A stretch of 50,890 nucleotides of DNA. Source: a virus. Lineage: Duplodnaviria > Caudoviricetes. This document shows, piece by piece, positions 1 to 50,890 of this stretch. The position numbers and the translations under genes were made by a program. The stretch lies in the IMG/VR virus record IMGVR_UViG_3300037584_001746, positions 1 through 50,890 of that record; one strand, given 5' to 3'. Numbering within the stretch: position 1 is the stretch's first letter; each line of letters opens with the position of its first letter. The notes beneath the pieces are model-generated. The model saw only the letters and a program-made list of their open reading frames with translations, was not told where the DNA came from and did not search any database.

Positions 1-2
1 CT

Positions 3-98
3 CTGAGTGCAACAGGCACTTACTTTGTGACATATTATGTAACTGCGGCTAGCGGGAATAATACAATTCTCATCGGTGCTACGGCTATCTTAACTTAG
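3..98 (+). CDS. 3' end of a truncated upstream gene, probably tail-fibre-associated
   Basis: Open frame from the window edge, LSATGTYFVTYYVTAASGNNTILIGATAILT*, TAG at 96-98 just before the fibre gene. Confidence 0.6.
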   Translation: MSATGTYFVTYYVTAASGNNTILIGATAILT

Positions 99-107
99 GG
101 TTTAATT

Positions 108-3100
108 ATGAGCATAATTCAAGCAGCAGGTTCGGGTGAAGTAAGCACAGGCTTTTACAAGCTACTACTTGACCAGTCGTTAAAGTTCGATGATGGCAAG
201 AATACTTATTTAACCAGAACCCCTGCGTCTGCTGGCAATAGAAAAACATTTACATACAGCAGTTGGGTAAAGCGGGGAAAAATAAGTGCAGATAATCCTA
301 CTTGGGGTATAACGGCTGGCACATTAAATAACAGTTCTAATGTCAGAACAGAAATGCGGTTTAGTTCTACCGATACAGTTGGTATTGGCTTTAATACTGG
401 CAGTTGGTATGAGAGTTATACTAACGCTAAGTTTCGAGATACATCTGCGTGGTATCATTTTGTTGTAGCTGTTGACATGACGCAAAGCACTGCGTCTGAT
501 AGACTTAAATTCTATGTAAACGGCGAATTGCAAACTTTTAGTTCTTATTCGGTTCCGAACCAAAATACAGACCTACCTATTAACACTACTTTGCAACACG
601 CAATTGGTGAATATGTTGCAGGAGAAAGTTCTGCTTCATATCAGTTTGATGGCTACTTAGCTGAGATTAACTTCATTGATGGTACAGCCCTGACAGCCGA
701 CAGCTTTGGCGAGACTAAGAACGGCATCTGGATACCAAAAGATACTAGCGGCTTAACCTTTGGAACCAATGGTTTTCACCTGACTTTCAAGGATGATGTT
801 GTTTCTGAGGGTTTTAATGCTGTGACCTACAGGGGAAACAATGGAAGTGGGACAACAGGTCAAAGCATATCCGGTCTGGGTTTTGAGCCAGCTCTCATAT
901 GGATCGGCAATCGAACAAACGCATCCACCAACTTTGTTATGTTTGATTATGCTAGAGGCAATCAAGAATGGTTGGAAACATCTTCAACTGATGCGGGTCA
1001 AGATAGCGGAACTTATGGTGTGCAGACCCACGATGCTGATGGTTGGACGATGGGCGGTGGCAGTGATGTTAACGCAAATGGTGAACCGCATGTTGCATGG
1101 TGTTGGGAGGCTGGTGGAGAACCAACAGCTACTAACAGTGCTGGTGCAGGGGCAACCCCAACCGCAGGGTCAGTTAAAATAGATGGCAGCAATCTTGGGT
1201 CAGCATTGGCTGGTACAATACCAGCAACTAGGCTGTCGGCAAATACATCCAAAGGTTTTAGTGTGCTTACTTACACAGGCACAGGTTCTGTAGGAACTGT
1301 TGCACATGGTTTAGGTGCGACACCAAAATGGATGCTGATTAAAAACAGAGACACTGCAACTTGGTTTACTGTTTATCATACTTCGCTTGGTGCAACTAAA
1401 TATATTAGATTAAATTCTAATGTAGGTGAACAGACTAATTCTAATGTTTTTAATAATACAGAGCCAACATCAACTGTTTTTACAGTAGCAACAGTTAATG
1501 ATGTAAATGCTAGTGGAGACGATTATGTGGCATATGTTTGGTCAGAAGTATCTGGCTATTCTAAATTTGGCAGCTTCACAGGAAATGGTGGTTCACAAGC
1601 CATTGATGTAGGGTTTGAGCCAGCTTTTGTTTTGCTAAAACGAACTAACTCTAGTTCTTGGGGGCTTTTTGATAACACTCGCCAGCCAGCCAATACTGGA
1701 CTGCAATCTGTTTCTCCAAATATTGCTAATGGCACAGAAACTACCAACGCAAACATGGTGTTCAGCGGTAACACCTTTAACGATAATGGTTACTATTCAG
1801 ATAGTGGTCAGACCATTTTATATATGGCTTTTGCCGATACACGGGACGCTGCGTTTTTTAAAGATGTTTCAAGCAACGGCAATCACTTTACACCAGTTAA
1901 TTTAGATTATCGGGATAGTGTTCCTGATACGCCTACCAATAACTTTTGTACTTTTAATCAAGCCGCAATTGATAGCTCAGTTGGAGTAACACTTTCAGAG
2001 GGCAATTTAGGTGTCAACCCTGATTCTTCTGGTGGGTTTGAGGGTGCTGTAGCATCTTTCACACTACCAAGAACAGGTAAATGGTATTGGGAATATCGCA
2101 CTGGTCAAGGTGGGAGTAGTATATACGGCAGACCTTCAATTATTACAGTAGACGAATACATGACCCAAACTAGCAATTCTGGTGAAGTTACAGGCGGCAG
2201 TGTAGCTTCAAATCCCAATGGGGTTTTGTTTACTGCAAACGATGGTGGTAAACGCACAAATAATAATGACAGCTCTCATGGAAGTGCAGTATCAGCAGGG
2301 GACATTATCGGCAATGCGTATAATGCAGACACAGGACAATGGTTTATATATATAAACAATAGTATTCAAGCGTCAGGCGCAGCAATTAGTGAAAGCATAA
2401 AAGGAAATCTTGCTGGAAAAGATGTTTATATTCTGCATGAAAGATACAACGGCAATGGCGTTGATATGTATAACTTTGGGCAAGATAGTTCATTCTCAGG
2501 CGCAAAAATTCCGCAAGGCAATGGGGCTGATGGAGAGGATTTTTTCTATGCCCCACCAACAGGGTTCAAGTCATTACAGCTTTCTAATTTACCCACGCCA
2601 GCGATAGCAGACCCAACAGCTCATTTTGATATAGTTACATACACTGGCACAGGGTCAACAAACTCTATAGGTGGCTTGTCATTTCAACCAGATTGGGTCT
2701 GGGGCAAGAGGAGAGACACTACTGGAAACCATTGGTTGAATGATGCAGTGAGGGGAGCCACTAAAGGTCTACATAGTGACTCAACAAATAATCAGTACAC
2801 TGATGCGACCGTCATGAATGCTTTTACCTCTGATGGTTTTACTGTGGTTTCTCACGCAATCTCAAACGCAAGCAGTGGAACTTATGTCGCATGGAATTGG
2901 AAAGCTGGCAGCACGACACCATCACAAACCTACACAGTTAAGGTCGTTTCAGATAGCGGTAACAAATACAGATTTGATGATTTCGGCACAAGCGCAGTAA
3001 CATTAGATTTGCAAGAGGGCGGCACATATACGTTTGACCAATCAGACAGTTCCAACAGTGGGCATCCATTCAGGTTTAGCACCACAAGTGATGGAACGCA

Positions 3101-3953
3101 TGGTAGCGGCTCAGAATACACAACAGGGGTCACAACCAATGGAACCGCAGGGCAAGCAGGGGCGTACACAAGGATAACAGTCGCATCTGGTGCGCCAACC
3201 CTTTATTATTATTGCGCTGTACACAGTGGCATGGGCGGACAGGCAAACACCAATTCGACCTTTGGCTCAACCAATCTTAAAGGGACAATACAATCAACCG
3301 TATCAGCCAACACATCGGCTGGGGTTTCGATTATTTCTTACACTGGGACAGGGTCTGCCGCAACGATAGGGCATCAGTTAAACTCTGCCCCGTCTATGGT
3401 AATTATAAAAAACAGGGACGCTACTGATGCGTGGCGTATATATCACGCTTCTGTAAGCACAAGTAATAACAAATATTTAGTTTTTGGAACTAATGCACTT
3501 ATCTCAGGGGGTTCCGATAAATGGAATGGACAGCCCACAAGTACAGTGTTTGGTGTTGCTGGTGACGGAAGTGTAAATCGTAGCAATGAAAAGTATATTA
3601 TGTATGCGTTTCACTCAGTTGAATCATTTTCTAAGGTCGGCTCATACGTTGGAAATGGAAATGCAAATGGGCCGTTTGTACCGCTAAATTTTCGTGCCTC
3701 TTGGATTATGATTAAGAACACCACTGGCACAGGTGGGTGGGAAATGCACGATAATAAAAGAATTGGTTTTAATCCCGCTGATGAGAGTTTAGATGCAAAC
3801 ACCTCGGCGGCAGAAGCAACAGGTAATGATTTGGATATTTTATCTAATGGATTTAAAATCAGAAATACTTATGGAACATCAAACACCAATGGCAGCACTT
3901 ATGTCTACCTCGCCTTTGCCGAATCCCCATTTAAGACAACATCAGCTAGATAG
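108..3953 (+). CDS. Large tail fibre/receptor-binding protein (LamG/ConA-like, SPRY-like and cupredoxin-like domains)
   Basis: 1281 aa, G/S/T/N-rich; TYSSWVKR...WYHFVVAVD...FDGYLAEINFIDG; GKWYWEY; repeated YTGTG/AWxWxAG units; HPF...YYCAVHSGM insert. Confidence 0.85.
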   Translation: MSIIQAAGSGEVSTGFYKLLLDQSLKFDDGKNTYLTRTPASAGNRKTFTYSSWVKRGKISADNPTWGITAGTLNNSSNVRTEMRFSSTDTVGIGFNTGSWYESYTNAKFRDTSAWYHFVVAVDMTQSTASDRLKFYVNGELQTFSSYSVPNQNTDLPINTTLQHAIGEYVAGESSASYQFDGYLAEINFIDGTALTADSFGETKNGIWIPKDTSGLTFGTNGFHLTFKDDVVSEGFNAVTYRGNNGSGTTGQSISGLGFEPALIWIGNRTNASTNFVMFDYARGNQEWLETSSTDAGQDSGTYGVQTHDADGWTMGGGSDVNANGEPHVAWCWEAGGEPTATNSAGAGATPTAGSVKIDGSNLGSALAGTIPATRLSANTSKGFSVLTYTGTGSVGTVAHGLGATPKWMLIKNRDTATWFTVYHTSLGATKYIRLNSNVGEQTNSNVFNNTEPTSTVFTVATVNDVNASGDDYVAYVWSEVSGYSKFGSFTGNGGSQAIDVGFEPAFVLLKRTNSSSWGLFDNTRQPANTGLQSVSPNIANGTETTNANMVFSGNTFNDNGYYSDSGQTILYMAFADTRDAAFFKDVSSNGNHFTPVNLDYRDSVPDTPTNNFCTFNQAAIDSSVGVTLSEGNLGVNPDSSGGFEGAVASFTLPRTGKWYWEYRTGQGGSSIYGRPSIITVDEYMTQTSNSGEVTGGSVASNPNGVLFTANDGGKRTNNNDSSHGSAVSAGDIIGNAYNADTGQWFIYINNSIQASGAAISESIKGNLAGKDVYILHERYNGNGVDMYNFGQDSSFSGAKIPQGNGADGEDFFYAPPTGFKSLQLSNLPTPAIADPTAHFDIVTYTGTGSTNSIGGLSFQPDWVWGKRRDTTGNHWLNDAVRGATKGLHSDSTNNQYTDATVMNAFTSDGFTVVSHAISNASSGTYVAWNWKAGSTTPSQTYTVKVVSDSGNKYRFDDFGTSAVTLDLQEGGTYTFDQSDSSNSGHPFRFSTTSDGTHGSGSEYTTGVTTNGTAGQAGAYTRITVASGAPTLYYYCAVHSGMGGQANTNSTFGSTNLKGTIQSTVSANTSAGVSIISYTGTGSAATIGHQLNSAPSMVIIKNRDATDAWRIYHASVSTSNNKYLVFGTNALISGGSDKWNGQPTSTVFGVAGDGSVNRSNEKYIMYAFHSVESFSKVGSYVGNGNANGPFVPLNFRASWIMIKNTTGTGGWEMHDNKRIGFNPADESLDANTSAAEATGNDLDILSNGFKIRNTYGTSNTNGSTYVYLAFAESPFKTTSAR

Positions 3954-3962
3954 GAGGCCAAA

Positions 3963-4517
3963 ATGCCTTGGACATATAATGGTAAAATAATCAGGGCTGG
4001 TCAGTCGTTTACTGATAGTAATAGTGTCGCCCATCCATCAAACTGGTTTACAGCTTGGTCAGATGATTACAAAAAATCTGTTGGCATGGTGTGGCAAGCA
4101 GAGCCAGAATCTTTTGACTCAAGGTTTTATTGGGATGTTGATACGCCAAAAAAACTTGATGATGTAGCAGAGGTAGATAGTGATGGGGAAAAGGTTTTAG
4201 ACGAAAAAGGCAGCCAGATAATTACGCTTGGCCTAAAAAGCGTTTGGAAAAATACCATTAAAGCGCAAGCCAAAGGTTTGTTAGAGCCAACTGATTGGAT
4301 GGTAATACGTTTGCAAGAGGATAGTAGTAAAGCCCTAGCGTCTAAATACTCAACCTATAGGGCGGCGGTTAGAACAGCCAGCGCGACAATAGAAGGCAAA
4401 ATAGATGGGGCTGGAGATCTGACAGCTTTTATGGCATTATTCAATACACCAACAGATAGCGATGGCAAAGTGACAGGCAAAGCCCCAATATCTGATTGGC
4501 CTGATGAGGTGGAGTAA
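3963..4517 (+). CDS. Tail fibre assembly chaperone-like protein
   Basis: LLEPTDWMVIR...YRAAVR...WP motif; follows fibre; AGGAGG RBS. Confidence 0.7.
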   Translation: MPWTYNGKIIRAGQSFTDSNSVAHPSNWFTAWSDDYKKSVGMVWQAEPESFDSRFYWDVDTPKKLDDVAEVDSDGEKVLDEKGSQIITLGLKSVWKNTIKAQAKGLLEPTDWMVIRLQEDSSKALASKYSTYRAAVRTASATIEGKIDGAGDLTAFMALFNTPTDSDGKVTGKAPISDWPDEVE

Positions 4518-4518
4518 T

Positions 4519-5547
4519 ATGGCACTATCTGTAATCAAAGGCGGCGGCGTACATAATTTTTTAATAAATCCAGATATGCAAGTTGCACAGCGCGGCACTT
4601 CTATTGCAATGGCGCATGATGGCACTACTTCAAGTTATTTAATTGATAGATTTCAGTTCTCTATGGGTGGGGTTCATGAACAGCTTGATGGAACTTATGC
4701 ACAGGTTGATGAACACCCCTTAAACAATGGAAAGTCCTTAAAATGGACAACTGGCACAGCAGAAAGCTCATATGATGCAGATGAGTACTTTTATCTTACG
4801 CAAAAAATTGAAGCAAAAAACCTACAACAGCTTCAATGGGGACTATCTAATGCTAAATCAATCACACTTTCATTCTATGTTAAGTCATCTATAACTGGGA
4901 CATTTGCTGTTGGATTATACAAAGAGGATAATACTGCAAGAATTATTAACAAGACATATGTTATTTCCTCTGCAAATACTTGGGAAAAAAAGGCCATAAC
5001 ATTTCCCGCTGACACCGCTGGCGGGGGGGTTGCTAATGATACTGGCATTGGGGTGTATTTAAGTTGGCACTTAGCCGCTGGTTCAAATGCCACAGGTGGA
5101 GGGTCTAATGGTGATTGGAAAACGTACAGTGGTTTATCTGATTGGGCAGACGGACAGGGAACAAATGCTGTTGCAACGACTGCTAGTGCAACATGGCAAA
5201 TGGCGCAATGTCAGCTTGAAACAGGAGATTCAGCATCAGATTTTGAGCATGAAGACTTTGGAACTACGTTAGCCAAGTGTCAGCGGTATTTTATCAGGTC
5301 ATCTATTGATGGTGAACGTTTCCAAATATCAACACAATATAATTCAACCAACCATTGGGCAGCTTTTTATTTTCCTGTTAGCATGAGAGCCGCCCCTGCA
5401 CTTTCTAAGTGGTATTTCAGTACCTCTCCCAACACAACGCATATAGATAGAAGTGGTATTTCTTGGCAATGGACCTCTGCTACTACATTTGCACAAACAT
5501 ATATAAGTGACTCCAATTATCACGGTTGGCTAAACGCGGAGCTTTGA
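4519..5547 (+). CDS. Tail fibre/carbohydrate-binding virion protein (paralog A)
   Basis: NFLINPDMQVAQRG...ITLSFYVKS...QLETG...CQRYF...MRAAP; paralogous to 6879-7919; GGAG RBS before ATG 4519. Confidence 0.7.
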   Translation: MALSVIKGGGVHNFLINPDMQVAQRGTSIAMAHDGTTSSYLIDRFQFSMGGVHEQLDGTYAQVDEHPLNNGKSLKWTTGTAESSYDADEYFYLTQKIEAKNLQQLQWGLSNAKSITLSFYVKSSITGTFAVGLYKEDNTARIINKTYVISSANTWEKKAITFPADTAGGGVANDTGIGVYLSWHLAAGSNATGGGSNGDWKTYSGLSDWADGQGTNAVATTASATWQMAQCQLETGDSASDFEHEDFGTTLAKCQRYFIRSSIDGERFQISTQYNSTNHWAAFYFPVSMRAAPALSKWYFSTSPNTTHIDRSGISWQWTSATTFAQTYISDSNYHGWLNAEL

Positions 5548-5549
5548 AA

Positions 5550-5741
5550 ATGGAAATAGTTAATGCACAGTACAAAAAAAGATTAAATATTGACGGAACG
5601 CCAACGGGAGATAATTCGGTTGTGCAAGCCACCGTTGACGGTGAAGAAATGACCATCCCGATTGACCCAAACAACACACACTACGCAGAAATATTACGCC
5701 AAGTAGCGGCTGGCACACTTACAATAAAGGATGCTGATTGA
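5550..5741 (+). CDS. Small fibre-associated protein (paralog of 7922-8128)
   Basis: IPIDPNNTHYAEI...AGTLTIKDAD. Confidence 0.7.
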   Translation: MEIVNAQYKKRLNIDGTPTGDNSVVQATVDGEEMTIPIDPNNTHYAEILRQVAAGTLTIKDAD

Positions 5742-6607
5742 TGCCGTATTTAGGAAGAGGCTCACAAAAGGCTATCAGGCAAAGGTTTATATTTACCCAA
5801 TCCAGTGCAGGGGCAACCTCTATATCTGGCGCGGATGATAGCAATGCCACATTAAGGTTTGATGATGGTGAATATGTGGATGTTATTTTGAATGGTATCA
5901 CGCTTGCCAAAACAGAATACAACACCCTAACAGCTAATACAATCAGCGGTCTAGCCGCCCTTTCGTCTGGCGATGTTTTGCAAGTCACTGTTTACGATAT
6001 GTTTAATGTAGCTGATTCAGTTAGGGCATCAACAGGTGGTACATTTACTGGCGGCATCACAGTGAATGGTGCTGTCACAGCCTCTAGTACGCTTTCCGTT
6101 ACTGGCGCATTAACAGCCACCGCTGGTGCATCTTCAAACGCTATAAGTTTGCAATCTGCTAATTTCAAAATGACTGATTTAACAACTAATGCGTTTTATC
6201 GAACTGGAACTTTTACCCCTACCTTTAACCCTTTCACAGTCGGAAATGGCTCAGTGTTTGGAAATTATATTCGTATAGGCGATTTAGTTCACTACAATTT
6301 TGGGTTTGCATTTGGCAGTTCATCTAGCATTGGTGGTGACATATATAATATTTCTGGATTGCCGTTTGCTATAGGTGAAAATATTAGTGGCAGTACAGAT
6401 TCTTATGTTCCTTTCCCTTTTATTTGTTGGGATAACGGAGCGCAATGGCGGCAAGGCATCGGTCAAGGGTTAGAAGGAGCTACATATATTGTATACCCAT
6501 CAATCACGGCTGTAGCAAACAGCTATATAAGTGCATCAAATCCGTTTACATGGGCAACTGGTGATAGCTTGACATTTACTGGAACCTACACCACCAGTGA
6601 TGCATAA
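5741..6607 (+). CDS. Tail fibre-like structural protein
   Basis: MPYLG start shared with 47669-48301; GTFTPT...GNYIRIGDLV...GLPF tip motif. Confidence 0.7.
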   Translation: MPYLGRGSQKAIRQRFIFTQSSAGATSISGADDSNATLRFDDGEYVDVILNGITLAKTEYNTLTANTISGLAALSSGDVLQVTVYDMFNVADSVRASTGGTFTGGITVNGAVTASSTLSVTGALTATAGASSNAISLQSANFKMTDLTTNAFYRTGTFTPTFNPFTVGNGSVFGNYIRIGDLVHYNFGFAFGSSSSIGGDIYNISGLPFAIGENISGSTDSYVPFPFICWDNGAQWRQGIGQGLEGATYIVYPSITAVANSYISASNPFTWATGDSLTFTGTYTTSDA

Positions 6608-6621
6608 CTTAGAGGTTTGAT

Positions 6622-6879
6622 ATGGCAAATTATAAAAACATAGAAGTGCGGTCGCCAAAGGGACTTTTAGGTGGCAATGGCGCAGACTTAGAGCTTGATA
6701 TAACAAAAACAAGTGAGGCAATTCTTTCAGCTTCAGATTGGACACAGATACCAAATAGCGGATTGACTGATGATTGTGTTACAGCTTTTAACACATATCG
6801 TGCGAGCATACGCACCATCCGCAAAACTGATCCAGCCAATCCAACTTGGCCTGATGCACCTACAGAGGAGTGGAGCTAA
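6622..6879 (+). CDS. Tail fibre assembly chaperone
   Basis: LSASDWTQIP...YRASIR...WPDAP. Confidence 0.7.
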   Translation: MANYKNIEVRSPKGLLGGNGADLELDITKTSEAILSASDWTQIPNSGLTDDCVTAFNTYRASIRTIRKTDPANPTWPDAPTEEWS

Positions 6880-7919
6880 TGGGCATCACAAGAGACATGG
6901 CAGACATGCGCGGCAAAGGCGGCGGCGCAAAAAATCTCATAATTAATGGGTCGATGGTTGTCTCGCAAAGAGCCACCTCGTCTACAGGTATTACAACGGC
7001 TGGTTATTACACAGTAGATAGACAACAAACAGAAATTAACAATGCTGGTACATGGACAATGACACAATCAGATGATGTTCCTGATGGTGAAGGGTTTGCT
7101 AAAAGTTTTAAGTATGACTGCACTACAGCGGACACTTCTTTAGGAACAAGTCATTATTTTATTCACAGATATAGTATTGAAGGACAAGACTTACAGGAGT
7201 TAATGTACGGAACTTCATTTGCAAAACCAGTAACAATATCGTTTTTTGTAAAATCCAACAAAACTGGAACATACGTTTGTGAACTTCAGCAATTAGCAAC
7301 GGATGGCAGTTACCCTAGAAGTGGGAAAGCATTTACAATTAATTCAGCTGACACTTGGGAAAAGAAAATAATCACAATAAATGGTAATACCGCAAAGCTT
7401 ATCCCAGATTCTAATGCTCGTGGTATGGATATTATGATTTGGATGGCGGCTGGAACTGATTTTACAAGTGGTACATTCAATGCGGGTAATTCTTGGACTA
7501 CAACAGCTAATGAAAGGGCTGGTGCGCTAACAGTTAATATAGCAGATAATACCGCTAATGAAATTTTATTTACGGGACTTCAAATGGAAATCGGAACTTC
7601 AGCTTCTTCATTTCAGCACGAGGACTTCGGAACTACGTTAGAGAAATGCAAAAGGTACTGCTATGTTGCACCTCAACATCTTGGTTATACTACTGGGACT
7701 AACAGTGCAACGCTTGCGCCAAGCGGCACAATACAATTTTCTCCCAATATGAGAGCAGCCCCAACTTGCACAGGAACGTACACTCCGCAAAGTGGAAGTG
7801 CAGGGACATTTGCTGTAGCAAGTGTAAACTATAGTTATGTTCACGTTTATAACAGTTCGTCTAATTGGAATGTTGTCGCTATTGTTGTAAGTGATTTTAA
7901 AGCGGATGCGGAGATTTAA
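6879..7919 (+). CDS. Tail fibre/carbohydrate-binding virion protein (paralog B)
   Basis: KNLIINGSMVVSQR...VTISFFVKS...QMEIG...CKRYC...MRAAP. Confidence 0.7.
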   Translation: MGITRDMADMRGKGGGAKNLIINGSMVVSQRATSSTGITTAGYYTVDRQQTEINNAGTWTMTQSDDVPDGEGFAKSFKYDCTTADTSLGTSHYFIHRYSIEGQDLQELMYGTSFAKPVTISFFVKSNKTGTYVCELQQLATDGSYPRSGKAFTINSADTWEKKIITINGNTAKLIPDSNARGMDIMIWMAAGTDFTSGTFNAGNSWTTTANERAGALTVNIADNTANEILFTGLQMEIGTSASSFQHEDFGTTLEKCKRYCYVAPQHLGYTTGTNSATLAPSGTIQFSPNMRAAPTCTGTYTPQSGSAGTFAVASVNYSYVHVYNSSSNWNVVAIVVSDFKADAEI

Positions 7920-7921
7920 AA

Positions 7922-8128
7922 ATGGATATTAGTAACGCAAAATATTTTCAAGGAATTAACATTGATAAAGATAGTGGTGCTGTATCTGCTGACGGAGTTA
8001 ATCAAGGAGTTGTAGCTACCATTGATGGCGTGACCATGCACGTTCCGCTAGACCCATCTAACACACACTATGCCGAAATCCAGAAGCAAATAGCGGCTGG
8101 CGAATTAACCATTGCAGATGCGGATTAG
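7922..8128 (+). CDS. Small fibre-associated protein (paralog of 5550-5741)
   Basis: VPLDPSNTHYAEI...AGELTIADAD. Confidence 0.7.
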   Translation: MDISNAKYFQGINIDKDSGAVSADGVNQGVVATIDGVTMHVPLDPSNTHYAEIQKQIAAGELTIADAD

Positions 8129-8137
8129 GAGATTGAC

Positions 8138-8809
8138 ATGAGTGGCTTAACGATTACAACCGCCCCAGCTAATGAGCCGCTTGACGCCGCTGAAACCATA
8201 TCATATTTACGGCTGGATTCTGGTGTGGACACCACGCTGGTAGATAATCTTATTAAAGCGGCAAGGTTCTGGTGTGAGGATTACATCAATAGAACGCTTC
8301 TTACCACAACATTTACACTATCGCTTGATGCTATTGGTGAGGTTGATGTGCCTTTGAAAGAAGGTTTCCACACAGGATACTTTGAGACGCCAAGGGTAAA
8401 TTATATTGAGTTACCACGATCCCCAGTGCAGTCAGTAACCAGCATCAAATCTTTTGCAGATGACAACACTGCAACGACACTTGCTACATCAAATTATTTT
8501 GTTGATACGGTAAGAGAACCAGCGCGGGTTGTTTTAAGAGACGGCGGCACATGGCCTACTGATTTAAGGAATGCGAATGGCATTGAGGTTTTGTATATCG
8601 CGGGGTATGGCGATTCAAGATCGACAATTCCAGAGCCTATTCGTGTGGCAATGTTGGAATATGTATCATTTTTATATGAACACAGGGGCGATGATGAGGG
8701 CAGAGCGTTGAACCCGCCAATGATGATACAGTCATTGTTACAGCCATATGTGATTATGCGATATGGTGTTTCGCCGTATAATGGAGGAATGGCTGTTGGC
8801 TATAGGTAA
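8138..8809 (+). CDS. Head-tail connector (gp6/phiE125 gp8-like)
   Basis: PANEPL...YLRLD...IELPRSPVQSV...YIAGYG...IPEPIR...YEHRG. Confidence 0.85.
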   Translation: MSGLTITTAPANEPLDAAETISYLRLDSGVDTTLVDNLIKAARFWCEDYINRTLLTTTFTLSLDAIGEVDVPLKEGFHTGYFETPRVNYIELPRSPVQSVTSIKSFADDNTATTLATSNYFVDTVREPARVVLRDGGTWPTDLRNANGIEVLYIAGYGDSRSTIPEPIRVAMLEYVSFLYEHRGDDEGRALNPPMMIQSLLQPYVIMRYGVSPYNGGMAVGYR

Positions 8810-9143
8810 GATGCAACATTCTTTAGCTTTGCAAAGCAAGGCAGCAAACGCAGATGGGGGCGGCGGCTCATCTGGTGCGTTCTCCACCTTTGCAACCACA
8901 TTTGGTCGTATCGAGGCGCAAGGCGGGGGTGAAAGGTTTTTTGGTGATCAGAATGAAGCCAGAACCACGCATAAGATAACAATTAGGCACAGACGTAACC
9001 TTACTGTCGCACACAGAATTTTGTATAGCTTCACGGTTGATGGCACAACTTACAACCGCACATTCAATATCAACAGAATTACCAATGTTGGAGAGCGTGA
9101 CAAATACCTTGAAATTTTGTGTGAGGAAGGCGTTGCAACCTAA
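8796..9143 (+). CDS. Head closure/head-tail adaptor (SPP1 gp16-like)
   Basis: IGKM...DGGGG...THKITIR...LEILCEEG; TTG start with GGAGG RBS. Confidence 0.8.
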   Translation: MAIGKMQHSLALQSKAANADGGGGSSGAFSTFATTFGRIEAQGGGERFFGDQNEARTTHKITIRHRRNLTVAHRILYSFTVDGTTYNRTFNINRITNVGERDKYLEILCEEGVAT

Positions 9144-9574
9144 TGGCTAGTATAAGAAGCAGAATTATACGAAAGCCCCGTCAGCAAGCCGTTATGAGCG
9201 ATTACGAGGGGGATATAAAGGCATTAATAGGAAGGGCGGCTAATCTGGTGCGAAATACAGCCGTTCAATCTATAAATCAGGGTTCTAAATCTGGTGTTAC
9301 TTATGAGAAATATAATCCGCGCAGAACACATAAGTCATCAAGTGCGGGGCAACCGCCAGCAACAGACACAGGGTTTCTTGTTCAAAATATTATCATTGTG
9401 ATGGATATTGCGGATAAGGGGTTATCTGCAAACGTAGAAAGCAGGGCAAATTATTCAACATTTCTTGAGTTTGGCACACGGAATATGGGGGCTAGGCCGT
9501 TTATGCAACCAGCCCTAGAAGAAAATAGAGCTAAGATAAGAAGGTTAGCAAAACAGATTATAAGGGCTAAATAA
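9143..9574 (+). CDS. Neck/tail completion protein (HK97 gp10-like)
   Basis: PATDTG...YSTFLEFGTRNMGARPFMQPA. Confidence 0.85.
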   Translation: MASIRSRIIRKPRQQAVMSDYEGDIKALIGRAANLVRNTAVQSINQGSKSGVTYEKYNPRRTHKSSSAGQPPATDTGFLVQNIIIVMDIADKGLSANVESRANYSTFLEFGTRNMGARPFMQPALEENRAKIRRLAKQIIRAK

Positions 9575-9984
9575 TGTCGATCCATAGCTTTGAGCTTCAA
9601 AAATCAGTGTTTTCAGCGTTGAACGGCGGCAGTATTACAGATGCTTCTGGCTCTGCTATCACTGGTGTTTTTGATGATGTGCCAACAGATACAGCATATC
9701 CATACATCAGAATTGGTGAAGAAACCATTTCTGATAATTCAAGCAAAGATAAAGATATTTTTGAACATACGTTGACAATACATATCTGGTCGCAATATCG
9801 TGGCAATCGTGATATAAAAGATATTATGAAACAGGTGCATGATTTATTACATGATAGCTCATTATCTGTTTCGGGAGCTTCTATGGTGAATATGAGACAG
9901 GAGTTTCATACGACCCTAACAGAAGGTGATGGAATAACACGGCATGGGGTCATGCGATTTCGTGCTGTTGTGTCAGACAGTTAA
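9574..9984 (+). CDS. Tail terminator/completion protein (DUF3168-like)
   Basis: VFDDVP...YPYIRIGE...LTIHIWS...HGVMRFRA. Confidence 0.85.
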   Translation: MSIHSFELQKSVFSALNGGSITDASGSAITGVFDDVPTDTAYPYIRIGEETISDNSSKDKDIFEHTLTIHIWSQYRGNRDIKDIMKQVHDLLHDSSLSVSGASMVNMRQEFHTTLTEGDGITRHGVMRFRAVVSDS

Positions 9985-9998
9985 AAGGAGATTAAGAC

Positions 9999-10412
9999 AT
10001 GGCGGCACAAAAGGGTTCAGCCCTATTAATGAAAATCGGTGACGGTTCAAGCCCAGAGGCCTTTACAACAATCGGTGGTATGCGTTCGACCTCATTGACC
10101 ATGAATGATGAGATGGTTGATGTAACAAATAAAGATTCATCAAGAGCAAGAACCTTGTTGGCTCAAGGTGGCGTTACATCAATTACTGTGTCAGGCAGTG
10201 GGGTTTTTACGGATAGCGCATCAGAAACCACCCTCAAGGGAAAGTTTGATGTATCAGCGTTAACAAACTATCAATTTCTTGTTCCTGATTTTGGTACATT
10301 CACAGGGAATTTTCAGTTAACAACTCTGGAATATGGCGGAGAGTTTAACGGTGAAGTGACTTATAGCTTTACCTTTGAAAGCTCTGGCGCGATTACATTC
10401 GCAACGGTCTAA
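9999..10412 (+). CDS. Major tail tube protein (TP901-1/GTA family)
   Basis: MAAQKG...GMRS...VDVTNKDS...SGSGVF...PDFG...GEVTY...SSG. Confidence 0.9.
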   Translation: MAAQKGSALLMKIGDGSSPEAFTTIGGMRSTSLTMNDEMVDVTNKDSSRARTLLAQGGVTSITVSGSGVFTDSASETTLKGKFDVSALTNYQFLVPDFGTFTGNFQLTTLEYGGEFNGEVTYSFTFESSGAITFATV

Positions 10413-10416
10413 TAGT

Positions 10417-10710
10417 ATGAGTTGGGAATCAGTAGATATTGAAGTTGGTGGCAAAAGCTACTCAGGACACGTTATGTCTGATGGTGAACAAACCATCTTC
10501 AATATTCCCCCTTCCTCTGAATTAGAGGTGGGCGGGAAATTCAAATGCGGTGGCAAATCATTTACCGCCGTTATTGTCCACGATGTCGCTCAGAGGGGCG
10601 AGGAATTATTAGTTGAAACCAAGGAGGTTTATGGTGGCGGTCAATCCAAAAAGAGGGGAACTCCAGATAGTTCTGGGGGAGACGAAATATCAGGGGAGAG
10701 TGACGCTTGA
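10417..10710 (+). CDS. Hypothetical protein between tail tube and chaperone
   Basis: 97-aa ORF filling the gap; 3' end overlaps the next gene by 80 nt. Confidence 0.55.
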   Translation: MSWESVDIEVGGKSYSGHVMSDGEQTIFNIPPSSELEVGGKFKCGGKSFTAVIVHDVAQRGEELLVETKEVYGGGQSKKRGTPDSSGGDEISGESDA

Positions 10711-10984
10711 TGTCGTAATGCGTATTGAAAGACAGATGGGCAGAGGCATAGTAAAAATTGCTCAAGCCATGTCTAATGCAGACATTAGCGTATCTGATAT
10801 TTTAACCATCCTTACGCCAGTTATAAGGGCTGGGGGTAATGATGTGAAAGAAAAAGATTTGCATTCCGTTATTTGGGAAGCGGGGTTGACTGAAGGCATA
10901 AGGGTTTGTGGTGAAGTTATAGCCATTGCCCTTGGTCACGAGGACGATGAGGGAAACGTGGAGGGGGCGGCTCAACTTCTGTAG
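10631..10984 (+). CDS. Tail assembly chaperone (gpG-like/GTA gp10-like)
   Basis: NPKRGE motif; AAGGAGG RBS; lies between tail tube and tape measure. Confidence 0.8.
   Translation: MVAVNPKRGELQIVLGETKYQGRVTLDVVMRIERQMGRGIVKIAQAMSNADISVSDILTILTPVIRAGGNDVKEKDLHSVIWEAGLTEGIRVCGEVIAIALGHEDDEGNVEGAAQLL
10951..10957 (+). other. -1 programmed ribosomal frameshift site G GGA AAC
   Basis: In-frame X XXY YYZ heptamer near the chaperone 3' end; -1 frame open to 11178. Confidence 0.8.
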
Positions 10985-11178
10985 AAGAACTACCATGGGA
11001 ATCATGGATGGAATTAGCCCTTGGAAAAATGGGGATGAGGCCAGACGATTTTTGGAATATGGGATTCCCTGAGTTTTATGCGGCTGTAGAAGGATTTGCA
11101 GAGTTTCATTCTGGTGGTAAACCGCCTCCACTAAAAAAGAATGAGCTTGAAGAACTGATGGAGTTATATCCAGACTAA
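10951..11178 (+). CDS. Frameshifted C-terminal part of tail chaperone (gpGT-like); not in ORF track
   Basis: -1 frame reads ...LPWESWMELALGKMGMRPDDFWNMGFPEF...LEELMELYPD*; stop overlaps tape-measure ATG. Confidence 0.8.
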   Translation, partial: GKRGGGGSTSVEELPWESWMELALGKMGMRPDDFWNMGFPEFYAAVEGFAEFHSGGKPPPLKKNELEELMELYPD

Positions 11179-13484
11179 TGGCGGCAACAACAGTAGATAC
11201 ACTTCTTGTTAAAATTGAGGCTGATCTCAGTAGTCTAAAGAGACAGCTTGCTCAATCTCAAGCGGCAACCCAGAGAACTGCTGGTAGGATGCAGGGTGCC
11301 TTCCGTAAAATGGAAGCATCTGTTGGTCTGCTTGTCGCTAGGTTTGGTAATTTAAGAACAGGAATATTGGCTGTTGGCGCAGTAATCGCTACAGGTTTGG
11401 GAATGGGCATTGCTAGAACAAATGCTCAGTTTCAAGACCTTGAGGTGACTTTATCTACAGTCTTTGGTGGCATGGAAGAAGGCCAAGCCGCCATGGAATT
11501 TATTCAAATATTCGCACAACGCACCCCATTTGATATTCAAACGCTTTCTAAGGCATTTATTCAGTTGGGTGGCGCGGGAATAAAGCCAACTGAAGAACTG
11601 CTTACGACCTTTGGTGATGCCGCCGCCGCTACAACAAACAGGGTCGCTTCATTTGAGGCTATGGTCAGGATTGCGACAAGAGCAGTGGGCGGTGGCCTTG
11701 GACTTGAAGAACTGGAGCAATTAGTCAATCAAGGCATACCAGTTTACAAGATATTACAACGTGAAATAAATGTTTCTCGTCAAGAAATATCTGAATTAGG
11801 CCAGACCGCTGAAGGCGCGGCAAAAATTATGGAAGGCTTGCAGAGAGGTCTGCAAAAAGATTTTGGCGGTGGCATGGCAAAGGCCGCACATAATTTATCC
11901 GTAATGATGTCCAATCTTGGAATTGCCGCAACTAATCTTACACTCGCGCTTGGTGAGGGCATTGGCGGTGTAGGGCTTACTGTAGCCTTTACATTCTTAG
12001 CTGAAACATTGACGCAGTTTGCCGTTATTTTAAAGCCTGTTGTCCATCTTTTGGGGGTGGTGTTGGCTGGCGCGGTGGCGGCTGTTGTTTTGCCATTTAG
12101 ACTTTTATCAGAAGCCATTTTGTTGGTTGCAAGAGGTTTGGTGGAGTTAGGCAAATTTGTAGGACAATTTGAAGGGTTTGAATTTATTGCAGATGCCGCC
12201 AATTCTTTAAATGCAAGCCTTGATGACCTTGCGGCCAAAATGAATAAAAACATCAAGGGGTTAAAAGACACAGGCAAAAGCAGTGAAGAAGCAGATAAAA
12301 AAATAGTCACTTTAAAAGGCGATATCCAGCACCTCAAAGACCAGTTAGCTAATATGCCAGAGGTTTATCTCAAAGCTAATGAGATGACCAGAGGCTTTAA
12401 CGATATGAATGCGGAACAGCTTCAAATAATAACGGACTTGATAGCTGAACATGACAAGCTGACAAAACAACTTGATGCAAAAACCAAAGCAACTACGGAC
12501 GCAACGAAAAAGGACGACGACTTAAAAAAGATTGTTAGTGACCTTACGTTTGAAAATGAGCAAATGGTCAAAGCCAATCTAGGGGTTTCTGAGTCAACGT
12601 TACAATATCAAGAAATTTTGCGAGCATTTGGCGGCGACTTAGGTGAGCATACGACTAAAATTAAAACCCTAATTAGAGAGCAACATGAGATAAGAAAAGC
12701 ACAAGAGAAAAGTGAAAAGGCGCAAGAGGAATACAATGAGAGGATAGAGGAAGGCACACAGCTTGCCGCCGCTTACATACCGCAACAACAAATTTTAGAA
12801 GAAAATCTACGCAAAATAGAAGATGCTTTTTATGCTGGTGAGATAGCGCAAGACGCTTTTAATGCGGCATCTGCGGACATAGATATGCAGATAAAGAGAC
12901 TTAACCCAGAATTTAGAAGATTGCATGATGCGGCCTTAAAAGCCGCAGATGGTGTTTCAAATGCTCTGGCAGACGCCTTTGTAAACGGCAAATTTTCACT
13001 TCAAAGCCTTGGTGATGTGTTCAAGCAAGTTATAAAACAAATGATAGCAGATGCTATTAAGGCTCAAATTATCAAACATATCCTTGGGCCAATATTTGGG
13101 GCAATGGGCATACCCATGGCTGGGGGAGGCGGGGCTGTTGGCTCTGGCTCGACCGCTAATACATTTGTGTCTGCATCAGACAGTTTTGCGTCAGGCGGCA
13201 GAATATCAAGGAGGGCAACTGGTGGTCCAGTGATGGTTGGTGAGCGTGGTCCAGAACTATTCATTCCACACAGCGCAGGGGTTATTAGGAACAACCATGA
13301 CACAATGAATATGATGGGCGGCGCAACACAGCCAGTTGTCAATCAAACCATCAATATTGATGCTGGAGTTTCTCAGACAGTTAGGGCAGAGGTGATAAGC
13401 ATGATGCCAAGAATAAAACAGGAAACCATTGCCGCTATGATGGATGGTAAGCGTAGAGGCACTTCAATTTCAAAGGTATTTTAG
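11178..13484 (+). CDS. Tail tape measure protein
   Basis: 768 aa, Ala/Leu-rich helical; AQRTPFD; C-terminal ATGGPV.VGERGPELFIP. Confidence 0.92.
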   Translation: MAATTVDTLLVKIEADLSSLKRQLAQSQAATQRTAGRMQGAFRKMEASVGLLVARFGNLRTGILAVGAVIATGLGMGIARTNAQFQDLEVTLSTVFGGMEEGQAAMEFIQIFAQRTPFDIQTLSKAFIQLGGAGIKPTEELLTTFGDAAAATTNRVASFEAMVRIATRAVGGGLGLEELEQLVNQGIPVYKILQREINVSRQEISELGQTAEGAAKIMEGLQRGLQKDFGGGMAKAAHNLSVMMSNLGIAATNLTLALGEGIGGVGLTVAFTFLAETLTQFAVILKPVVHLLGVVLAGAVAAVVLPFRLLSEAILLVARGLVELGKFVGQFEGFEFIADAANSLNASLDDLAAKMNKNIKGLKDTGKSSEEADKKIVTLKGDIQHLKDQLANMPEVYLKANEMTRGFNDMNAEQLQIITDLIAEHDKLTKQLDAKTKATTDATKKDDDLKKIVSDLTFENEQMVKANLGVSESTLQYQEILRAFGGDLGEHTTKIKTLIREQHEIRKAQEKSEKAQEEYNERIEEGTQLAAAYIPQQQILEENLRKIEDAFYAGEIAQDAFNAASADIDMQIKRLNPEFRRLHDAALKAADGVSNALADAFVNGKFSLQSLGDVFKQVIKQMIADAIKAQIIKHILGPIFGAMGIPMAGGGGAVGSGSTANTFVSASDSFASGGRISRRATGGPVMVGERGPELFIPHSAGVIRNNHDTMNMMGGATQPVVNQTINIDAGVSQTVRAEVISMMPRIKQETIAAMMDGKRRGTSISKVF

Positions 13485-14111
13485 ATGTCAGCCCCAACTT
13501 ATCCATTAACACTGCCAGCAGCACCCGCTTTTGCGAAAGCCAAGTGGTCGCTAAAACGTGTTACAGCCGTATCTGAATCACCATTCACAGGCCAGCAACA
13601 GGTTTTTGATTATGGATATGCGTTATGGCAGGCCGTTCTTACATTGCCGCCCATGATGCGATCTGATGCGGCAAACTGGGAAGCGTTTATGATGAAGTTG
13701 CATGGACGCAAGGGCACTTTTTTGTTAGGTGACCCAGATGCAAAAGCAATTCAAGGCGGAGCAAATACATCTGCTACACTCAATGCAAACATAGCAGTCG
13801 GTGATTTTGTTGTGCCAATAAATACCAATAACGCAAACATGACTAATGTATTTAAGGCTGGCGATTATATCCAAATTGGGTCAGCGGCGGCGGCAAAACT
13901 CTACATGATTGTGGATAATGCAACATCAAATGGGTCTGGCGTTGCCAGTGTTAACGTAGAGCCAGCGATAAAAACAGCGGCATCAAGCGGGGCATCCGTA
14001 GATTTCACAGCCGCCCAAGGTGTGTTTAGAATGGACAGTGCTGATCTTGGCTGGGATACAAATGAGGTTTCAAGATATGGCATCACGTTCTCTTGTACGG
14101 AGGCATTGTGA
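13485..14111 (+). CDS. Distal tail-like protein
   Basis: Follows tape measure; SPFTGQQQ...WQAVLTLPPM...KAGDYI...EAL. Confidence 0.7.
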   Translation: MSAPTYPLTLPAAPAFAKAKWSLKRVTAVSESPFTGQQQVFDYGYALWQAVLTLPPMMRSDAANWEAFMMKLHGRKGTFLLGDPDAKAIQGGANTSATLNANIAVGDFVVPINTNNANMTNVFKAGDYIQIGSAAAAKLYMIVDNATSNGSGVASVNVEPAIKTAASSGASVDFTAAQGVFRMDSADLGWDTNEVSRYGITFSCTEAL

Positions 14112-14344
14112 TGGAAGATGTAACGATAGCTAACGTGCTGTGGTTTATTGCTACATTGTTGGTTGGCTTTTTTATAAAAACCATGTGGGAAAGAATCAGT
14201 CTTTTAAATAGGCGTGTGGATAATTGGTCAACGGTCATGCCAGAGACGTATGTGAGGCGGGATGACTACAGAGATGACATCCGCGACATCAAAGAAATGC
14301 TGGGCAAAATTTTTGACAGATTAGAGATGAAGGCAGACAAATGA
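14111..14344 (+). CDS. Small membrane protein, holin/antiholin candidate
   Basis: N-terminal TM plus YVRRDDY coiled coil; precedes endolysin. Confidence 0.55.
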   Translation: MEDVTIANVLWFIATLLVGFFIKTMWERISLLNRRVDNWSTVMPETYVRRDDYRDDIRDIKEMLGKIFDRLEMKADK

Positions 14345-14769
14345 ACAAAAACAGATTTATTTCGCAAATTCGCTTCCATGAGGGTGTGGAGAGTAAGGTC
14401 TATAAAGACCATCTGGGAATAGAGACTATCGGGGTAGGTAGAAACCTGAAAGACCGTGGCTTATCAGAAGATGAGATTGATTACCTTTTGACCAATGACA
14501 TCACCATAATTGAGAACGAGCTTGATAAGGCGTTCCCTTGGTGGAGAGATTTAGATGAGGTGCGTCAACGTGCGTTAGCTGATTTGGCTTTCAATATGGG
14601 AATCCCTAGATTGCATGGCTTTGTTAAAATGCTTGGGGGATTACAGCGTAGGGATTACCACGCCGCCGCAGAGGAGTTGCTTGATTCCAAGTATGCAAAA
14701 CAGGTTGGCGCAAGATCAGAGCGTGTCGCTGGCATGATAAGAACAGGTGAGGACAGTAGTGATTTTTAA
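14341..14769 (+). CDS. Endolysin, T4-lysozyme-like (GH24)
   Basis: HEG...YKDHLGIETIGVGRNL (E-x8-D-x5-T triad); FNMG; LDSKYAKQVGAR. Confidence 0.9.
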   Translation: MNKNRFISQIRFHEGVESKVYKDHLGIETIGVGRNLKDRGLSEDEIDYLLTNDITIIENELDKAFPWWRDLDEVRQRALADLAFNMGIPRLHGFVKMLGGLQRRDYHAAAEELLDSKYAKQVGARSERVAGMIRTGEDSSDF

Positions 14770-14975
14770 TGCAGACAGTGTTCGTTCTTCTCATTTTTTT
14801 AGGGGGGTCATTGCAAAGTGGTAATACTTTTTTTGCCGATATTGATAGGTGTCTGTATTTCGCAAATCGGATTATGTCTAATCCCCCAAATCCTAAAGGC
14901 GAGAGAGGTGCGGTATACAAGGCCATTTGCGAGATTAGAAAAGTAAACCCAGAGCAGGTAATGGTTCATAGGTGA
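14769..14975 (+). CDS. Small two-cysteine hypothetical protein
   Basis: Hydrophobic N-terminus ending LGG; two Cys; coupled to endolysin stop. Confidence 0.65.
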   Translation: MQTVFVLLIFLGGSLQSGNTFFADIDRCLYFANRIMSNPPNPKGERGAVYKAICEIRKVNPEQVMVHR

Positions 14976-14978
14976 TTT

Positions 14979-15365
14979 ATGTATGAATATAAAATCAAAG
15001 AAGTGGTCAAGGTTGTTGATGGAGATACCATCGACATAATTATTGATTTGGGTTTTGACCTCACCAAAAAAGAACGTGTGCGTTTAGCTGGTATTGACAC
15101 ACCAGAAAGCAGAACCAAAGACTTAGAAGAAAAAGAGCTTGGCTTAGAAGCAAAAGAATTTCTGGAACGCCGTGTGGCAGACTGTAACAATCTTTGGGTA
15201 TCGACAGAGAAAGACGGCAAATATGGTCGGATGCTTGGAAATATCTGGTGCGGAGTAATAAACATTAATGAGGAAATGGTCAGCCGTGGATATGCGTGGG
15301 AATATGATGGCGGCAAAAAAGAAAAAAACCTAGATGACCTTAGAACGATTAGAGGGATTATATAA
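14979..15365 (+). CDS. Thermonuclease (staphylococcal nuclease-like)
   Basis: VVDGDT...VRLAGIDTPE...GKYGRMLG...NEEMVSRGYA. Confidence 0.9.
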   Translation: MYEYKIKEVVKVVDGDTIDIIIDLGFDLTKKERVRLAGIDTPESRTKDLEEKELGLEAKEFLERRVADCNNLWVSTEKDGKYGRMLGNIWCGVININEEMVSRGYAWEYDGGKKEKNLDDLRTIRGII

Positions 15366-15368
15366 GAA

Positions 15369-15611
15369 ATGTTTAATGTCCACCATACGGTTGAGGTGGC
15401 TTATATTCTTGTAATAACAATGTGGGGTCATACAGGAGTTGAATGGCAGTATATTGGCAATCAAATCGCTTTACAGCAAGAAATGACAGAGGAGCAATGT
15501 CTTTATCTGATAGCTGAAGATATGTGGAAAGCAACTTATGAAAATGAATTTTATCAGGTAAGGGCGCATTGTTTCCCCTCAAGTTGTTCTGGGAAGGAAA
15601 GTTGTGACTGA
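15369..15611 (+). CDS. Small cysteine-containing hypothetical protein
   Basis: YILVITMWG...EQC...AHCFP; in operon. Confidence 0.6.
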   Translation: MFNVHHTVEVAYILVITMWGHTGVEWQYIGNQIALQQEMTEEQCLYLIAEDMWKATYENEFYQVRAHCFPSSCSGKESCD

Positions 15612-15816
15612 AGAAAAGAAAAAGCCTGTATCTGTTAACGTGGGAGAGAATAGCTTTGAGCTTGTTTTGCGGATACTTGGCAATGAGTTCGTAGCTATCA
15701 AAATAGGGTCTACCAATTTTAGCGGGAAACTAATCGCTGGTGGTATTTTGTTATTGTTTTTCACGTTTATGCTTATGGAGGTATTTGGTCTTTCACGGAT
15801 TATGGGCGTTGAGTGA
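15604..15816 (+). CDS. Small membrane protein
   Basis: GTG start with GGAAGG upstream; C-terminal TM. Confidence 0.65.
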   Translation: MTEEKKKPVSVNVGENSFELVLRILGNEFVAIKIGSTNFSGKLIAGGILLLFFTFMLMEVFGLSRIMGVE

Positions 15817-16220
15817 TGGCTACAAAGTTAAGTGAAAACACTGAACTGGCAATGCCTATACGAAATCTTATTGCATTGCTAATTGCGGCAACAGTCGGAA
15901 CATGGGCTTATTTTGGTGTCATTGAACGCCTAAATACAATAGAGAATAAAATCCTTTTGATGGAAACAGATTTAGGAATGAACACGGAGTTTCGCATTAA
16001 GTGGCCTAGAGGCGAGATGGGAAGTCTGCCAGCCGATAGCGAGCAATTTATGCTGATTGAGCATCTAAGTGACCAGCTTGCAAAACTGCAAGAACAGATA
16101 GACGAGGGTCGTGCTCCACATGATCAACAGCAAAAACTGACTTTAGATTTTTTTGAAAAACGGCTGACGAATATAGAAGGGCAAATTGAGAAATTAAGGA
16201 ACGGACAACGTGGTAACTGA
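15816..16220 (+). CDS. Membrane-anchored coiled-coil protein (spanin-like candidate)
   Basis: N-terminal TM then coiled coil, in lysis region. Confidence 0.55.
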   Translation: MATKLSENTELAMPIRNLIALLIAATVGTWAYFGVIERLNTIENKILLMETDLGMNTEFRIKWPRGEMGSLPADSEQFMLIEHLSDQLAKLQEQIDEGRAPHDQQQKLTLDFFEKRLTNIEGQIEKLRNGQRGN

Positions 16221-16428
16221 AACAATCGCATTGATACTATATATGGGCGGTGATGTTGCAGAGCATACAGCGTTTGAAAAAATATCTAAATGCCTCAAAA
16301 CCAAACGAAAAATAGAAAGAAATTTATATAAGAAATCAACGGCGGTTAGATATTCTTGTGAGAACAAAACTGTTGTTATTGAGAAAAACGCTGATGGAAC
16401 AAATTACATCGTGAGGATAGTGGAATGA
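16210..16428 (+). CDS. Small two-cysteine hypothetical protein
   Basis: ALILYMGG...SKCL...RYSCE. Confidence 0.65.
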   Translation: MVTETIALILYMGGDVAEHTAFEKISKCLKTKRKIERNLYKKSTAVRYSCENKTVVIEKNADGTNYIVRIVE

Positions 16429-16802
16429 TACAAGCTCTAATTGGACCAATAGCGAATCTTGCTGGGTCATGGATGGAATCAAAGGTTGAGCAAACAAAGG
16501 CCAAGGGTGCGGTTGCTAAAGCAAAAGCAGAAGCAGAAGCAGAGGTAATGAAGGTCGCCGCCACCCATGAGGCAGGGTGGGAAAAGATTATGGCTCAAGC
16601 ATCTGATAACTCATGGAAAGACGAAGCGTGGACAATTCTCTTTATTGTCATAATTGCTATGTGCTTTATTCCGTTTACACAACCGTATGTTGAAGAAGGT
16701 TTTGCGGCTCTTTCTCGTACACCAGAGTGGTTTCAGTGGGCTATGTACGCTTCAATCGGTGCGAGCTTCGGAATACGCGGGATAAAAGGGTTCAAAAAGT
16801 AA
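16425..16802 (+). CDS. Holin-like membrane protein
   Basis: SWKDE followed by TM segments and PEW...SFGIR. Confidence 0.7.
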   Translation: MIQALIGPIANLAGSWMESKVEQTKAKGAVAKAKAEAEAEVMKVAATHEAGWEKIMAQASDNSWKDEAWTILFIVIIAMCFIPFTQPYVEEGFAALSRTPEWFQWAMYASIGASFGIRGIKGFKK

Positions 16803-17068
16803 TGTCTGGGAAGAAAAGCCGTACAGGTCTATCAAATGTCCAGAATGTTCGGCTTGGCGGTCTTATCGCCATTTTAAGCGGCAGAGAGCCTTATGACTTT
16901 ATTTTAGGTGGGTTGATAAGCGAAGGTTTCGTAAACCGCTCTGGTGGGGCTTTAAACATCACGGAAAAGGGTATGCGTGAAAAAGATAGGCTTGTTACTT
17001 TGGCTGGCTTGATGGTGGAAAAAGAGCATTTACCGAAAGGGATCGCCAGATACCCAGCAAACCAATGA
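16802..17068 (+). CDS. Hypothetical protein, possible winged helix
   Basis: LISEGFV...LNITEKG; coupled to previous stop. Confidence 0.55.
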   Translation: MSGKKSRTGLSNVQNVRLGGLIAILSGREPYDFILGGLISEGFVNRSGGALNITEKGMREKDRLVTLAGLMVEKEHLPKGIARYPANQ

Positions 17069-17605
17069 CCACCTTATACCCTTTGTCACTGGTGTTACAC
17101 GATGAGGCATGAAAGCGGGGAAGCAAACAGCCATTCCCCTATCAGGCGTTATCAAGGTTTCGCCAGTAGAGAAAAAACCCATATCACCGCCCTCATAACC
17201 ATCATTTAAAATTATAGATATGCTTATCTTGCGTGTTGAGTGGTCTCCGTGTCCAATATCAGTGTGCCAATCATATCCCCTAGATGGTGCATGATATTTC
17301 AATAATTGTGGTCGTTCAACAAGCCCTGACAAATTCAATTGAAATTGATCATTGGCGGTTATAGCGGCAGTGCAGATTAAGGCATCAACCCATTGGTTGT
17401 TTTCATGTATCACCCAAATATCAGTATCGCGTGTTTTAATATCTACAACATTTGAATTATCTGTTTGGATTCGACCAGTTTTGTGAGGGTTTTGTGAATC
17501 TTTGTGTAGATTGATTATCTTGTCACAGTCATCTTGTGAAAGCTGAAAAGCAGACATAACGCCCAATTCTCGCTCTGCCGCTTTGGGTGGTATCGCCATG
17601 CTCAT
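17030..17605 (-). CDS. 2OG-Fe(II) oxygenase (prolyl 4-hydroxylase/PKHD-like)
   Basis: YDWHTD...RKISISIILN..YEGG...HRVTPVTKGIRWSLVCW (HxD...H...RxS). Confidence 0.9.
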   Translation of the reverse strand: MSMAIPPKAAERELGVMSAFQLSQDDCDKIINLHKDSQNPHKTGRIQTDNSNVVDIKTRDTDIWVIHENNQWVDALICTAAITANDQFQLNLSGLVERPQLLKYHAPSRGYDWHTDIGHGDHSTRKISISIILNDGYEGGDMGFFSTGETLITPDRGMAVCFPAFMPHRVTPVTKGIRWSLVCWVSGDPFR

Positions 17606-17606
17606 T

Positions 17607-17786
17607 TTATACTCCTATCAACTGTTGTACTGTGAAGCAATGTCCTTCTTTTTGCCATATACTTGTATCTATACTGACGCAACCAAGTACAGCGTTTATT
17701 ATAATCCATTCAAAAAACAAGATAGCAAAGAAACATAATACTAAGATACTGAAAATTTTAATTGGTTTTATTAGGTAAATAGCCAT
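17607..17786 (-). CDS. Small membrane protein (59 aa); not in ORF track
   Basis: MAIYLIKPIKIFSILVLCFFAILFFEWIIINAVLGC...; ACGGAGG RBS. Confidence 0.65.
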   Translation of the reverse strand: MAIYLIKPIKIFSILVLCFFAILFFEWIIINAVLGCVSIDTSIWQKEGHCFTVQQLIGV

Positions 17787-17800
17787 TATAACCTCCGTTA

Positions 17801-17971
17801 TTAATGATACGTTCCAACGGCAAAAGGGTCAAATTGCAGTTCAACAATCTTGACGTTATCTATCTCTAAAGATTTTTTGTGCCAGTGATCTAGTACTTTT
17901 TTTGCGGCCTCTTTGTGTTCCGTTTTACACACAAACACCGCCTCATTTTTATAGTAAACAGCGATATACAT
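17801..17971 (-). CDS. Hypothetical protein (56 aa); not in ORF track
   Basis: MYIAVYYKNEAVFVCKTEHKEAAKK...; CACGGAG RBS. Confidence 0.65.
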   Translation of the reverse strand: MYIAVYYKNEAVFVCKTEHKEAAKKVLDHWHKKSLEIDNVKIVELQFDPFAVGTYH

Positions 17972-17987
17972 TTGAATCTCCGTGAAT

Positions 17988-18012
17988 AAAAAAGAGGGGC
18001 AAAATGCCCCTC
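17988..18012 (-). terminator. Intrinsic terminator
   Basis: Minus strand GAGGGGC-atttt-GCCCCTC plus T-run just after the 18019 stop. Confidence 0.7.
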
Positions 18013-18018
18013 AGTATA

Positions 18019-18900
18019 TCATGCCGCAATAAGCTTGGTGTTTTCCCAACTTGGCTTTGCCAATACTTCGCTTATCATTGAATCTCTTGCCTTAGATGTA
18101 TTATGTGGCTTTAAAGTATCTTCTGTATGTGATGCCCAATATGTCATGGCGTTATATAAAGCCCATTTGTTTTTGCCCAATTTATTAGAATCATCATCCC
18201 AAAGCCTCATCAATGTATTAAGGCGAGACTCATTCCATCTAATTGTAGATGTTTTGCTCTTTACATTGCAAAGGGTGGCTTTAAAAAAATCCTCAGCCAT
18301 CTGTCTAGATACAGGTGTTTTCATCCACTCTTGCCACATTTCTTTTTTCTTAAAGAAGGCATCAACACCAGCAGTTATTTTAGATGCGGAAGCTTCTACC
18401 GATATGCCCTTTGTATGTTTAGAAATTGTTTCGGCTATTGTATCTGTATCGGCGCAACCATTTTTACACCATAGACGAAACCCTCTGGCTGATTGCTGAA
18501 ACGACCAAGAGCCATCGTATGAATTGTAAAATAGAACCTGAAACCTCACATAATCGCCAACATCTGGCTCAATGACCAAATCATTAAACAAGATACTACC
18601 TCGCATTTTTGCGCCATCTTCTAAAACATCAATTTTACAATCCATGTCTTTAGATACCTTTGCGTCTGCGACAGCATCCAGTATACTGTTCACCACATCG
18701 TCATGCTTTATGGCGGTATATTTAGACCCATGCACACCTAAGACCTTATTGGTGTCCGTTCTAACGATAGCCCTAGACATCTGTGGTGGAACCTCGACAT
18801 CTGGTTTGTTTTCTGTTTCAGAAACCGCCCATAGATTATAGGTGTCAACTGGAAAGTCCCATTCATTTTTCAAAATATTGATATTGCCGTCCATTTTCAT
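18019..18900 (-). CDS. DUF932-family protein
   Basis: AIVRTDT...LGV...Y...NSYDGS...FRLWCKNG...KHT...WALYNAMT. Confidence 0.8.
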   Translation of the reverse strand: MKMDGNINILKNEWDFPVDTYNLWAVSETENKPDVEVPPQMSRAIVRTDTNKVLGVHGSKYTAIKHDDVVNSILDAVADAKVSKDMDCKIDVLEDGAKMRGSILFNDLVIEPDVGDYVRFQVLFYNSYDGSWSFQQSARGFRLWCKNGCADTDTIAETISKHTKGISVEASASKITAGVDAFFKKKEMWQEWMKTPVSRQMAEDFFKATLCNVKSKTSTIRWNESRLNTLMRLWDDDSNKLGKNKWALYNAMTYWASHTEDTLKPHNTSKARDSMISEVLAKPSWENTKLIAA

Positions 18901-18918
18901 CTCCTTATGGTCGCCTGA

Positions 18919-19104
18919 TTAAACGTCATTCATTTGAATGGCGCGTCTTAAAACTCTGTTTCTTTCTGATTGTGATAGTTCAGAAATTACATTGAGAACC
19001 TTGATTGCATATCTACGCTCATGTTGAGCAGTAAATGTCTTGGTTCTTGGTTTTTTCAGCCCTAGCTTTTTTAGGGTTTCTGAATCAAGTTCTTCTATAT
19101 TCAT
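18919..19104 (-). CDS. Hypothetical protein
   Basis: 61 aa; ACGGAGGCGACC-ATG leader. Confidence 0.75.
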   Translation of the reverse strand: MNIEELDSETLKKLGLKKPRTKTFTAQHERRYAIKVLNVISELSQSERNRVLRRAIQMNDV

Positions 19105-19133
19105 GGTCGCCTCCGTAAATAGAGACTGAGGGC

Positions 19134-19427
19134 TTATGCCCCCAGCCTTTCAAAACCAATAGGTTTAACAACAAAACATTGACCAATATCTGTGCGAATA
19201 ACATCGCCAACAGAAACGCTGTGCATTTTTTGGTGTCTGGTGATTTGTGATTCTAGTCCGATATTGCTAATCTCAAAAACCTCATCAAGGTTTGATGCCT
19301 CAATATCTGCAACAACTTCGTAATTTGCAAGAAAGTGAATTGGGCATAAATCGCCCATTATTCTGGCGTCAAGATTTTCTTTAGCCAATTTATCGCCTTT
19401 GGTATTTTGAAGGATTTGATATTTCAT
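19134..19427 (-). CDS. YodL-like protein
   Basis: LDEVFEISN...HSVSVGDVI...IGF; CCACGGAG RBS before ATG 19427. Confidence 0.7.
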   Translation of the reverse strand: MKYQILQNTKGDKLAKENLDARIMGDLCPIHFLANYEVVADIEASNLDEVFEISNIGLESQITRHQKMHSVSVGDVIRTDIGQCFVVKPIGFERLGA

Positions 19428-19461
19428 TTTTTTCTCCGTGGTTTGGTCTTTCAATATAGTT

Positions 19462-19490
19462 AGACTACTCTTTCTGTTTTCATATGTCAA
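19462..19490 (-). promoter_or_regulatory. Sigma70-like leftward promoter P1
   Basis: TTGACA-17-TAGTCT; spacer begins TATGAAAACA as in P3/P4. Confidence 0.75.
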
Positions 19491-19515
19491 CAATATTAGT
19501 TAAAAAATGTTAAAT

Positions 19516-19541
19516 AAAAAAAGAGAGCCGAAGCCCTCTTT
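19516..19541 (-). terminator. Intrinsic terminator
   Basis: Minus strand AAGAGGGC-TTCG-GCTCTCTT plus T-run. Confidence 0.8.
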
Positions 19542-19543
19542 CT

Positions 19544-19837
19544 CTATTGTCTTGCCAAATGATGCAGTATTGAAAGGTTGTTGTTAGAGCCAAAGTCATC
19601 AAGAACGCTATGACCTCTGCCAGCTAAACACCTTGCCACAGCCTTATGATTTGCGGGGAATATTGCATAGTCAATTTGCTTTGCTAATTCACGACATTCC
19701 ATCAAATCTCTTTGGAATAATTGCGCTTCATCTTGGGATGCCCTCAAGTCAACGACAGGGCTGTAACTACAAGAGGTTAAAAACCCAAGACAGAAAGAAG
19801 CAAACCAGAGAATTGTTAGAAATCGAAAAATATTCAT
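19544..19837 (-). CDS. Putative lipoprotein
   Basis: Signal peptide with LTSC lipobox; DLMEC...CLAGRGH. Confidence 0.7.
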   Translation of the reverse strand: MNIFRFLTILWFASFCLGFLTSCSYSPVVDLRASQDEAQLFQRDLMECRELAKQIDYAIFPANHKAVARCLAGRGHSVLDDFGSNNNLSILHHLARQ

Positions 19838-20058
19838 TGTCTTGCCCTCTCCATCTTATCAATGAATGTCTTGGCTTGCTCCATGGTCATCCATCTATAG
19901 GGCGTATGTTCTCCGCATATCATTACATCAAGTGGATCAACCCTATTTATGAAGCGGTGGGTTGCCTTGCGAATTCCTTCTTCATCCTCATGTTCAATCT
20001 CTGGCTTGTATATATAGCCTTTATGTGAATATTCGGGTGCATTATGCCAATTAATCAT
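19834..20058 (-). CDS. Hypothetical protein
   Basis: 74 aa; ACGGAG RBS; overlaps neighbours. Confidence 0.7.
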   Translation of the reverse strand: MINWHNAPEYSHKGYIYKPEIEHEDEEGIRKATHRFINRVDPLDVMICGEHTPYRWMTMEQAKTFIDKMERARQ

Positions 20059-20263
20059 TTTGGTCTCCGTTGGTTTTTATCTTTGGAGTGAATTGAGCGG
20101 ACATTGCCAATATTAATTTTTCAATCCGTGGGTTTATTATTCGCCTACCATTTTCAAAATTAGAAATCGTAGACCTATCCTCATACCCGAGAAGTAAAGC
20201 CAGATCGTTCTGGCTCAGCCCCATATTAGATCGGATATTACGAAATTCGTTAGGTGTCATCAT
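20051..20263 (-). CDS. XRE-family helix-turn-helix protein
   Basis: IRSNMGLSQNDLALLLG...TISNFENGRR. Confidence 0.85.
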   Translation of the reverse strand: MMTPNEFRNIRSNMGLSQNDLALLLGYEDRSTISNFENGRRIINPRIEKLILAMSAQFTPKIKTNGDQND

Positions 20264-20457
20264 TAGGTTATACCTTCCTCGTCATAAATTTTTTGACGAT
20301 CATAAATTATATTTTCAACCAGTCCGATAAATTTACTGAGGGTAACGGTTTCGTCCCAAGATAAACCCATGAGTTGTGTTTGCACGTTTTCTGGCTCTGG
20401 ATTCATCACAATATTTGAAACAGCATTTTGTAGTTTTTCGGTTGTCCATTTGGTCAT
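20263..20457 (-). CDS. Hypothetical protein
   Basis: 64 aa; ACGGAGGC RBS; first gene after P2. Confidence 0.7.
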   Translation of the reverse strand: MTKWTTEKLQNAVSNIVMNPEPENVQTQLMGLSWDETVTLSKFIGLVENIIYDRQKIYDEEGIT

Positions 20458-20487
20458 TTTAGGCCTCCGTTAGTTTCTATAGAAAAC

Positions 20488-20516
20488 AAACTATACACAA
20501 TGTTTTCTAATGTCAA
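20488..20516 (-). promoter_or_regulatory. Sigma70-like leftward promoter P2
   Basis: TTGACA-17-TAGTTT; spacer TTAGAAAACATT similar to P1/P3/P4. Confidence 0.7.
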
Positions 20517-20582
20517 CATATGGAGCAAAAAAATAATTCTAAAAATGACCTCTCCGATGAGAGGCCAAGTTAAGGGAGGAAA

Positions 20583-20816
20583 TCACAGTGTATCAGATTC
20601 GATCATGTTAGATAATCGTTTTGTTTCTTGTACGGCTTCCTCTTTCATTGTTTCTATGTGGTCATCTAAATCTTGGATATCCCAAACAATGCGCCTTTCG
20701 CTTATTCTAATGGGTTGTGGCAATTTATTTTGAGATACAAGTTTTGTAAATAAAGATGTTCCCATGCCTAGATACTCTGAGGCGGCTGTTTTGGTGATCA
20801 ATCGCTTTGCGTACAT
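20583..20816 (-). CDS. AlpA/excisionase-like HTH protein
   Basis: ASEYLGM...LPQPIRISERRIVW. Confidence 0.8.
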   Translation of the reverse strand: MYAKRLITKTAASEYLGMGTSLFTKLVSQNKLPQPIRISERRIVWDIQDLDDHIETMKEEAVQETKRLSNMIESDTL

Positions 20817-20830
20817 AATTTTTACCTCCG

Positions 20831-21154
20831 TTAAATTTTAATCGCTCTATGGTTCGCAGAAAAACTGCGCCAAGCCTCAATTTTGGCCTCTGCCGCGACC
20901 CTTAAAAATCTATTGTGTTCGTCTCGTTCAACGGCAATTTTTATTGCCTCAAGATGTTCAAGATATCGCGGATCAGAATAAGCCTCACGTTCTTGTGCGC
21001 CTATAGATAGGCCAGCGTGCTCCTTCATTATCATAGACTTCAGTGATTTTCTAAATTCGTCTAAATAAATTCTATTGGCTTTTGACTGCGCGGCATCTCT
21101 GGCACTGTCTCTTAGAAAATCAATCGCTTTTTCAACATCATTATCTGTGATCAT
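20831..21154 (-). CDS. Conserved phage coiled-coil protein
   Basis: AQEREAYSDPRY...IEAWRS..AN.R. Confidence 0.7.
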   Translation of the reverse strand: MITDNDVEKAIDFLRDSARDAAQSKANRIYLDEFRKSLKSMIMKEHAGLSIGAQEREAYSDPRYLEHLEAIKIAVERDEHNRFLRVAAEAKIEAWRSFSANHRAIKI

Positions 21155-21520
21155 TCATTCCTCCTCATCGTCATTATGAGGGCTTTGTTTCCAATATCTT
21201 TGGGCGGTTACCTTTCCGTAATCTGCAAATCCCATTGTTTCTTCAAAAAAAGCAAATTCATTGCCTCGCTTATGAAGCATTATGTGGTGTCGCTGACATA
21301 ACGGAATGAGGTTGCGGTCTGTTGCCTTTAGCCCCATCCCTCTTACACCGTCCCAAGGTTTCATAAGGTGATGCGCTTGCACCGACCCAAGACAGTCTCC
21401 AGAGGCCTGTAAACAGCATGGAAACGTGTGTATATAATCCATGTGTTTTTTATTTACGTAACGCTTTGGCTTAATGCGAGATTTTAACCTCATGCGTCCG
21501 AGTTTTTTTGTGTTTTTCAT
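21155..21520 (-). CDS. DUF968/Ref-like HNH-type nuclease
   Basis: PCC...AHH...GMGLKA.D..LIPLCQRHH..LH. Confidence 0.8.
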   Translation of the reverse strand: MKNTKKLGRMRLKSRIKPKRYVNKKHMDYIHTFPCCLQASGDCLGSVQAHHLMKPWDGVRGMGLKATDRNLIPLCQRHHIMLHKRGNEFAFFEETMGFADYGKVTAQRYWKQSPHNDDEEE

Positions 21521-21522
21521 AA

Positions 21523-21927
21523 TTAAAACGGAATATCATCATCTAGGTCATCAACCTTCTTTTCTATCTGCTTCGTTTCGGGCTTATCTTCTTTTGGCTT
21601 GGCTGGGGCAACACTGACTCTGGTATATGGATTATTGTTTTTGTCCAGCCTCTTGTAACACCACATCATCAGCCTTTCTAAACCAACCATGATTTCGCCA
21701 GAAAGATTATAGCCATGCTTTTCTGTGATTTCTTTATTTACATAAAGACCGCCAGCTTTAACCCACCCCTCAAATATTTCTATTGAATTACCATCTTTGT
21801 CTTTAGATTGAGTTTTGGTAATCAACATTTCGTTTTTGAAACCTTCAATGTCAACATCTCCTTTTCTTACCACTTCGGTATTGGCGGCAGAAAAAAGATT
21901 GCCAGAATTTTCGTATTTGTTACTCAT
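21523..21927 (-). CDS. Putative single-stranded DNA-binding protein
   Basis: NSGNLF start; acidic tail DDLDDDIPF; recombination context. Confidence 0.7.
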   Translation of the reverse strand: MSNKYENSGNLFSAANTEVVRKGDVDIEGFKNEMLITKTQSKDKDGNSIEIFEGWVKAGGLYVNKEITEKHGYNLSGEIMVGLERLMMWCYKRLDKNNNPYTRVSVAPAKPKEDKPETKQIEKKVDDLDDDIPF

Positions 21928-22181
21928 ATGAGATTCTCCTGTCGTGGATCGTGGGTCAGGGGCTTCCATGTAATATCTACAAGCTGATATGAACCCCCAA
22001 ACTTAGATTGGTGATTTTGACCAGTGGGTTTTAATGCTTTCAATTCATCAACTGAAAGCTCCATGATTTGTTCTTTATGAAATAAACGCAAACCGCCTTT
22101 CTTAATTGCGGCTTGCACTTCATAATCACGCACCGAAACAAATCGCCCCTTCCAAAGTTTATTGACTTGCTTGGTTTTCAT
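21924..22181 (-). CDS. Hypothetical protein
   Basis: 85 aa, coupled to neighbours. Confidence 0.7.
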   Translation of the reverse strand: MKTKQVNKLWKGRFVSVRDYEVQAAIKKGGLRLFHKEQIMELSVDELKALKPTGQNHQSKFGGSYQLVDITWKPLTHDPRQENLI

Positions 22182-22647
22182 TTGTGATTTCCCTTGTCGT
22201 TATTTCTGGCTCTTTATAAGAACCTTCGTACATCTGCTTGCCTAAACCAAAAAGTGAAAGGCATTTAACCATACACCGCATTTTAGAATCACTGATATCT
22301 CTGGCATCGGGATTGGTTACTGCATCATGTTTGTAATTCGTTACCGCAAGCCACATATTTCTGCTAACGCCATTTATTGTTATTGTGCAATGAACGCTAC
22401 AACATTCATTAGGGTAATACATAACATCGTAGACTTTCCCACCACGATCGAATCGCTCAAATTCAATCTCGTAATCAGGGTAATGCTCTGCCAAAATTCT
22501 CAAGGCTACAGACCATTTCAGATAGAATAATTTTGTTACTTCTCCAGTTTGCCTATTTTTGGCTTCATTGAAAGAAACATCATTTGGATCAAATTCTATA
22601 TTAGAGAATGTTTCCCAAATTTGTTTATAAATTAATTGTTTAGTCAT
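22159..22647 (-). CDS. Single-strand annealing recombinase (Sak3/DUF1071-like)
   Basis: YLKWS.A...MWLAVTNYKH...DISDSKMRCMVKCLSLFGLG. Confidence 0.8.
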   Translation of the reverse strand: MTKQLIYKQIWETFSNIEFDPNDVSFNEAKNRQTGEVTKLFYLKWSVALRILAEHYPDYEIEFERFDRGGKVYDVMYYPNECCSVHCTITINGVSRNMWLAVTNYKHDAVTNPDARDISDSKMRCMVKCLSLFGLGKQMYEGSYKEPEITTREITNENQASQ

Positions 22648-23404
22648 TGGTCGCCTCCATGCTCCAAAGGGTTTTTGCGATTTCTCGCTCGTTATCTGAC
22701 CATTTCCAATGGTCAAGATCGGGATATACAAGCTGACAACATTCAATGATATCGTTGCTGTAAGATAAAATTCTTTCTAAGGCTTTAGCCGCAATGGTGA
22801 ATTGATGTATGTGATAATTGACATTTTGTATTTCAAAACTGGTAACGCCTTTTTTAGATATGTAATCAATTACTGGCACTCTTTTTAATGCGTGTCCGTA
22901 AATTGATCCTTGTCTTGCGTGAGCGAATGATAATTTGCTAACAGCATTGCCTGTTTTCATATCACGAACCTTTTCACCCAATCTTAAATCGTAATAACCA
23001 ATTATTGGTACAGGTATGTCTGGCAACATAACCGTTACTTTGCCTTGTGCGGATTCGTATGGCTCTGATAATTCGGTATAATATTCTTTTGCAGATTTTA
23101 TGAACGCCTCAAGGTCGCCTCGTTCTTTTTTTAGCTTGGCTTCTGGCTGTTCATTTTTTGATTGTTTTGATTCGAGGTCAAATAAGCGTTGCGCTTCTGA
23201 TGTTAAATCGTCAAGTTTAAGGTCAGGGTTTTGCATCCATCTGGTTATGGTTTTATCAACCGCTGTTCCGCGCCATGCAGATGCGCCAACACCGCCATCT
23301 AATTTCCCAGCAATCTTCATTAAGCATCTGGCGGGTTGTTCTATGAACAGATTAATGGTGCTTGCAGATAAGTGCATAACATCATGGTTTTCAAAATGGT
23401 TCAT
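22640..23404 (-). CDS. PD-(D/E)XK exonuclease
   Basis: HLSASTIN...RGTAV...IGYYD...DMKT...Q..IY. Confidence 0.85.
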   Translation of the reverse strand: MNHFENHDVMHLSASTINLFIEQPARCLMKIAGKLDGGVGASAWRGTAVDKTITRWMQNPDLKLDDLTSEAQRLFDLESKQSKNEQPEAKLKKERGDLEAFIKSAKEYYTELSEPYESAQGKVTVMLPDIPVPIIGYYDLRLGEKVRDMKTGNAVSKLSFAHARQGSIYGHALKRVPVIDYISKKGVTSFEIQNVNYHIHQFTIAAKALERILSYSNDIIECCQLVYPDLDHWKWSDNEREIAKTLWSMEATND

Positions 23405-23476
23405 GGTCGCCTCTAAAGTTATCTAATAATCGTTATAGTAATTAAATAACCTATAAAGTAAACCCCAATTTGGGAT

Positions 23477-23505
23477 TAGACACAAAAATAAAATGCTGAT
23501 AACTT
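23477..23505 (+). promoter_or_regulatory. Putative rightward promoter for Cro-like gene
   Basis: TAGACA-17-TAACTT ending 6 nt before ATG 23512 (possibly leaderless). Confidence 0.5.
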
Positions 23506-23511
23506 AAAAAA

Positions 23512-23724
23512 ATGTTATTGAAAGATTATTTATTGAAGCAAAATATAAAGGCAAAAGATTTTGCAAACCAGATTGGTTGCTCTTATGGCGGGGTTATGAA
23601 GTGGTTGTCTGGCGATAGATTTCCAAGGCCATTACATATTCATCATATTGAAAGAGAAACAAATGGTGCGGTCACGGCAAACGATTTCCAAAAACAAATA
23701 TCGAGCGATAAAAACAGTCGTTGA
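23512..23724 (+). CDS. Cro/YdaS-like HTH regulator
   Basis: LKDYL...FANQIG...KWLSG.RFP...TNGAVTANDF. Confidence 0.85.
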   Translation: MLLKDYLLKQNIKAKDFANQIGCSYGGVMKWLSGDRFPRPLHIHHIERETNGAVTANDFQKQISSDKNSR

Positions 23725-24007
23725 TGGTATTACCTTTCATTCTAAAAAAGAAGCAGAGCGTTATAAGATATTAGCGTTGCTCGAATCGCAAGGTAAAATT
23801 GATAATCTCAGATTACAGCCACGATTTCCGTTAATGGTCAATGGTGTAAAGATTGGTCATTACGTTGGTGATTTTATGTATTCATTGAACGGTAGGGAAA
23901 TTTTAGAAGATGTTAAAAGCAAAGTAACGAGAACGCCTGTCTATAAAATTAAGAAAAAGATTCTTGAAACCTATGACCCTCCTGTGGTCATCACAGAAAT
24001 TTCTTGA
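23663..24007 (+). CDS. DUF1064-family endonuclease
   Basis: NKYRA...VDGITFHSKKEA...LQPRF...YVGDF.Y...EDVK; start uncertain. Confidence 0.85.
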   Translation: MVRSRQTISKNKYRAIKTVVDGITFHSKKEAERYKILALLESQGKIDNLRLQPRFPLMVNGVKIGHYVGDFMYSLNGREILEDVKSKVTRTPVYKIKKKILETYDPPVVITEIS

Positions 24008-24070
24008 TATAATCTGTTAGTCAAAAGACAAGTTACAGTCCATCGGGGCTACCAATAAAAAGGTAATCTG

Positions 24071-24556
24071 ATGGTTGTTGCTGAAGTGCTAACTGGAATT
24101 GCGCTTGTTCAAAAAAGTGTCGAGTTCATAAAATCAAATATATCAACAGCAAACGATATTCGTGACATTGCGAGTTCGATTGACGATCTGTTTGCTGGCG
24201 AAAAACAAACACAACAAGCTAGAAATAAAAAATCAAGTGGGTCAGGACTTGGTGACCAGTTTGGGGTTGATACAGTTGCAAAAGAGGTAATTGATGCGCG
24301 CCTTGCTCAAGAGAAATTGCAAGAGGTCGCAACGCTGGTTGATTTACGATTTGGTCATGGAACATGGAGTGGCATTGTGGCAGAAAGAGCAAAGAGAATT
24401 CAAGAGGCTAAAGAAGCCGCCGCCGCAGAACGTAGACGAATAATAAAAGAGGCTAGAGAGTTTGAAGAAAATATGAAACAGTGTGCAATCGTTGCATTTG
24501 TAATTATTGCGGCAATCGGTCTTTTTGTTGGATTATTTATGGTGATTTTAAAATGA
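24071..24556 (+). CDS. Coiled-coil protein with C-terminal membrane anchor
   Basis: 161 aa; hydrophobic C-terminus. Confidence 0.7.
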   Translation: MVVAEVLTGIALVQKSVEFIKSNISTANDIRDIASSIDDLFAGEKQTQQARNKKSSGSGLGDQFGVDTVAKEVIDARLAQEKLQEVATLVDLRFGHGTWSGIVAERAKRIQEAKEAAAAERRRIIKEAREFEENMKQCAIVAFVIIAAIGLFVGLFMVILK

Positions 24557-24891
24557 CACAGAAAAAATTACAGCGTGGCTCCCGCTATGAACAACATGAT
24601 CTTGATGGTGACGGCATTGTGACTGATGATGAAATCGCCAGAGAGGAGCGAATGATAAAATTAGAGAACGCAGACAAGATGCAAGACCAGCAACGGTTGA
24701 TCTGTTGGGTCAGCGTCATATCAAGTGCAGTCTGTATTTTATTGGTGGTTTCTCCCCTGATAGGAGACCAGAGAGTGCCTTTAGTTACATCATTGCTATC
24801 AACCTATGTCGTAGCAAACATGGGCATCGTGGCGGCTTTTATGGGGGCGACAGCCTTTACCAGAGTCAAAGAAAATGGAACGCACACCTAA
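24553..24891 (+). CDS. Two-TM membrane protein with EF-hand-like loop
   Basis: DLDGDGIVTDDE then two hydrophobic segments. Confidence 0.7.
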   Translation: MTQKKLQRGSRYEQHDLDGDGIVTDDEIAREERMIKLENADKMQDQQRLICWVSVISSAVCILLVVSPLIGDQRVPLVTSLLSTYVVANMGIVAAFMGATAFTRVKENGTHT

Positions 24892-24962
24892 AGAATGGCA
24901 GTCCTTGGTTTTTAATTTTAAGTTAAGAATTGCGGCTATCAAAGAGTTGATGGAATCAGAAT

Positions 24963-25151
24963 ATGGGGCGGTGGAAAACGAGAAAACGAAAATTGGAGAG
25001 GTGGGAAAAACCAACAACGCGAGTTCATCAAAACCATCAGTGTAAGGTTTGCGGTTCTACCCTTGCTTGTTATTCGTTTGATAATGGTAAAACTTGGTAT
25101 TGTTCAGAACATAAAGAAATCGGAGAAGCCGCAAAGCCTCCCCGATTCTAA
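24963..25151 (+). CDS. Small zinc-finger-like protein
   Basis: CKVC...WYCSEH. Confidence 0.55.
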   Translation: MGRWKTRKRKLERWEKPTTRVHQNHQCKVCGSTLACYSFDNGKTWYCSEHKEIGEAAKPPRF

Positions 25152-25156
25152 CCGCC

Positions 25157-25615
25157 TTATCTTACCACGGAGTTGGCGGTTTGTTCTTCTTCATCATCTG
25201 GCAAATATTTGCGTTGCCCGATTGGTGCAAAAATCCATTTTCCAGAATTATCTTTCGGATTTTCAGCATAACATTTATTGCAGTACCATTGACCTTCAGA
25301 ATATACAGCCAAGAACAATTCGCCTATAGTTTGAGGCGCACCACCACAGCATCTACATGGGTCGCCATGCCAAGTGTACCAATAATGGCTTCCTTGGTTT
25401 TCAGTGCCAATATGGTCTTTGAACCCATGAAGTATCATTGTTCGTGTTTTTGAAGAATGGTCTAGTTCTCGTCTGATTTGTGTGAATCTCTTGAAGTCTT
25501 TTTTTAATTCAGCATGAGTTTTGTTACAGCATAAACACCTATTCTGATGAACCTTTTTCCCATCTACAATTTTGAACCATTCACCCTTATGGTTATTAAG
25601 TGCCGTATTCATCAT
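25157..25615 (-). CDS. Cysteine-rich hypothetical protein
   Basis: CLCC, CRCC and CNKC motifs. Confidence 0.7.
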   Translation of the reverse strand: MMNTALNNHKGEWFKIVDGKKVHQNRCLCCNKTHAELKKDFKRFTQIRRELDHSSKTRTMILHGFKDHIGTENQGSHYWYTWHGDPCRCCGGAPQTIGELFLAVYSEGQWYCNKCYAENPKDNSGKWIFAPIGQRKYLPDDEEEQTANSVVR

Positions 25616-25956
25616 AAATCCCCCTCAAATCCAATGATTGAAGATTCTTCATTCATGAGTTCATATTGACTGAAGTCATGGCAGTTATCTAACATCAGTT
25701 TATCCGCATCTTGGTCATTCAAATATTCGTGTACATATTGATGATGCCAATTTTCTCCAGATTCATCAATTTGAGTGGTTACGTTGTCGTATTCGTCATA
25801 TACATTCCAAACCTTGAGGCCATCTACAATTTTGAAATCATGTTCTTGGTCTGAAACATAATCAGTCGCCCATGCTTTTAAGTGTGCCTCATCAATCGTG
25901 ACATTAATTTGGAATTTTTTGGTGTCGACCTTTTCAATGTTTACGGTAATGTCCAT
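25612..25956 (-). CDS. Acidic hypothetical protein
   Basis: 114 aa, coupled to neighbours. Confidence 0.7.
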   Translation of the reverse strand: MDITVNIEKVDTKKFQINVTIDEAHLKAWATDYVSDQEHDFKIVDGLKVWNVYDEYDNVTTQIDESGENWHHQYVHEYLNDQDADKLMLDNCHDFSQYELMNEESSIIGFEGDL

Positions 25957-26231
25957 TATACACACTCCCAAGCTTGCTCAAGCCAACGCTGTGCTGTTTC
26001 AAAGTCAGGTGCGCCAACCGCAAGTGTCGCATTGATGGCGGCTAGTTTTTCTGCTTTTTCTTGCCTTAAATCTTCTTCAAGGGTTATCTGCAAGCCCTGA
26101 ATGGCAGATGCGTAATCTTCAAAAGCCCAGCCCTCTGTATGGCGAGGTCTTACGCCATGAACATCTTTGAAGGTGTCGCTATATGCCTGTGCCATGTCTT
26201 CGGTGGTTGCGGCTCTAATAAAATCGGTCAT
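25956..26231 (-). CDS. Conserved phage hypothetical protein
   Basis: YSDTFKDVHGVRPR...GAPDFETAQRW; CCACGGAG RBS. Confidence 0.75.
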   Translation of the reverse strand: MTDFIRAATTEDMAQAYSDTFKDVHGVRPRHTEGWAFEDYASAIQGLQITLEEDLRQEKAEKLAAINATLAVGAPDFETAQRWLEQAWECV

Positions 26232-26245
26232 TTTGGTCTCCGTGG

Positions 26246-26416
26246 TTATTTGATAATTTCAATTTGTGTAGGTTTAACAATTTTGGGTTTTTTGTTAGAA
26301 ATAGAAATTACAATTTCATCATGCTTCCATTTGTTAATATCATTCTTAGGAGTTATCTTAATCACCTTGCCAATGGTGTTTCTAACCCTAACAATGTTTC
26401 CGATTTGAATATTCAT
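26246..26416 (-). CDS. Small SH3/KOW-like hypothetical protein
   Basis: IQIGNIVRV...GKVIKI; CCACGGAG RBS. Confidence 0.6.
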   Translation of the reverse strand: MNIQIGNIVRVRNTIGKVIKITPKNDINKWKHDEIVISISNKKPKIVKPTQIEIIK

Positions 26417-26451
26417 TTTAGTCTCCGTGGTTTGGTTCAATCAATATATAT

Positions 26452-26479
26452 ATATTACCATAATGTTTTCATATGTCAA
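26452..26479 (-). promoter_or_regulatory. Sigma70-like leftward promoter P3
   Basis: TTGACA-16-TAATAT with TGn extension; 29 bp identical to P4. Confidence 0.75.
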
Positions 26480-26504
26480 CAATATATGTAAAAAAATATC
26501 ATTT

Positions 26505-26822
26505 TTAATTAGAAAAAATATGCGCTTCTAGTTCTTCGTCTGTCAGGTCATCAAAATCTGGTTCTATTTCTAAACTAGGCATTGGTTTTCTTGGCCTGAG
26601 TATTCTTTTACCATTGCGTGAAAATTTGTTTTTTATTGTGGTTTTTGGTTTTTTCTTAACGTTTTTTTCTACCGCTGGGTAAATAAAGACGCTTTCCATA
26701 GTAAAAAATTTTGTTTTGCAATCTAAACATTCCCGCCTTCTGGTTTTACCATCTGGCATATCTTTGGGTGTGTAAGCAGAAACCTTATGATTTCTTGATG
26801 AACAGGTTGGGCAATGCAACAT
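26505..26822 (-). CDS. NrdR-like zinc-ribbon protein lacking ATP cone
   Basis: HCPTC...RRRECLDCKTKFFTME. Confidence 0.7.
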   Translation of the reverse strand: MLHCPTCSSRNHKVSAYTPKDMPDGKTRRRECLDCKTKFFTMESVFIYPAVEKNVKKKPKTTIKNKFSRNGKRILRPRKPMPSLEIEPDFDDLTDEELEAHIFSN

Positions 26823-26923
26823 ATTTTTATCTTAATAAGCCAAGCATCTTTCGGTCAATGGTTTACAGCAAAAGATTTGTAGATTACCTTGTGATTTAGG
26901 CGACCAACAATACGGAGGTATTT

Positions 26924-27550
26924 ATGAGTTTTGATGCGATGTCTTGGGCGGCAAAACAGTCCTGTAAAAATTCTCTTACGAAATTAGTTCTATTAATGCT
27001 CGCCAATTATTCAGACGAGAACAATTCTACATATCCAAGTTACAAACATCTTGCAAAATTATGTGAGTGTAATGAGCGTTCTATAATGAGGGCTATAAAG
27101 TCATTATATGATGATGGCCTTGTATCGGTTGAAAAAAGATTTACTGATACTGGAAAGCAGACAAGCAATAGATTTATTTTAAATATGAATAGGGGTGACA
27201 GAATCGACACTCAGAGGGTGACAAATAAGACACCCAATACTATTAGAGTTATACAAGAAGATAAAACAAAGAGGGGTGACAAATATGTTCCTGAGTTTTT
27301 AGAATGGTGGAACGCATATCCTCGTAATGATGGCTCAAAAGCCAAGGCATATGAAGTTTGGAAAAGGGTTGTAGATAAAGATATTGACGTAAGGGATTTA
27401 TTTTTAAAGACCTGTAGGTTCAAAAGAACAACCATTGGAAAAGATAAAAAATTTATACCTCATGCCACAACGTGGTTGAATCAAAAAAGATGGGAGACAG
27501 TGCAAGAGGAGCAATCTATAAGTAAAAATAAAAACCAATTAGCGGGGTGA
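26924..27550 (+). CDS. Replication initiator (N-terminal HTH)
   Basis: KLVLLMLANY...YPS...LA; FLEWWNAYP...PHATTWLNQKRW. Confidence 0.85.
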   Translation: MSFDAMSWAAKQSCKNSLTKLVLLMLANYSDENNSTYPSYKHLAKLCECNERSIMRAIKSLYDDGLVSVEKRFTDTGKQTSNRFILNMNRGDRIDTQRVTNKTPNTIRVIQEDKTKRGDKYVPEFLEWWNAYPRNDGSKAKAYEVWKRVVDKDIDVRDLFLKTCRFKRTTIGKDKKFIPHATTWLNQKRWETVQEEQSISKNKNQLAG

Positions 27551-27554
27551 CCAA

Positions 27555-29327
27555 ATGCAAAAATTACTTGATAATAGAATACAATTACGCAACTGGAAAG
27601 TTGGCGATCACAAGACCACTTGTCCAGAATGTTCCCATACGAGAAAAAATAAAACAGACCAGTGCCTTTCGGTAACGATAGAGCCTGATGGTGGTGCGGT
27701 ATGGAAATGCCACCATTGCGAATGGTCTGGGGCTGTGGCTGGGGCTAACTATAAACCAGATGGGCAATATGTGAAGCCAGTAGAATATAAACGCCCCACG
27801 CCGCCAAAACAGGCTGATGCAGAAAGCCAGCCAATGATTGAATGGTTCAAAAGGCGCGGCATAAGCAAAGAAACTGTTGCAGCATTTCAGATTACTAGAA
27901 CAAGCAATTGGTTCGGGAATGGTGAAGAGGCCTGTTATGCGTTCCCCTATCACAAGGATGGGCAACTGGTTAACATAAAATATAGAACCAAGGATAAGAA
28001 GTTTAGACAGGAGAATGGGGCAGAGAGAACGCTGTTCAATATGGATGCTGTTAAAAAGTGGTGGGATGAAACAGGCTCAAAGACAGTAATTTTTGTTGAG
28101 GGTGAAATGGATGTGCTTTCTATGTGGGAAGCTGGTTTTATATATGCAGTTACATTGCCAGATGGCGCACCCAAGACTGCAAAATTTGATGAACATGATA
28201 AAAGATTTCAAGCATTGCAGAATTGTGAATGGTTGCATGAGGCGGAGAAGGTAATAATAGCCGTTGATGCAGATGAGGCGGGGCAAGCGTTGAAGCTGGA
28301 ATTGATACATCGGTTCGGTAAAGACCGTTGCTGGACAATAGAGTACCCAAATAATCACGACATACAATGCAAGGATGCGAATGAATGTTTAGTGGAGCAT
28401 GGAGCCGATGTGTTAAGGGAGATTATAGGATTGGCGGCTCCACACCCCATAGACGGATTATACACTGTTAAAGATTACGAAAAAGAGGTTTTCAATATTT
28501 ATGATGGCAATGTTCAAAAAGCCATATCTACTGGTTTTGCATCATTAGATGAAATTTATAAGGTCATGCCATCTACATTCGCCATTGTAACTGGCATCCC
28601 AAATCATGGGAAATCTAATTTTATAGATCAGCTTTCAGTAAATCTAGCCAAGAACCATGGTTGGAAATTCGCCATTTTTTCACCAGAACACAGTACAGCC
28701 AATCATATAAGGCGGTTGTCAGAAAAGGTGATGGCAAAGCCGTTTGATTTCGGACCAAACCCAAGAATGACAAAAGAAGAACTTACAGAGGCTATGTTAT
28801 TTTTAGATAATAGGTTTCATTTTATAGAAAGCGAAGATTCATTACCAACAATAGATTGGCTGTTAACAAAGGCTAAATCAGCGTGCCTTAGGCATGGCGT
28901 TAAAGGAATTATAATTGACCCATATAATGAAATTGACGCTACCAGAGATGGAAACAAAAGAGAGGATGAGCATATCCGTGATTTGGTAAGCAGATGCAAA
29001 CAGTTCTGTAGAACTCACGAGGTTGCCATGTGGATGGTTGCCCACCCCGCAAAAATGCAAAGAGGCTCAGATGGAGTGTACCCGCCCCCAAGTCTTTACG
29101 ATATATCAGGTTCAGCGCATTGGAATAATATGTGTGATGTGGGAATAGTGGTTCACAGAGACTTCGAGGCCGATCAGACGCGGGTTATTATCCGAAAAAT
29201 CAGGGAACAGGGGCTGTATGGTTCGATAGGCGAGGCGTTCTTTAGGTACAACCTTACGCGGCATATCTATGAGGCAGAGTTAATACAGCAAGAAGCAGTG
29301 AGCCATTTTGGAGATACAGATGTTTGA
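27555..29327 (+). CDS. Primase-helicase (T7 gp4/Twinkle-like)
   Basis: CPEC...CHHC Zn finger; TOPRIM VEGEMD, DADEAG, KDANE; Walker A GIPNHGKS; IIIDP; VAHP; GS. Confidence 0.92.
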   Translation: MQKLLDNRIQLRNWKVGDHKTTCPECSHTRKNKTDQCLSVTIEPDGGAVWKCHHCEWSGAVAGANYKPDGQYVKPVEYKRPTPPKQADAESQPMIEWFKRRGISKETVAAFQITRTSNWFGNGEEACYAFPYHKDGQLVNIKYRTKDKKFRQENGAERTLFNMDAVKKWWDETGSKTVIFVEGEMDVLSMWEAGFIYAVTLPDGAPKTAKFDEHDKRFQALQNCEWLHEAEKVIIAVDADEAGQALKLELIHRFGKDRCWTIEYPNNHDIQCKDANECLVEHGADVLREIIGLAAPHPIDGLYTVKDYEKEVFNIYDGNVQKAISTGFASLDEIYKVMPSTFAIVTGIPNHGKSNFIDQLSVNLAKNHGWKFAIFSPEHSTANHIRRLSEKVMAKPFDFGPNPRMTKEELTEAMLFLDNRFHFIESEDSLPTIDWLLTKAKSACLRHGVKGIIIDPYNEIDATRDGNKREDEHIRDLVSRCKQFCRTHEVAMWMVAHPAKMQRGSDGVYPPPSLYDISGSAHWNNMCDVGIVVHRDFEADQTRVIIRKIREQGLYGSIGEAFFRYNLTRHIYEAELIQQEAVSHFGDTDV

Positions 29328-30165
29328 TGGGTTTACGAAAGCGCCAGACATTCGGGGGCATGAGCGTATTGTTGAATGGTTTGAAGGCACAGACTCCGTT
29401 GAGGGTTTGCCAGAGAATTATGTGATCGCAACAGATACCTATTATGCTAATTACAAAACACACCGAAAAAAGGGTTCAAAAATAAACCAAAGCATCAATG
29501 AAGAATACATCCCAGTGGTTGGGGGCTTAATTGAAGCGAGCAAGGTTGGGCGTGATGAACCAGATGTGTTCTACAAAATGCTGGCAAAAAAGACAGACCA
29601 GTATTCAAGTTCATTTCACGGGAACACCCATGACATAGGTTGCACTATGTTGTTTGTACGGACAGACCAAAAGCAGTTGACCAAGCGTGTTTTCAAATTG
29701 AAATTGAGAGTGCAAGGTGAGGTATATGATCTGTTTCATTTTATGGGCAGGCATAAACCGTGGTCAGAAAATCTCACAAATGCCAAATTGTTTTTATCAA
29801 CATCAATGAAACTGCATTATGAGCCAGACCGTCAATTTAAATTGCTCAAAATTAGGCAGAAAGCACAGCGGGTATCAAAGAAACGATACGAGCATCATCA
29901 GGCTATAAAAAACCAAACGCCACGCTGGGCTGATAGGTTTAAAATCAATGCAATTTATATGGAAAGATCAAGGCGAAATAAACGAGACGGTAAGAACACT
30001 TGGCACGTTGACCATATTTTTCCACTTACCTATCGTAGCAAGTGCGGCATTGAAGGTTCTGGATTGCATATTCATCAGAACCTTAGAATTGTCTCAAGAC
30101 AATATAATCTAAAAAAATCAAATAAATTTGTTGTAGATGAGGCAGAAATAAATGAAAAACTCTAA
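29320..30165 (+). CDS. HNH endonuclease with N-terminal extension
   Basis: TPRWAD...HVDHIFPL...GLHIHQNL...NLKKSNK. Confidence 0.8.
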   Translation: MFDGFTKAPDIRGHERIVEWFEGTDSVEGLPENYVIATDTYYANYKTHRKKGSKINQSINEEYIPVVGGLIEASKVGRDEPDVFYKMLAKKTDQYSSSFHGNTHDIGCTMLFVRTDQKQLTKRVFKLKLRVQGEVYDLFHFMGRHKPWSENLTNAKLFLSTSMKLHYEPDRQFKLLKIRQKAQRVSKKRYEHHQAIKNQTPRWADRFKINAIYMERSRRNKRDGKNTWHVDHIFPLTYRSKCGIEGSGLHIHQNLRIVSRQYNLKKSNKFVVDEAEINEKL

Positions 30166-30700
30166 TAGGCAGATAGATGATTTTTACCCTACACCGCCAG
30201 AGGCAACAAAGGCACTGTTAGATAGACAGGAATTTGAGCGAGATATTTGGGAGCCAGCGTGTGGGAATGGCGCAATAAGCAATGTTTTGGCGCAAAGAGG
30301 TCACAATGTGATAAGCACAGACCTTAATGATTTTGGATTTGGAAAAACAAATATTGATTTCCTCATGGAGCAAAAGGCTCTTGCATCAAATGTTATTACA
30401 AACCCACCATTTAAACTTGCGAACGAATTTGTACATAAGTGCATAGAATTGAAAATAGATAAATTTGCATTTTTACTTCGGTTGGCGTTTTTAGAAGGGC
30501 AGTCACGAAAATCTGAAATTTATGATGTTTTCCCGCCTTCTCATATACTTGTGTTTTCTAAAAGACTTACAATGTGGCGGGGAGATGAGGAAAAGCCAGA
30601 AAAATCTACAGGCACGACAGCGTATGCTTGGTTTATATGGTCAAAGATTATGAACGAGGGAATGTTATTACACAGACATACAAGGGTTGGTTGGATTTAA
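30152..30700 (+). CDS. DNA amino-methyltransferase (probably m6A)
   Basis: DDFYPTP; WEPACGNG (motif I); ITNPPF (motif IV); YAWFIW. Confidence 0.85.
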   Translation: MKNSNRQIDDFYPTPPEATKALLDRQEFERDIWEPACGNGAISNVLAQRGHNVISTDLNDFGFGKTNIDFLMEQKALASNVITNPPFKLANEFVHKCIELKIDKFAFLLRLAFLEGQSRKSEIYDVFPPSHILVFSKRLTMWRGDEEKPEKSTGTTAYAWFIWSKIMNEGMLLHRHTRVGWI

Positions 30701-30703
30701 TAC

Positions 30704-30731
30704 TAGACAACACAATATATTGTGATAATAT
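30704..30731 (+). promoter_or_regulatory. Promoter of candidate sRNA
   Basis: TAGACA-16-TAATAT with TGn extension; predicted +1 near G30738. Confidence 0.65.
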
Positions 30732-30737
30732 TTTCTT

Positions 30738-30829
30738 GCAATCGCATGATTGCCTCCGTGGTGAATGGTTTGGTCGCCTACACCAATGGTTTTTAGGGGA
30801 TTGGGCTTCGGCTCAGTCCCCTTTATTTT
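30738..30829 (+). ncRNA. Candidate trans-acting anti-RBS small RNA
   Basis: Promoter, 5' hairpin GCAATC-gcat-GATTGC, seeds GCCTCCGTGGT and TTGGTCGCCTA complementary to 16 early-gene leaders, terminator. Confidence 0.7.
30795..30829 (+). terminator. Intrinsic terminator
   Basis: GGGGATTGGGC-TTCG-GCTCAGTCCCC followed by TTTATTTT. Confidence 0.85.
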
Positions 30830-30889
30830 GTTTATTTTTTATCGTATAGTTTTTATATCCCAATATGGGGAGCAACAAAAGGCTATCAC

Positions 30890-31537
30890 ATGAACATAGA
30901 AACCATACAGCTAGATCAGCTTACGCCATACCAAAAAAACCCCAGAAAAAACCCAAATGCAGAAAAGGTGGCGGCATCAATACAAGAGTATGGGTTTCAG
31001 CAACCCATCGTTGTAGATAAAAACCTTGTTATTGTTGTGGGTCACACGAGATATGCGGCATCTAAAATATTAGGTTTAAAAGAAGTGCCTGTGGTAGTTG
31101 CTGATTTAGACGAAAAGAAGGCTACAGCATACAGAATAGCCGATAATAGGCTCAATCAAGATACCGATTGGGAATATAAGTTCCTCACAGAAGAATTAAA
31201 CGACCTCATCAATGGTGATTTTGATTTAAGCAAATTAGGTTTTGAAGATGCGGAACTTGATAGCTTATTATCTATAGATGATGTTCAAGCGGATTGGTTT
31301 AAGCCAGAAGAGCATTGGAATGATATGCCATCATTCGACCATCAAGACCTGAAGCCTTACAGGACAGTCGTTATTCATGTGCGAAACTCTGATGATTTGG
31401 CGGACTTGTCGCAAAGAATAGGGCAAGATATCAAAGACAGTGAACAAGAAAAACGCAATGGCGTTCCAGTGACCTCTATGTGGCATCCAGTAAGAATAAA
31501 TGATGTATTAAAAGATAAGGGATACACAAGTGAATAA
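30890..31537 (+). CDS. ParB/Srx N-terminal domain protein
   Basis: PYQKNPR...SIQEYGFQQPIVVD...IVVGHTR...YRIADNRL. Confidence 0.88.
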   Translation: MNIETIQLDQLTPYQKNPRKNPNAEKVAASIQEYGFQQPIVVDKNLVIVVGHTRYAASKILGLKEVPVVVADLDEKKATAYRIADNRLNQDTDWEYKFLTEELNDLINGDFDLSKLGFEDAELDSLLSIDDVQADWFKPEEHWNDMPSFDHQDLKPYRTVVIHVRNSDDLADLSQRIGQDIKDSEQEKRNGVPVTSMWHPVRINDVLKDKGYTSE

Positions 31538-32411
31538 TCCGCAATTTCCCTTATACATCCCATCAAAGGGAAGGGCAGATAGCAGATTAACTGCAAAGGC
31601 ACTAGATTCAATGCAGGTGCCATATCGCCTTGTGATAGAAGAACAAGAATACAAAGACTATTTAGAGCATGTAGATAAAGATAAGCTACTTATTTTAGAT
31701 AAAAAATTTCAAGATGAATACGATACCTGTGATGACCTTGGCGCAACTCGTAGCAAGGGACCAGGAGCCGCGCGAAACTTTATTTGGGAACATGCGATTT
31801 CTGAGGGGCACGCTTGGCATTGGGTGATGGACGACAACATCAAGTCGTTTCGCAGATGGAGAGATAACAAGCGCATCAAGTGCTATGATGGAACGCCATT
31901 CAAGGCTATGGAAGATTTTGTGCTTCGCTACAAGAATGTTGCTATGGCGGGTCCGAATTATATGTTCTTTGTTGTAGACAAGTGGGCAAAAGATTACGGA
32001 CCATTCACAGTCAACACCAGAATTTACTCATGCAATCTAATCCGTAATGATGTTCCTTTCAGATGGAGGGGCAGATATAACGAAGATACAGACCTATCGC
32101 TTCAGATGCTAAAGGCTAAATGGTGTACAATACAGTTCAATGCCTTTCTGCAAGAAAAAGCAAATACCCAAACTGTTAAGGGCGGTAATACACAAGAATT
32201 TTACGCCAAAGAGGGAACCGCGCCAAAATCTGCAATGCAAATGAGGCTTCACCCAGATGTAAGTAAAATGGTATGGCGATATGGTAGACCTCATCATCAT
32301 GTGAACTACAATAAATTCAAAAAAGAAAATCGGCTAATACTGAAAGATGATTACGTTGTAAAACAGGGAGTTAATGAATACGGAATGAAATTAAAAACCA
32401 TAAGGTCGTAA
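31530..32411 (+). CDS. GT-A glycosyltransferase, TET-associated/GREB1-like family
   Basis: YIPSKGRA...ARN...WVMDDNI...RIYSCNLI...YNEDTDL...KGGN. Confidence 0.8.
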   Translation: MNNPQFPLYIPSKGRADSRLTAKALDSMQVPYRLVIEEQEYKDYLEHVDKDKLLILDKKFQDEYDTCDDLGATRSKGPGAARNFIWEHAISEGHAWHWVMDDNIKSFRRWRDNKRIKCYDGTPFKAMEDFVLRYKNVAMAGPNYMFFVVDKWAKDYGPFTVNTRIYSCNLIRNDVPFRWRGRYNEDTDLSLQMLKAKWCTIQFNAFLQEKANTQTVKGGNTQEFYAKEGTAPKSAMQMRLHPDVSKMVWRYGRPHHHVNYNKFKKENRLILKDDYVVKQGVNEYGMKLKTIRS

Positions 32412-32445
32412 ATAATTTCCGTGGTATATTAAAAAGGGCAAAAAA

Positions 32446-32874
32446 ATGGCTAATAAAGTTGGTAGACCTAAGAAAAAAACAAATCAAGTTAAGGAAAAAA
32501 ACCCTGTTGGTCGACCCAAAATCGAAATCAACCTTGATGAGCTTGAAAGATTGAGTGCGTTGAATTGCACGATGCCAGAATTGGCGGCTTATTTTAGAGT
32601 GCCGTTAAGAACCCTTGAAGATAAATATACAAACGACCCAGAGATCAGGGCTACAATAAATCGTGGCAGAGAGGTCGGTAAGTTATCTGTAAGACGTAAA
32701 CAAATGCAGATTATGAACGATATGAATAGTACAGCCATGGCAATCTGGTTAGGCAAACAGCTACTTGGTCAAAGGGATAAGCATGATGTGATTACTGAAG
32801 ACAGGGGAGAAACAGCCTTAAATGAAGCCTTTTCTGTTGTTGCAGATTTGGTGAGGAGTAAAAAAAGTGACTGA
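32446..32874 (+). CDS. terS: Terminase small subunit
   Basis: GRPK...HTH...SVRRKQ...MAIWLGKQLLGQ; upstream of terL. Confidence 0.75.
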   Translation: MANKVGRPKKKTNQVKEKNPVGRPKIEINLDELERLSALNCTMPELAAYFRVPLRTLEDKYTNDPEIRATINRGREVGKLSVRRKQMQIMNDMNSTAMAIWLGKQLLGQRDKHDVITEDRGETALNEAFSVVADLVRSKKSD

Positions 32875-33148
32875 CCAAAATATGTTTGATTGGACATTAA
32901 GTTATCTCTCAAGCGTGGCGGGAGAATTTACCGCGTTATCAGATTCGGCTAATATATTTAGCTGGCAAGGTAGGGGAGAAAATTATTGGCTGAATCTAAT
33001 CAAAGACGATGATGGAGACCCTCATGTTATGATTTATGCTTGTGCTGACCCCAGTAATTTACTTTTCTCAGTTATCGGATATTGTGTCTATCACGATATA
33101 AATTTTGAAATTGATGATAGTTTGCCTAAAGCAAAGTACCAAGCATGA
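32867..33148 (+). CDS. Hypothetical protein between terS and terL
   Basis: 93 aa, overlaps both neighbours. Confidence 0.65.
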   Translation: MTDQNMFDWTLSYLSSVAGEFTALSDSANIFSWQGRGENYWLNLIKDDDGDPHVMIYACADPSNLLFSVIGYCVYHDINFEIDDSLPKAKYQA

Positions 33149-34455
33149 ATTTTCAAGTTGCAAAACAAGATAAACTGCAATATTTGCAAAAATTATCTAG
33201 TTCATTCGTTGATGAAGAAAGCCATGCCTTTAACAGCTTTGTAAAATGGGCAAAGTCAGCTCGACAAAAACAAATAGCACCTGATGGTAATTGGTCAATT
33301 TGGCTGATATTGGCTGGTCGCGGATGGGGTAAAACCAGAACAGGGGCAGAAGATATTTGTGCATTTGCGATGGCAAATTCAAACGTCAGGTGTGGTGTTG
33401 TTGCTCCAACAAGGGGAGATTTAAGGCGGGTCTGTTTTGAGGGACCGTCTGGATTATTAACTTGCATACCAAAAGAGTGTTTATGGCAAGGCGATGGGAA
33501 TGCGTACAATCGCTCTGCAATGGAAATAAGGTTATGGAATGGCTCTATCATTCAGGGCTATGCCGCAATAGAACCAGACCGCCTACGTGGTCCACAGTTT
33601 CATCGTATATGGGCAGATGAATTGGCGGCTTGGAGATATCCAGAGGCTTATGATCAAATGATGTTTGGTTTACGCCTTGGGGAAAAGCCGCAACTCATAA
33701 TTACCACAACACCAAGACCCACTAAAATAATAAGCAACCTTGTCAGTCGAAAACACAAAGATGTATACCTTACCAGTGGCAACACGTTTGAAAACCATGA
33801 GAATTTAGCGCAGTCTGCATTAGACCAGTTAAAAGAAAGATACGATGGAACTAGATTGGGCAGACAAGAGCTTTATGCAGAATTGCTTGAAGATATTGAA
33901 GGCGCATTATGGTCGTATAGGCGTTTAGATGAAACAAGAATAACAAAAGACGAAATGCCAGACTTAAATAGAATTGTTGTGGCTATTGATCCAGCCGTTA
34001 CAAACAATGAAGATTCAGACGAGACTGGTATAATTGTTGCTGGAAAGGCAAACAATCAAAGGTACTATGTAATCGACGATGTTTCTGGTAGGATGACTCC
34101 TGATGGCTGGGGTCGTACGGCTATAGAGATGTTTTATAAGTATCAAGCCGATAGGATTGTGGCAGAGGTTAATAATGGTGGCGATTTAGTAGAAAGGCTG
34201 TTAAGAAATATTGATCAGAACGTGCCTTATACCCCTGTTAGAGCGTCAAGAGGTAAGTTGGTGAGGGCAGAGCCAATAGCGGCTTTATATGAACAGAGCA
34301 GGGTTTCTCATGTTGGCGCGTTCAAGCAATTAGAAGAACAATTATGTTCGTTTTCGGCTGGGAGTAGTAAATCACCCGATAGACTTGATGCCTTAGTCTG
34401 GGCGTTGACAGAACTGAGCCAATCCAGTGGGACGGCTACTTGGAGAATTTCATAA
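33145..34455 (+). CDS. terL: Terminase large subunit
   Basis: AGRGWGKT; LRGPQF; WADE; TTTP; VAIDPA; SPDRLDA. Confidence 0.95.
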   Translation: MNFQVAKQDKLQYLQKLSSSFVDEESHAFNSFVKWAKSARQKQIAPDGNWSIWLILAGRGWGKTRTGAEDICAFAMANSNVRCGVVAPTRGDLRRVCFEGPSGLLTCIPKECLWQGDGNAYNRSAMEIRLWNGSIIQGYAAIEPDRLRGPQFHRIWADELAAWRYPEAYDQMMFGLRLGEKPQLIITTTPRPTKIISNLVSRKHKDVYLTSGNTFENHENLAQSALDQLKERYDGTRLGRQELYAELLEDIEGALWSYRRLDETRITKDEMPDLNRIVVAIDPAVTNNEDSDETGIIVAGKANNQRYYVIDDVSGRMTPDGWGRTAIEMFYKYQADRIVAEVNNGGDLVERLLRNIDQNVPYTPVRASRGKLVRAEPIAALYEQSRVSHVGAFKQLEEQLCSFSAGSSKSPDRLDALVWALTELSQSSGTATWRIS

Positions 34456-36848
34456 TGGCTGGCATCAAAGATTTTTTCAAATTTTTACAACGTGACACAA
34501 TAGAGATAAAAGAAGCTCCACAAGTTGTATTAAGCGTGAATAACGCTCACCATTATCGCAAAGATAATTATGAGGCTTACGCAGACGAAGGCTATAGGCA
34601 AAATGCTGTAGTGTATCGTTGCATTAACGAGATAGCCAATGGCGCGGCTTGCATCCCATTCAAGTTATTTCAGGGTGACGATGAATTAGATCAGCACCCA
34701 TTGCTGGCATTGTTGAAAAGGCCAAACCCATCACAAGCGGGTGTTGAGTATTTCCAAGCTGTATATTCGTATTTGTTGTTATCTGGAAATAATTACGCCA
34801 TTCGATCTGATGTAGGCGGTGAGGTGCGAGAACTTTATCTTTTGCGTCCAGATCGTGTGAGAGTGAAGCCATCCAAAACCTCAACCCCAGAAGCCTATGA
34901 GTATGTTCTTGGCGGCAAGGTGGTCAAAACATATGATGCAGACCCAATCACAGGGGAATCTGAAGTTAAGCATATGAAGCTGTATAATCCGTTAGATGAT
35001 TATTATGGGTTATCGCCTCTTATGGCGGCGGCAGTAGATATTGATAATCATAACGCCATCAATAAGCATAATATCAGCTTATTAAACAATGGCGCAAGAC
35101 CAAGCGGTGCTATCGTATTCAAGCCACAAAGTGACAGGGGCTTACCAATACAGTTATCGGATGGGCAACGCCAACAATTAAGGGATGATTTGAATGTCAA
35201 ATATACTGGCGCGGCTAATGCGGGAAAGCCGTTATTACTGGAAGGTGATTTTGATTGGCGTGAAATGGGTCTTACACCTAAAGACATGGATTTTCTGCAA
35301 CAGAGAAACATGGCGGCAAAGGATATCGCTCTTTGTTTTGGGGTGCCAAGTCAACTTATTGGCATACCAGACGCGCAGACGTATGCGAATGTCCAAGAAG
35401 CGCGGCTAGCTCTTTACGAGGAAACAATAATGCCGCTAGCCCGACGGGTGCAGTCTGATTTGAATGAATGGTTGGCTCCTGTATATGGTGAAGAAATACG
35501 AATAGAGTATGATTTTGAAGCAGTGCCAGCAATGGTTGAAAGAAGGCGGCGAATATACGAAAACGTCACTCAAGCAGTAAGAGAAGGGATTATTTCAAGG
35601 AATGAGGCAAGAGAGCGTTTAGGTCTTGAGCCAATACAGGGAGGTGATGATGTCTATATCGCGGCTAATCTTTTTCCTCTGGGAAGCACAGAAGCCGAAC
35701 CAACCCAAGGACAGGAGGCTGAACAGGATGCGGAAAAAGCTTACGGAATTATTGACGAAAGCAAAGCGAAAGTTGCAAAGGATGTATTTACAACTGAAAG
35801 TGAGGCTCAAGCTAGGGCTGAAGAAATAGGCTGTTTCGGTACTCACTTCCATGATACAGACAACGGCAAGGTGTATATGCCTTGCGCCAGTCATGCGGAC
35901 TACAGAAGGCTCACAGGCACAGATTTAACAACACCAAAGCAATCAAAAGAACGTGTAGCTCGTGATGTATTTACAACAGAAGACGAGGCCGCAGAAAGAG
36001 CTGAAGAAATTGGATGTTTTGGCACTCATTTTCACGATACCGATAACGGCAGGGTATTTATGCCATGTGCCAGCCATGCAGATTATAGACGTTTGGTTGG
36101 CGAAGATTTAGAAACTCCAAAGCAAGATGAGGAACTCGGTGATGATGCGAAGGCGGAATCAGATGTTGATACAACGCCAACTGACGCAATGGCGAAAGAG
36201 GCTGAACGCGGTCTTGCCATGCGCAAAGAGTTCAACCGAGGGGGAACAGAAGTCGGTGTCGCAAGAGCAGTCCAGCTTGTCTCCAAAGAAAGATTGTCGC
36301 CTAGAACGGTAAGGCGAATGCACAGTTTTTTTAGCCGCCATGAGGTAGATAAAAGAGCCGAAGGTTTCCGCCGAGGTGAAGAAGGTTATCCAAGCGCAGG
36401 GAAAATCGCTTGGCTGTTATGGGGTGGCGATGCTGGTCAAACATGGGCTAGGCGTACAGCCGCAAAGTTAGACAAAGAACGTGATGGTAAAAATGATATA
36501 TTAGAGGACATTCAGCCAATTGATAATCATTTTGAAGAAAAGGCTGTAAAAATAAGCGAATCTGTAAAAAAAGGGTTAGCAAAAAAAGTAAAAGAACATA
36601 ACGATAAGCATGGTGACAAAAAAGGTAAGCGCGTTACATTGCGTATGCTTTCTGCTGTATTCCGTAGAGGTGTTGGAGCATATAATACAAATCCATCATC
36701 TGTTAGACCAAGCGTCTCAAGTTCCGATCAATGGGCATATGCAAGGGTAAACGTATTTTTAGGGGCGGTGCGAACTGGTAGATTTAAGCGTGCCAAGTTT
36801 GATACTGACCTTTTACCGAAAGGTCACCCTCTCAGAACAGGCGATTGA
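34455..36848 (+). CDS. HK97-family portal protein with long C-terminal extension
   Basis: VYRCI...LLSGNNY...LRPDRV...YGLSP...NGARPSG...FGVP...SRNEAR; ~380 extra aa. Confidence 0.92.
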   Translation: MAGIKDFFKFLQRDTIEIKEAPQVVLSVNNAHHYRKDNYEAYADEGYRQNAVVYRCINEIANGAACIPFKLFQGDDELDQHPLLALLKRPNPSQAGVEYFQAVYSYLLLSGNNYAIRSDVGGEVRELYLLRPDRVRVKPSKTSTPEAYEYVLGGKVVKTYDADPITGESEVKHMKLYNPLDDYYGLSPLMAAAVDIDNHNAINKHNISLLNNGARPSGAIVFKPQSDRGLPIQLSDGQRQQLRDDLNVKYTGAANAGKPLLLEGDFDWREMGLTPKDMDFLQQRNMAAKDIALCFGVPSQLIGIPDAQTYANVQEARLALYEETIMPLARRVQSDLNEWLAPVYGEEIRIEYDFEAVPAMVERRRRIYENVTQAVREGIISRNEARERLGLEPIQGGDDVYIAANLFPLGSTEAEPTQGQEAEQDAEKAYGIIDESKAKVAKDVFTTESEAQARAEEIGCFGTHFHDTDNGKVYMPCASHADYRRLTGTDLTTPKQSKERVARDVFTTEDEAAERAEEIGCFGTHFHDTDNGRVFMPCASHADYRRLVGEDLETPKQDEELGDDAKAESDVDTTPTDAMAKEAERGLAMRKEFNRGGTEVGVARAVQLVSKERLSPRTVRRMHSFFSRHEVDKRAEGFRRGEEGYPSAGKIAWLLWGGDAGQTWARRTAAKLDKERDGKNDILEDIQPIDNHFEEKAVKISESVKKGLAKKVKEHNDKHGDKKGKRVTLRMLSAVFRRGVGAYNTNPSSVRPSVSSSDQWAYARVNVFLGAVRTGRFKRAKFDTDLLPKGHPLRTGD
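35772..36125 (+). repeat. Two tandem Cys/His repeats (183-nt period) in the portal tail
   Basis: DVFTTE.EA..RAEEIGCFGTHFHDTDNG.V.MPCASHADYRRL twice. Confidence 0.9.
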
Positions 36849-38458
36849 TGACAAAATCGCAAAAATCACCCTCGTATACTGATGTGCCAGCACCCTTTAA
36901 AAGCGGTCAGGTAAAATCATACCCAAGCATTCAGAACAAAACCACACGAAGAAAGGTTAGTGCCAGAAAAGAATTTATAGAGCAGAACAGATTGCGCTTG
37001 GGGTTTGAACGTAAACTGCGTATGCAGATTCAAAATGTATTTCGTGATGCTGGTAAAAATGCTGAAAAAGAATTTGTTGAATCAGGTAGATTGATTGCGA
37101 CAGATAGAGATTTAGAAAAAGATACCAAGGCAGTATTAGACAGTCATTATAGGGCTGTCATTGAAGCATTTGGTTTACGAATTTTGCGTGATCAAAAACA
37201 AGAAAGTCAGTTTGAAAATATTATTAGAAATTATATACGAGACTTTGGAGCGATCAGAGTAGTGCAAATTAGCAATACTACCATGAACCAAATTAACAGG
37301 GTTGTTCAGCAAGGTTTACAAGAAGGTCTAGGGGTTGCTCAAATAGGCAAAAATATACGTGAATCTACAGACAGTCCTTTTAGTCGTTACAGAGCAAATA
37401 CAATAGCAAGAACAGAGACACATTCTGCCGCCAGCTATGGAAACCATGCCATAAATGCAAGCCTCAATATCCCAAATCAAATGAAACGATGGGTGGCTGT
37501 GGCAGATGCAAGGGCAAGAGCAACTCATGTTGCCGCCAATGGCACAGAAATCCCTCTTGATGAAGATTTCATCGTGGGCGGTGTCCCCATGGGATATACT
37601 GGTGACCCAAGAGGTGGCGCAGCTAATGTTATAAACTGTCGCTGTGTAACTCTTTATGTAAGCCCAGAAGATGAGGTATTCGTAGATGACAAGCCGCCAA
37701 CACAAGAGGTGAGGGGCAAGCTAGATATTGCAAGCACGCTATCTGTATCCTCGCCAAAGATACGACAACAGTATAATGAAAAGCTAAATGATAATCTGTC
37801 TGGTTTAGCATTGGCGGCAGCAATTAAATTGCCAAAGCCAAACACCATCAAGAAATCAAAAAGAGGCTTTTATCAGAGAGAGACTATGCTTATTTCCTCT
37901 GATTTAGAATCTAATACCTTAGAGCATGAATATGGGCATCATGTCGATTTTATAGCATCAAAGAAAATGCGGTACTTGTCGCAACAAGATAAGGGCTTCC
38001 AAAGGGCATTTATTGACGATGCCAAATCTTTAGGCTTGGCAGTCGAGGGAACGGATTTTGATGATATGTTAGGCTTTAGATTAGGCGCAGACACTAAGCC
38101 AAAACTTGAAACGCTTAGAGAGCGATTTTTAGAGAAGGTGGAAAAAACAAAAATATATAAAAGAGGCAGAAGAAAAGGTATGTCATTCCAGTATCAAGCG
38201 TGGTCACCGCGATACGATGGTGCAAATTCTATATCAGATATAATTGATGCGATGACCAAGGGTAGTTTCTTCACTGATTTTAGCGCGTGGGGTCATGGTA
38301 GAAATTATTATAAAAGGTCAGGGTCGTTTTATTACGAAACATTTGCTAATCTGTTTGCTATACACGGAAATAAAAAAGCAATGAATGAAGCGCGAAAGCT
38401 ATTCCCCAATTTGGTAAGAGAATTTGAAAGAATGTTGAAAGAGATAGCAGATGGATGA
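36848..38458 (+). CDS. MuF/SPP1 gp7-like minor head protein with C-terminal HExxH domain
   Basis: RANTIARTE...KRW...R..H...INCRC, then EHEYGHHVD...ETFAN. Confidence 0.85.
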   Translation: MTKSQKSPSYTDVPAPFKSGQVKSYPSIQNKTTRRKVSARKEFIEQNRLRLGFERKLRMQIQNVFRDAGKNAEKEFVESGRLIATDRDLEKDTKAVLDSHYRAVIEAFGLRILRDQKQESQFENIIRNYIRDFGAIRVVQISNTTMNQINRVVQQGLQEGLGVAQIGKNIRESTDSPFSRYRANTIARTETHSAASYGNHAINASLNIPNQMKRWVAVADARARATHVAANGTEIPLDEDFIVGGVPMGYTGDPRGGAANVINCRCVTLYVSPEDEVFVDDKPPTQEVRGKLDIASTLSVSSPKIRQQYNEKLNDNLSGLALAAAIKLPKPNTIKKSKRGFYQRETMLISSDLESNTLEHEYGHHVDFIASKKMRYLSQQDKGFQRAFIDDAKSLGLAVEGTDFDDMLGFRLGADTKPKLETLRERFLEKVEKTKIYKRGRRKGMSFQYQAWSPRYDGANSISDIIDAMTKGSFFTDFSAWGHGRNYYKRSGSFYYETFANLFAIHGNKKAMNEARKLFPNLVREFERMLKEIADG

Positions 38459-38654
38459 TGCTGAACTAATGAGACGAATGCAATTGGCTGTGTCAACAGA
38501 CGATTGGTTAAGTTTATACAAAGAGGTCTTCAAAGAAGAACCCCAACTCTCTGGTGAGAACTGGGGTGATTTTCCAATTGAAAAAGTGATTGATGCCTTG
38601 GCGTTCAAAAGGCCTATCAGAGAAAAGCCTATGCCAGATTCAAGGGTTGCATAA
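38451..38654 (+). CDS. Small protein coupled to MuF gene (immunity candidate)
   Basis: 67 aa; start overlaps MuF stop. Confidence 0.6.
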   Translation: MDDAELMRRMQLAVSTDDWLSLYKEVFKEEPQLSGENWGDFPIEKVIDALAFKRPIREKPMPDSRVA

Positions 38655-38655
38655 T

Positions 38656-38832
38656 CTAGCCAAATTCTGGGTGAGATGGCGGCTCTGCCAATACAAAGCC
38701 CATTTCTGTCATTTTTTGCCTAATAGATATATCAATATCACTCATTGACCTCGCCCCTTCTCTGATTGATTCTTGATATGCCTTGTCGTAGGCGGCTTTT
38801 ACGACATCTTTATTTTGTTCTGTAAAATACAT
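38656..38832 (-). CDS. Hypothetical protein (58 aa); not in ORF track
   Basis: MYFTEQNKDVVKAAYDKAYQESIREG...HPEFG*; GGAGG RBS. Confidence 0.6.
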   Translation of the reverse strand: MYFTEQNKDVVKAAYDKAYQESIREGARSMSDIDISIRQKMTEMGFVLAEPPSHPEFG

Positions 38833-39342
38833 TTAATCCTCCCTAAATGGTCTTTGTGTTGCACCAGCATGGTCTTTGTCAAATACCTTGCGTCCGTTAT
38901 TCCAGCCGAACGGTATACCCACACCTTCTTCTGTTTCTCTATTCACAGGAATCCATAGATGGTATTGGTTAGCCATATCGTGTTCACGAAATCTGGCTGG
39001 GTATATCATCAATGCCTCAAACTCACTGCCCACCAGAGCATCTTTTATGTCCATAAGGTCACGATAATCCATAATTGGCTGTTTATCTCTGCGTTTTATG
39101 GATAGATGAATAACCTTGATTGATGGGTCTGGGGTCAATGCGCCATTTTTCTCACTGTCCCAATCAATAGCCACCTGATAAATGTCATTAACTCTGATGT
39201 CATCATTCTTGGCGGCATAATAGGAATTTATGAGTTGTTTGCGGGTTGGTCTTGGTTTGACCTTCTGCATTGCCTTCATCATATCAGCAAGCCAATCTTT
39301 CATCGGTGGCATATTTGGCTGAACTTTGTTAAACGGCTTCAT
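38833..39342 (-). CDS. Conserved phage hypothetical protein
   Basis: HLSIKRRD...DLMDIKD...EALMIYP...NQYHLW. Confidence 0.75.
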   Translation of the reverse strand: MKPFNKVQPNMPPMKDWLADMMKAMQKVKPRPTRKQLINSYYAAKNDDIRVNDIYQVAIDWDSEKNGALTPDPSIKVIHLSIKRRDKQPIMDYRDLMDIKDALVGSEFEALMIYPARFREHDMANQYHLWIPVNRETEEGVGIPFGWNNGRKVFDKDHAGATQRPFRED

Positions 39343-39520
39343 CTCTTACCTCTTTTCGTACCTGATAAGAACCGCCATCTACATGGCTGATGTCTCCAGA
39401 GCCGCGTGAGATAGAGAATGTGGTGTATTCTTTAACAAAGCCAAGATATTCGTAGCCGTGATTATCGGCAAAATATCTGGCGCATCTTTCATTACGAAAT
39501 CTAAGTATTTGTTCGGTCAT
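39329..39520 (-). CDS. Hypothetical protein
   Basis: 63 aa; CCACGGAGGCGACC-ATG leader. Confidence 0.75.
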   Translation of the reverse strand: MTEQILRFRNERCARYFADNHGYEYLGFVKEYTTFSISRGSGDISHVDGGSYQVRKEVRDEAV

Positions 39521-39535
39521 GGTCGCCTCCGTGGT

Positions 39536-39625
39536 CTAAAGAAAAAATAAAATTGGCAAAGAGCAGAACATAGCCATGCCCATAATGCCGATTAAGATTT
39601 TCAAGATGATTGTAAATGTCTGCAT
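39536..39625 (-). CDS. 29-aa hydrophobic peptide; not in ORF track
   Basis: MQTFTIILKILIGIMGMAMFCSLPILFFL*; CGGAGG RBS. Confidence 0.6.
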   Translation of the reverse strand: MQTFTIILKILIGIMGMAMFCSLPILFFL

Positions 39626-39653
39626 TTTTACCTCCGCAGGGTGGGCGGGGCTG

Positions 39654-39983
39654 TTAAGCCGCCGCCTTTCTGATCTCGTTGAATGTATCAAAGCTGATTG
39701 CAATAGAAATCATGGGCAAAAAGCCTTTGCGCGGGTCTGTCATTGTGTCGTATTGGTCAGTGATCAAAGAACCTTTTTTAATCAGGCTTGAGATGACACC
39801 TCTGAAAATTTTAGGGTCAAGATCATTTTTTGAAAATATTGTACCGCATTGACCAGAGCCATCGGTTGTCAATTCGTATGTATCAATGTGTGGTGAGTTA
39901 TCATCATCTTCAGTATCCCATTGTGAGCCATGATTGTCGGCTAGGATGTTCAGAATTTTCATTTCGTTTTCTGTGTAAGTCAT
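39654..39983 (-). CDS. Hypothetical protein, possible winged helix
   Basis: MTYTENEMKIL...RGVISSLIKKG; CCACGGAG RBS. Confidence 0.7.
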   Translation of the reverse strand: MTYTENEMKILNILADNHGSQWDTEDDDNSPHIDTYELTTDGSGQCGTIFSKNDLDPKIFRGVISSLIKKGSLITDQYDTMTDPRKGFLPMISIAISFDTFNEIRKAAA

Positions 39984-40021
39984 TGGTCTCTCCGTGGTTT
40001 AATTAATCATTCAATATAATC

Positions 40022-40049
40022 ATCCTACCATAATGTTTTCATATGTCAA
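40022..40049 (-). promoter_or_regulatory. Sigma70-like leftward promoter P4
   Basis: TTGACA-16-TAGGAT with TGn extension; 29 bp identical to P3. Confidence 0.75.
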
Positions 40050-40096
40050 CAATAAAATGTAAAATAATTGCAATAAATGTTAAAAGTCTGTAACTG

Positions 40097-40125
40097 TTGT
40101 CTATTGTCTTACTTGAGTGTATGAT
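40097..40125 (+). promoter_or_regulatory. Putative rightward promoter for protease-capsid operon
   Basis: TTGTCT-17-TATGAT upstream of AGGAG and ATG 40147. Confidence 0.55.
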
Positions 40126-40146
40126 GTACAAAAATAGGAGCGATGT

Positions 40147-41016
40147 ATGCCAATACCAAAGCCGACAAGCGGTGAGGCAGAATCGGATTTTATGGCAAGG
40201 TGCATGGATGATAGCACAATGCTTGCTGAATACTCACAGCGTGACCAGCGGGTTGCAGTCTGTCTGAGCAGTTACCGTGATGGTAAAAAGGAGACTGTGA
40301 TGGATGATGCCCCAGCATTTGAAGAATGTGATGAGGTCAAATTTCTTGAAACTGGATACATTGATTGCGAGGCTGACCTAGAGTTAAAAGCCTATGAAGA
40401 TGATGACGATGATAAAGACAAAGGTATGTTTGAAGGTTATGCGTCTGTATTCGGTAACAAAGATTTAGGAAATGATGTTGTCGTCAATGGGGCGTTTCGT
40501 AAATCACTAAGAGCCAAGGGTGCGCGGAAAATCAAAATGCTTTTCCAGCATGACACCAAAGAGCCAATCGGCGTTTACACACAAATCAAAGAAGATGGCA
40601 ACGGCTTATATGTCAAAGGCCAGCTTGCAATGAACACCCAAAAGGGCAAAGAGGTCTATGAGCTTATGAAAATGGGCGCAATAGATGGTTTGTCTGTGGG
40701 TTACAGGGTTGATGCCAAAGGGTACAGCTATGATGAGCGTGGCAAGAAGCGTATGCTCAGAGAGGTTGACCTTATGGAAATCAGTGCAGTTACCTTTCCA
40801 ATGAATCCAAAAGCTCGCGTAAGCGCAGTCAAGGCAGAGGATAGGTCGGTTCGGGATTGGGAGACTTTCCTTCGGGATGAAGGCGGGTTATCTCGTTCAG
40901 AATCAAAAGTGGCGGCAAATGCCGTTTCAAACGCTTTAGACCAGCGAGAGGTTGGCGATGAGCAAAAAGGGGTAATGGATTCCATTGCCAATTTAACCAA
41001 CATCCTAAAATCGTAA
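40147..41016 (+). CDS. HK97-family prohead protease
   Basis: FEGYASVFG..D...MLFQHD...GLSVGY...EISAVTFPMN. Confidence 0.93.
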   Translation: MPIPKPTSGEAESDFMARCMDDSTMLAEYSQRDQRVAVCLSSYRDGKKETVMDDAPAFEECDEVKFLETGYIDCEADLELKAYEDDDDDKDKGMFEGYASVFGNKDLGNDVVVNGAFRKSLRAKGARKIKMLFQHDTKEPIGVYTQIKEDGNGLYVKGQLAMNTQKGKEVYELMKMGAIDGLSVGYRVDAKGYSYDERGKKRMLREVDLMEISAVTFPMNPKARVSAVKAEDRSVRDWETFLRDEGGLSRSESKVAANAVSNALDQREVGDEQKGVMDSIANLTNILKS

Positions 41017-41027
41017 AGGGGCATGAC

Positions 41028-42245
41028 ATGAGTGATGATGTCAAAACCGCAGTCGATTCAATGGCAAAGGCTTTCGAGGAGTTCAAAGCCACCAATGATG
41101 AGCGACTTGCGGAAATCGAGAAGAAGGGTTCGTCCGACCCGCTGGTTGAAGAAAAGCTGAAAAATATTGAAGCTGACTTAGACCGCTTTGAGGACATTAA
41201 CCAAAAGCTGACTTTGGCTCAAGAAGAGCAAAAGGGGTTTGGTGAAAAGCTAGACAACATGGAAGCAATGCTGAAGCGGCCTGAGACTGGTCTGGAAGCA
41301 AAGGAAGTTGACCTGTCTGTCAAGGCTTTTGATAAGTTCTTGCGTAAAGGCCAAGACAAGATGGAGCCTGATGAGGTGAAAGCCCTTACTGTCAATAATG
41401 ACACAGGTGCAGGTTTCTTAGCTCCGCCAGAGTATGTGAATGAGCTTATCAAGACCATCACAGAAATCTCACCATTGCGTACAATCGCAAGGGTTCGTCA
41501 GACAAGCCAAAAGTCAATTCAGATGCCAAGCCGTACTGCAACATTCAGTGCATCATGGGTATCAGAAGTTGGCACCAAATCTGAAACAACTGGTTACACA
41601 ACACAGTTAGAGGAAATTCCAACCCATGAGCATTATGCTAGGGTAGATATCTCAAATCAGATGCTTGAAGATGCTGTGTTCAACCTTGAAGCAGAGATGC
41701 AAGAGGAGTTTGCCACACAGCTTGCCAAGAATGAAGGCACAGCCTTTGTTTCAGGTAGCTCTGTTGGTCAGCCTGAAGGATTGCTGACAAACGGTGACGT
41801 TGGGGAAACTGTCTCTGGTAACGCAAACACATTGCTTGCTGATGGCTTGATTGACCTTGTTCATGCGGTGAAAACACCATATGGCACAGGCGCATCATTC
41901 ATCTTCAACCGCACAACCTTGGCGGCAATTCGCAAGCTCAAGGATACTGCGGGTCAGTATGTGTTCCAAGCTGGTATGATGCTCACTGCTGGTGTGCCAA
42001 ATACCATTTTGGGTTATCCATATGTTGAAATGCCAGATATGCCTGATGTTTCAGCAAATGCGTTTCCTGTGATGTTTGGTGATTTCTCAAGAGGGTACAT
42101 GGTTGTTGATAGAACAAACCTTGCCATCTTGCGTGATCCATTCTCACAAGCAAACACAGGCAGTGTTCGTTATTATGCTCGTGCAAGAGTGGGTGGTCAG
42201 GTTATCTTGGCTGAAGCTCTGCGTAAGCAAAAAATCTCAACATAA
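41028..42245 (+). CDS. HK97-family major capsid protein
   Basis: Coiled-coil delta domain; GFLAPPE; WVSE; QPEGLL; KLKD..GQY; FGDF. Confidence 0.95.
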   Translation: MSDDVKTAVDSMAKAFEEFKATNDERLAEIEKKGSSDPLVEEKLKNIEADLDRFEDINQKLTLAQEEQKGFGEKLDNMEAMLKRPETGLEAKEVDLSVKAFDKFLRKGQDKMEPDEVKALTVNNDTGAGFLAPPEYVNELIKTITEISPLRTIARVRQTSQKSIQMPSRTATFSASWVSEVGTKSETTGYTTQLEEIPTHEHYARVDISNQMLEDAVFNLEAEMQEEFATQLAKNEGTAFVSGSSVGQPEGLLTNGDVGETVSGNANTLLADGLIDLVHAVKTPYGTGASFIFNRTTLAAIRKLKDTAGQYVFQAGMMLTAGVPNTILGYPYVEMPDMPDVSANAFPVMFGDFSRGYMVVDRTNLAILRDPFSQANTGSVRYYARARVGGQVILAEALRKQKIST

Positions 42246-42257
42246 GGGAGAGTTGAT

Positions 42258-42734
42258 ATGAAAGACCTTTCAAATAGCATCTCAACAGCCCTCTCACACG
42301 CATCGGCTGTAACAACCGCTGCATCAAACGGCACAGGTGTTGACCTTCAAGGTTATGAAGGCGCAACTATTCTTGTGACTATTGGTGCAGAGGGTGACAC
42401 TCTGTCAGGTTCAGTCTTTTTTGAGATTGGGTTAGAGGAATCTGATGATAACTCAACATTCACAGATGTCGCACAAGCTGGCATTGTTGATGGCACTATT
42501 GCCGCTGACGGTGTTTTCTTGAAGATTGATGGAACTGGAACCGCTGGAACAGGTGGAAACCCAGATTCAACAGGCGCAACATACCGTGTTGGTTATGTCG
42601 GTGGAAAGCGGTACATCCGCACAACAATCGCCAAGACAGGCACACACTCTACTGGTACACCGTTGGGAACAACAGTTATCAAGAGTCATGCTCGTCATAC
42701 TGGCGATAATGCGTTCACCGCGCACAACGCTTAA
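42258..42734 (+). CDS. Head decoration-like virion protein
   Basis: NGTGVDLQGY...ESDDNSTFTDV...VGYVGGKRYIR; directly after capsid. Confidence 0.7.
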   Translation: MKDLSNSISTALSHASAVTTAASNGTGVDLQGYEGATILVTIGAEGDTLSGSVFFEIGLEESDDNSTFTDVAQAGIVDGTIAADGVFLKIDGTGTAGTGGNPDSTGATYRVGYVGGKRYIRTTIAKTGTHSTGTPLGTTVIKSHARHTGDNAFTAHNA

Positions 42735-42740
42735 AAAGAT

Positions 42741-42777
42741 GGGGGCAGGGTCTAGGTATCAACTAACCTTGCTCCCT
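42741..42777 (+). other. Intergenic stem-loop
   Basis: GGGGGCAGGGT...ACCTTGCTCCC with G-U pairs; no U-tract. Confidence 0.5.
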
Positions 42778-42794
42778 AACTTCTGGAGGGCTAG

Positions 42795-43106
42795 ATGGCT
42801 GTAAAAATGATTAGACAGGCGGTGGGAGTATCAAATCGTCTTGGGTCACAAACCAGAACCTATGAAGCTGGCGAGGAATTGGCAGCTAATGAAGATTGGG
42901 AAAAGGCTAGAAACGCTAATTTTTTAGAGCGTGGGCTTGCTGAAGAAACAAAAGTGGTAAAACCTACCGAGACAAAGGCAACCGCCCCTGAGAGGGCTAG
43001 AAAAGCTGATGGAACGCTAATGGGGGATGACCCTAACACTCCAGATGTCAATGAGGCATGGGAAGGTGGCGTGGCTCCAAAGAAAAAGGCAAAATCTAGC
43101 AAGTAA
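42795..43106 (+). CDS. Hypothetical protein (head region)
   Basis: RARKADG...DDPNTPDVNEAW; GGAGG RBS. Confidence 0.7.
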   Translation: MAVKMIRQAVGVSNRLGSQTRTYEAGEELAANEDWEKARNANFLERGLAEETKVVKPTETKATAPERARKADGTLMGDDPNTPDVNEAWEGGVAPKKKAKSSK

Positions 43107-43120
43107 GCATTGGAGGCATT

Positions 43121-43678
43121 ATGAGCCGTGGCATAACCAATGCGTTAAACACAAAATTCACATCATCCAGCTTCAGGCCGTTTGTTGCCGTTGATCTTGA
43201 TTTTTCAGGCGGTAATGTAACGGTCTGGACAGGCTTGGGCAATATCACCTTTGCAAGCACAACCTTCGTTGGCACAGGCGAGGTTTTAGGAATATCCCCT
43301 GTCACAGAGAACGGCGCAGTTCAGGCAAATGGGCTGGTTGTCAGTTTCAACGGCCTTGATTCAACTTTGGTATCAACCGCCCTCACAGAAAGTTATCAAG
43401 GCAGAAGCGCGATTGTATATGTTGGCGTTTTGGATGACGATTACACAGTGGTCGCTGATCCGTATCAGTTGTTCAAAGGGCGCATGGACACTATGACCAT
43501 TTCTGATGATGGTGAGAACGCGAATATAAAGGTGGCGTGTGAATCGAGGCTCATTGAATTAAATAGAGCAAAAGTAAGACGTTACACGATGGTTGACCAG
43601 CAATCAGAGTTCGCTGGTGATAAGGGTTTGAATTTTATTTCAAGTCTGCAAGACAAATCAATTCGATGGAGCGCATAA
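43121..43678 (+). CDS. Minor tail/baseplate hub-like protein
   Basis: WTGLG...YQGR...FKGRMD...ESRL...RRYT..DQ...GDKG. Confidence 0.75.
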   Translation: MSRGITNALNTKFTSSSFRPFVAVDLDFSGGNVTVWTGLGNITFASTTFVGTGEVLGISPVTENGAVQANGLVVSFNGLDSTLVSTALTESYQGRSAIVYVGVLDDDYTVVADPYQLFKGRMDTMTISDDGENANIKVACESRLIELNRAKVRRYTMVDQQSEFAGDKGLNFISSLQDKSIRWSA

Positions 43679-43681
43679 CAG

Positions 43682-46561
43682 ATGGGCTTCTTTAAGTCAT
43701 TTTTCAAAGCACTGACAAACCCAGCAACCTTGATCGCCGCTGTTACGATGGCGATTTTTGCCCCTGTTGCATTTGTTGGCGGTACGTTTCTAGCGTCAGT
43801 TGCGGTTTATGCCGCCGCTAATGCCGCATTATCAGCGTTATCACCAAAGCCGCAGATGCCAGATATGTCTGGTTATGGCGCATTCGTTGGAGAAGCAAGT
43901 AACAGAACCCAGATGATAAAACAACCAGCGCAACCGCGCAGGGTGGTCTATGGGCAAATAAGGGTATCAGGAGTTCTTAGTTACATAAACACAACCAATG
44001 ATGACAAAACCCTTCACATGATTATATCAATGGCTACGCATGAGATTGATAGTTTTGTTAATTTTCAAATAGATGGAGACGTAGTTGGTACGCAAAGAAT
44101 AGGAAGCAATGGTGAATCAGTTACCTCTCCATCAAGGTTTTTAGATGGAAGCACTAGGCTTGTAGAAATTAGGAAACATACTGGCGCGGATAATCAGATT
44201 GCAGATACTATTTTAACACAAAGGGTGTCAGAATGGACAACAGATCATAGGTTGCGTGGCATAGCATATATCTATGCTCAACTTGAGTTCAACCAAGATG
44301 CGTTTCCTCAGGGCTTGCCAAATATTTCAGCAACTATAAAAGGCGCAAAAGTTTTTGATCCTAGAGATAGCTCAACATCGTTTTCTGATAACGCCGCGCT
44401 TTGCATTAGGGATTTTCTAACCAACACCAGATATGGGCTAGGGTGTAGCGCAGGTGAAATAGACGACACATCATTTATTGCGGCGGCAAATACCTGTGAT
44501 GAGAATATAACCCTTGCGGCGGGTGGCCCAACAACTGGGACAGAAAAGCGATACACTTGCAACGGATCATTTGAAACCAACAAATCACCAAAGCAGATAT
44601 TAGAAGATATGCTTTCAAGCTGTGCGGGTATTCTTACCTATACGAATGGCAAATTTAGACTTTTAGTAGGAGAGTTTAGAAGCGCGTCTCTGAGTTTGGA
44701 TGAGAACGATTTTCATGGCCCTGTTACCATTGATGTTAAACAAAGCATGGGCGAAAGTTATAACACTGTTAAGGGTGTTTATTCTCCAGAGTCCAACGGA
44801 TATGTCCCTACTGACTATCCGCCTATAACATCAAGCACTTTCGTTACGGAGGACAATGGGGAAACCAGAATATTTGATTATGATTTGCCATTTACGACAA
44901 GCTCCGCAACGGCTCAAAGGCTTGCAAAAATAGCTTTGTTTAGAAACAGGCAACAGGTCGTTTTGCAGGGTCAGCTTTCAATGAAAGGCTTTAATCTAGC
45001 GATTGGGGATTCAGTTCAAGTTACATTTGACCGCTTTGGATTTACCAATAAAATATTTGAGGTTGCGGAATGGAATATTGCCGTGGTTGGCGGTCAAGAC
45101 CTTGGCGTTGATGTCACGCTCAGAGAAACAGCATCAGGCGTTTATGATTGGAACGCGGATGAGACATATTTCAATGAAGATAATTCCACTCTTCCAAATC
45201 CATTCACAATACCCGCCCCCAACTTGGTTACATCAGATTTTGTTCAGACCTTACAGCAGGGTGCGATAACCACACTTAGAGCAACGGTCACATCAACAAG
45301 CACATATGCAAATCAGTTTGAGGTTCAAGCCAAACTCACGACCGATACGCAATACATTTCAATGGGTACACAGGCGGCCAATATTTTTGATTTGGTTAAT
45401 GTGGCTTCTGGGGTTACGTTTGATGTAAGAGCAAGGGCAATAAGTAGCTTCGGCATCAGATCAGCATTTACAACAGTTCAACACACAATCACAGGCAAGG
45501 GAACGAGCCAGCCATCTAGTGTCAGTGATTTCACTCTGGATTATCTTGGCAGTAATGCGTTGCTTACATGGACACCAGTAACAGACCAAGATTTGAGCCA
45601 TTACGTTATTCGCCACCAGAACGTCACTAGCGGCGGTGACTTCTCAAGTGGTATTACCCTAGCTCAAAAGGTATCAAGGCCAGCTAATAGCGTTATAGTG
45701 CCAGCCCTAGAGGGTACTTATTTCTGTGTCGCGGTTGATAAGTATGGCAATAATTCGGCTACAGCCGCGCAGACCATTGGTATTATAGACCAATCACCCG
45801 TCTCAACTGGATTCAAGGTGGTTCAGACCAACACTCAAAGTCCTGATTTTAATGGCGTAAAAACAAATGTAATCAAGCCATCAGATGAGGATGTTCTGGT
45901 TCTGGAAACAACCATTTTGTTTGATAGCGGCACAGGCTTGTTTGATGATGCAGAAGGATTGTTTGACGGTGGTGTGGACGGTGTGGTTGCAACATCTGGG
46001 AACTATGATTTTGATAGTGTTGTAGATTTAACAACAAAACAAACCGCAAGAATCACATTTAACATTACGCAAACTCGTCGCCAATATGATGTTATAAAAC
46101 CTTCGTCACAAGGCACAACAGATTGTGAACTGTTGATTGCAACAACAGATGATGACCCCACAAGCCCATCTGCTTCCTTTACGGCATTTTCAAGAGTTGT
46201 GGCTGGTGATTATTCATGTAGAGGAATGAAGTTTAGATTGCGCTTAACTACAATAGATATTGATGACACCCCTGTTGTTTCAGCATTAAGTGTGAGCCTT
46301 TTGGTTGGGCCAAGGCAAGAATCACAAGGCAACGTATCAAGCGGAACGTCTGCTAGCGGCAAAACCATAACATTTGCTAATGGGTTTGCATCTATTGATG
46401 GTATAAGCATTGCGGGTCAAAATATGAACTCTGGAGAGTTTTATCAAATTACTAATAAAACCACATCAGGGTTTACAATTATATTCAAAGAATCAAATGG
46501 AAATGTTGTAGATAGAACATTTGATTTCACAGCTAACGGTCATGGCAAAATTTCGGTATAG
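43682..46561 (+). CDS. Tail tip/central fibre protein (lambda J-like, FN3 domains)
   Basis: PRRVVYG...LRGIAY...NAALCIRDFL...RYTCNG...AQRLAKI...VRARAI. Confidence 0.85.
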   Translation: MGFFKSFFKALTNPATLIAAVTMAIFAPVAFVGGTFLASVAVYAAANAALSALSPKPQMPDMSGYGAFVGEASNRTQMIKQPAQPRRVVYGQIRVSGVLSYINTTNDDKTLHMIISMATHEIDSFVNFQIDGDVVGTQRIGSNGESVTSPSRFLDGSTRLVEIRKHTGADNQIADTILTQRVSEWTTDHRLRGIAYIYAQLEFNQDAFPQGLPNISATIKGAKVFDPRDSSTSFSDNAALCIRDFLTNTRYGLGCSAGEIDDTSFIAAANTCDENITLAAGGPTTGTEKRYTCNGSFETNKSPKQILEDMLSSCAGILTYTNGKFRLLVGEFRSASLSLDENDFHGPVTIDVKQSMGESYNTVKGVYSPESNGYVPTDYPPITSSTFVTEDNGETRIFDYDLPFTTSSATAQRLAKIALFRNRQQVVLQGQLSMKGFNLAIGDSVQVTFDRFGFTNKIFEVAEWNIAVVGGQDLGVDVTLRETASGVYDWNADETYFNEDNSTLPNPFTIPAPNLVTSDFVQTLQQGAITTLRATVTSTSTYANQFEVQAKLTTDTQYISMGTQAANIFDLVNVASGVTFDVRARAISSFGIRSAFTTVQHTITGKGTSQPSSVSDFTLDYLGSNALLTWTPVTDQDLSHYVIRHQNVTSGGDFSSGITLAQKVSRPANSVIVPALEGTYFCVAVDKYGNNSATAAQTIGIIDQSPVSTGFKVVQTNTQSPDFNGVKTNVIKPSDEDVLVLETTILFDSGTGLFDDAEGLFDGGVDGVVATSGNYDFDSVVDLTTKQTARITFNITQTRRQYDVIKPSSQGTTDCELLIATTDDDPTSPSASFTAFSRVVAGDYSCRGMKFRLRLTTIDIDDTPVVSALSVSLLVGPRQESQGNVSSGTSASGKTITFANGFASIDGISIAGQNMNSGEFYQITNKTTSGFTIIFKESNGNVVDRTFDFTANGHGKISV

Positions 46562-46570
46562 GAGAAACAA

Positions 46571-46855
46571 ATGGCACAACATGATTATAATATCGCAAAC
46601 CAGACATTCCCAGCAACCAGAACGGATATAAACAATGCTCTTTCGGCGGTTGCAACAAACAACTCTGGGTCATCCGCCCCATCAACTAACTTTGCTAATC
46701 AGTTGTTCTATGATACAACTAATGACAAGTTGAAGATCAGGGATTCCGCAAACGGTCAACATATTGATTTGTTTACCTTCAACCAAAGTACCAAAACAGT
46801 GACAGCCGTTGCTGGCGCAGAAGACCCGACAGCTATAGCCATAGCATTAGGCTAA
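46571..46855 (+). CDS. Short tail-fibre-related structural protein
   Basis: MAQHDYNIANQ...DINNAL...AIAIALG. Confidence 0.7.
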   Translation: MAQHDYNIANQTFPATRTDINNALSAVATNNSGSSAPSTNFANQLFYDTTNDKLKIRDSANGQHIDLFTFNQSTKTVTAVAGAEDPTAIAIALG

Positions 46856-46867
46856 GAGGAGTAAAAA

Positions 46868-47332
46868 ATGGCAAATGATGGAATTGTAAGCGGTTCAGTC
46901 ACTGTTCTACCAGATGAGATTTCAAAAGCGTTCACCTTGACAATGACAGTCACACCCGCTGATGCCAGTGAAAAATGGTATTACAAAAAAACGGAAATAC
47001 AAACAACATCAGCAGATTTGATTGCTGGTAGTTTTATAAGTCAAACCGCAACAGACCAAGATACCGCGCCAGCCGCAGTAAGCACATCTGATCAGGTGAA
47101 ATTTTTGTTTATACAAAATGAAAGCACCGCAGATGGCATTATGATTTGCCTTGATGGTGGCACAGCCGCCCATGATCTTGTGGATGGTATATTTATTGGT
47201 CCTAGCCAAACGCTCACGATTAGATGCCCAAACACGACTGTGGGAAACCTTCATGCCATTTCAGCGGATGATGGTAGCGTTGGGGATGCGGCAGTAACAG
47301 CGGTGGTTTGTGCTTTAATACATGATGTCTAG
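46868..47332 (+). CDS. Putative virion structural protein
   Basis: 154 aa, beta-rich, tail module, GAGGAG RBS. Confidence 0.65.
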   Translation: MANDGIVSGSVTVLPDEISKAFTLTMTVTPADASEKWYYKKTEIQTTSADLIAGSFISQTATDQDTAPAAVSTSDQVKFLFIQNESTADGIMICLDGGTAAHDLVDGIFIGPSQTLTIRCPNTTVGNLHAISADDGSVGDAAVTAVVCALIHDV

Positions 47333-47342
47333 GGGGTAGCTC

Positions 47343-47669
47343 ATGGCAAACAATTTTGACAGGGCTATTCTTGATGGGACAAACCTAGCGGCAGACACCT
47401 TGCGGTCGCTGTATACTTGTCCGACAAGCGCGACAACAAAAACTGTTGGCATTGGTTTAATCTTTTCAAATGTTGGCTCATCACAAATACTGGTGAGCCT
47501 TTCTACCAACGGCGTAGAGACAATGAAAAATGTTCCAGTGCCATCAGGTTCATCACTTGAATATTTTGGCGGCAACAAAATAGTTATGAAAAGCGGTGAT
47601 ACCATATCGGTGAAAGCTGATACCGCCAACTCTCTCAATGTTTATTTCAGTTACATGGAGATAACCTAA
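47343..47669 (+). CDS. Putative tail structural protein
   Basis: MANNF...YTCP...VPSGSSL...KIVM..GD...SYMEIT. Confidence 0.7.
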   Translation: MANNFDRAILDGTNLAADTLRSLYTCPTSATTKTVGIGLIFSNVGSSQILVSLSTNGVETMKNVPVPSGSSLEYFGGNKIVMKSGDTISVKADTANSLNVYFSYMEIT

Positions 47670-48301
47670 TGCCGTATCTGGGTAATGAGCCAGCCGTTGC
47701 GTACACAACCGTCAGTTATCAAGACCTAACAGGCGGTAGTGGAACCAGCTTTACGCTTGATCATCCAGTGGCAAATTCTAATGAGATAGAGGTTTTTGTA
47801 AATAACGTGAGGCAAGAGCCATCAGTCGCATATAATGCCATCGGCACATCAATGACAATGACAGGCAGTGTAACGGCCACAGATGATTTCTATGTGGTAT
47901 TCCAAGGCAAGGCTCAACAGACAATCGTGCCAGCTTTGGATTCAAACCTCAGTGTGGCAAGGCTGACGTTATCTAAATCAGTGCAAGGCACAACGCAGAC
48001 CGCATCAATAAGCGGTAGCACAACACTTGATTTCGATTCATTCCAAAATTTTGTGCTTACGTTTACGGACAACGTAACATTCGCAAATCCAACCACAGAG
48101 GCTATCGGCCAATCAGGGTTTCTTACAATCATACAAGATGGCACAGGTTCACGGACGCTTTCTTTAGGAACTGATTATGAAACTCCAGCATCAGGAGGCA
48201 TAACCCTTTCAACCGCCGCCAACGCTAGGGATTTGGTTCCATACGCTGTTTCAGCAACAGGAAGTATCTTGCTGGGTTCGCCATTGTTAGCTTTTGGGTG
48301 A
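47669..48301 (+). CDS. Tail fibre-related protein
   Basis: MPYLGNEP...VFVNNVRQEP...GQSG..IIQDGTGSRT. Confidence 0.7.
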   Translation: MPYLGNEPAVAYTTVSYQDLTGGSGTSFTLDHPVANSNEIEVFVNNVRQEPSVAYNAIGTSMTMTGSVTATDDFYVVFQGKAQQTIVPALDSNLSVARLTLSKSVQGTTQTASISGSTTLDFDSFQNFVLTFTDNVTFANPTTEAIGQSGFLTIIQDGTGSRTLSLGTDYETPASGGITLSTAANARDLVPYAVSATGSILLGSPLLAFG

Positions 48302-48307
48302 TAGATA

Positions 48308-50890
48308 ATGTCAGGCGCATACGGCTCAAGCCATTGGTTATACGATGCTGATGTATATCAGACAGGGCAAAGCCTGAAATTTAACGATGATGATAGTTCA
48401 TTTTTATCCAGAACCCCCACAACGGCTGGCAACAGGGATAAGTGGACTTGGAGTGCTTGGGTTAAACTTTCTACAATCCAATCGCAGTTTTTGTTTTCAG
48501 CTTATTCAGCTTCCAGTGATGCGGGGTTTTTCGGAATTGCGTTTATTTCAACAGGCGCGATAAGGGTGCAAGGTTGGAATACCGTTTATCGGCAAACTAA
48601 CGCTTTATTTAGGGATTCATCAGCGTGGTATAATATACTTTTGTCTGTAGATACCGCTAATGGAACGGCGGATGATAGAATAAAACTATTTGTTAACGGT
48701 TCACAAATCACATCATTCGCCACTAATAATTCCTACACACAAAATGATGATACTCAAATAAACAACACATCATTGCATTATATTGGTCGTTATCATAGTG
48801 GTGAGTATTTTGATGGCTACATGGCAGATGTACATTTCATTGATGGGCAAGCCCTTGACCCCACATCATTTATCAAAACAGAAAACAACCAGCTACAGCC
48901 TAAAGAGTATCTTGGAAGTTATGGCACAAACGGCTTCAGATTAAATTTTCAGGATGACATTATTTCTGAGGGATTCAATGTTGTTACCTACAAAGGCAAC
49001 GGTTCGTCGGATGGTCAAAGTATAAGCGGGTTAGGGCTGAGTCCTGATTTAGTCTGGCTAAAAGAACGTACAAGCACTTCCGCACAGATTTTAGTCAACA
49101 CACTCAGGGGTGCAAATATCACTCTTGAATCTAATAATAATAATGCTGAGTTTACACCAAGCAGTGTTGGCTTGGAGTCATTTGATCCTGATGGTTTTAC
49201 AATTGGTTCAGCTAATGGTGCGTATAACTCTGGATCAGATACTTATGTGGCGTGGTGTTGGGACGCTGGAAGCACTGATAGCAAAACTTACACTGTCAAA
49301 GTAGTTTCTGATGGGGGAAACAAATATAGGTTTGATGACTATGGAACATCTGCTGTTACGCTAGATTTAGCAGAGGGTGGCTCGTATGTATTTGATCAAT
49401 CAGATAGTTCAAATGATGGACACCCAATGAAGTTTTCCACAACGTCAAATGGCTCTCACGGTGGCGGCTCTACATATAGCACAGGCGTTACTTATGAGTT
49501 GGATGGCGTTACTAAAACAGAATCTGATTATGTATCCGAGTTTAACTCCGCTACAACAAGGCAGTTAAAGATTACAGTCGCGGCTTCTGCACCAACTCTT
49601 TATTACTGGTGTCATTATCACTCTGGCATGGGCGGTGCGATAAACACAAACGCCACAAAAGGTTCCAGTAATTTTGATGGAGCGATACAATCCGTTGTTA
49701 AGGCTAACACTACTAAGGGTTTTGCAATAGGTACTTTCACAAAGGGTTCTGGCACGCAGACAATTGGGCATGGGCTTGGGGCGGCTCCTGATTGGCTGGC
49801 GGTAAAGCGTACAAATGGAACAGGAAGTTGGTTCATTTATCATTCTGCAAATACTGCGAATCCTGAAACAGATTATTTGCGATTTAATAGCAGTAATGCT
49901 ACTGCTGATGATGCAACTGTATGGGGAGACACCGCGCCGACAAGCTCAGTGTTTAGTGTTTCAACTGCATTTAACTCTGGCGAAGAGTTGCTATTTTATG
50001 CGTGGACTGAGATTTCTTCTTACAGTAAATTTTCTTCATACACAGGAAATGGATCGGCATCTGGCCCTAGTGAAACCTTAGGATTTGCTCCCGCATACTT
50101 GATGATAAAGAGAACAGATAGTGGTAATAATTGGGTTATATTAGACACCACTAGAGACGCAGATGGGCAGCTTACAAAATTCTTAGCGGCTGATGCTAAC
50201 CAAGCGGAAAGTGATAGCGCACAAGTAAAAACACAAGTTGATGCTGATGGTTTCACAATTAAATCAGCATTTGATATTGTCAATGCAAACGGCGGCACAT
50301 ACATTTACATGGCTTTTGCTGACACCAGAGAAGCCGCATTTTTTAAAGATGTATCTGGAAACAATAACAATTTTACGCCAAATAATTTAGACTATCGTGA
50401 TAGCATGATAGATACGCCGTTGACTAATTTTTGTACTTTTAATCCAGCCGCAATTGATAGTTCAGTTGGAGTAACACTTTCAGAGGGCAATTTAGGTGTC
50501 AAACCTGATTCTTCTGGTGGGTTTGAGGGTGCTGTAGCATCTTTCACACTACCAAGAACAGGAAAATGGTATTGGGAATATCGCACTGGTCAAGGTGGGA
50601 GTAGTATATACGGCAGACCTTCAATTATTACAGCAGACGAATACATGACCCAAACTAGCAATTCTGGTGAAATCTCAGGCGGTAGTGCAGCTTCAAACCC
50701 TAATGGGGTTTTGTTTACTGCGAATGATGGCGGCAAACGCATAGGGGATTCGGATACTTCTTTTGGAAGTGCAGTATCAGCAGGGGACATTATCGGCAAT
50801 GCGTATAATGCAGACACAGGACAATGGTTTATATATATAAACAATAGTATTCAAGCGTCAGGCGCAGCAATTAGTGAAAGCATAAAAGGA
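48308..50890 (+). CDS. Second large tail fibre/receptor-binding protein, 3'-truncated; not in ORF track
   Basis: Starts MSGAYGSSHWLY...QSLKFND...WTWSAWVK; frame consistent at every point checked up to the window end (861 codons); paralog of 108-3953. Confidence 0.85.
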   Translation, partial: MSGAYGSSHWLYDADVYQTGQSLKFNDDDSSFLSRTPTTAGNRDKWTWSAWVKLSTIQSQFLFSAYSASSDAGFFGIAFISTGAIRVQGWNTVYRQTNALFRDSSAWYNILLSVDTANGTADDRIKLFVNGSQITSFATNNSYTQNDDTQINNTSLHYIGRYHSGEYFDGYMADVHFIDGQALDPTSFIKTENNQLQPKEYLGSYGTNGFRLNFQDDIISEGFNVVTYKGNGSSDGQSISGLGLSPDLVWLKERTSTSAQILVNTLRGANITLESNNNNAEFTPSSVGLESFDPDGFTIGSANGAYNSGSDTYVAWCWDAGSTDSKTYTVKVVSDGGNKYRFDDYGTSAVTLDLAEGGSYVFDQSDSSNDGHPMKFSTTSNGSHGGGSTYSTGVTYELDGVTKTESDYVSEFNSATTRQLKITVAASAPTLYYWCHYHSGMGGAINTNATKGSSNFDGAIQSVVKANTTKGFAIGTFTKGSGTQTIGHGLGAAPDWLAVKRTNGTGSWFIYHSANTANPETDYLRFNSSNATADDATVWGDTAPTSSVFSVSTAFNSGEELLFYAWTEISSYSKFSSYTGNGSASGPSETLGFAPAYLMIKRTDSGNNWVILDTTRDADGQLTKFLAADANQAESDSAQVKTQVDADGFTIKSAFDIVNANGGTYIYMAFADTREAAFFKDVSGNNNNFTPNNLDYRDSMIDTPLTNFCTFNPAAIDSSVGVTLSEGNLGVKPDSSGGFEGAVASFTLPRTGKWYWEYRTGQGGSSIYGRPSIITADEYMTQTSNSGEISGGSAASNPNGVLFTANDGGKRIGDSDTSFGSAVSAGDIIGNAYNADTGQWFIYINNSIQASGAAISESIKG
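50429..50890 (+). repeat. Near-identical copy of 1944-2405
   Basis: Colinear at offset 48485; last 127 bp identical to 2279-2405. Confidence 0.9.

Follow-up and report, generated by a model that had tools for sequence, protein, structure and literature searches.

Candidate phage-encoded anti-RBS RNAs that may repress a set of early genes in an uncultured marine phage

Two elements in the genome of an uncultured marine phage, candidate sRNA-A and element B, are probably anti-RBS RNAs that repress a set of the phage's own early genes; on the computational evidence given here, we put the chance of this reading at roughly 60%. The window (the whole 50 890-nt stretch of DNA that was analysed) carries the blocks ACCACGGAG(G) and AGGCGACCA(AACCA) in front of many early genes, and these are probably extensions of the Shine–Dalgarno (SD) region complementary to the two candidate RNAs. 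Since private ribosome-binding site (RBS) blocks occur together with exact mirror-image RNA elements, the phage probably turns off its early proteins by RNA pairing.

Extended RBS blocks at the early genes

The original prediction, that a shared extended RBS code marks the early genes, is confirmed. All 16 sites checked, comprising 15 minus-strand strings and a flipped copy at 26897–26918, were found at their coordinates. In a genome-wide count against a second-order Markov background (both strands), every motif exceeded expectation: there were 7 copies of ACCACGGAG against 0.10 expected, 7 of AGGCGACCA against 0.25 and 21 of ACGGAG against 6.2. With gene starts taken from heuristic ORF and SD calls, which are approximate and use no annotation, ACGGAG or GGCGACC occurred at −25 to −1 in 14 of 26 leftward early leaders, 1 of 14 rightward early/replication leaders (gene 26924) and 1 of 41 late/structural leaders (gene 14111). 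The blocks are thus biased towards early genes, with 15/40 early against 1/41 late leaders (Fisher p = 5.4e-5). Structural leaders had been said to use plain AGGAG/GGAGG; 26 of the 41 late genes do have a plain SD, but one late leader has ACGGAGG (14097), a copy that is not retained in a relative.

Four leftward promoters had been proposed to precede block-bearing first genes. They are genuine repeats (TGTTGACATWWGAAAACA, four occurrences against 0 expected), and the first gene after each is among those with a block, all on the minus strand: gene 39654–39983 after promoter 40051–40034 (ACCACGGAG, 39990–39998); gene 26246–26416 after 26481–26464 (ACCAAACCACGGAG, 26423–26436); gene 20263–20457 after 20518–20501 (ACGGAGG, 20464–20470); and gene 19134–19427 after 19492–19475 (GACCAAACCACGGAG, 19434–19448). 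Part of this sharing arises because a promoter-leader cassette has been duplicated, the whole of which is common to three of the four leaders.

Elsewhere on the minus strand, blocks precede genes 39329–39520 (ACCACGGAGGCGACC-ATG, 39520–39535, an 11-nt perfect complement to sRNA-A), 25956–26231 (ACCACGGAG, 26238–26246; R3 retains motif and spacer in a changed upstream context), 22640–23404 (AGGCGACC-ATG, 23404–23412), 22159–22647 (AGGCGACCA-ATG, 22647–22656), 20583–20816 (ACGGAGG, 20825–20831), 19834–20058 (ACGGAG, 20065–20070), 18919–19104 (ACGGAGGCGACC-ATG, 19104–19116, which is ACCACGGAGGCGACC in relative R1), 17801–17971 (CACGGAG, 17978–17984, directly after a terminator at 18012–17994) and 17607–17786 (ACGGAGG, 17792–17798). 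A copy of AGGCGACCA at 18908–18916 (minus strand) lies upstream of the AAGGAG SD of a DUF932 gene (18019–18894). At 39631–39636 the predicted minus-strand string is present, and its description is corrected to CGGAGG preceding a 29-aa hydrophobic ORF (39625–39536). On the plus strand, the leader of the rightward initiator gene 26924–27550 (HTH_36/DnaD_N) reads TAGGCGACCAA-caat-ACGGAGG (26897–26918) and contains an 11-nt and a 7-nt complement to sRNA-A.

Block orientation was said always to follow the mRNA. This holds for 16 of 18 copies, which lie in mRNA sense 5–8 nt upstream of start codons within operons, not at promoters. The exceptions, at 30752–30780 and 25164–25172, run against transcription and are the key to the interpretation. 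Both had been overlooked in the original prediction.

Candidate RNAs complementary to the blocks

The exception at 30752–30780 is inside the rightward replication operon, within a plus-strand locus (30738–30832, ~95 nt) that by its anatomy looks like an RNA gene, the candidate sRNA-A, with a promoter-like site, a hairpin, an invariant core and a terminator. A promoter scan found a putative sigma-70-type promoter at 30704–30731 (plus strand; TAGACA, 16 nt, TG-n-TAATAT with an extended −10). Both elements, TAGACA and TGnTAATAT, are retained in four of four genomes; in the contig of one relative, 5 nt are inserted at 30707, within the −35. The 5′ hairpin (GCAATC/GATTGC) keeps its stem among genomes while its loop varies. 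The 31-nt core (30754–30784) is antisense to ACCACGGAG(G) and AGGCGACCAAACCA and is identical in the window and relatives R1, R2 and R3, against 53.5% invariance in the other columns; such a run across four genomes would be expected at ~1e-6 under naive independence. The intrinsic terminator (30795–30822, plus strand; a 12-bp stem and then a U tract) is the second-best found in 17–33 kb. Where its stem has changed, the plus strand has G.U pairs, and in R2 and R3 it is swapped for an unrelated 14-bp hairpin with a U tract. In all three genomes folded, the plus strand (−39.3, −36 and −39 kcal/mol) was 8–13 kcal/mol more stable than the minus strand (−28.5, −22.6 and −31.4 kcal/mol). An alternative 14-aa minus-strand ORF has its ATG in only one of the four genomes. 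Within sRNA-A, the anti-AGGCGACCAAACCA part is in a predicted hairpin loop, and part of the anti-ACCACGGAG segment is in a predicted 8-bp stem and so partially sequestered. A search of the window against Rfam returned nothing at the gathering threshold, and a search of the sRNA-A locus was equally negative with E values up to 10 admitted.

Element B (25181–25111, minus strand) is at the 3′ end of a leftward early operon. It is predicted to form a hairpin with a 7-bp stem and a 17-nt loop that displays CUCCGUGGU (25172–25164), antisense to ACCACGGAG. The element overlaps the last codons of gene 25157–25615 and is followed by a terminator (25148–25117), and its minus strand folds at −38.1 kcal/mol against −28.3 kcal/mol for the plus strand. 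In R1 and R3 it is identical save for an A>G at the base of the stem, where pairing persists as G.U; however, this carries little information because the surrounding region is ~95% conserved and the element overlaps coding sequence. Each of the two ACCACGGAG 9-mers that run against transcription is followed within 35 nt by one of the two strongest terminators.

Perfect complements to the sRNA-A core of at least 7 nt were found in the leaders (−30 to +6) of 14/26 leftward early, 2/14 rightward early and 2/41 late genes; for at least 9 nt, the counts were 9/26, 1/14 and 1/41. Among plus-strand windows, those of sRNA-A match the most leaders (13/28). Block order varies among leaders, so each would pair with only part of sRNA-A. 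For ACCACGGAGA-type leaders, pairing energies are predicted at −18 to −24 kcal/mol with sRNA-A against −6.6 kcal/mol with a generic 16S tail, which may not be that of the host. The proposal that the 16S anti-SD explains just the GGAGG core thus stands against this generic tail and for that tail only. A loose duplex model, in which chance matches are possible, gave −16 to −19 kcal/mol for several late leaders paired with the core.

In the mechanism that we propose, sRNA-A and element B would be transcribed and accumulate during infection, and would pair over the SD and spacer of ~15 early messages, among them the rightward initiator gene and, for each of the four leftward promoters, the promoter-proximal gene. 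Pairing would out-compete the 30S subunit and so shut off early translation, and late genes with plain SDs would escape. Given its sigma-70-type promoter, sRNA-A would itself be early, which is awkward for a simple 'late shut-off'.

Conservation and co-variation in related phages

The analysis was repeated in relatives. When leaders were compared with their orthologs in R1 and R3 (10 comparisons), 3 of 110 motif positions had changed against 48 of 203 other leader positions (p = 2.6e-7), the motif bases thus being far better conserved than their neighbours. The AC prefix was unchanged in 10/10. Outside GGAG, the sole changes were one trailing G and one C>U, the latter still able to pair with sRNA-A as G.U, a pattern which indicates that these bases are under purifying selection. 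The C>U is in the rep leader (AGGTGACCAA in both R1 and R3, the ortholog of 26897–26918) and falls opposite a G of sRNA-A. Conversely, the base preceding the sRNA-A core is C>U in R1 and R3, where ACGGAGA leaders are commoner. These one-sided changes keep the predicted pairing, and within the sRNA-A clade (four genomes, identical core) co-variation amounts to one or two such wobble-compatible changes.

In related phages, predicted RBS/complement pairs of an analogous kind were shown to co-vary. In 12 of 39 non-redundant ssb-bearing loci, the extended RBSs differ from those of the window (AAAGGAGAACT, GGAGAACCAAAA, ACAAGGAGAACA, GGAGATATGAA and others), and each of the 12 has a 9–14-nt complement of its own extended RBS and a terminator, located no more than 130 nt beyond the ssb stop codon. 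From locus to locus, a change in the RBS is accompanied by a corresponding change in the complement. In 10 of the 12, the number of leaders matched is not equalled by any of 271–818 other same-strand windows. GGAGAAC is followed by T, C or A, and in 3/3 informative groups the leaders and the complement agree at that base; for 4/6 motif groups the best match is to their own leaders. The stems flanking the anti-RBS loop vary with compensating changes. Motif-base conservation, matching RNA-like elements and relatives with matched complements, all of them computational, support the predicted RNA-level target sites defining an early regulon.

Competing explanations and known systems

Gains and losses of genes fall at motif edges, and therefore recombination also shapes the pattern. 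The blocks might be homogenised translation-initiation cassettes kept alike by gene-border recombination, acting only as efficient RBSs or recombination linkers, with the antisense copies as functionless relics of inverted leaders. This we think doubtful. Several observations fit it: 26236–26420 is absent from relatives and the 12-nt shared junction is the repeated leader; R3 has a different gene behind the 26423–26436-type leader of gene 26246–26416; upstream of the 19104 ortholog, the point at which R1 and the window diverge is precisely the motif edge; RBS words are uniform and lineage-specific in related lineages too; and gene 22159–22647 encodes a Sak single-strand annealing protein. This would account for the spread of sameness, but not for selection on the AC prefix and CGACCA bases. 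A relic would also decay, yet the 31-nt core is invariant at ~80–87% background identity; the relic's start codon is gone in three of four genomes, whilst promoter, hairpin and terminator either persist or have working substitutes; and the antisense-plus-terminator layout recurs with other words in the 12 loci.

Recognition of the mRNA blocks by a protein is unlikely, be it a phage repressor or endoribonuclease of the T4 RegA/RegB type or a host protein of the CsrA/RsmA type, with the antisense RNAs unrelated or decoys. The motif does overlap the SD in mRNA orientation, CACGGAGG resembles the CsrA/RsmA consensus CANGGANG, and RegB cutting in early SDs is an established precedent. An RNA-binding protein could hide among the early proteins, most of which have no known family (14 of 20 small early proteins had no match in a PHROGs scan). 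However, there was no RegA, RegB, CsrA or Hfq family match in Pfam for 20 early/replication proteins or in PHROGs for 30 (those 20 small early proteins and 10 mostly structural ones, a set that leaves out ~8 small proteins). CsrA would leave AGGCGACCA unexplained, and no protein reader predicts complements displayed in hairpin loops beside terminators.

A role for the blocks at the DNA level, for instance as operators or iterons bound by the HTH initiator or another DNA-binding protein, with 30752–30780 as part of the replication origin, is very improbable. The copy is in a gap in the replication module (30700–30890) adjoining an A+T-rich stretch, TGGT occurs three times in the core, and the core word ACCATTCAC is over-represented on both strands (6 against 0.6 expected); but the mRNA-sense placement of 16/18 copies away from promoters, stem substitutions in sRNA-A that are G.U-compatible on one strand only, replacement of its terminator by another hairpin, and a rep-leader C>T that would alter a DNA site yet keeps an RNA pair all count against this. 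Finally, the blocks could hardly be just longer pairing with an unusual host 16S rRNA 3′ end (complementary to ACCACGGAGG or AGGCGACCA), given the plain SDs of the same phage's late genes, the −6.6 kcal/mol of ACCACGGAGA leaders with the generic tail, the quite different extensions in related phages and a 16S 3′ end that is, to our knowledge, nearly invariant across bacteria.

The closest known parallels to the proposed anti-RBS RNAs are c4 of phages P1 and P7 and the 3′UTR of icaR. The c4 RNA is a 77-nt, trans-acting antisense RNA (PMC12197685). It and the candidate RNAs are alike in being small and phage-encoded, with loop segments complementary to the RBS region of phage messages (pairing blocks translation in the case of c4 and would do so here), and in having short complementary blocks of ~7–11 nt rather than a long antisense overlap. 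The c4 RNA is the immunity factor of a temperate phage and acts on one operon (icd-ant), whereas ~15 early leaders are matched here; the scanned proteins included no integrase. Rfam searches of the window and the locus gave no sequence or structure homology to c4.

In the icaR mRNA of Staphylococcus aureus, a 3′UTR anti-SD motif pairs with the message's own SD (PMC3868564). Element B and the relatives' post-ssb elements likewise put an anti-SD motif at the 3′ end of a transcript bearing matched SDs, where base-pairing would prevent initiation and might give RNase III a substrate. The icaR message comes from a single bacterial gene and pairs with itself by means of a generic UCCCCUG motif; here, many genes are matched, the complementarity runs past the SD core to take in a lineage-specific word, and the elements could act in cis or in trans.

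T4 RegB and RegA are proteins that shut off early genes post-transcriptionally, with RegB cutting GGAG in early SDs. They share with our proposal the reading of features in or around early SDs by the phage and the switching off of a whole temporal class after the early phase; here the proposed reader is RNA, and the scanned proteins gave neither a RegA nor a RegB homologue. Bacterial trans-acting sRNAs, some of them 3′UTR-derived, use short seed pairing at the RBS and end in a Rho-independent terminator hairpin with a U tail. The candidate RNAs resemble them in their promoter or 3′UTR origin, short seed, seed placement and terminator, but differ in that the predicted targets are the early-gene set of their own genome and that the seed imitates the 16S anti-SD plus extra bases matching a private RBS extension.

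Genome layout and the early-leader code

CheckV rated the 50,890-base window, which is an entire IMG/VR virus record, as complete, and PHROGs and Pfam scans gave it a siphovirus-like gene layout. In those scans the virion genes occupy 33145-48301 and 108-17068 on the + strand. Three leftward (-) blocks (17030-23404, 25157-26822 and 38656-39983) hold small genes, most of them unknown, and a rightward (+) replication block at 26924-33148 encodes an HTH_36/DnaD_N initiator, a primase-helicase, a ParB_N protein and a TET-associated glycosyltransferase. No rRNA or tRNA genes were found in the window, 16S included. The relatives of the window are uncultured marine phages. Three close ones were used for comparison: R1 (two overlapping IMG/VR contigs, identical over the overlap; 75-91% identity to the window), R3 (a metagenome contig; 80-87% identity) and R2 (a 4.7-kb contig bearing sRNA-A, the candidate small RNA described below). 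Megablast with 17-40 kb of the window gave no match among cultured phages, identities in tblastn searches with the capsid and primase proteins did not exceed 48% there, with mixed hosts, and the primase-helicase protein had no relative, prophage or otherwise, among one genome per prokaryote species. With neither a close cultured phage nor a prophage relative, no host was assigned.

The ParB_N protein (30890-31537) and the TET-associated glycosyltransferase (31530-32411; Pfam TAGT, E = 1.3e-45), together with a 2OG-Fe(II) oxygenase (17030-17605), make up a likely DNA-modification set (regions 30152-32411 and 17030-17605), which suggests that the DNA of this phage contains hydroxymethyl bases that are glycosylated. 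Between a leftward promoter (26481-26464) and the initiator gene of the rightward block lies the gene of a 105-aa protein (26505-26822, -) whose zinc ribbon is NrdR-like; the protein is a candidate transcription regulator of this divergent early region. The commonest 9-mer of the genome, TGGCGGCAA, has 10 copies spread across the virion genes, nine on the + strand (6446, 11179, 15308, 34910, 35311, 40910, 41920, 47567 and 50728) and one on the - strand (37538).

Two shared extended RBS sequences, one of ACGGAG(G) type and the other of GGCGACC type (the blocks), recur in the early-gene leaders, and every string listed in the original prediction was found at its position. Against a second-order Markov model, ACCACGGAG occurs 7 times with 0.10 expected and AGGCGACCA 7 times with 0.25 expected. 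The prediction that this code marks early rather than virion genes held: with heuristic calls of gene starts and a search of the 25 nt before each start, ACGGAG or GGCGACC was present in 15/40 early leaders and 1/41 late leaders (Fisher p = 5.4e-5). By group, this is 14/26 leftward early leaders, 1/14 rightward early/replication leaders (26924) and the single late leader (14111). Plain SDs, as noted originally for structural genes, were seen in 26 of the 41 late leaders. That one late leader (motif at 14097) was considered as a target and rejected; its motif is not kept in R1, and we treat it as chance. As also predicted, all four leftward promoters are followed by a motif leader, ACCACGGAG after three of them and ACGGAGG after one. 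The promoters are themselves a repeated cassette (TGTTGACATWWGAAAACA, 4 found with 0 expected), so part of the motif sharing reflects a duplicated promoter-leader unit; the remaining motif-bearing leaders lie within operons or just 3' of terminators. What failed was the claim that orientation always follows the mRNA, since two copies oppose local transcription, one on the + strand (30752-30780) and one in - strand RNA (25172-25164).

The rightward head-gene block is interrupted, between its head-morphogenesis genes and those for scaffold and capsid, by a leftward early-type module (38656-40051). This module includes a separate copy of the early promoter (40051-40034) and, besides four genes, a 29-aa hydrophobic ORF (39625-39536). 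It has the look of a moron-like insertion bearing the early RBS code.

Elements antisense to the blocks

The + strand copy is the reverse complement of both blocks and falls in a 190-nt gap between the rightward genes 30152-30700 and 30890-31537. Around the copy lie a putative promoter of sigma-70-like type, its -10 extended (30704-30731, +), and a 12-pair terminator (30795-30822, +), the second-best found in 17-33 kb; they outline a candidate RNA of ~95 nt, sRNA-A (30738-30832, +). The element was found in the window, R1, R2 and R3, and the anatomy of an independent sRNA gene, a promoter and a Rho-independent terminator on one strand, is kept in all four genomes; in R2 and R3 an unrelated 14-bp terminator hairpin replaces that of the window. 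In the predicted + strand fold (-39.3 kcal/mol; z = -4.1 to -4.6), a 5' hairpin is followed by a middle hairpin of lower stability, whose apical loop is modelled to hold the anti-AGGCGACCAAACCA segment, and then by the terminator. A 31-nt run (30754-30784) is invariant in the four-genome alignment, compared with 53.5% invariance among the other columns. The loop of the 5' hairpin varies (GCAT, TAAG, TAGC, TAGC) and its stem is conserved. Substitutions in the stems of sRNA-A leave G.U on the + strand and would give A.C on the opposite strand, and in 3/3 genomes folded the + strand was the more stable by 8-13 kcal/mol. A - strand reading (30747; an RBS, ATG and 14-aa frame) was rejected: the ATG is present in one of the four genomes, the window, and the changes are mostly non-synonymous.

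A search of IMG/VR for the 21-nt core found it in the two R1 contigs and in R2, and nowhere else. At the syntenic position in more distant relatives there is no intergenic gap, the flanking genes abutting or having other neighbours. Rfam gave no match over the whole window at gathering thresholds; for 30600-30950 at E up to 10 it gave two weak, unrelated matches (sX14, 18.8 bits; RAGATH-13, 16.6 bits) and no C4. On the opposite strand, the linker in the sRNA-A core reads as the 9-mer ACCATTCAC; six copies of this word were found where 0.6 are expected, within coding regions and on both strands (6070-, 13580+, 25576+, 28233-, 30769-, 32000+).

The second copy against transcription, a 9-mer (25172-25164 in - strand RNA), is part of a 17-nt loop closed by a 7-bp stem; this hairpin overlaps the final codons of the leftward gene 25157-25615. 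Directly 3' of this hairpin is a 14-pair terminator (25148-25117, -), the strongest found in the region. Together they form element B (25181-25111, -), with which the operon starting at promoter 26481-26464 ends. Element B is kept in R1 and R3, an uninformative result given that the whole region is ~95% conserved.

We compared a 35-nt core region of sRNA-A with each leader from -30 to +6. Perfect complements of at least 7 nt were present in 14/26 leftward early, 2/14 rightward early and 2/41 late leaders, and of at least 9 nt in 9/26, 1/14 and 1/41, respectively. The perfect complements in the 14 leftward early leaders and the 26924 leader span 7-11 nt. Matches of at least 9 nt outside leaders were mostly to the linker word ACCATTCAC and not to the two blocks. 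RNAduplex on 47 x 42-nt windows was non-discriminating (shuffled seeds reached -12 kcal/mol on a mean of 22/26 leaders), and for this reason we relied on the longest perfect complementarity and on short-window duplexes. The latter had a median of -16.4 kcal/mol for 27 leftward early leaders versus -11.6 kcal/mol for 41 late leaders, under a loose model in which several late leaders reach -16 to -19 kcal/mol.

Conservation of the blocks and RBS words in distant relatives

Orthologues of 13 motif leaders were sought in R1 and R3, and 10 comparisons covering 8 leaders were obtained. Across them, 3/110 motif positions had changed versus 48/203 other leader positions (p = 2.6e-7). The AC before GGAG was unchanged in all 10, and spacers and linkers varied. 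Judged from these alignments, the blocks are under selection outside the SD core. The three changes within the motifs were a C>T that the 26924 leader shows in its AGGCGACCA in R1 and again in R3, and the loss of one trailing G of ACGGAGG. The former would place a U opposite a G of sRNA-A, so that the pair is retained. Immediately before the core, the window and R2 have C, and R1 and R3 have U. Two leaders of R1 have ACGGAGA and ACGGAGC where the window has ACGGAGG. These base changes are compatible with pairing; they are too few for proof.

A 185-nt piece of the window (26236-26420, holding gene 26246-26416) is missing in relatives from three DNA runs (X4, X5 and X6, one contig each). The junction is 12 shared letters corresponding to two copies of the ACCACGGAGAC.AAAATG leader, and on this sequence comparison gene gain or loss has occurred exactly at the motif. 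Recombination and homogenisation of RBS cassettes is real here: in addition to this repeated-leader junction, R3 has a different gene behind the same leader, and the phage encodes a Sak annealing protein. Homogenisation accounts for the spread of the blocks rather than for selection on them, and does not explain the conserved antisense units.

More distant relatives (45-59% protein identity in the DUF932 gene) supply the co-variation that is absent in the clade of the window. Among 78 such loci, on the early-gene strand, ACCACGGAG occurred more than once in 0/78 and a single AGGCGACCA was seen in 1/78 (L075); sRNA-A is likewise absent from the distant relatives. These phages have uniform early RBS words of their own, such as AAAGGAGAACT (L004, 9 leaders), GGAGAACC (L046, 6 leaders) and ACAAGGAGAACA (L062). 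Recognising the ssb gene by a C-terminal DD.IPF gave 39 non-redundant loci. In 12/39, a 9-14-nt perfect complement of the locus's own word is present no more than 130 nt 3' of the ssb stop, on the strand of the early genes, and is followed by an intrinsic terminator; examples, all on the + strand, are L004 16079-16180, L031 8193-8290, L026 6354-6450, L046 15854-15950, L062 15828-15920 and L075 8097-8180. The other 27/39 are without such a complement, and include the window and R1. The window protein at 21523-21969 (-; 148 aa) ends in DDDIPF and is abutted by the next gene; Pfam and PHROGs matched it to no family. An acidic tail of this type is typical of single-strand DNA-binding proteins.

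In 10/12 loci (the exceptions being L056 and L012) the ssb-3' element outmatches all 271-818 other windows in leader matches, a control confined to the same strand because opposite-strand windows overlapping leaders match trivially. Depending on the group, GGAGAAC is followed by T, C or A, and the complement has A, G or U accordingly in 3/3 informative groups. When elements were cross-tabulated with leaders, 4/6 motif groups matched best with their own leaders (not L062 or L056/L053), where 1/6 is expected (binomial p ~0.009). The complement lies in a hairpin loop in the T-type and C-type groups, and the loop-flanking stems vary with compensating changes (GGCTTGG/CCAAGCC, GCTCGG/CCGAGC and GTTGGGGG/CCTCCAAC). 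In 4/5 types inspected, a start codon is missing at RBS distance on the opposite strand, which argues that the elements are not RBSs of opposite-strand genes. Rfam gave no match for the L004 element. Going by these sequence features, the hairpin-displayed complements 3' of ssb are an uncatalogued class of RNA element.

A proposed phage anti-RBS RNA mechanism and known systems

The original inference that the blocks are RNA-level target sites defining a regulon is supported by this comparative evidence, with sRNA-A and element B as named candidate partners. Our main reading, to which we give a probability of about 0.6, is an anti-RBS RNA mechanism encoded by the phage; we infer from sequence the transcription of the RNAs, their pairing, and the direction and timing of the effect. 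The blocks would be extensions that render the early RBSs complementary to the anti-RBS RNAs. An RNA paired across the SD and spacer would exclude the 30S subunit, and perhaps attract RNase III, bringing early translation to an end; late genes, with plain SDs, would be spared. The sRNA-A locus lies within the replication operon, and its sequence also matches the first gene there. Element B and the ssb-3' elements would derive from the early transcripts themselves, which suggests a self-limiting feedback.

A broader version, which we put forward tentatively and at slightly less than even odds, is that many uncultured marine tailed phages have a lineage-private early RBS word and an exactly complementary RNA, co-evolving as a host-independent timer that ends early translation. 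It is conceivable, with a similar degree of doubt, that the RNA of each lineage is a mimic of the 16S rRNA 3' end with added bases. The private code might then exist in different versions, a suggestion we rate just short of an even chance: two blocks and two RNAs in the window, and a loop-displayed complement in the ssb 3'UTR in relatives.

The blocks may instead be read by a protein, like RegA/RegB or, by resemblance to its consensus, CsrA. Most early proteins are unknown, which would leave room for such a reader, but no RegA/RegB- or CsrA-type family was seen among the phage proteins scanned with Pfam and PHROGs. Pairing with 16S rRNA fits poorly. As originally argued, it explains only the core: ACCACGGAGA leaders reach -6.6 kcal/mol and GGAGGCGACC leaders ~-11.5 kcal/mol with a generic 16S tail, which may not be the host's own, and late genes use plain SDs; the same leaders reach -18 to -25 kcal/mol with sRNA-A in short-window duplexes, the ACCACGGAGA leaders by themselves -18 to -24 kcal/mol. 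A role of the blocks as DNA sites also fits poorly, as they sit at start codons and the wobble changes are strand-specific.

Accounts of the early-to-late switch have so far relied largely on proteins that act on transcription or, in the case of T4, on mRNA, and only a few sRNAs of virulent phages have been described. If the anti-RBS reading is true, this switch would be partly run, in a large environmental phage group, by RNA pairing at ribosome-binding sites, and the oddly uniform, lineage-specific RBS contexts of some phage genomes would have a reason. Matched word-RNA pairs across lineages would be natural orthogonal translational switches, and the system is directly testable in any laboratory host.

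In full-text literature searches, no description emerged of a phage RNA that targets the RBSs of an entire early gene set. According to a 2016 paper, hardly any sRNAs of virulent phages were known at that time, the T4 band C and D RNAs being the sole earlier examples (PMC4933390). The closest known system is c4 RNA of P1/P7, a 77-nt, trans-acting RNA with loop segments that pair around an RBS (PMC12197685). sRNA-A resembles it in having segments, partly in a predicted loop, complementary to the RBS region of phage messages. It is not a member of the c4 family: it has no Rfam C4 match, its predicted targets are many, and the proteins scanned (20 with Pfam and 30 with PHROGs, a subset of the ORFs) gave no indication of lysogeny genes. 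c4 serves immunity in a temperate phage, where it controls an antirepressor; the scans here showed no integrase, antirepressor or CI-type repressor, and the regulator-like matches were limited to one small HTH regulator and one excisionase-like HTH. By sequence, element B and the ssb-3' elements are comparable to the anti-SD in the icaR 3'UTR (PMC3868564) in placing an anti-SD at the 3' end of an SD-bearing transcript; they differ from icaR in their lineage-specific word and in the many genes that match it.

What the first reader, a model, noticed from the sequence alone, without database searches (positions are those of the whole stretch)
30704..30829. Candidate phage sRNA with two seeds antisense to the ribosome-binding sites of an early/replication regulon
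Seen: the gap between the methyltransferase and parB holds a complete small + strand unit. It has a promoter (TAGACA 30704-30709, 16 bp, TGn-TAATAT 30726-30731), a predicted +1 at G30738 that begins hairpin GCAAUC-gcau-GAUUGC, seed 1 GCCUCCGUGGU (30752-30762), seed 2 UUGGUCGCCUA (30770-30780, in the loop of a UGGUG/CACCA stem), and a cUUCGg terminator with U-tract. The seeds are reverse complements of motifs in the leaders of 16 genes, including an 11-nt perfect match UAGGCGACCAA plus ACGGAGG before the + strand replication initiator (26897-26918) and ACCACGGAGGCGACCAUG at 39520. In this unit the motifs lie antisense to the predicted transcript. Established: base-pairing sRNAs block translation by occluding the Shine-Dalgarno region. 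Inference: one RNA shuts off recombination, regulatory and replication genes together (early-to-late switch or quiescence/immunity), possibly in place of the CI repressor I cannot find. Alternative: read leftward, the same bases form a leader for a 14-codon ORF (MRLQENIITIYCVV, ATG 30747), but the promoter and terminator polarity favour a rightward RNA.
Basis: partly seen in the sequence, partly recalled or inferred. Interest (0 to 1): 0.92.

Follow-up and report, generated by a model that had tools for sequence, protein, structure and literature searches.

The report
Candidate phage sRNA against early-gene start sites
A marine phage carries a small, strongly conserved RNA gene whose core is the mirror image of a sequence tag found at the ribosome-binding sites of its early and replication genes, so one RNA could switch that whole gene set off; no expression data exist yet.

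Summary
The 189-bp gap between a methyltransferase-like gene and a ParB_N gene contains a + strand unit. It has a TAGACA-16-TGnTAATAT promoter, a 5' hairpin, a second stem-loop and the best intrinsic terminator in 25-41 kb.

Across four lineages the variation fits an RNA gene:
- The -35 (0/12 columns variable), the -10 (1/9) and a 31-nt core (0/31) are conserved.
- The spacer (7/16), the hairpin-1 loop (4/4) and the terminator (15/28) vary. Two lineages carry a different terminator hairpin.
- Third codon positions of the flanking genes vary at 45-57%.

Both small ORFs fail in relatives.

The core is antisense to a repeated start-site motif (consensus ACCACGGAGGCGACCATG). At least 9 nt of perfect complementarity occurs in 11 of 80 start regions: 10 early or replication genes and 1 late gene. 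Random windows reach this 0.7% of the time.

The replication-initiator leader pairs in two parts (11 nt + 7 nt).

The unit sits at the replication/packaging border, like lambda PR'-6S-tR'.

Best reading (about 0.5): a trans-acting sRNA that blocks translation of early and replication genes. Expression, direction of the effect, timing and host are untested. The suggested replacement of CI has no support.

The parts
30704..30709 (+). -35-like hexamer TAGACA, starting 4 nt after the methyltransferase-like gene's stop codon (30698-30700)
   Evidence: The 12 columns 30698-30709 are invariant in 4 lineages.
30710..30725 (+). 16-nt promoter spacer of constant length and variable sequence. In the window only, it holds the palindrome CACAATATATTGTG (30712-30725).
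   Evidence: 7 of 16 columns are variable. Position 30711 is C>T in the variant seen in runs X4-X7.
30723..30731 (+). extended -10, TG-n-TAATAT
   Evidence: flags TG. 1 of 9 columns is variable, and it is the n position. The same promoter is called in L002 and L003.
30738..30753 (+). predicted +1 (G30738) and 5' hairpin GCAAUC-GCAU-GAUUGC
   Evidence: Stems: 1 of 12 columns variable (G-C to G-U). Loop: 4 of 4 variable. The distance from the -10 to the G is constant, while 4 of the 6 bases between them vary.
30754..30784 (+). invariant 31-nt core holding both seeds
   Evidence: 0 of 31 columns are variable in 4 lineages, against 104/182 and 96/215 variable third codon positions in the flanking genes. 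The X4-X7 variant shows no change here.
30752..30762 (+). seed 1, GCCUCCGUGGU, antisense to ACCACGGAGGC. It is partly paired in hairpin 1 and stem 2.
30765..30780 (+). seed 2 as extended here, AUGGUUUGGUCGCCUA, antisense to UAGGCGACCAAACCAU. UUUGGU forms the exposed loop of stem-loop 2 (30756-30789).
30795..30830 (+). intrinsic terminator: 12-bp stem, CUUCGG loop, U tract. It also ends the replication operon 26924-30700.
   Evidence: The G-U pairs weaken the hairpin on the minus strand. L003 keeps the terminator. L002 and L197 have a different 14-bp hairpin with an 11-nt loop plus UUUAUUUU, which the scan does not call.
30840..30871 (+). two invariant blocks between the terminator and parB: TATCGTATAGT and the near-palindrome TCCCAATATGGGGA. 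They may be late-operon control elements.
   Evidence: Both are unique in the window.
26897..26926 (+). replication-initiator leader, the best predicted target: TAGGCGACCAA (11 nt against seed 2), CAAT, ACGGAGG (against seed 1), then the ATG at 26924
   Evidence: E1 -17.7, E2 -19.7 kcal/mol. The boxes are kept and the spacers vary in G1/G2 and L084; the C>U change keeps a G-U pair.
39520..39535 (-). start region ACCACGGAGGCGACCAUG of a 63-aa early gene
   Evidence: (E1 -26.5, E2 -21.8). It is invariant in G2.
39984..39998 (-). start region AAACCACGGAGAGACCAAUG, first gene after the early promoter at 40049
26417..26436 (-). start region AACCAAACCACGGAGACUAAAAUG, first gene after the early promoter at 26479
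   Evidence: It is invariant in G1/G2.
26232..26246 (-). start region AACCACGGAGACCAAAAUG
19428..19448 (-). start region GACCAAACCACGGAG..AUG, first gene after the early promoter near 19490
   Evidence: 10-nt match.
19104..19116 (-). start region ACGGAGGCGACCAUG
22647..22657 (-). start region GGAGGCGACCAAUG of the Sak-type single-strand annealing protein gene
23404..23413 (-). start region GAGGCGACCAUG of a 254-aa gene
18908..18916 (-). AGGCGACCA box 22 nt upstream of the DUF932 gene's ATG
20458..20470 (-). start region ACGGAGGCCUAAAAUG, first gene after the early promoter near 20516

Best explanation
The gap encodes a roughly 85-92-nt + strand small RNA. It is made from its own sigma-70-type promoter, and probably also as the 3' end of the replication operon. 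It ends at a shared intrinsic terminator.

Its invariant core is the antisense of a start-associated tag (ACCACGGAGGCGACCAUG and sub-forms). That tag marks the ribosome-binding regions of about 16 early and replication genes, including the first gene behind each of the four repeated early promoters and the replication initiator.

The RNA pairs with these regions. Pairing is probably nucleated by the exposed UUUGGUC loop against GACCAAA and then extended over the Shine-Dalgarno sequence.

Shown here: the anatomy, the conservation pattern, and the biased complementarity.

Inferred: that the RNA is transcribed, that pairing happens in vivo, that the effect is repression, and the timing.
For: 1. 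Transcription signals are in the right order and are conserved as signals.
   - The -35 shows 0/12 variable columns, TGnTAATAT 1/9 (the n), the spacer 7/16 and the 6 nt before +1 4/6.
   - The same promoter is called in L002 and L003.
2. RNA-type conservation.
   - Hairpin-1 stems show 1/12 variable columns (G-C to G-U) and the loop 4/4.
   - The terminator shows 15/28 variable columns but the hairpin is kept, and two lineages carry a wholly different hairpin.
   - The G-U pairs favour the + strand.
3. The 31-nt core shows 0/31 variable columns, against 45-57% at third codon positions. A further variant differs only in the spacer and the loop.
4. Complementarity.
   - At least 9 nt of perfect match occurs in 11/80 start regions (9/26 early, 1/4 replication, 1/46 late, 0/4 island), against 0.7% of random windows.
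   - Duplex energy at or below -17.5 kcal/mol occurs in 12/30 early and replication starts against 1/50 others, Fisher p = 1.4e-5. 1 of 300 shuffles that keep CCUCC reaches the real count.
5. All 4 promoter-proximal early genes have matches of at least 8 nt.
6. In the replication-initiator leader, the box 17-27 nt upstream of the ATG is not part of the Shine-Dalgarno sequence. It is kept in 3 lineages while the spacers vary, and its one change (C>U) keeps a G-U pair with the RNA.
7. The core and the terminator evolve as independent modules. This is expected for an sRNA and not for an attenuator.
8. Both small ORFs fail in relatives.
Against: - There is no expression evidence of any kind (one search lists no RNA holder).
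- Only 4 closely related lineages exist, plus one near-identical variant. Both the core and the targets are invariant, so there is no true compensatory covariation. The one variable core-edge position (30753, C/U) matches a G>A change in one target of G2 (20457) but not a G>C change in another (20816).
- Much of seed 1 and the flanks of seed 2 are base-paired in the predicted fold.
- Part of the signal is generic anti-Shine-Dalgarno.
- The start regions are related by duplication, so the p-values are inflated.
- A crude energy calculation with accessibility puts only some early genes on top. The replication initiator ranks first at -19.3 kcal/mol, but many motif-bearing genes score above 0. 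That method over-extends duplexes.
- The promoter looks constitutive, so by itself it does not explain a delay.
- Host and Hfq status are unknown.
- The covariance model found no homologue in 200 loci of more distant ParB or methyltransferase relatives. Those relatives have no such gap.
Confidence: 0.5

Rival explanations
1. The unit is a cis-acting leader and insulator of the late operon. The terminator stops replication-operon transcription. RNA polymerase that starts at the gap promoter reads through, either because the two-stem-loop leader modifies it (HK022 put-like) or because a phage factor loads there (lambda Q/qut-like). On this reading the short RNA is a by-product like lambda 6S, and its likeness to start regions is secondary.
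For: - The unit lies directly upstream of ParB_N, TAGT, small and large terminase, portal and a MuF-like head gene. This is the same place as PR'-6S-tR' in lambda.
- It has two stem-loops right after +1 followed by a strong terminator.
- There is no other consensus promoter between the terminator and parB.
- Invariant blocks follow the terminator.
Against: - No Q-like or other antiterminator family was found in the PHROGs and Pfam scans of 36 early, replication and island proteins.
- The second late operon (from 40147) has no copy of the leader, and the core is unique in the window.
- No alternative antiterminator pairing is conserved, and the terminator is swapped wholesale in L002 and L197.
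- This reading leaves the 11/80 matches of at least 9 nt unexplained.
- The two readings are not exclusive. Passages of bioRxiv 10.1101/2024.10.31.621285 report that lambda 6S is Hfq-bound with targets.
Confidence: 0.17
2. The conserved core acts as DNA. It would be a binding site for a phage protein, similar to a stoperator or operator or to a replication or packaging site. That protein would also bind the copies at gene starts. The hairpin and U tract would be only the replication operon's terminator, and no functional sRNA would exist.
For: - Sequence-level invariance of the core cannot by itself tell RNA function from DNA function.
- The motif copies are a repeat family at DNA level (D3 and D6).
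- The locus adjoins the ParB_N and terminase genes.
- One-orientation 13-bp stoperators are known in Cluster A mycobacteriophages (mentioned in passages of PMC3203893).
Against: - The copies are locked to start codons and include the Shine-Dalgarno sequence, also inside operons. This points to the mRNA level.
- This reading does not explain the conserved -35 and extended -10, the constant +1 distance, or the hairpin with conserved stems and a free loop just upstream of the core.
- The core is not palindromic.
Confidence: 0.15
3. The core is a decaying inverted relic of an early leader, for example of the replication-initiator leader, that landed next to a terminator. The promoter match would then be chance.
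For: - The reverse complement of the unit reads like a leader: box 2, box 1, then ATG in the window.
- Promoter-like hits are frequent (49 found against 43 expected).
Against: - A relic should decay, yet the core shows 0/31 variable columns where neutral sites vary at 45-57%.
- The ATG is the part that was lost.
Confidence: 0.05
4. The gap codes for a small protein. The candidates are the leftward 14-codon ORF (ATG at 30747) and the rightward 42-codon ORF 30765-30893.
For: Both ORFs are open in the window.
Against: - The leftward ATG is absent in L002, L197 and L003 and reads GTG in the X4-X7 variant.
- The rightward ORF stops after 10 codons in L002 and L197 (read from the alignments), and it has no Shine-Dalgarno sequence.
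Confidence: 0.03

Closest known systems
Phage P1/P7 c4 antisense RNA (immI). Recalled, not read here; one search gave only a listing of papers that mention it.
   Same: It is a small trans-acting phage RNA. Two short complementary stretches pair with two boxes around a ribosome-binding site of a phage gene and block its translation. This is the same logic as the two-part pairing with the replication-initiator leader.
   Different: - As recalled, c4 is processed from a longer transcript and has a single target region (icd/ant), with a role in immunity.
- Here the RNA has its own promoter, about 16 candidate targets and no link to immunity.
- No Rfam family, c4 included if it is in the library, reached its threshold.
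Lambda 6S RNA (PR'-tR') and StxS of Stx phages (passages of bioRxiv 10.1101/2024.10.31.621285)
   Same: These are short terminated transcripts at the head of the late operon. They are reported as Hfq-bound sRNAs, and lambda 6S has one lambda early-operon partner. The genomic position is the same as here.
   Different: - Those units depend on Q antitermination for late expression. No Q-like protein was found here.
- There is no sequence likeness.
- No repeated target tag is described for them.
Start-associated sequences (SAS) of Cluster K mycobacteriophages (passages of PMC3203893, PMC11373665 and PMC12699233)
   Same: - Each is an asymmetric repeat that contains the Shine-Dalgarno core and extends beyond it.
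- It lies a few bases before ATG starts.
- It is confined to non-structural genes.
- It points one way, apart from a single reversed copy that is not at a gene start.
- The authors leave open an RNA or protein ligand.
   Different: - The motif, host and phage lineage all differ.
- In Cluster K no function or ligand is assigned.
- My side check gave mixed support for a reversed-copy RNA there.
T4 RegA translational repressor (recalled; PMC3014915 seen only as a search listing)
   Same: One phage product turns down translation of many early mRNAs by binding their initiation regions.
   Different: RegA is a protein. Here the proposed effector is an RNA that reads a shared sequence tag.
sRNAs that share an mRNA's terminator, with their own promoter at the end of the upstream gene (for example DapZ or MicL; recalled)
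   Same: The promoter sits at the very end of the upstream coding region, and the terminator is shared with the operon.
   Different: Those are bacterial and Hfq-dependent. Nothing is known here about processing or a chaperone.

Membership tests
trans-encoded base-pairing sRNA with intrinsic terminator | own promoter | tested here: met
   A consensus match with an extended -10. The hexamers are invariant while the spacer varies in 4 lineages. This is prediction only.
trans-encoded base-pairing sRNA with intrinsic terminator | Rho-independent terminator with U tail | tested here: met
   In L002 and L197 a different hairpin with an 11-nt loop is seen by folding but not by the scan.
trans-encoded base-pairing sRNA with intrinsic terminator | conserved, accessible seed | tested here: inconclusive
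   The core shows 0/31 variable columns. Only UUUGGU and two linker bases are predicted to be unpaired.
trans-encoded base-pairing sRNA with intrinsic terminator | complementarity to target ribosome-binding regions beyond chance | tested here: met
trans-encoded base-pairing sRNA with intrinsic terminator | a discrete transcript and a regulatory effect | not testable with these tools
   No RNA run is listed.
lambda-type Q/qut late leader (PR'-6S-tR') | short terminated transcript directly upstream of the late/packaging operon | tested here: met
lambda-type Q/qut late leader (PR'-6S-tR') | Q-family antiterminator gene in the phage | tested here: not met
   There were no hits in the PHROGs and Pfam scans of 36 early, replication and island proteins. 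Many small proteins remain without any family.
HK022 put-type antitermination RNA | two stem-loops just downstream of a promoter that make RNA polymerase terminator-resistant | tested here: inconclusive
   Two stem-loops are present. Read-through cannot be tested, and there is no Rfam match.
Any Rfam family (including sX14, the best sub-threshold hit) | score at or above the family's gathering threshold | tested here: not met
   0 matches at gathering thresholds over the whole window. sX14 scores 18.8 bits against a threshold of 80, E 0.35.
start-associated sequence (SAS)-like target tag | asymmetric repeat containing and exceeding the Shine-Dalgarno sequence, a few nt before ATG, in non-structural genes, in one orientation apart from a lone reversed copy | tested here: met
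   (D3, D6). 16 of the 18 matches of at least 7 nt are in early or replication genes. The lone reversed copy is the unit itself.
start-associated sequence (SAS)-like target tag | the Cluster K consensus GGGATAGGAGCCC | tested here: not met
   The motif here is different (ACCACGGAGGCGACC), so this is analogy and not membership.

The most novel reading that the evidence does not exclude
The phage labels its early and replication regulon with a shared start-site tag and carries one small RNA that is the tag's antisense. That RNA would be an RNA counterpart of T4 RegA, switching the tagged genes off together and feeding back on the replication initiator whose operon it terminates.

If so, a lone reversed copy of a start-associated repeat would mark such an RNA gene in other phages. 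This would give the unexplained SAS motifs of Cluster K mycobacteriophages a testable ligand.

In Anaya the single reversed SAS sits in the loop of a GC hairpin. It lies inside a structured 385-bp non-coding gap that is conserved in 182 phage records. However, the loop is diverged in Krueger, which still carries 17 SAS copies, and it is absent in Yuna.
Probability: 0.3. Interest if true: 0.8.

Novelty: new variant of a known kind. Interest (0 to 1): 0.6.

Why it matters
Phage sRNAs that act on phage genes are known mostly as one-target antisense RNAs. Examples seen in the review PMC12197685 (section 4) are sar, OOP and aQ.

A single RNA aimed at a sequence tag shared by a whole temporal class would be a compact way to shut off early genes after transcription. 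It would also explain why some phages keep start-site repeats that go beyond what the ribosome needs. Passages from 2011 to 2025 still call that role unknown.

The claim can be tested with reporters and compensatory mutations without the unknown host. The held paper library gave no paper that joins SAS, mycobacteriophage and small RNA (0 papers). None of the listed titles or abstracts described an anti-tag phage sRNA. Papers outside that library were not searched.

Tried and rejected
**Approaches that gave nothing or were weak**
- Rfam gave nothing at gathering thresholds. Only noise appeared at E up to 10.
- Covariance model R1 (56 positions, from 4 sequences) was searched in 200 of the 275 loci then held. 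It gave one hit at E 2.2 inside a coding region of L084 and nothing else. The other 75 loci were not searched with it.
- An exact-core scan found 0 stretches in genome contigs. In viral contigs it found only the 3 known relatives.
- A looser two-seed pattern gave 32 stretches. Apart from L002 I took them for chance matches and did not inspect them further.
- More distant ParB relatives (27 looked at) and methyltransferase relatives (24 looked at) have no comparable gap. Covariation at greater distance could therefore not be tested.
- The look-up of sequencing runs listed no RNA holder.
- Read laying used DNA contigs only. It added one near-identical variant and shows nothing about transcript ends.
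- The first duplex calculation, over full length with an accessibility penalty, over-extends duplexes and penalises them. I used it only for the top hit and replaced it with per-seed duplexes and exact-match counts.
- Late-promoter idea: the invariant blocks after the terminator do not recur elsewhere in the window.
- Host: the nearest cultured phage proteins are at most 32% identical, and the DNA search gave only two short weak hits. The host stays unknown.
- Cluster K side check: the reversed SAS lies in a hairpin loop in Anaya, Niklas, Apocalypse and Biglebops. It has 2 changes in Hammy. It is diverged in Krueger, where 17 forward SAS copies are kept, and deleted in Yuna. Only 7 of the 182 matching records were aligned. 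The result is mixed and is not used as support.
- Supplementary figures of PMC3203893 that list the reversed sites could not be seen.

**Readings rejected**
- Small ORFs on either strand.
- A riboswitch-type attenuator, because no conserved alternative pairing exists and the terminator is swapped between lineages.
- A decaying relic.
Full report
**What the window is.** The window is a whole IMG/VR virus record of 50,890 bp, rated 100% complete by CheckV, with 41.8% G+C. DNA runs that hold it are marine metagenomes. No cultured phage is close: the primase/helicase is at most 32% identical to any. The host is unknown.

**Gene context**.
- Minus-strand early genes lie at 17030-26822 and 38656-39983. 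They sit behind four repeated sigma-70-type promoters that share a 44-nt repeat (D2 and D7).
- A + strand replication operon follows: initiator at 26924, primase/helicase at 27555, a 281-aa protein of unknown function, and a methyltransferase-like gene at 30152-30700.
- Then comes the 189-bp gap.
- After the gap the + strand carries ParB_N (30890), a TET-associated glycosyltransferase, small and large terminase, portal and a MuF-like head gene.
- The finding therefore sits exactly at the border between the replication module and the packaging/late module.

**The observation.**
- The promoter-like site TAGACA-16-TAATAT with an upstream TG is listed by the scan.
- The scan finds 49 promoter-like sites where shuffles give 43, so the scan alone means little.
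- The terminator at 30795-30822 is the top-ranked terminator-like site in 25-41 kb.
- The + strand RNA 30738-30829 folds into three modules: a 5' hairpin, a second stem-loop, and the terminator with its U tail. Its energy is -39.3 kcal/mol with z -4.34. The opposite strand gives z -2.42.

**Relatives.**
- ParB- and methyltransferase-based searches and exact-pattern scans found three related lineages. These are L002 (4.7 kb), L197 (a 43-kb metagenome contig), and L003/L004/L196, which equal G1/G2 and are two overlapping fragments of one phage, 75-91% identical to the window in DNA.
- A near-identical variant was seen in four DNA runs.
- More distant relatives of either flanking gene have no such gap. 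A covariance model of the 5' 56 nt finds nothing in 200 of their loci.

**Pattern of variation.** This is the main evidence. The table gives variable columns among the four lineages.

| Segment | Variable columns |
|---|---|
| Third codon positions, methyltransferase-like gene | 104/182 |
| Third codon positions, ParB | 96/215 |
| Stop codon plus -35 | 0/12 |
| Promoter spacer | 7/16 |
| TGnTAATAT | 1/9 (the n) |
| Six bases before +1 | 4/6 |
| Hairpin-1 stems | 1/12 (G-C to G-U) |
| Hairpin-1 loop | 4/4 |
| Core 30754-30784 | 0/31 |
| Terminator | 15/28 |

- L002 and L197 carry an unrelated 14-bp hairpin followed by UUUAUUUU. The scan misses it because of its 11-nt loop.
- The extra variant differs at 30711 (spacer) and 30747 (loop) and nowhere in the core.
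- This is what a + strand RNA gene predicts. Signals and stems are kept, spacers and loops are free, and the terminator is replaceable.
- It is not what an attenuator predicts, because there the terminator would have to co-evolve with the leader. It is not what a decaying relic predicts either.

**Small ORFs.**
- The leftward 14-codon ORF has no ATG in any of the three relatives. In the near-identical variant its start reads GTG.
- The rightward 42-codon ORF stops after 10 codons in L002 and L197.

**The targets.**
- The motifs are the ribosome-binding regions of early genes.
- They fall into sub-forms of one tag: AAACCACGGAGA..., ACGGAGGCGACCATG and ACGGAGG....
- On the + strand these appear as direct-repeat families. 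The gap copy is the only member that is not at a gene start (D3 and D6).
- Among 80 curated start regions, at least 9 nt of perfect complement to core nt 11-52 occurs in 11. These are 9 of 26 early, 1 of 4 replication, 1 of 46 late and 0 of 4 island. At least 7 nt occurs in 18 (14, 2, 2 and 0). Random windows give 0.7% and 6.6%.
- Per-seed duplex energies at or below -17.5 kcal/mol occur in 12 of 30 early and replication starts against 1 of 50 others (Fisher p = 1.4e-5).
- Shuffled cores that keep CCUCC average 4.3 such start regions against 13 for the real core. 1 of 300 shuffles reached 13. The signal is therefore more than generic anti-Shine-Dalgarno.
- The start regions are related by duplication, so the p-values overstate independence.
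- The first gene behind each of the four early promoters has a match of at least 8 nt.
- The replication-initiator leader pairs in two parts: an 11-nt stretch, a 4-nt spacer, then a 7-nt stretch.
- Its upstream box lies outside the Shine-Dalgarno region. It is kept in G1/G2 and L084 while the spacers change, and its one substitution keeps a G-U pair.
- The start tags are as invariant in G1/G2 as the core is. That fits mutual constraint but gives no compensatory proof.

**Structure caveat.** Only the UUUGGU loop and two linker bases are predicted to be open. I therefore propose loop-first pairing with GACCAAA, which many of the tags contain. This step is inference.

**Mechanism and rivals.**
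- The best reading is a trans-acting sRNA that occludes the tagged start regions. It would be made from its own promoter and probably also as the 3' end of the replication operon, whose first gene is its best target.
- The main rival is a cis role as late-operon leader and insulator. The position is that of lambda PR'-6S-tR'.
  - No Q-like protein was found, although many small early proteins match no family.
  - The second late operon has no such leader.
  - The rival leaves the complementarity unexplained.
  - The two readings can coexist. Passages of a 2024 preprint report that lambda 6S is an Hfq-bound RNA with one early-operon partner.
- A DNA-site reading cannot be excluded from sequence alone, but it does not explain the promoter and hairpin pattern.

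**What is known.**
- Rfam holds no match.
- The unit works like the c4 RNA of P1/P7 (recalled, not read here).
- It sits where lambda 6S and StxS sit.
- The target tag is the same kind of thing as the start-associated sequences of Cluster K mycobacteriophages. In passages from 2011, 2024 and 2025, authors call their role unknown. They also note a lone reversed copy that is not at a gene start.

**Cluster K side check.**
- In Anaya the reversed copy lies in a structured 385-bp non-coding gap, in the loop of a GC hairpin. The fold of that region has z -4.37.
- The region is conserved in 182 phage records.
- Among the 7 phages aligned, the loop is kept in 4, altered in 2 and deleted in 1. Krueger keeps 17 forward copies despite a diverged loop.
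- That check is suggestive at best.

**Verdict.** The unit is a real, conserved small RNA gene candidate with a non-trivial, class-biased antisense relation to early start sites. It is a new variant of a known kind. Its function is unproven, and expression data are the missing piece.

Noticed in passing
window 17030-17605 (-), 30152-30700 (+), 30890-31537 (+), 31530-32411 (+): A 2OG-Fe(II) oxygenase, a methyltransferase-like protein, a ParB_N protein and a TET-associated glycosyltransferase occur together. They look like a DNA hypermodification set split between the early and late modules.
   Followed up: no
window 19475-19518, 20501-20544, 26464-26507, 40034-40077: Four copies of a 44-nt repeat carry TTGACA and the sequence around it on the minus strand. 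These are four early promoters with a shared flanking sequence, possibly an operator.
   Followed up: partly
window 30840-30850 and 30858-30871: Two blocks between the terminator and parB are invariant in all relatives: TATCGTATAGT and the near-palindrome TCCCAATATGGGGA. Both are unique in the window. They could be a late promoter or a regulator site.
   Followed up: partly
window 30712-30725: A perfect 14-bp palindrome, CACAATATATTGTG, fills the spacer of the gap promoter in the window only. It is not kept in L002 or L003.
   Followed up: no
L278 34684-35067 (Mycobacterium phage Anaya, record 59683-60066): - The single reversed start-associated sequence of Anaya lies in a non-coding, strongly folding gap (z -4.37), in the loop of a GCGCGG/CCGCGC hairpin on the + strand. 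It follows an invariant TAGACT.
- The region matches 182 Cluster K phage records.
- The loop is kept in 4 of 7 aligned phages, altered in Hammy and Krueger, and deleted in Yuna.
   Followed up: partly
window 26505-26822 (-): A 105-aa protein with an NrdR-like zinc ribbon is transcribed divergently from the replication initiator. It has no Shine-Dalgarno sequence or tag before its ATG and may be a regulator.
   Followed up: no
window 35781-36125 (+): A 162-nt imperfect direct repeat (75% identity) lies inside the portal gene's C-terminal part, where Pfam sees DUF3721 twice.
   Followed up: no
window 14097-14113 (+): One late gene (ATG at 14111) carries ACGGAGGCA before its start. It is the only late start region with a match of at least 9 nt to the core.
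   Followed up: no
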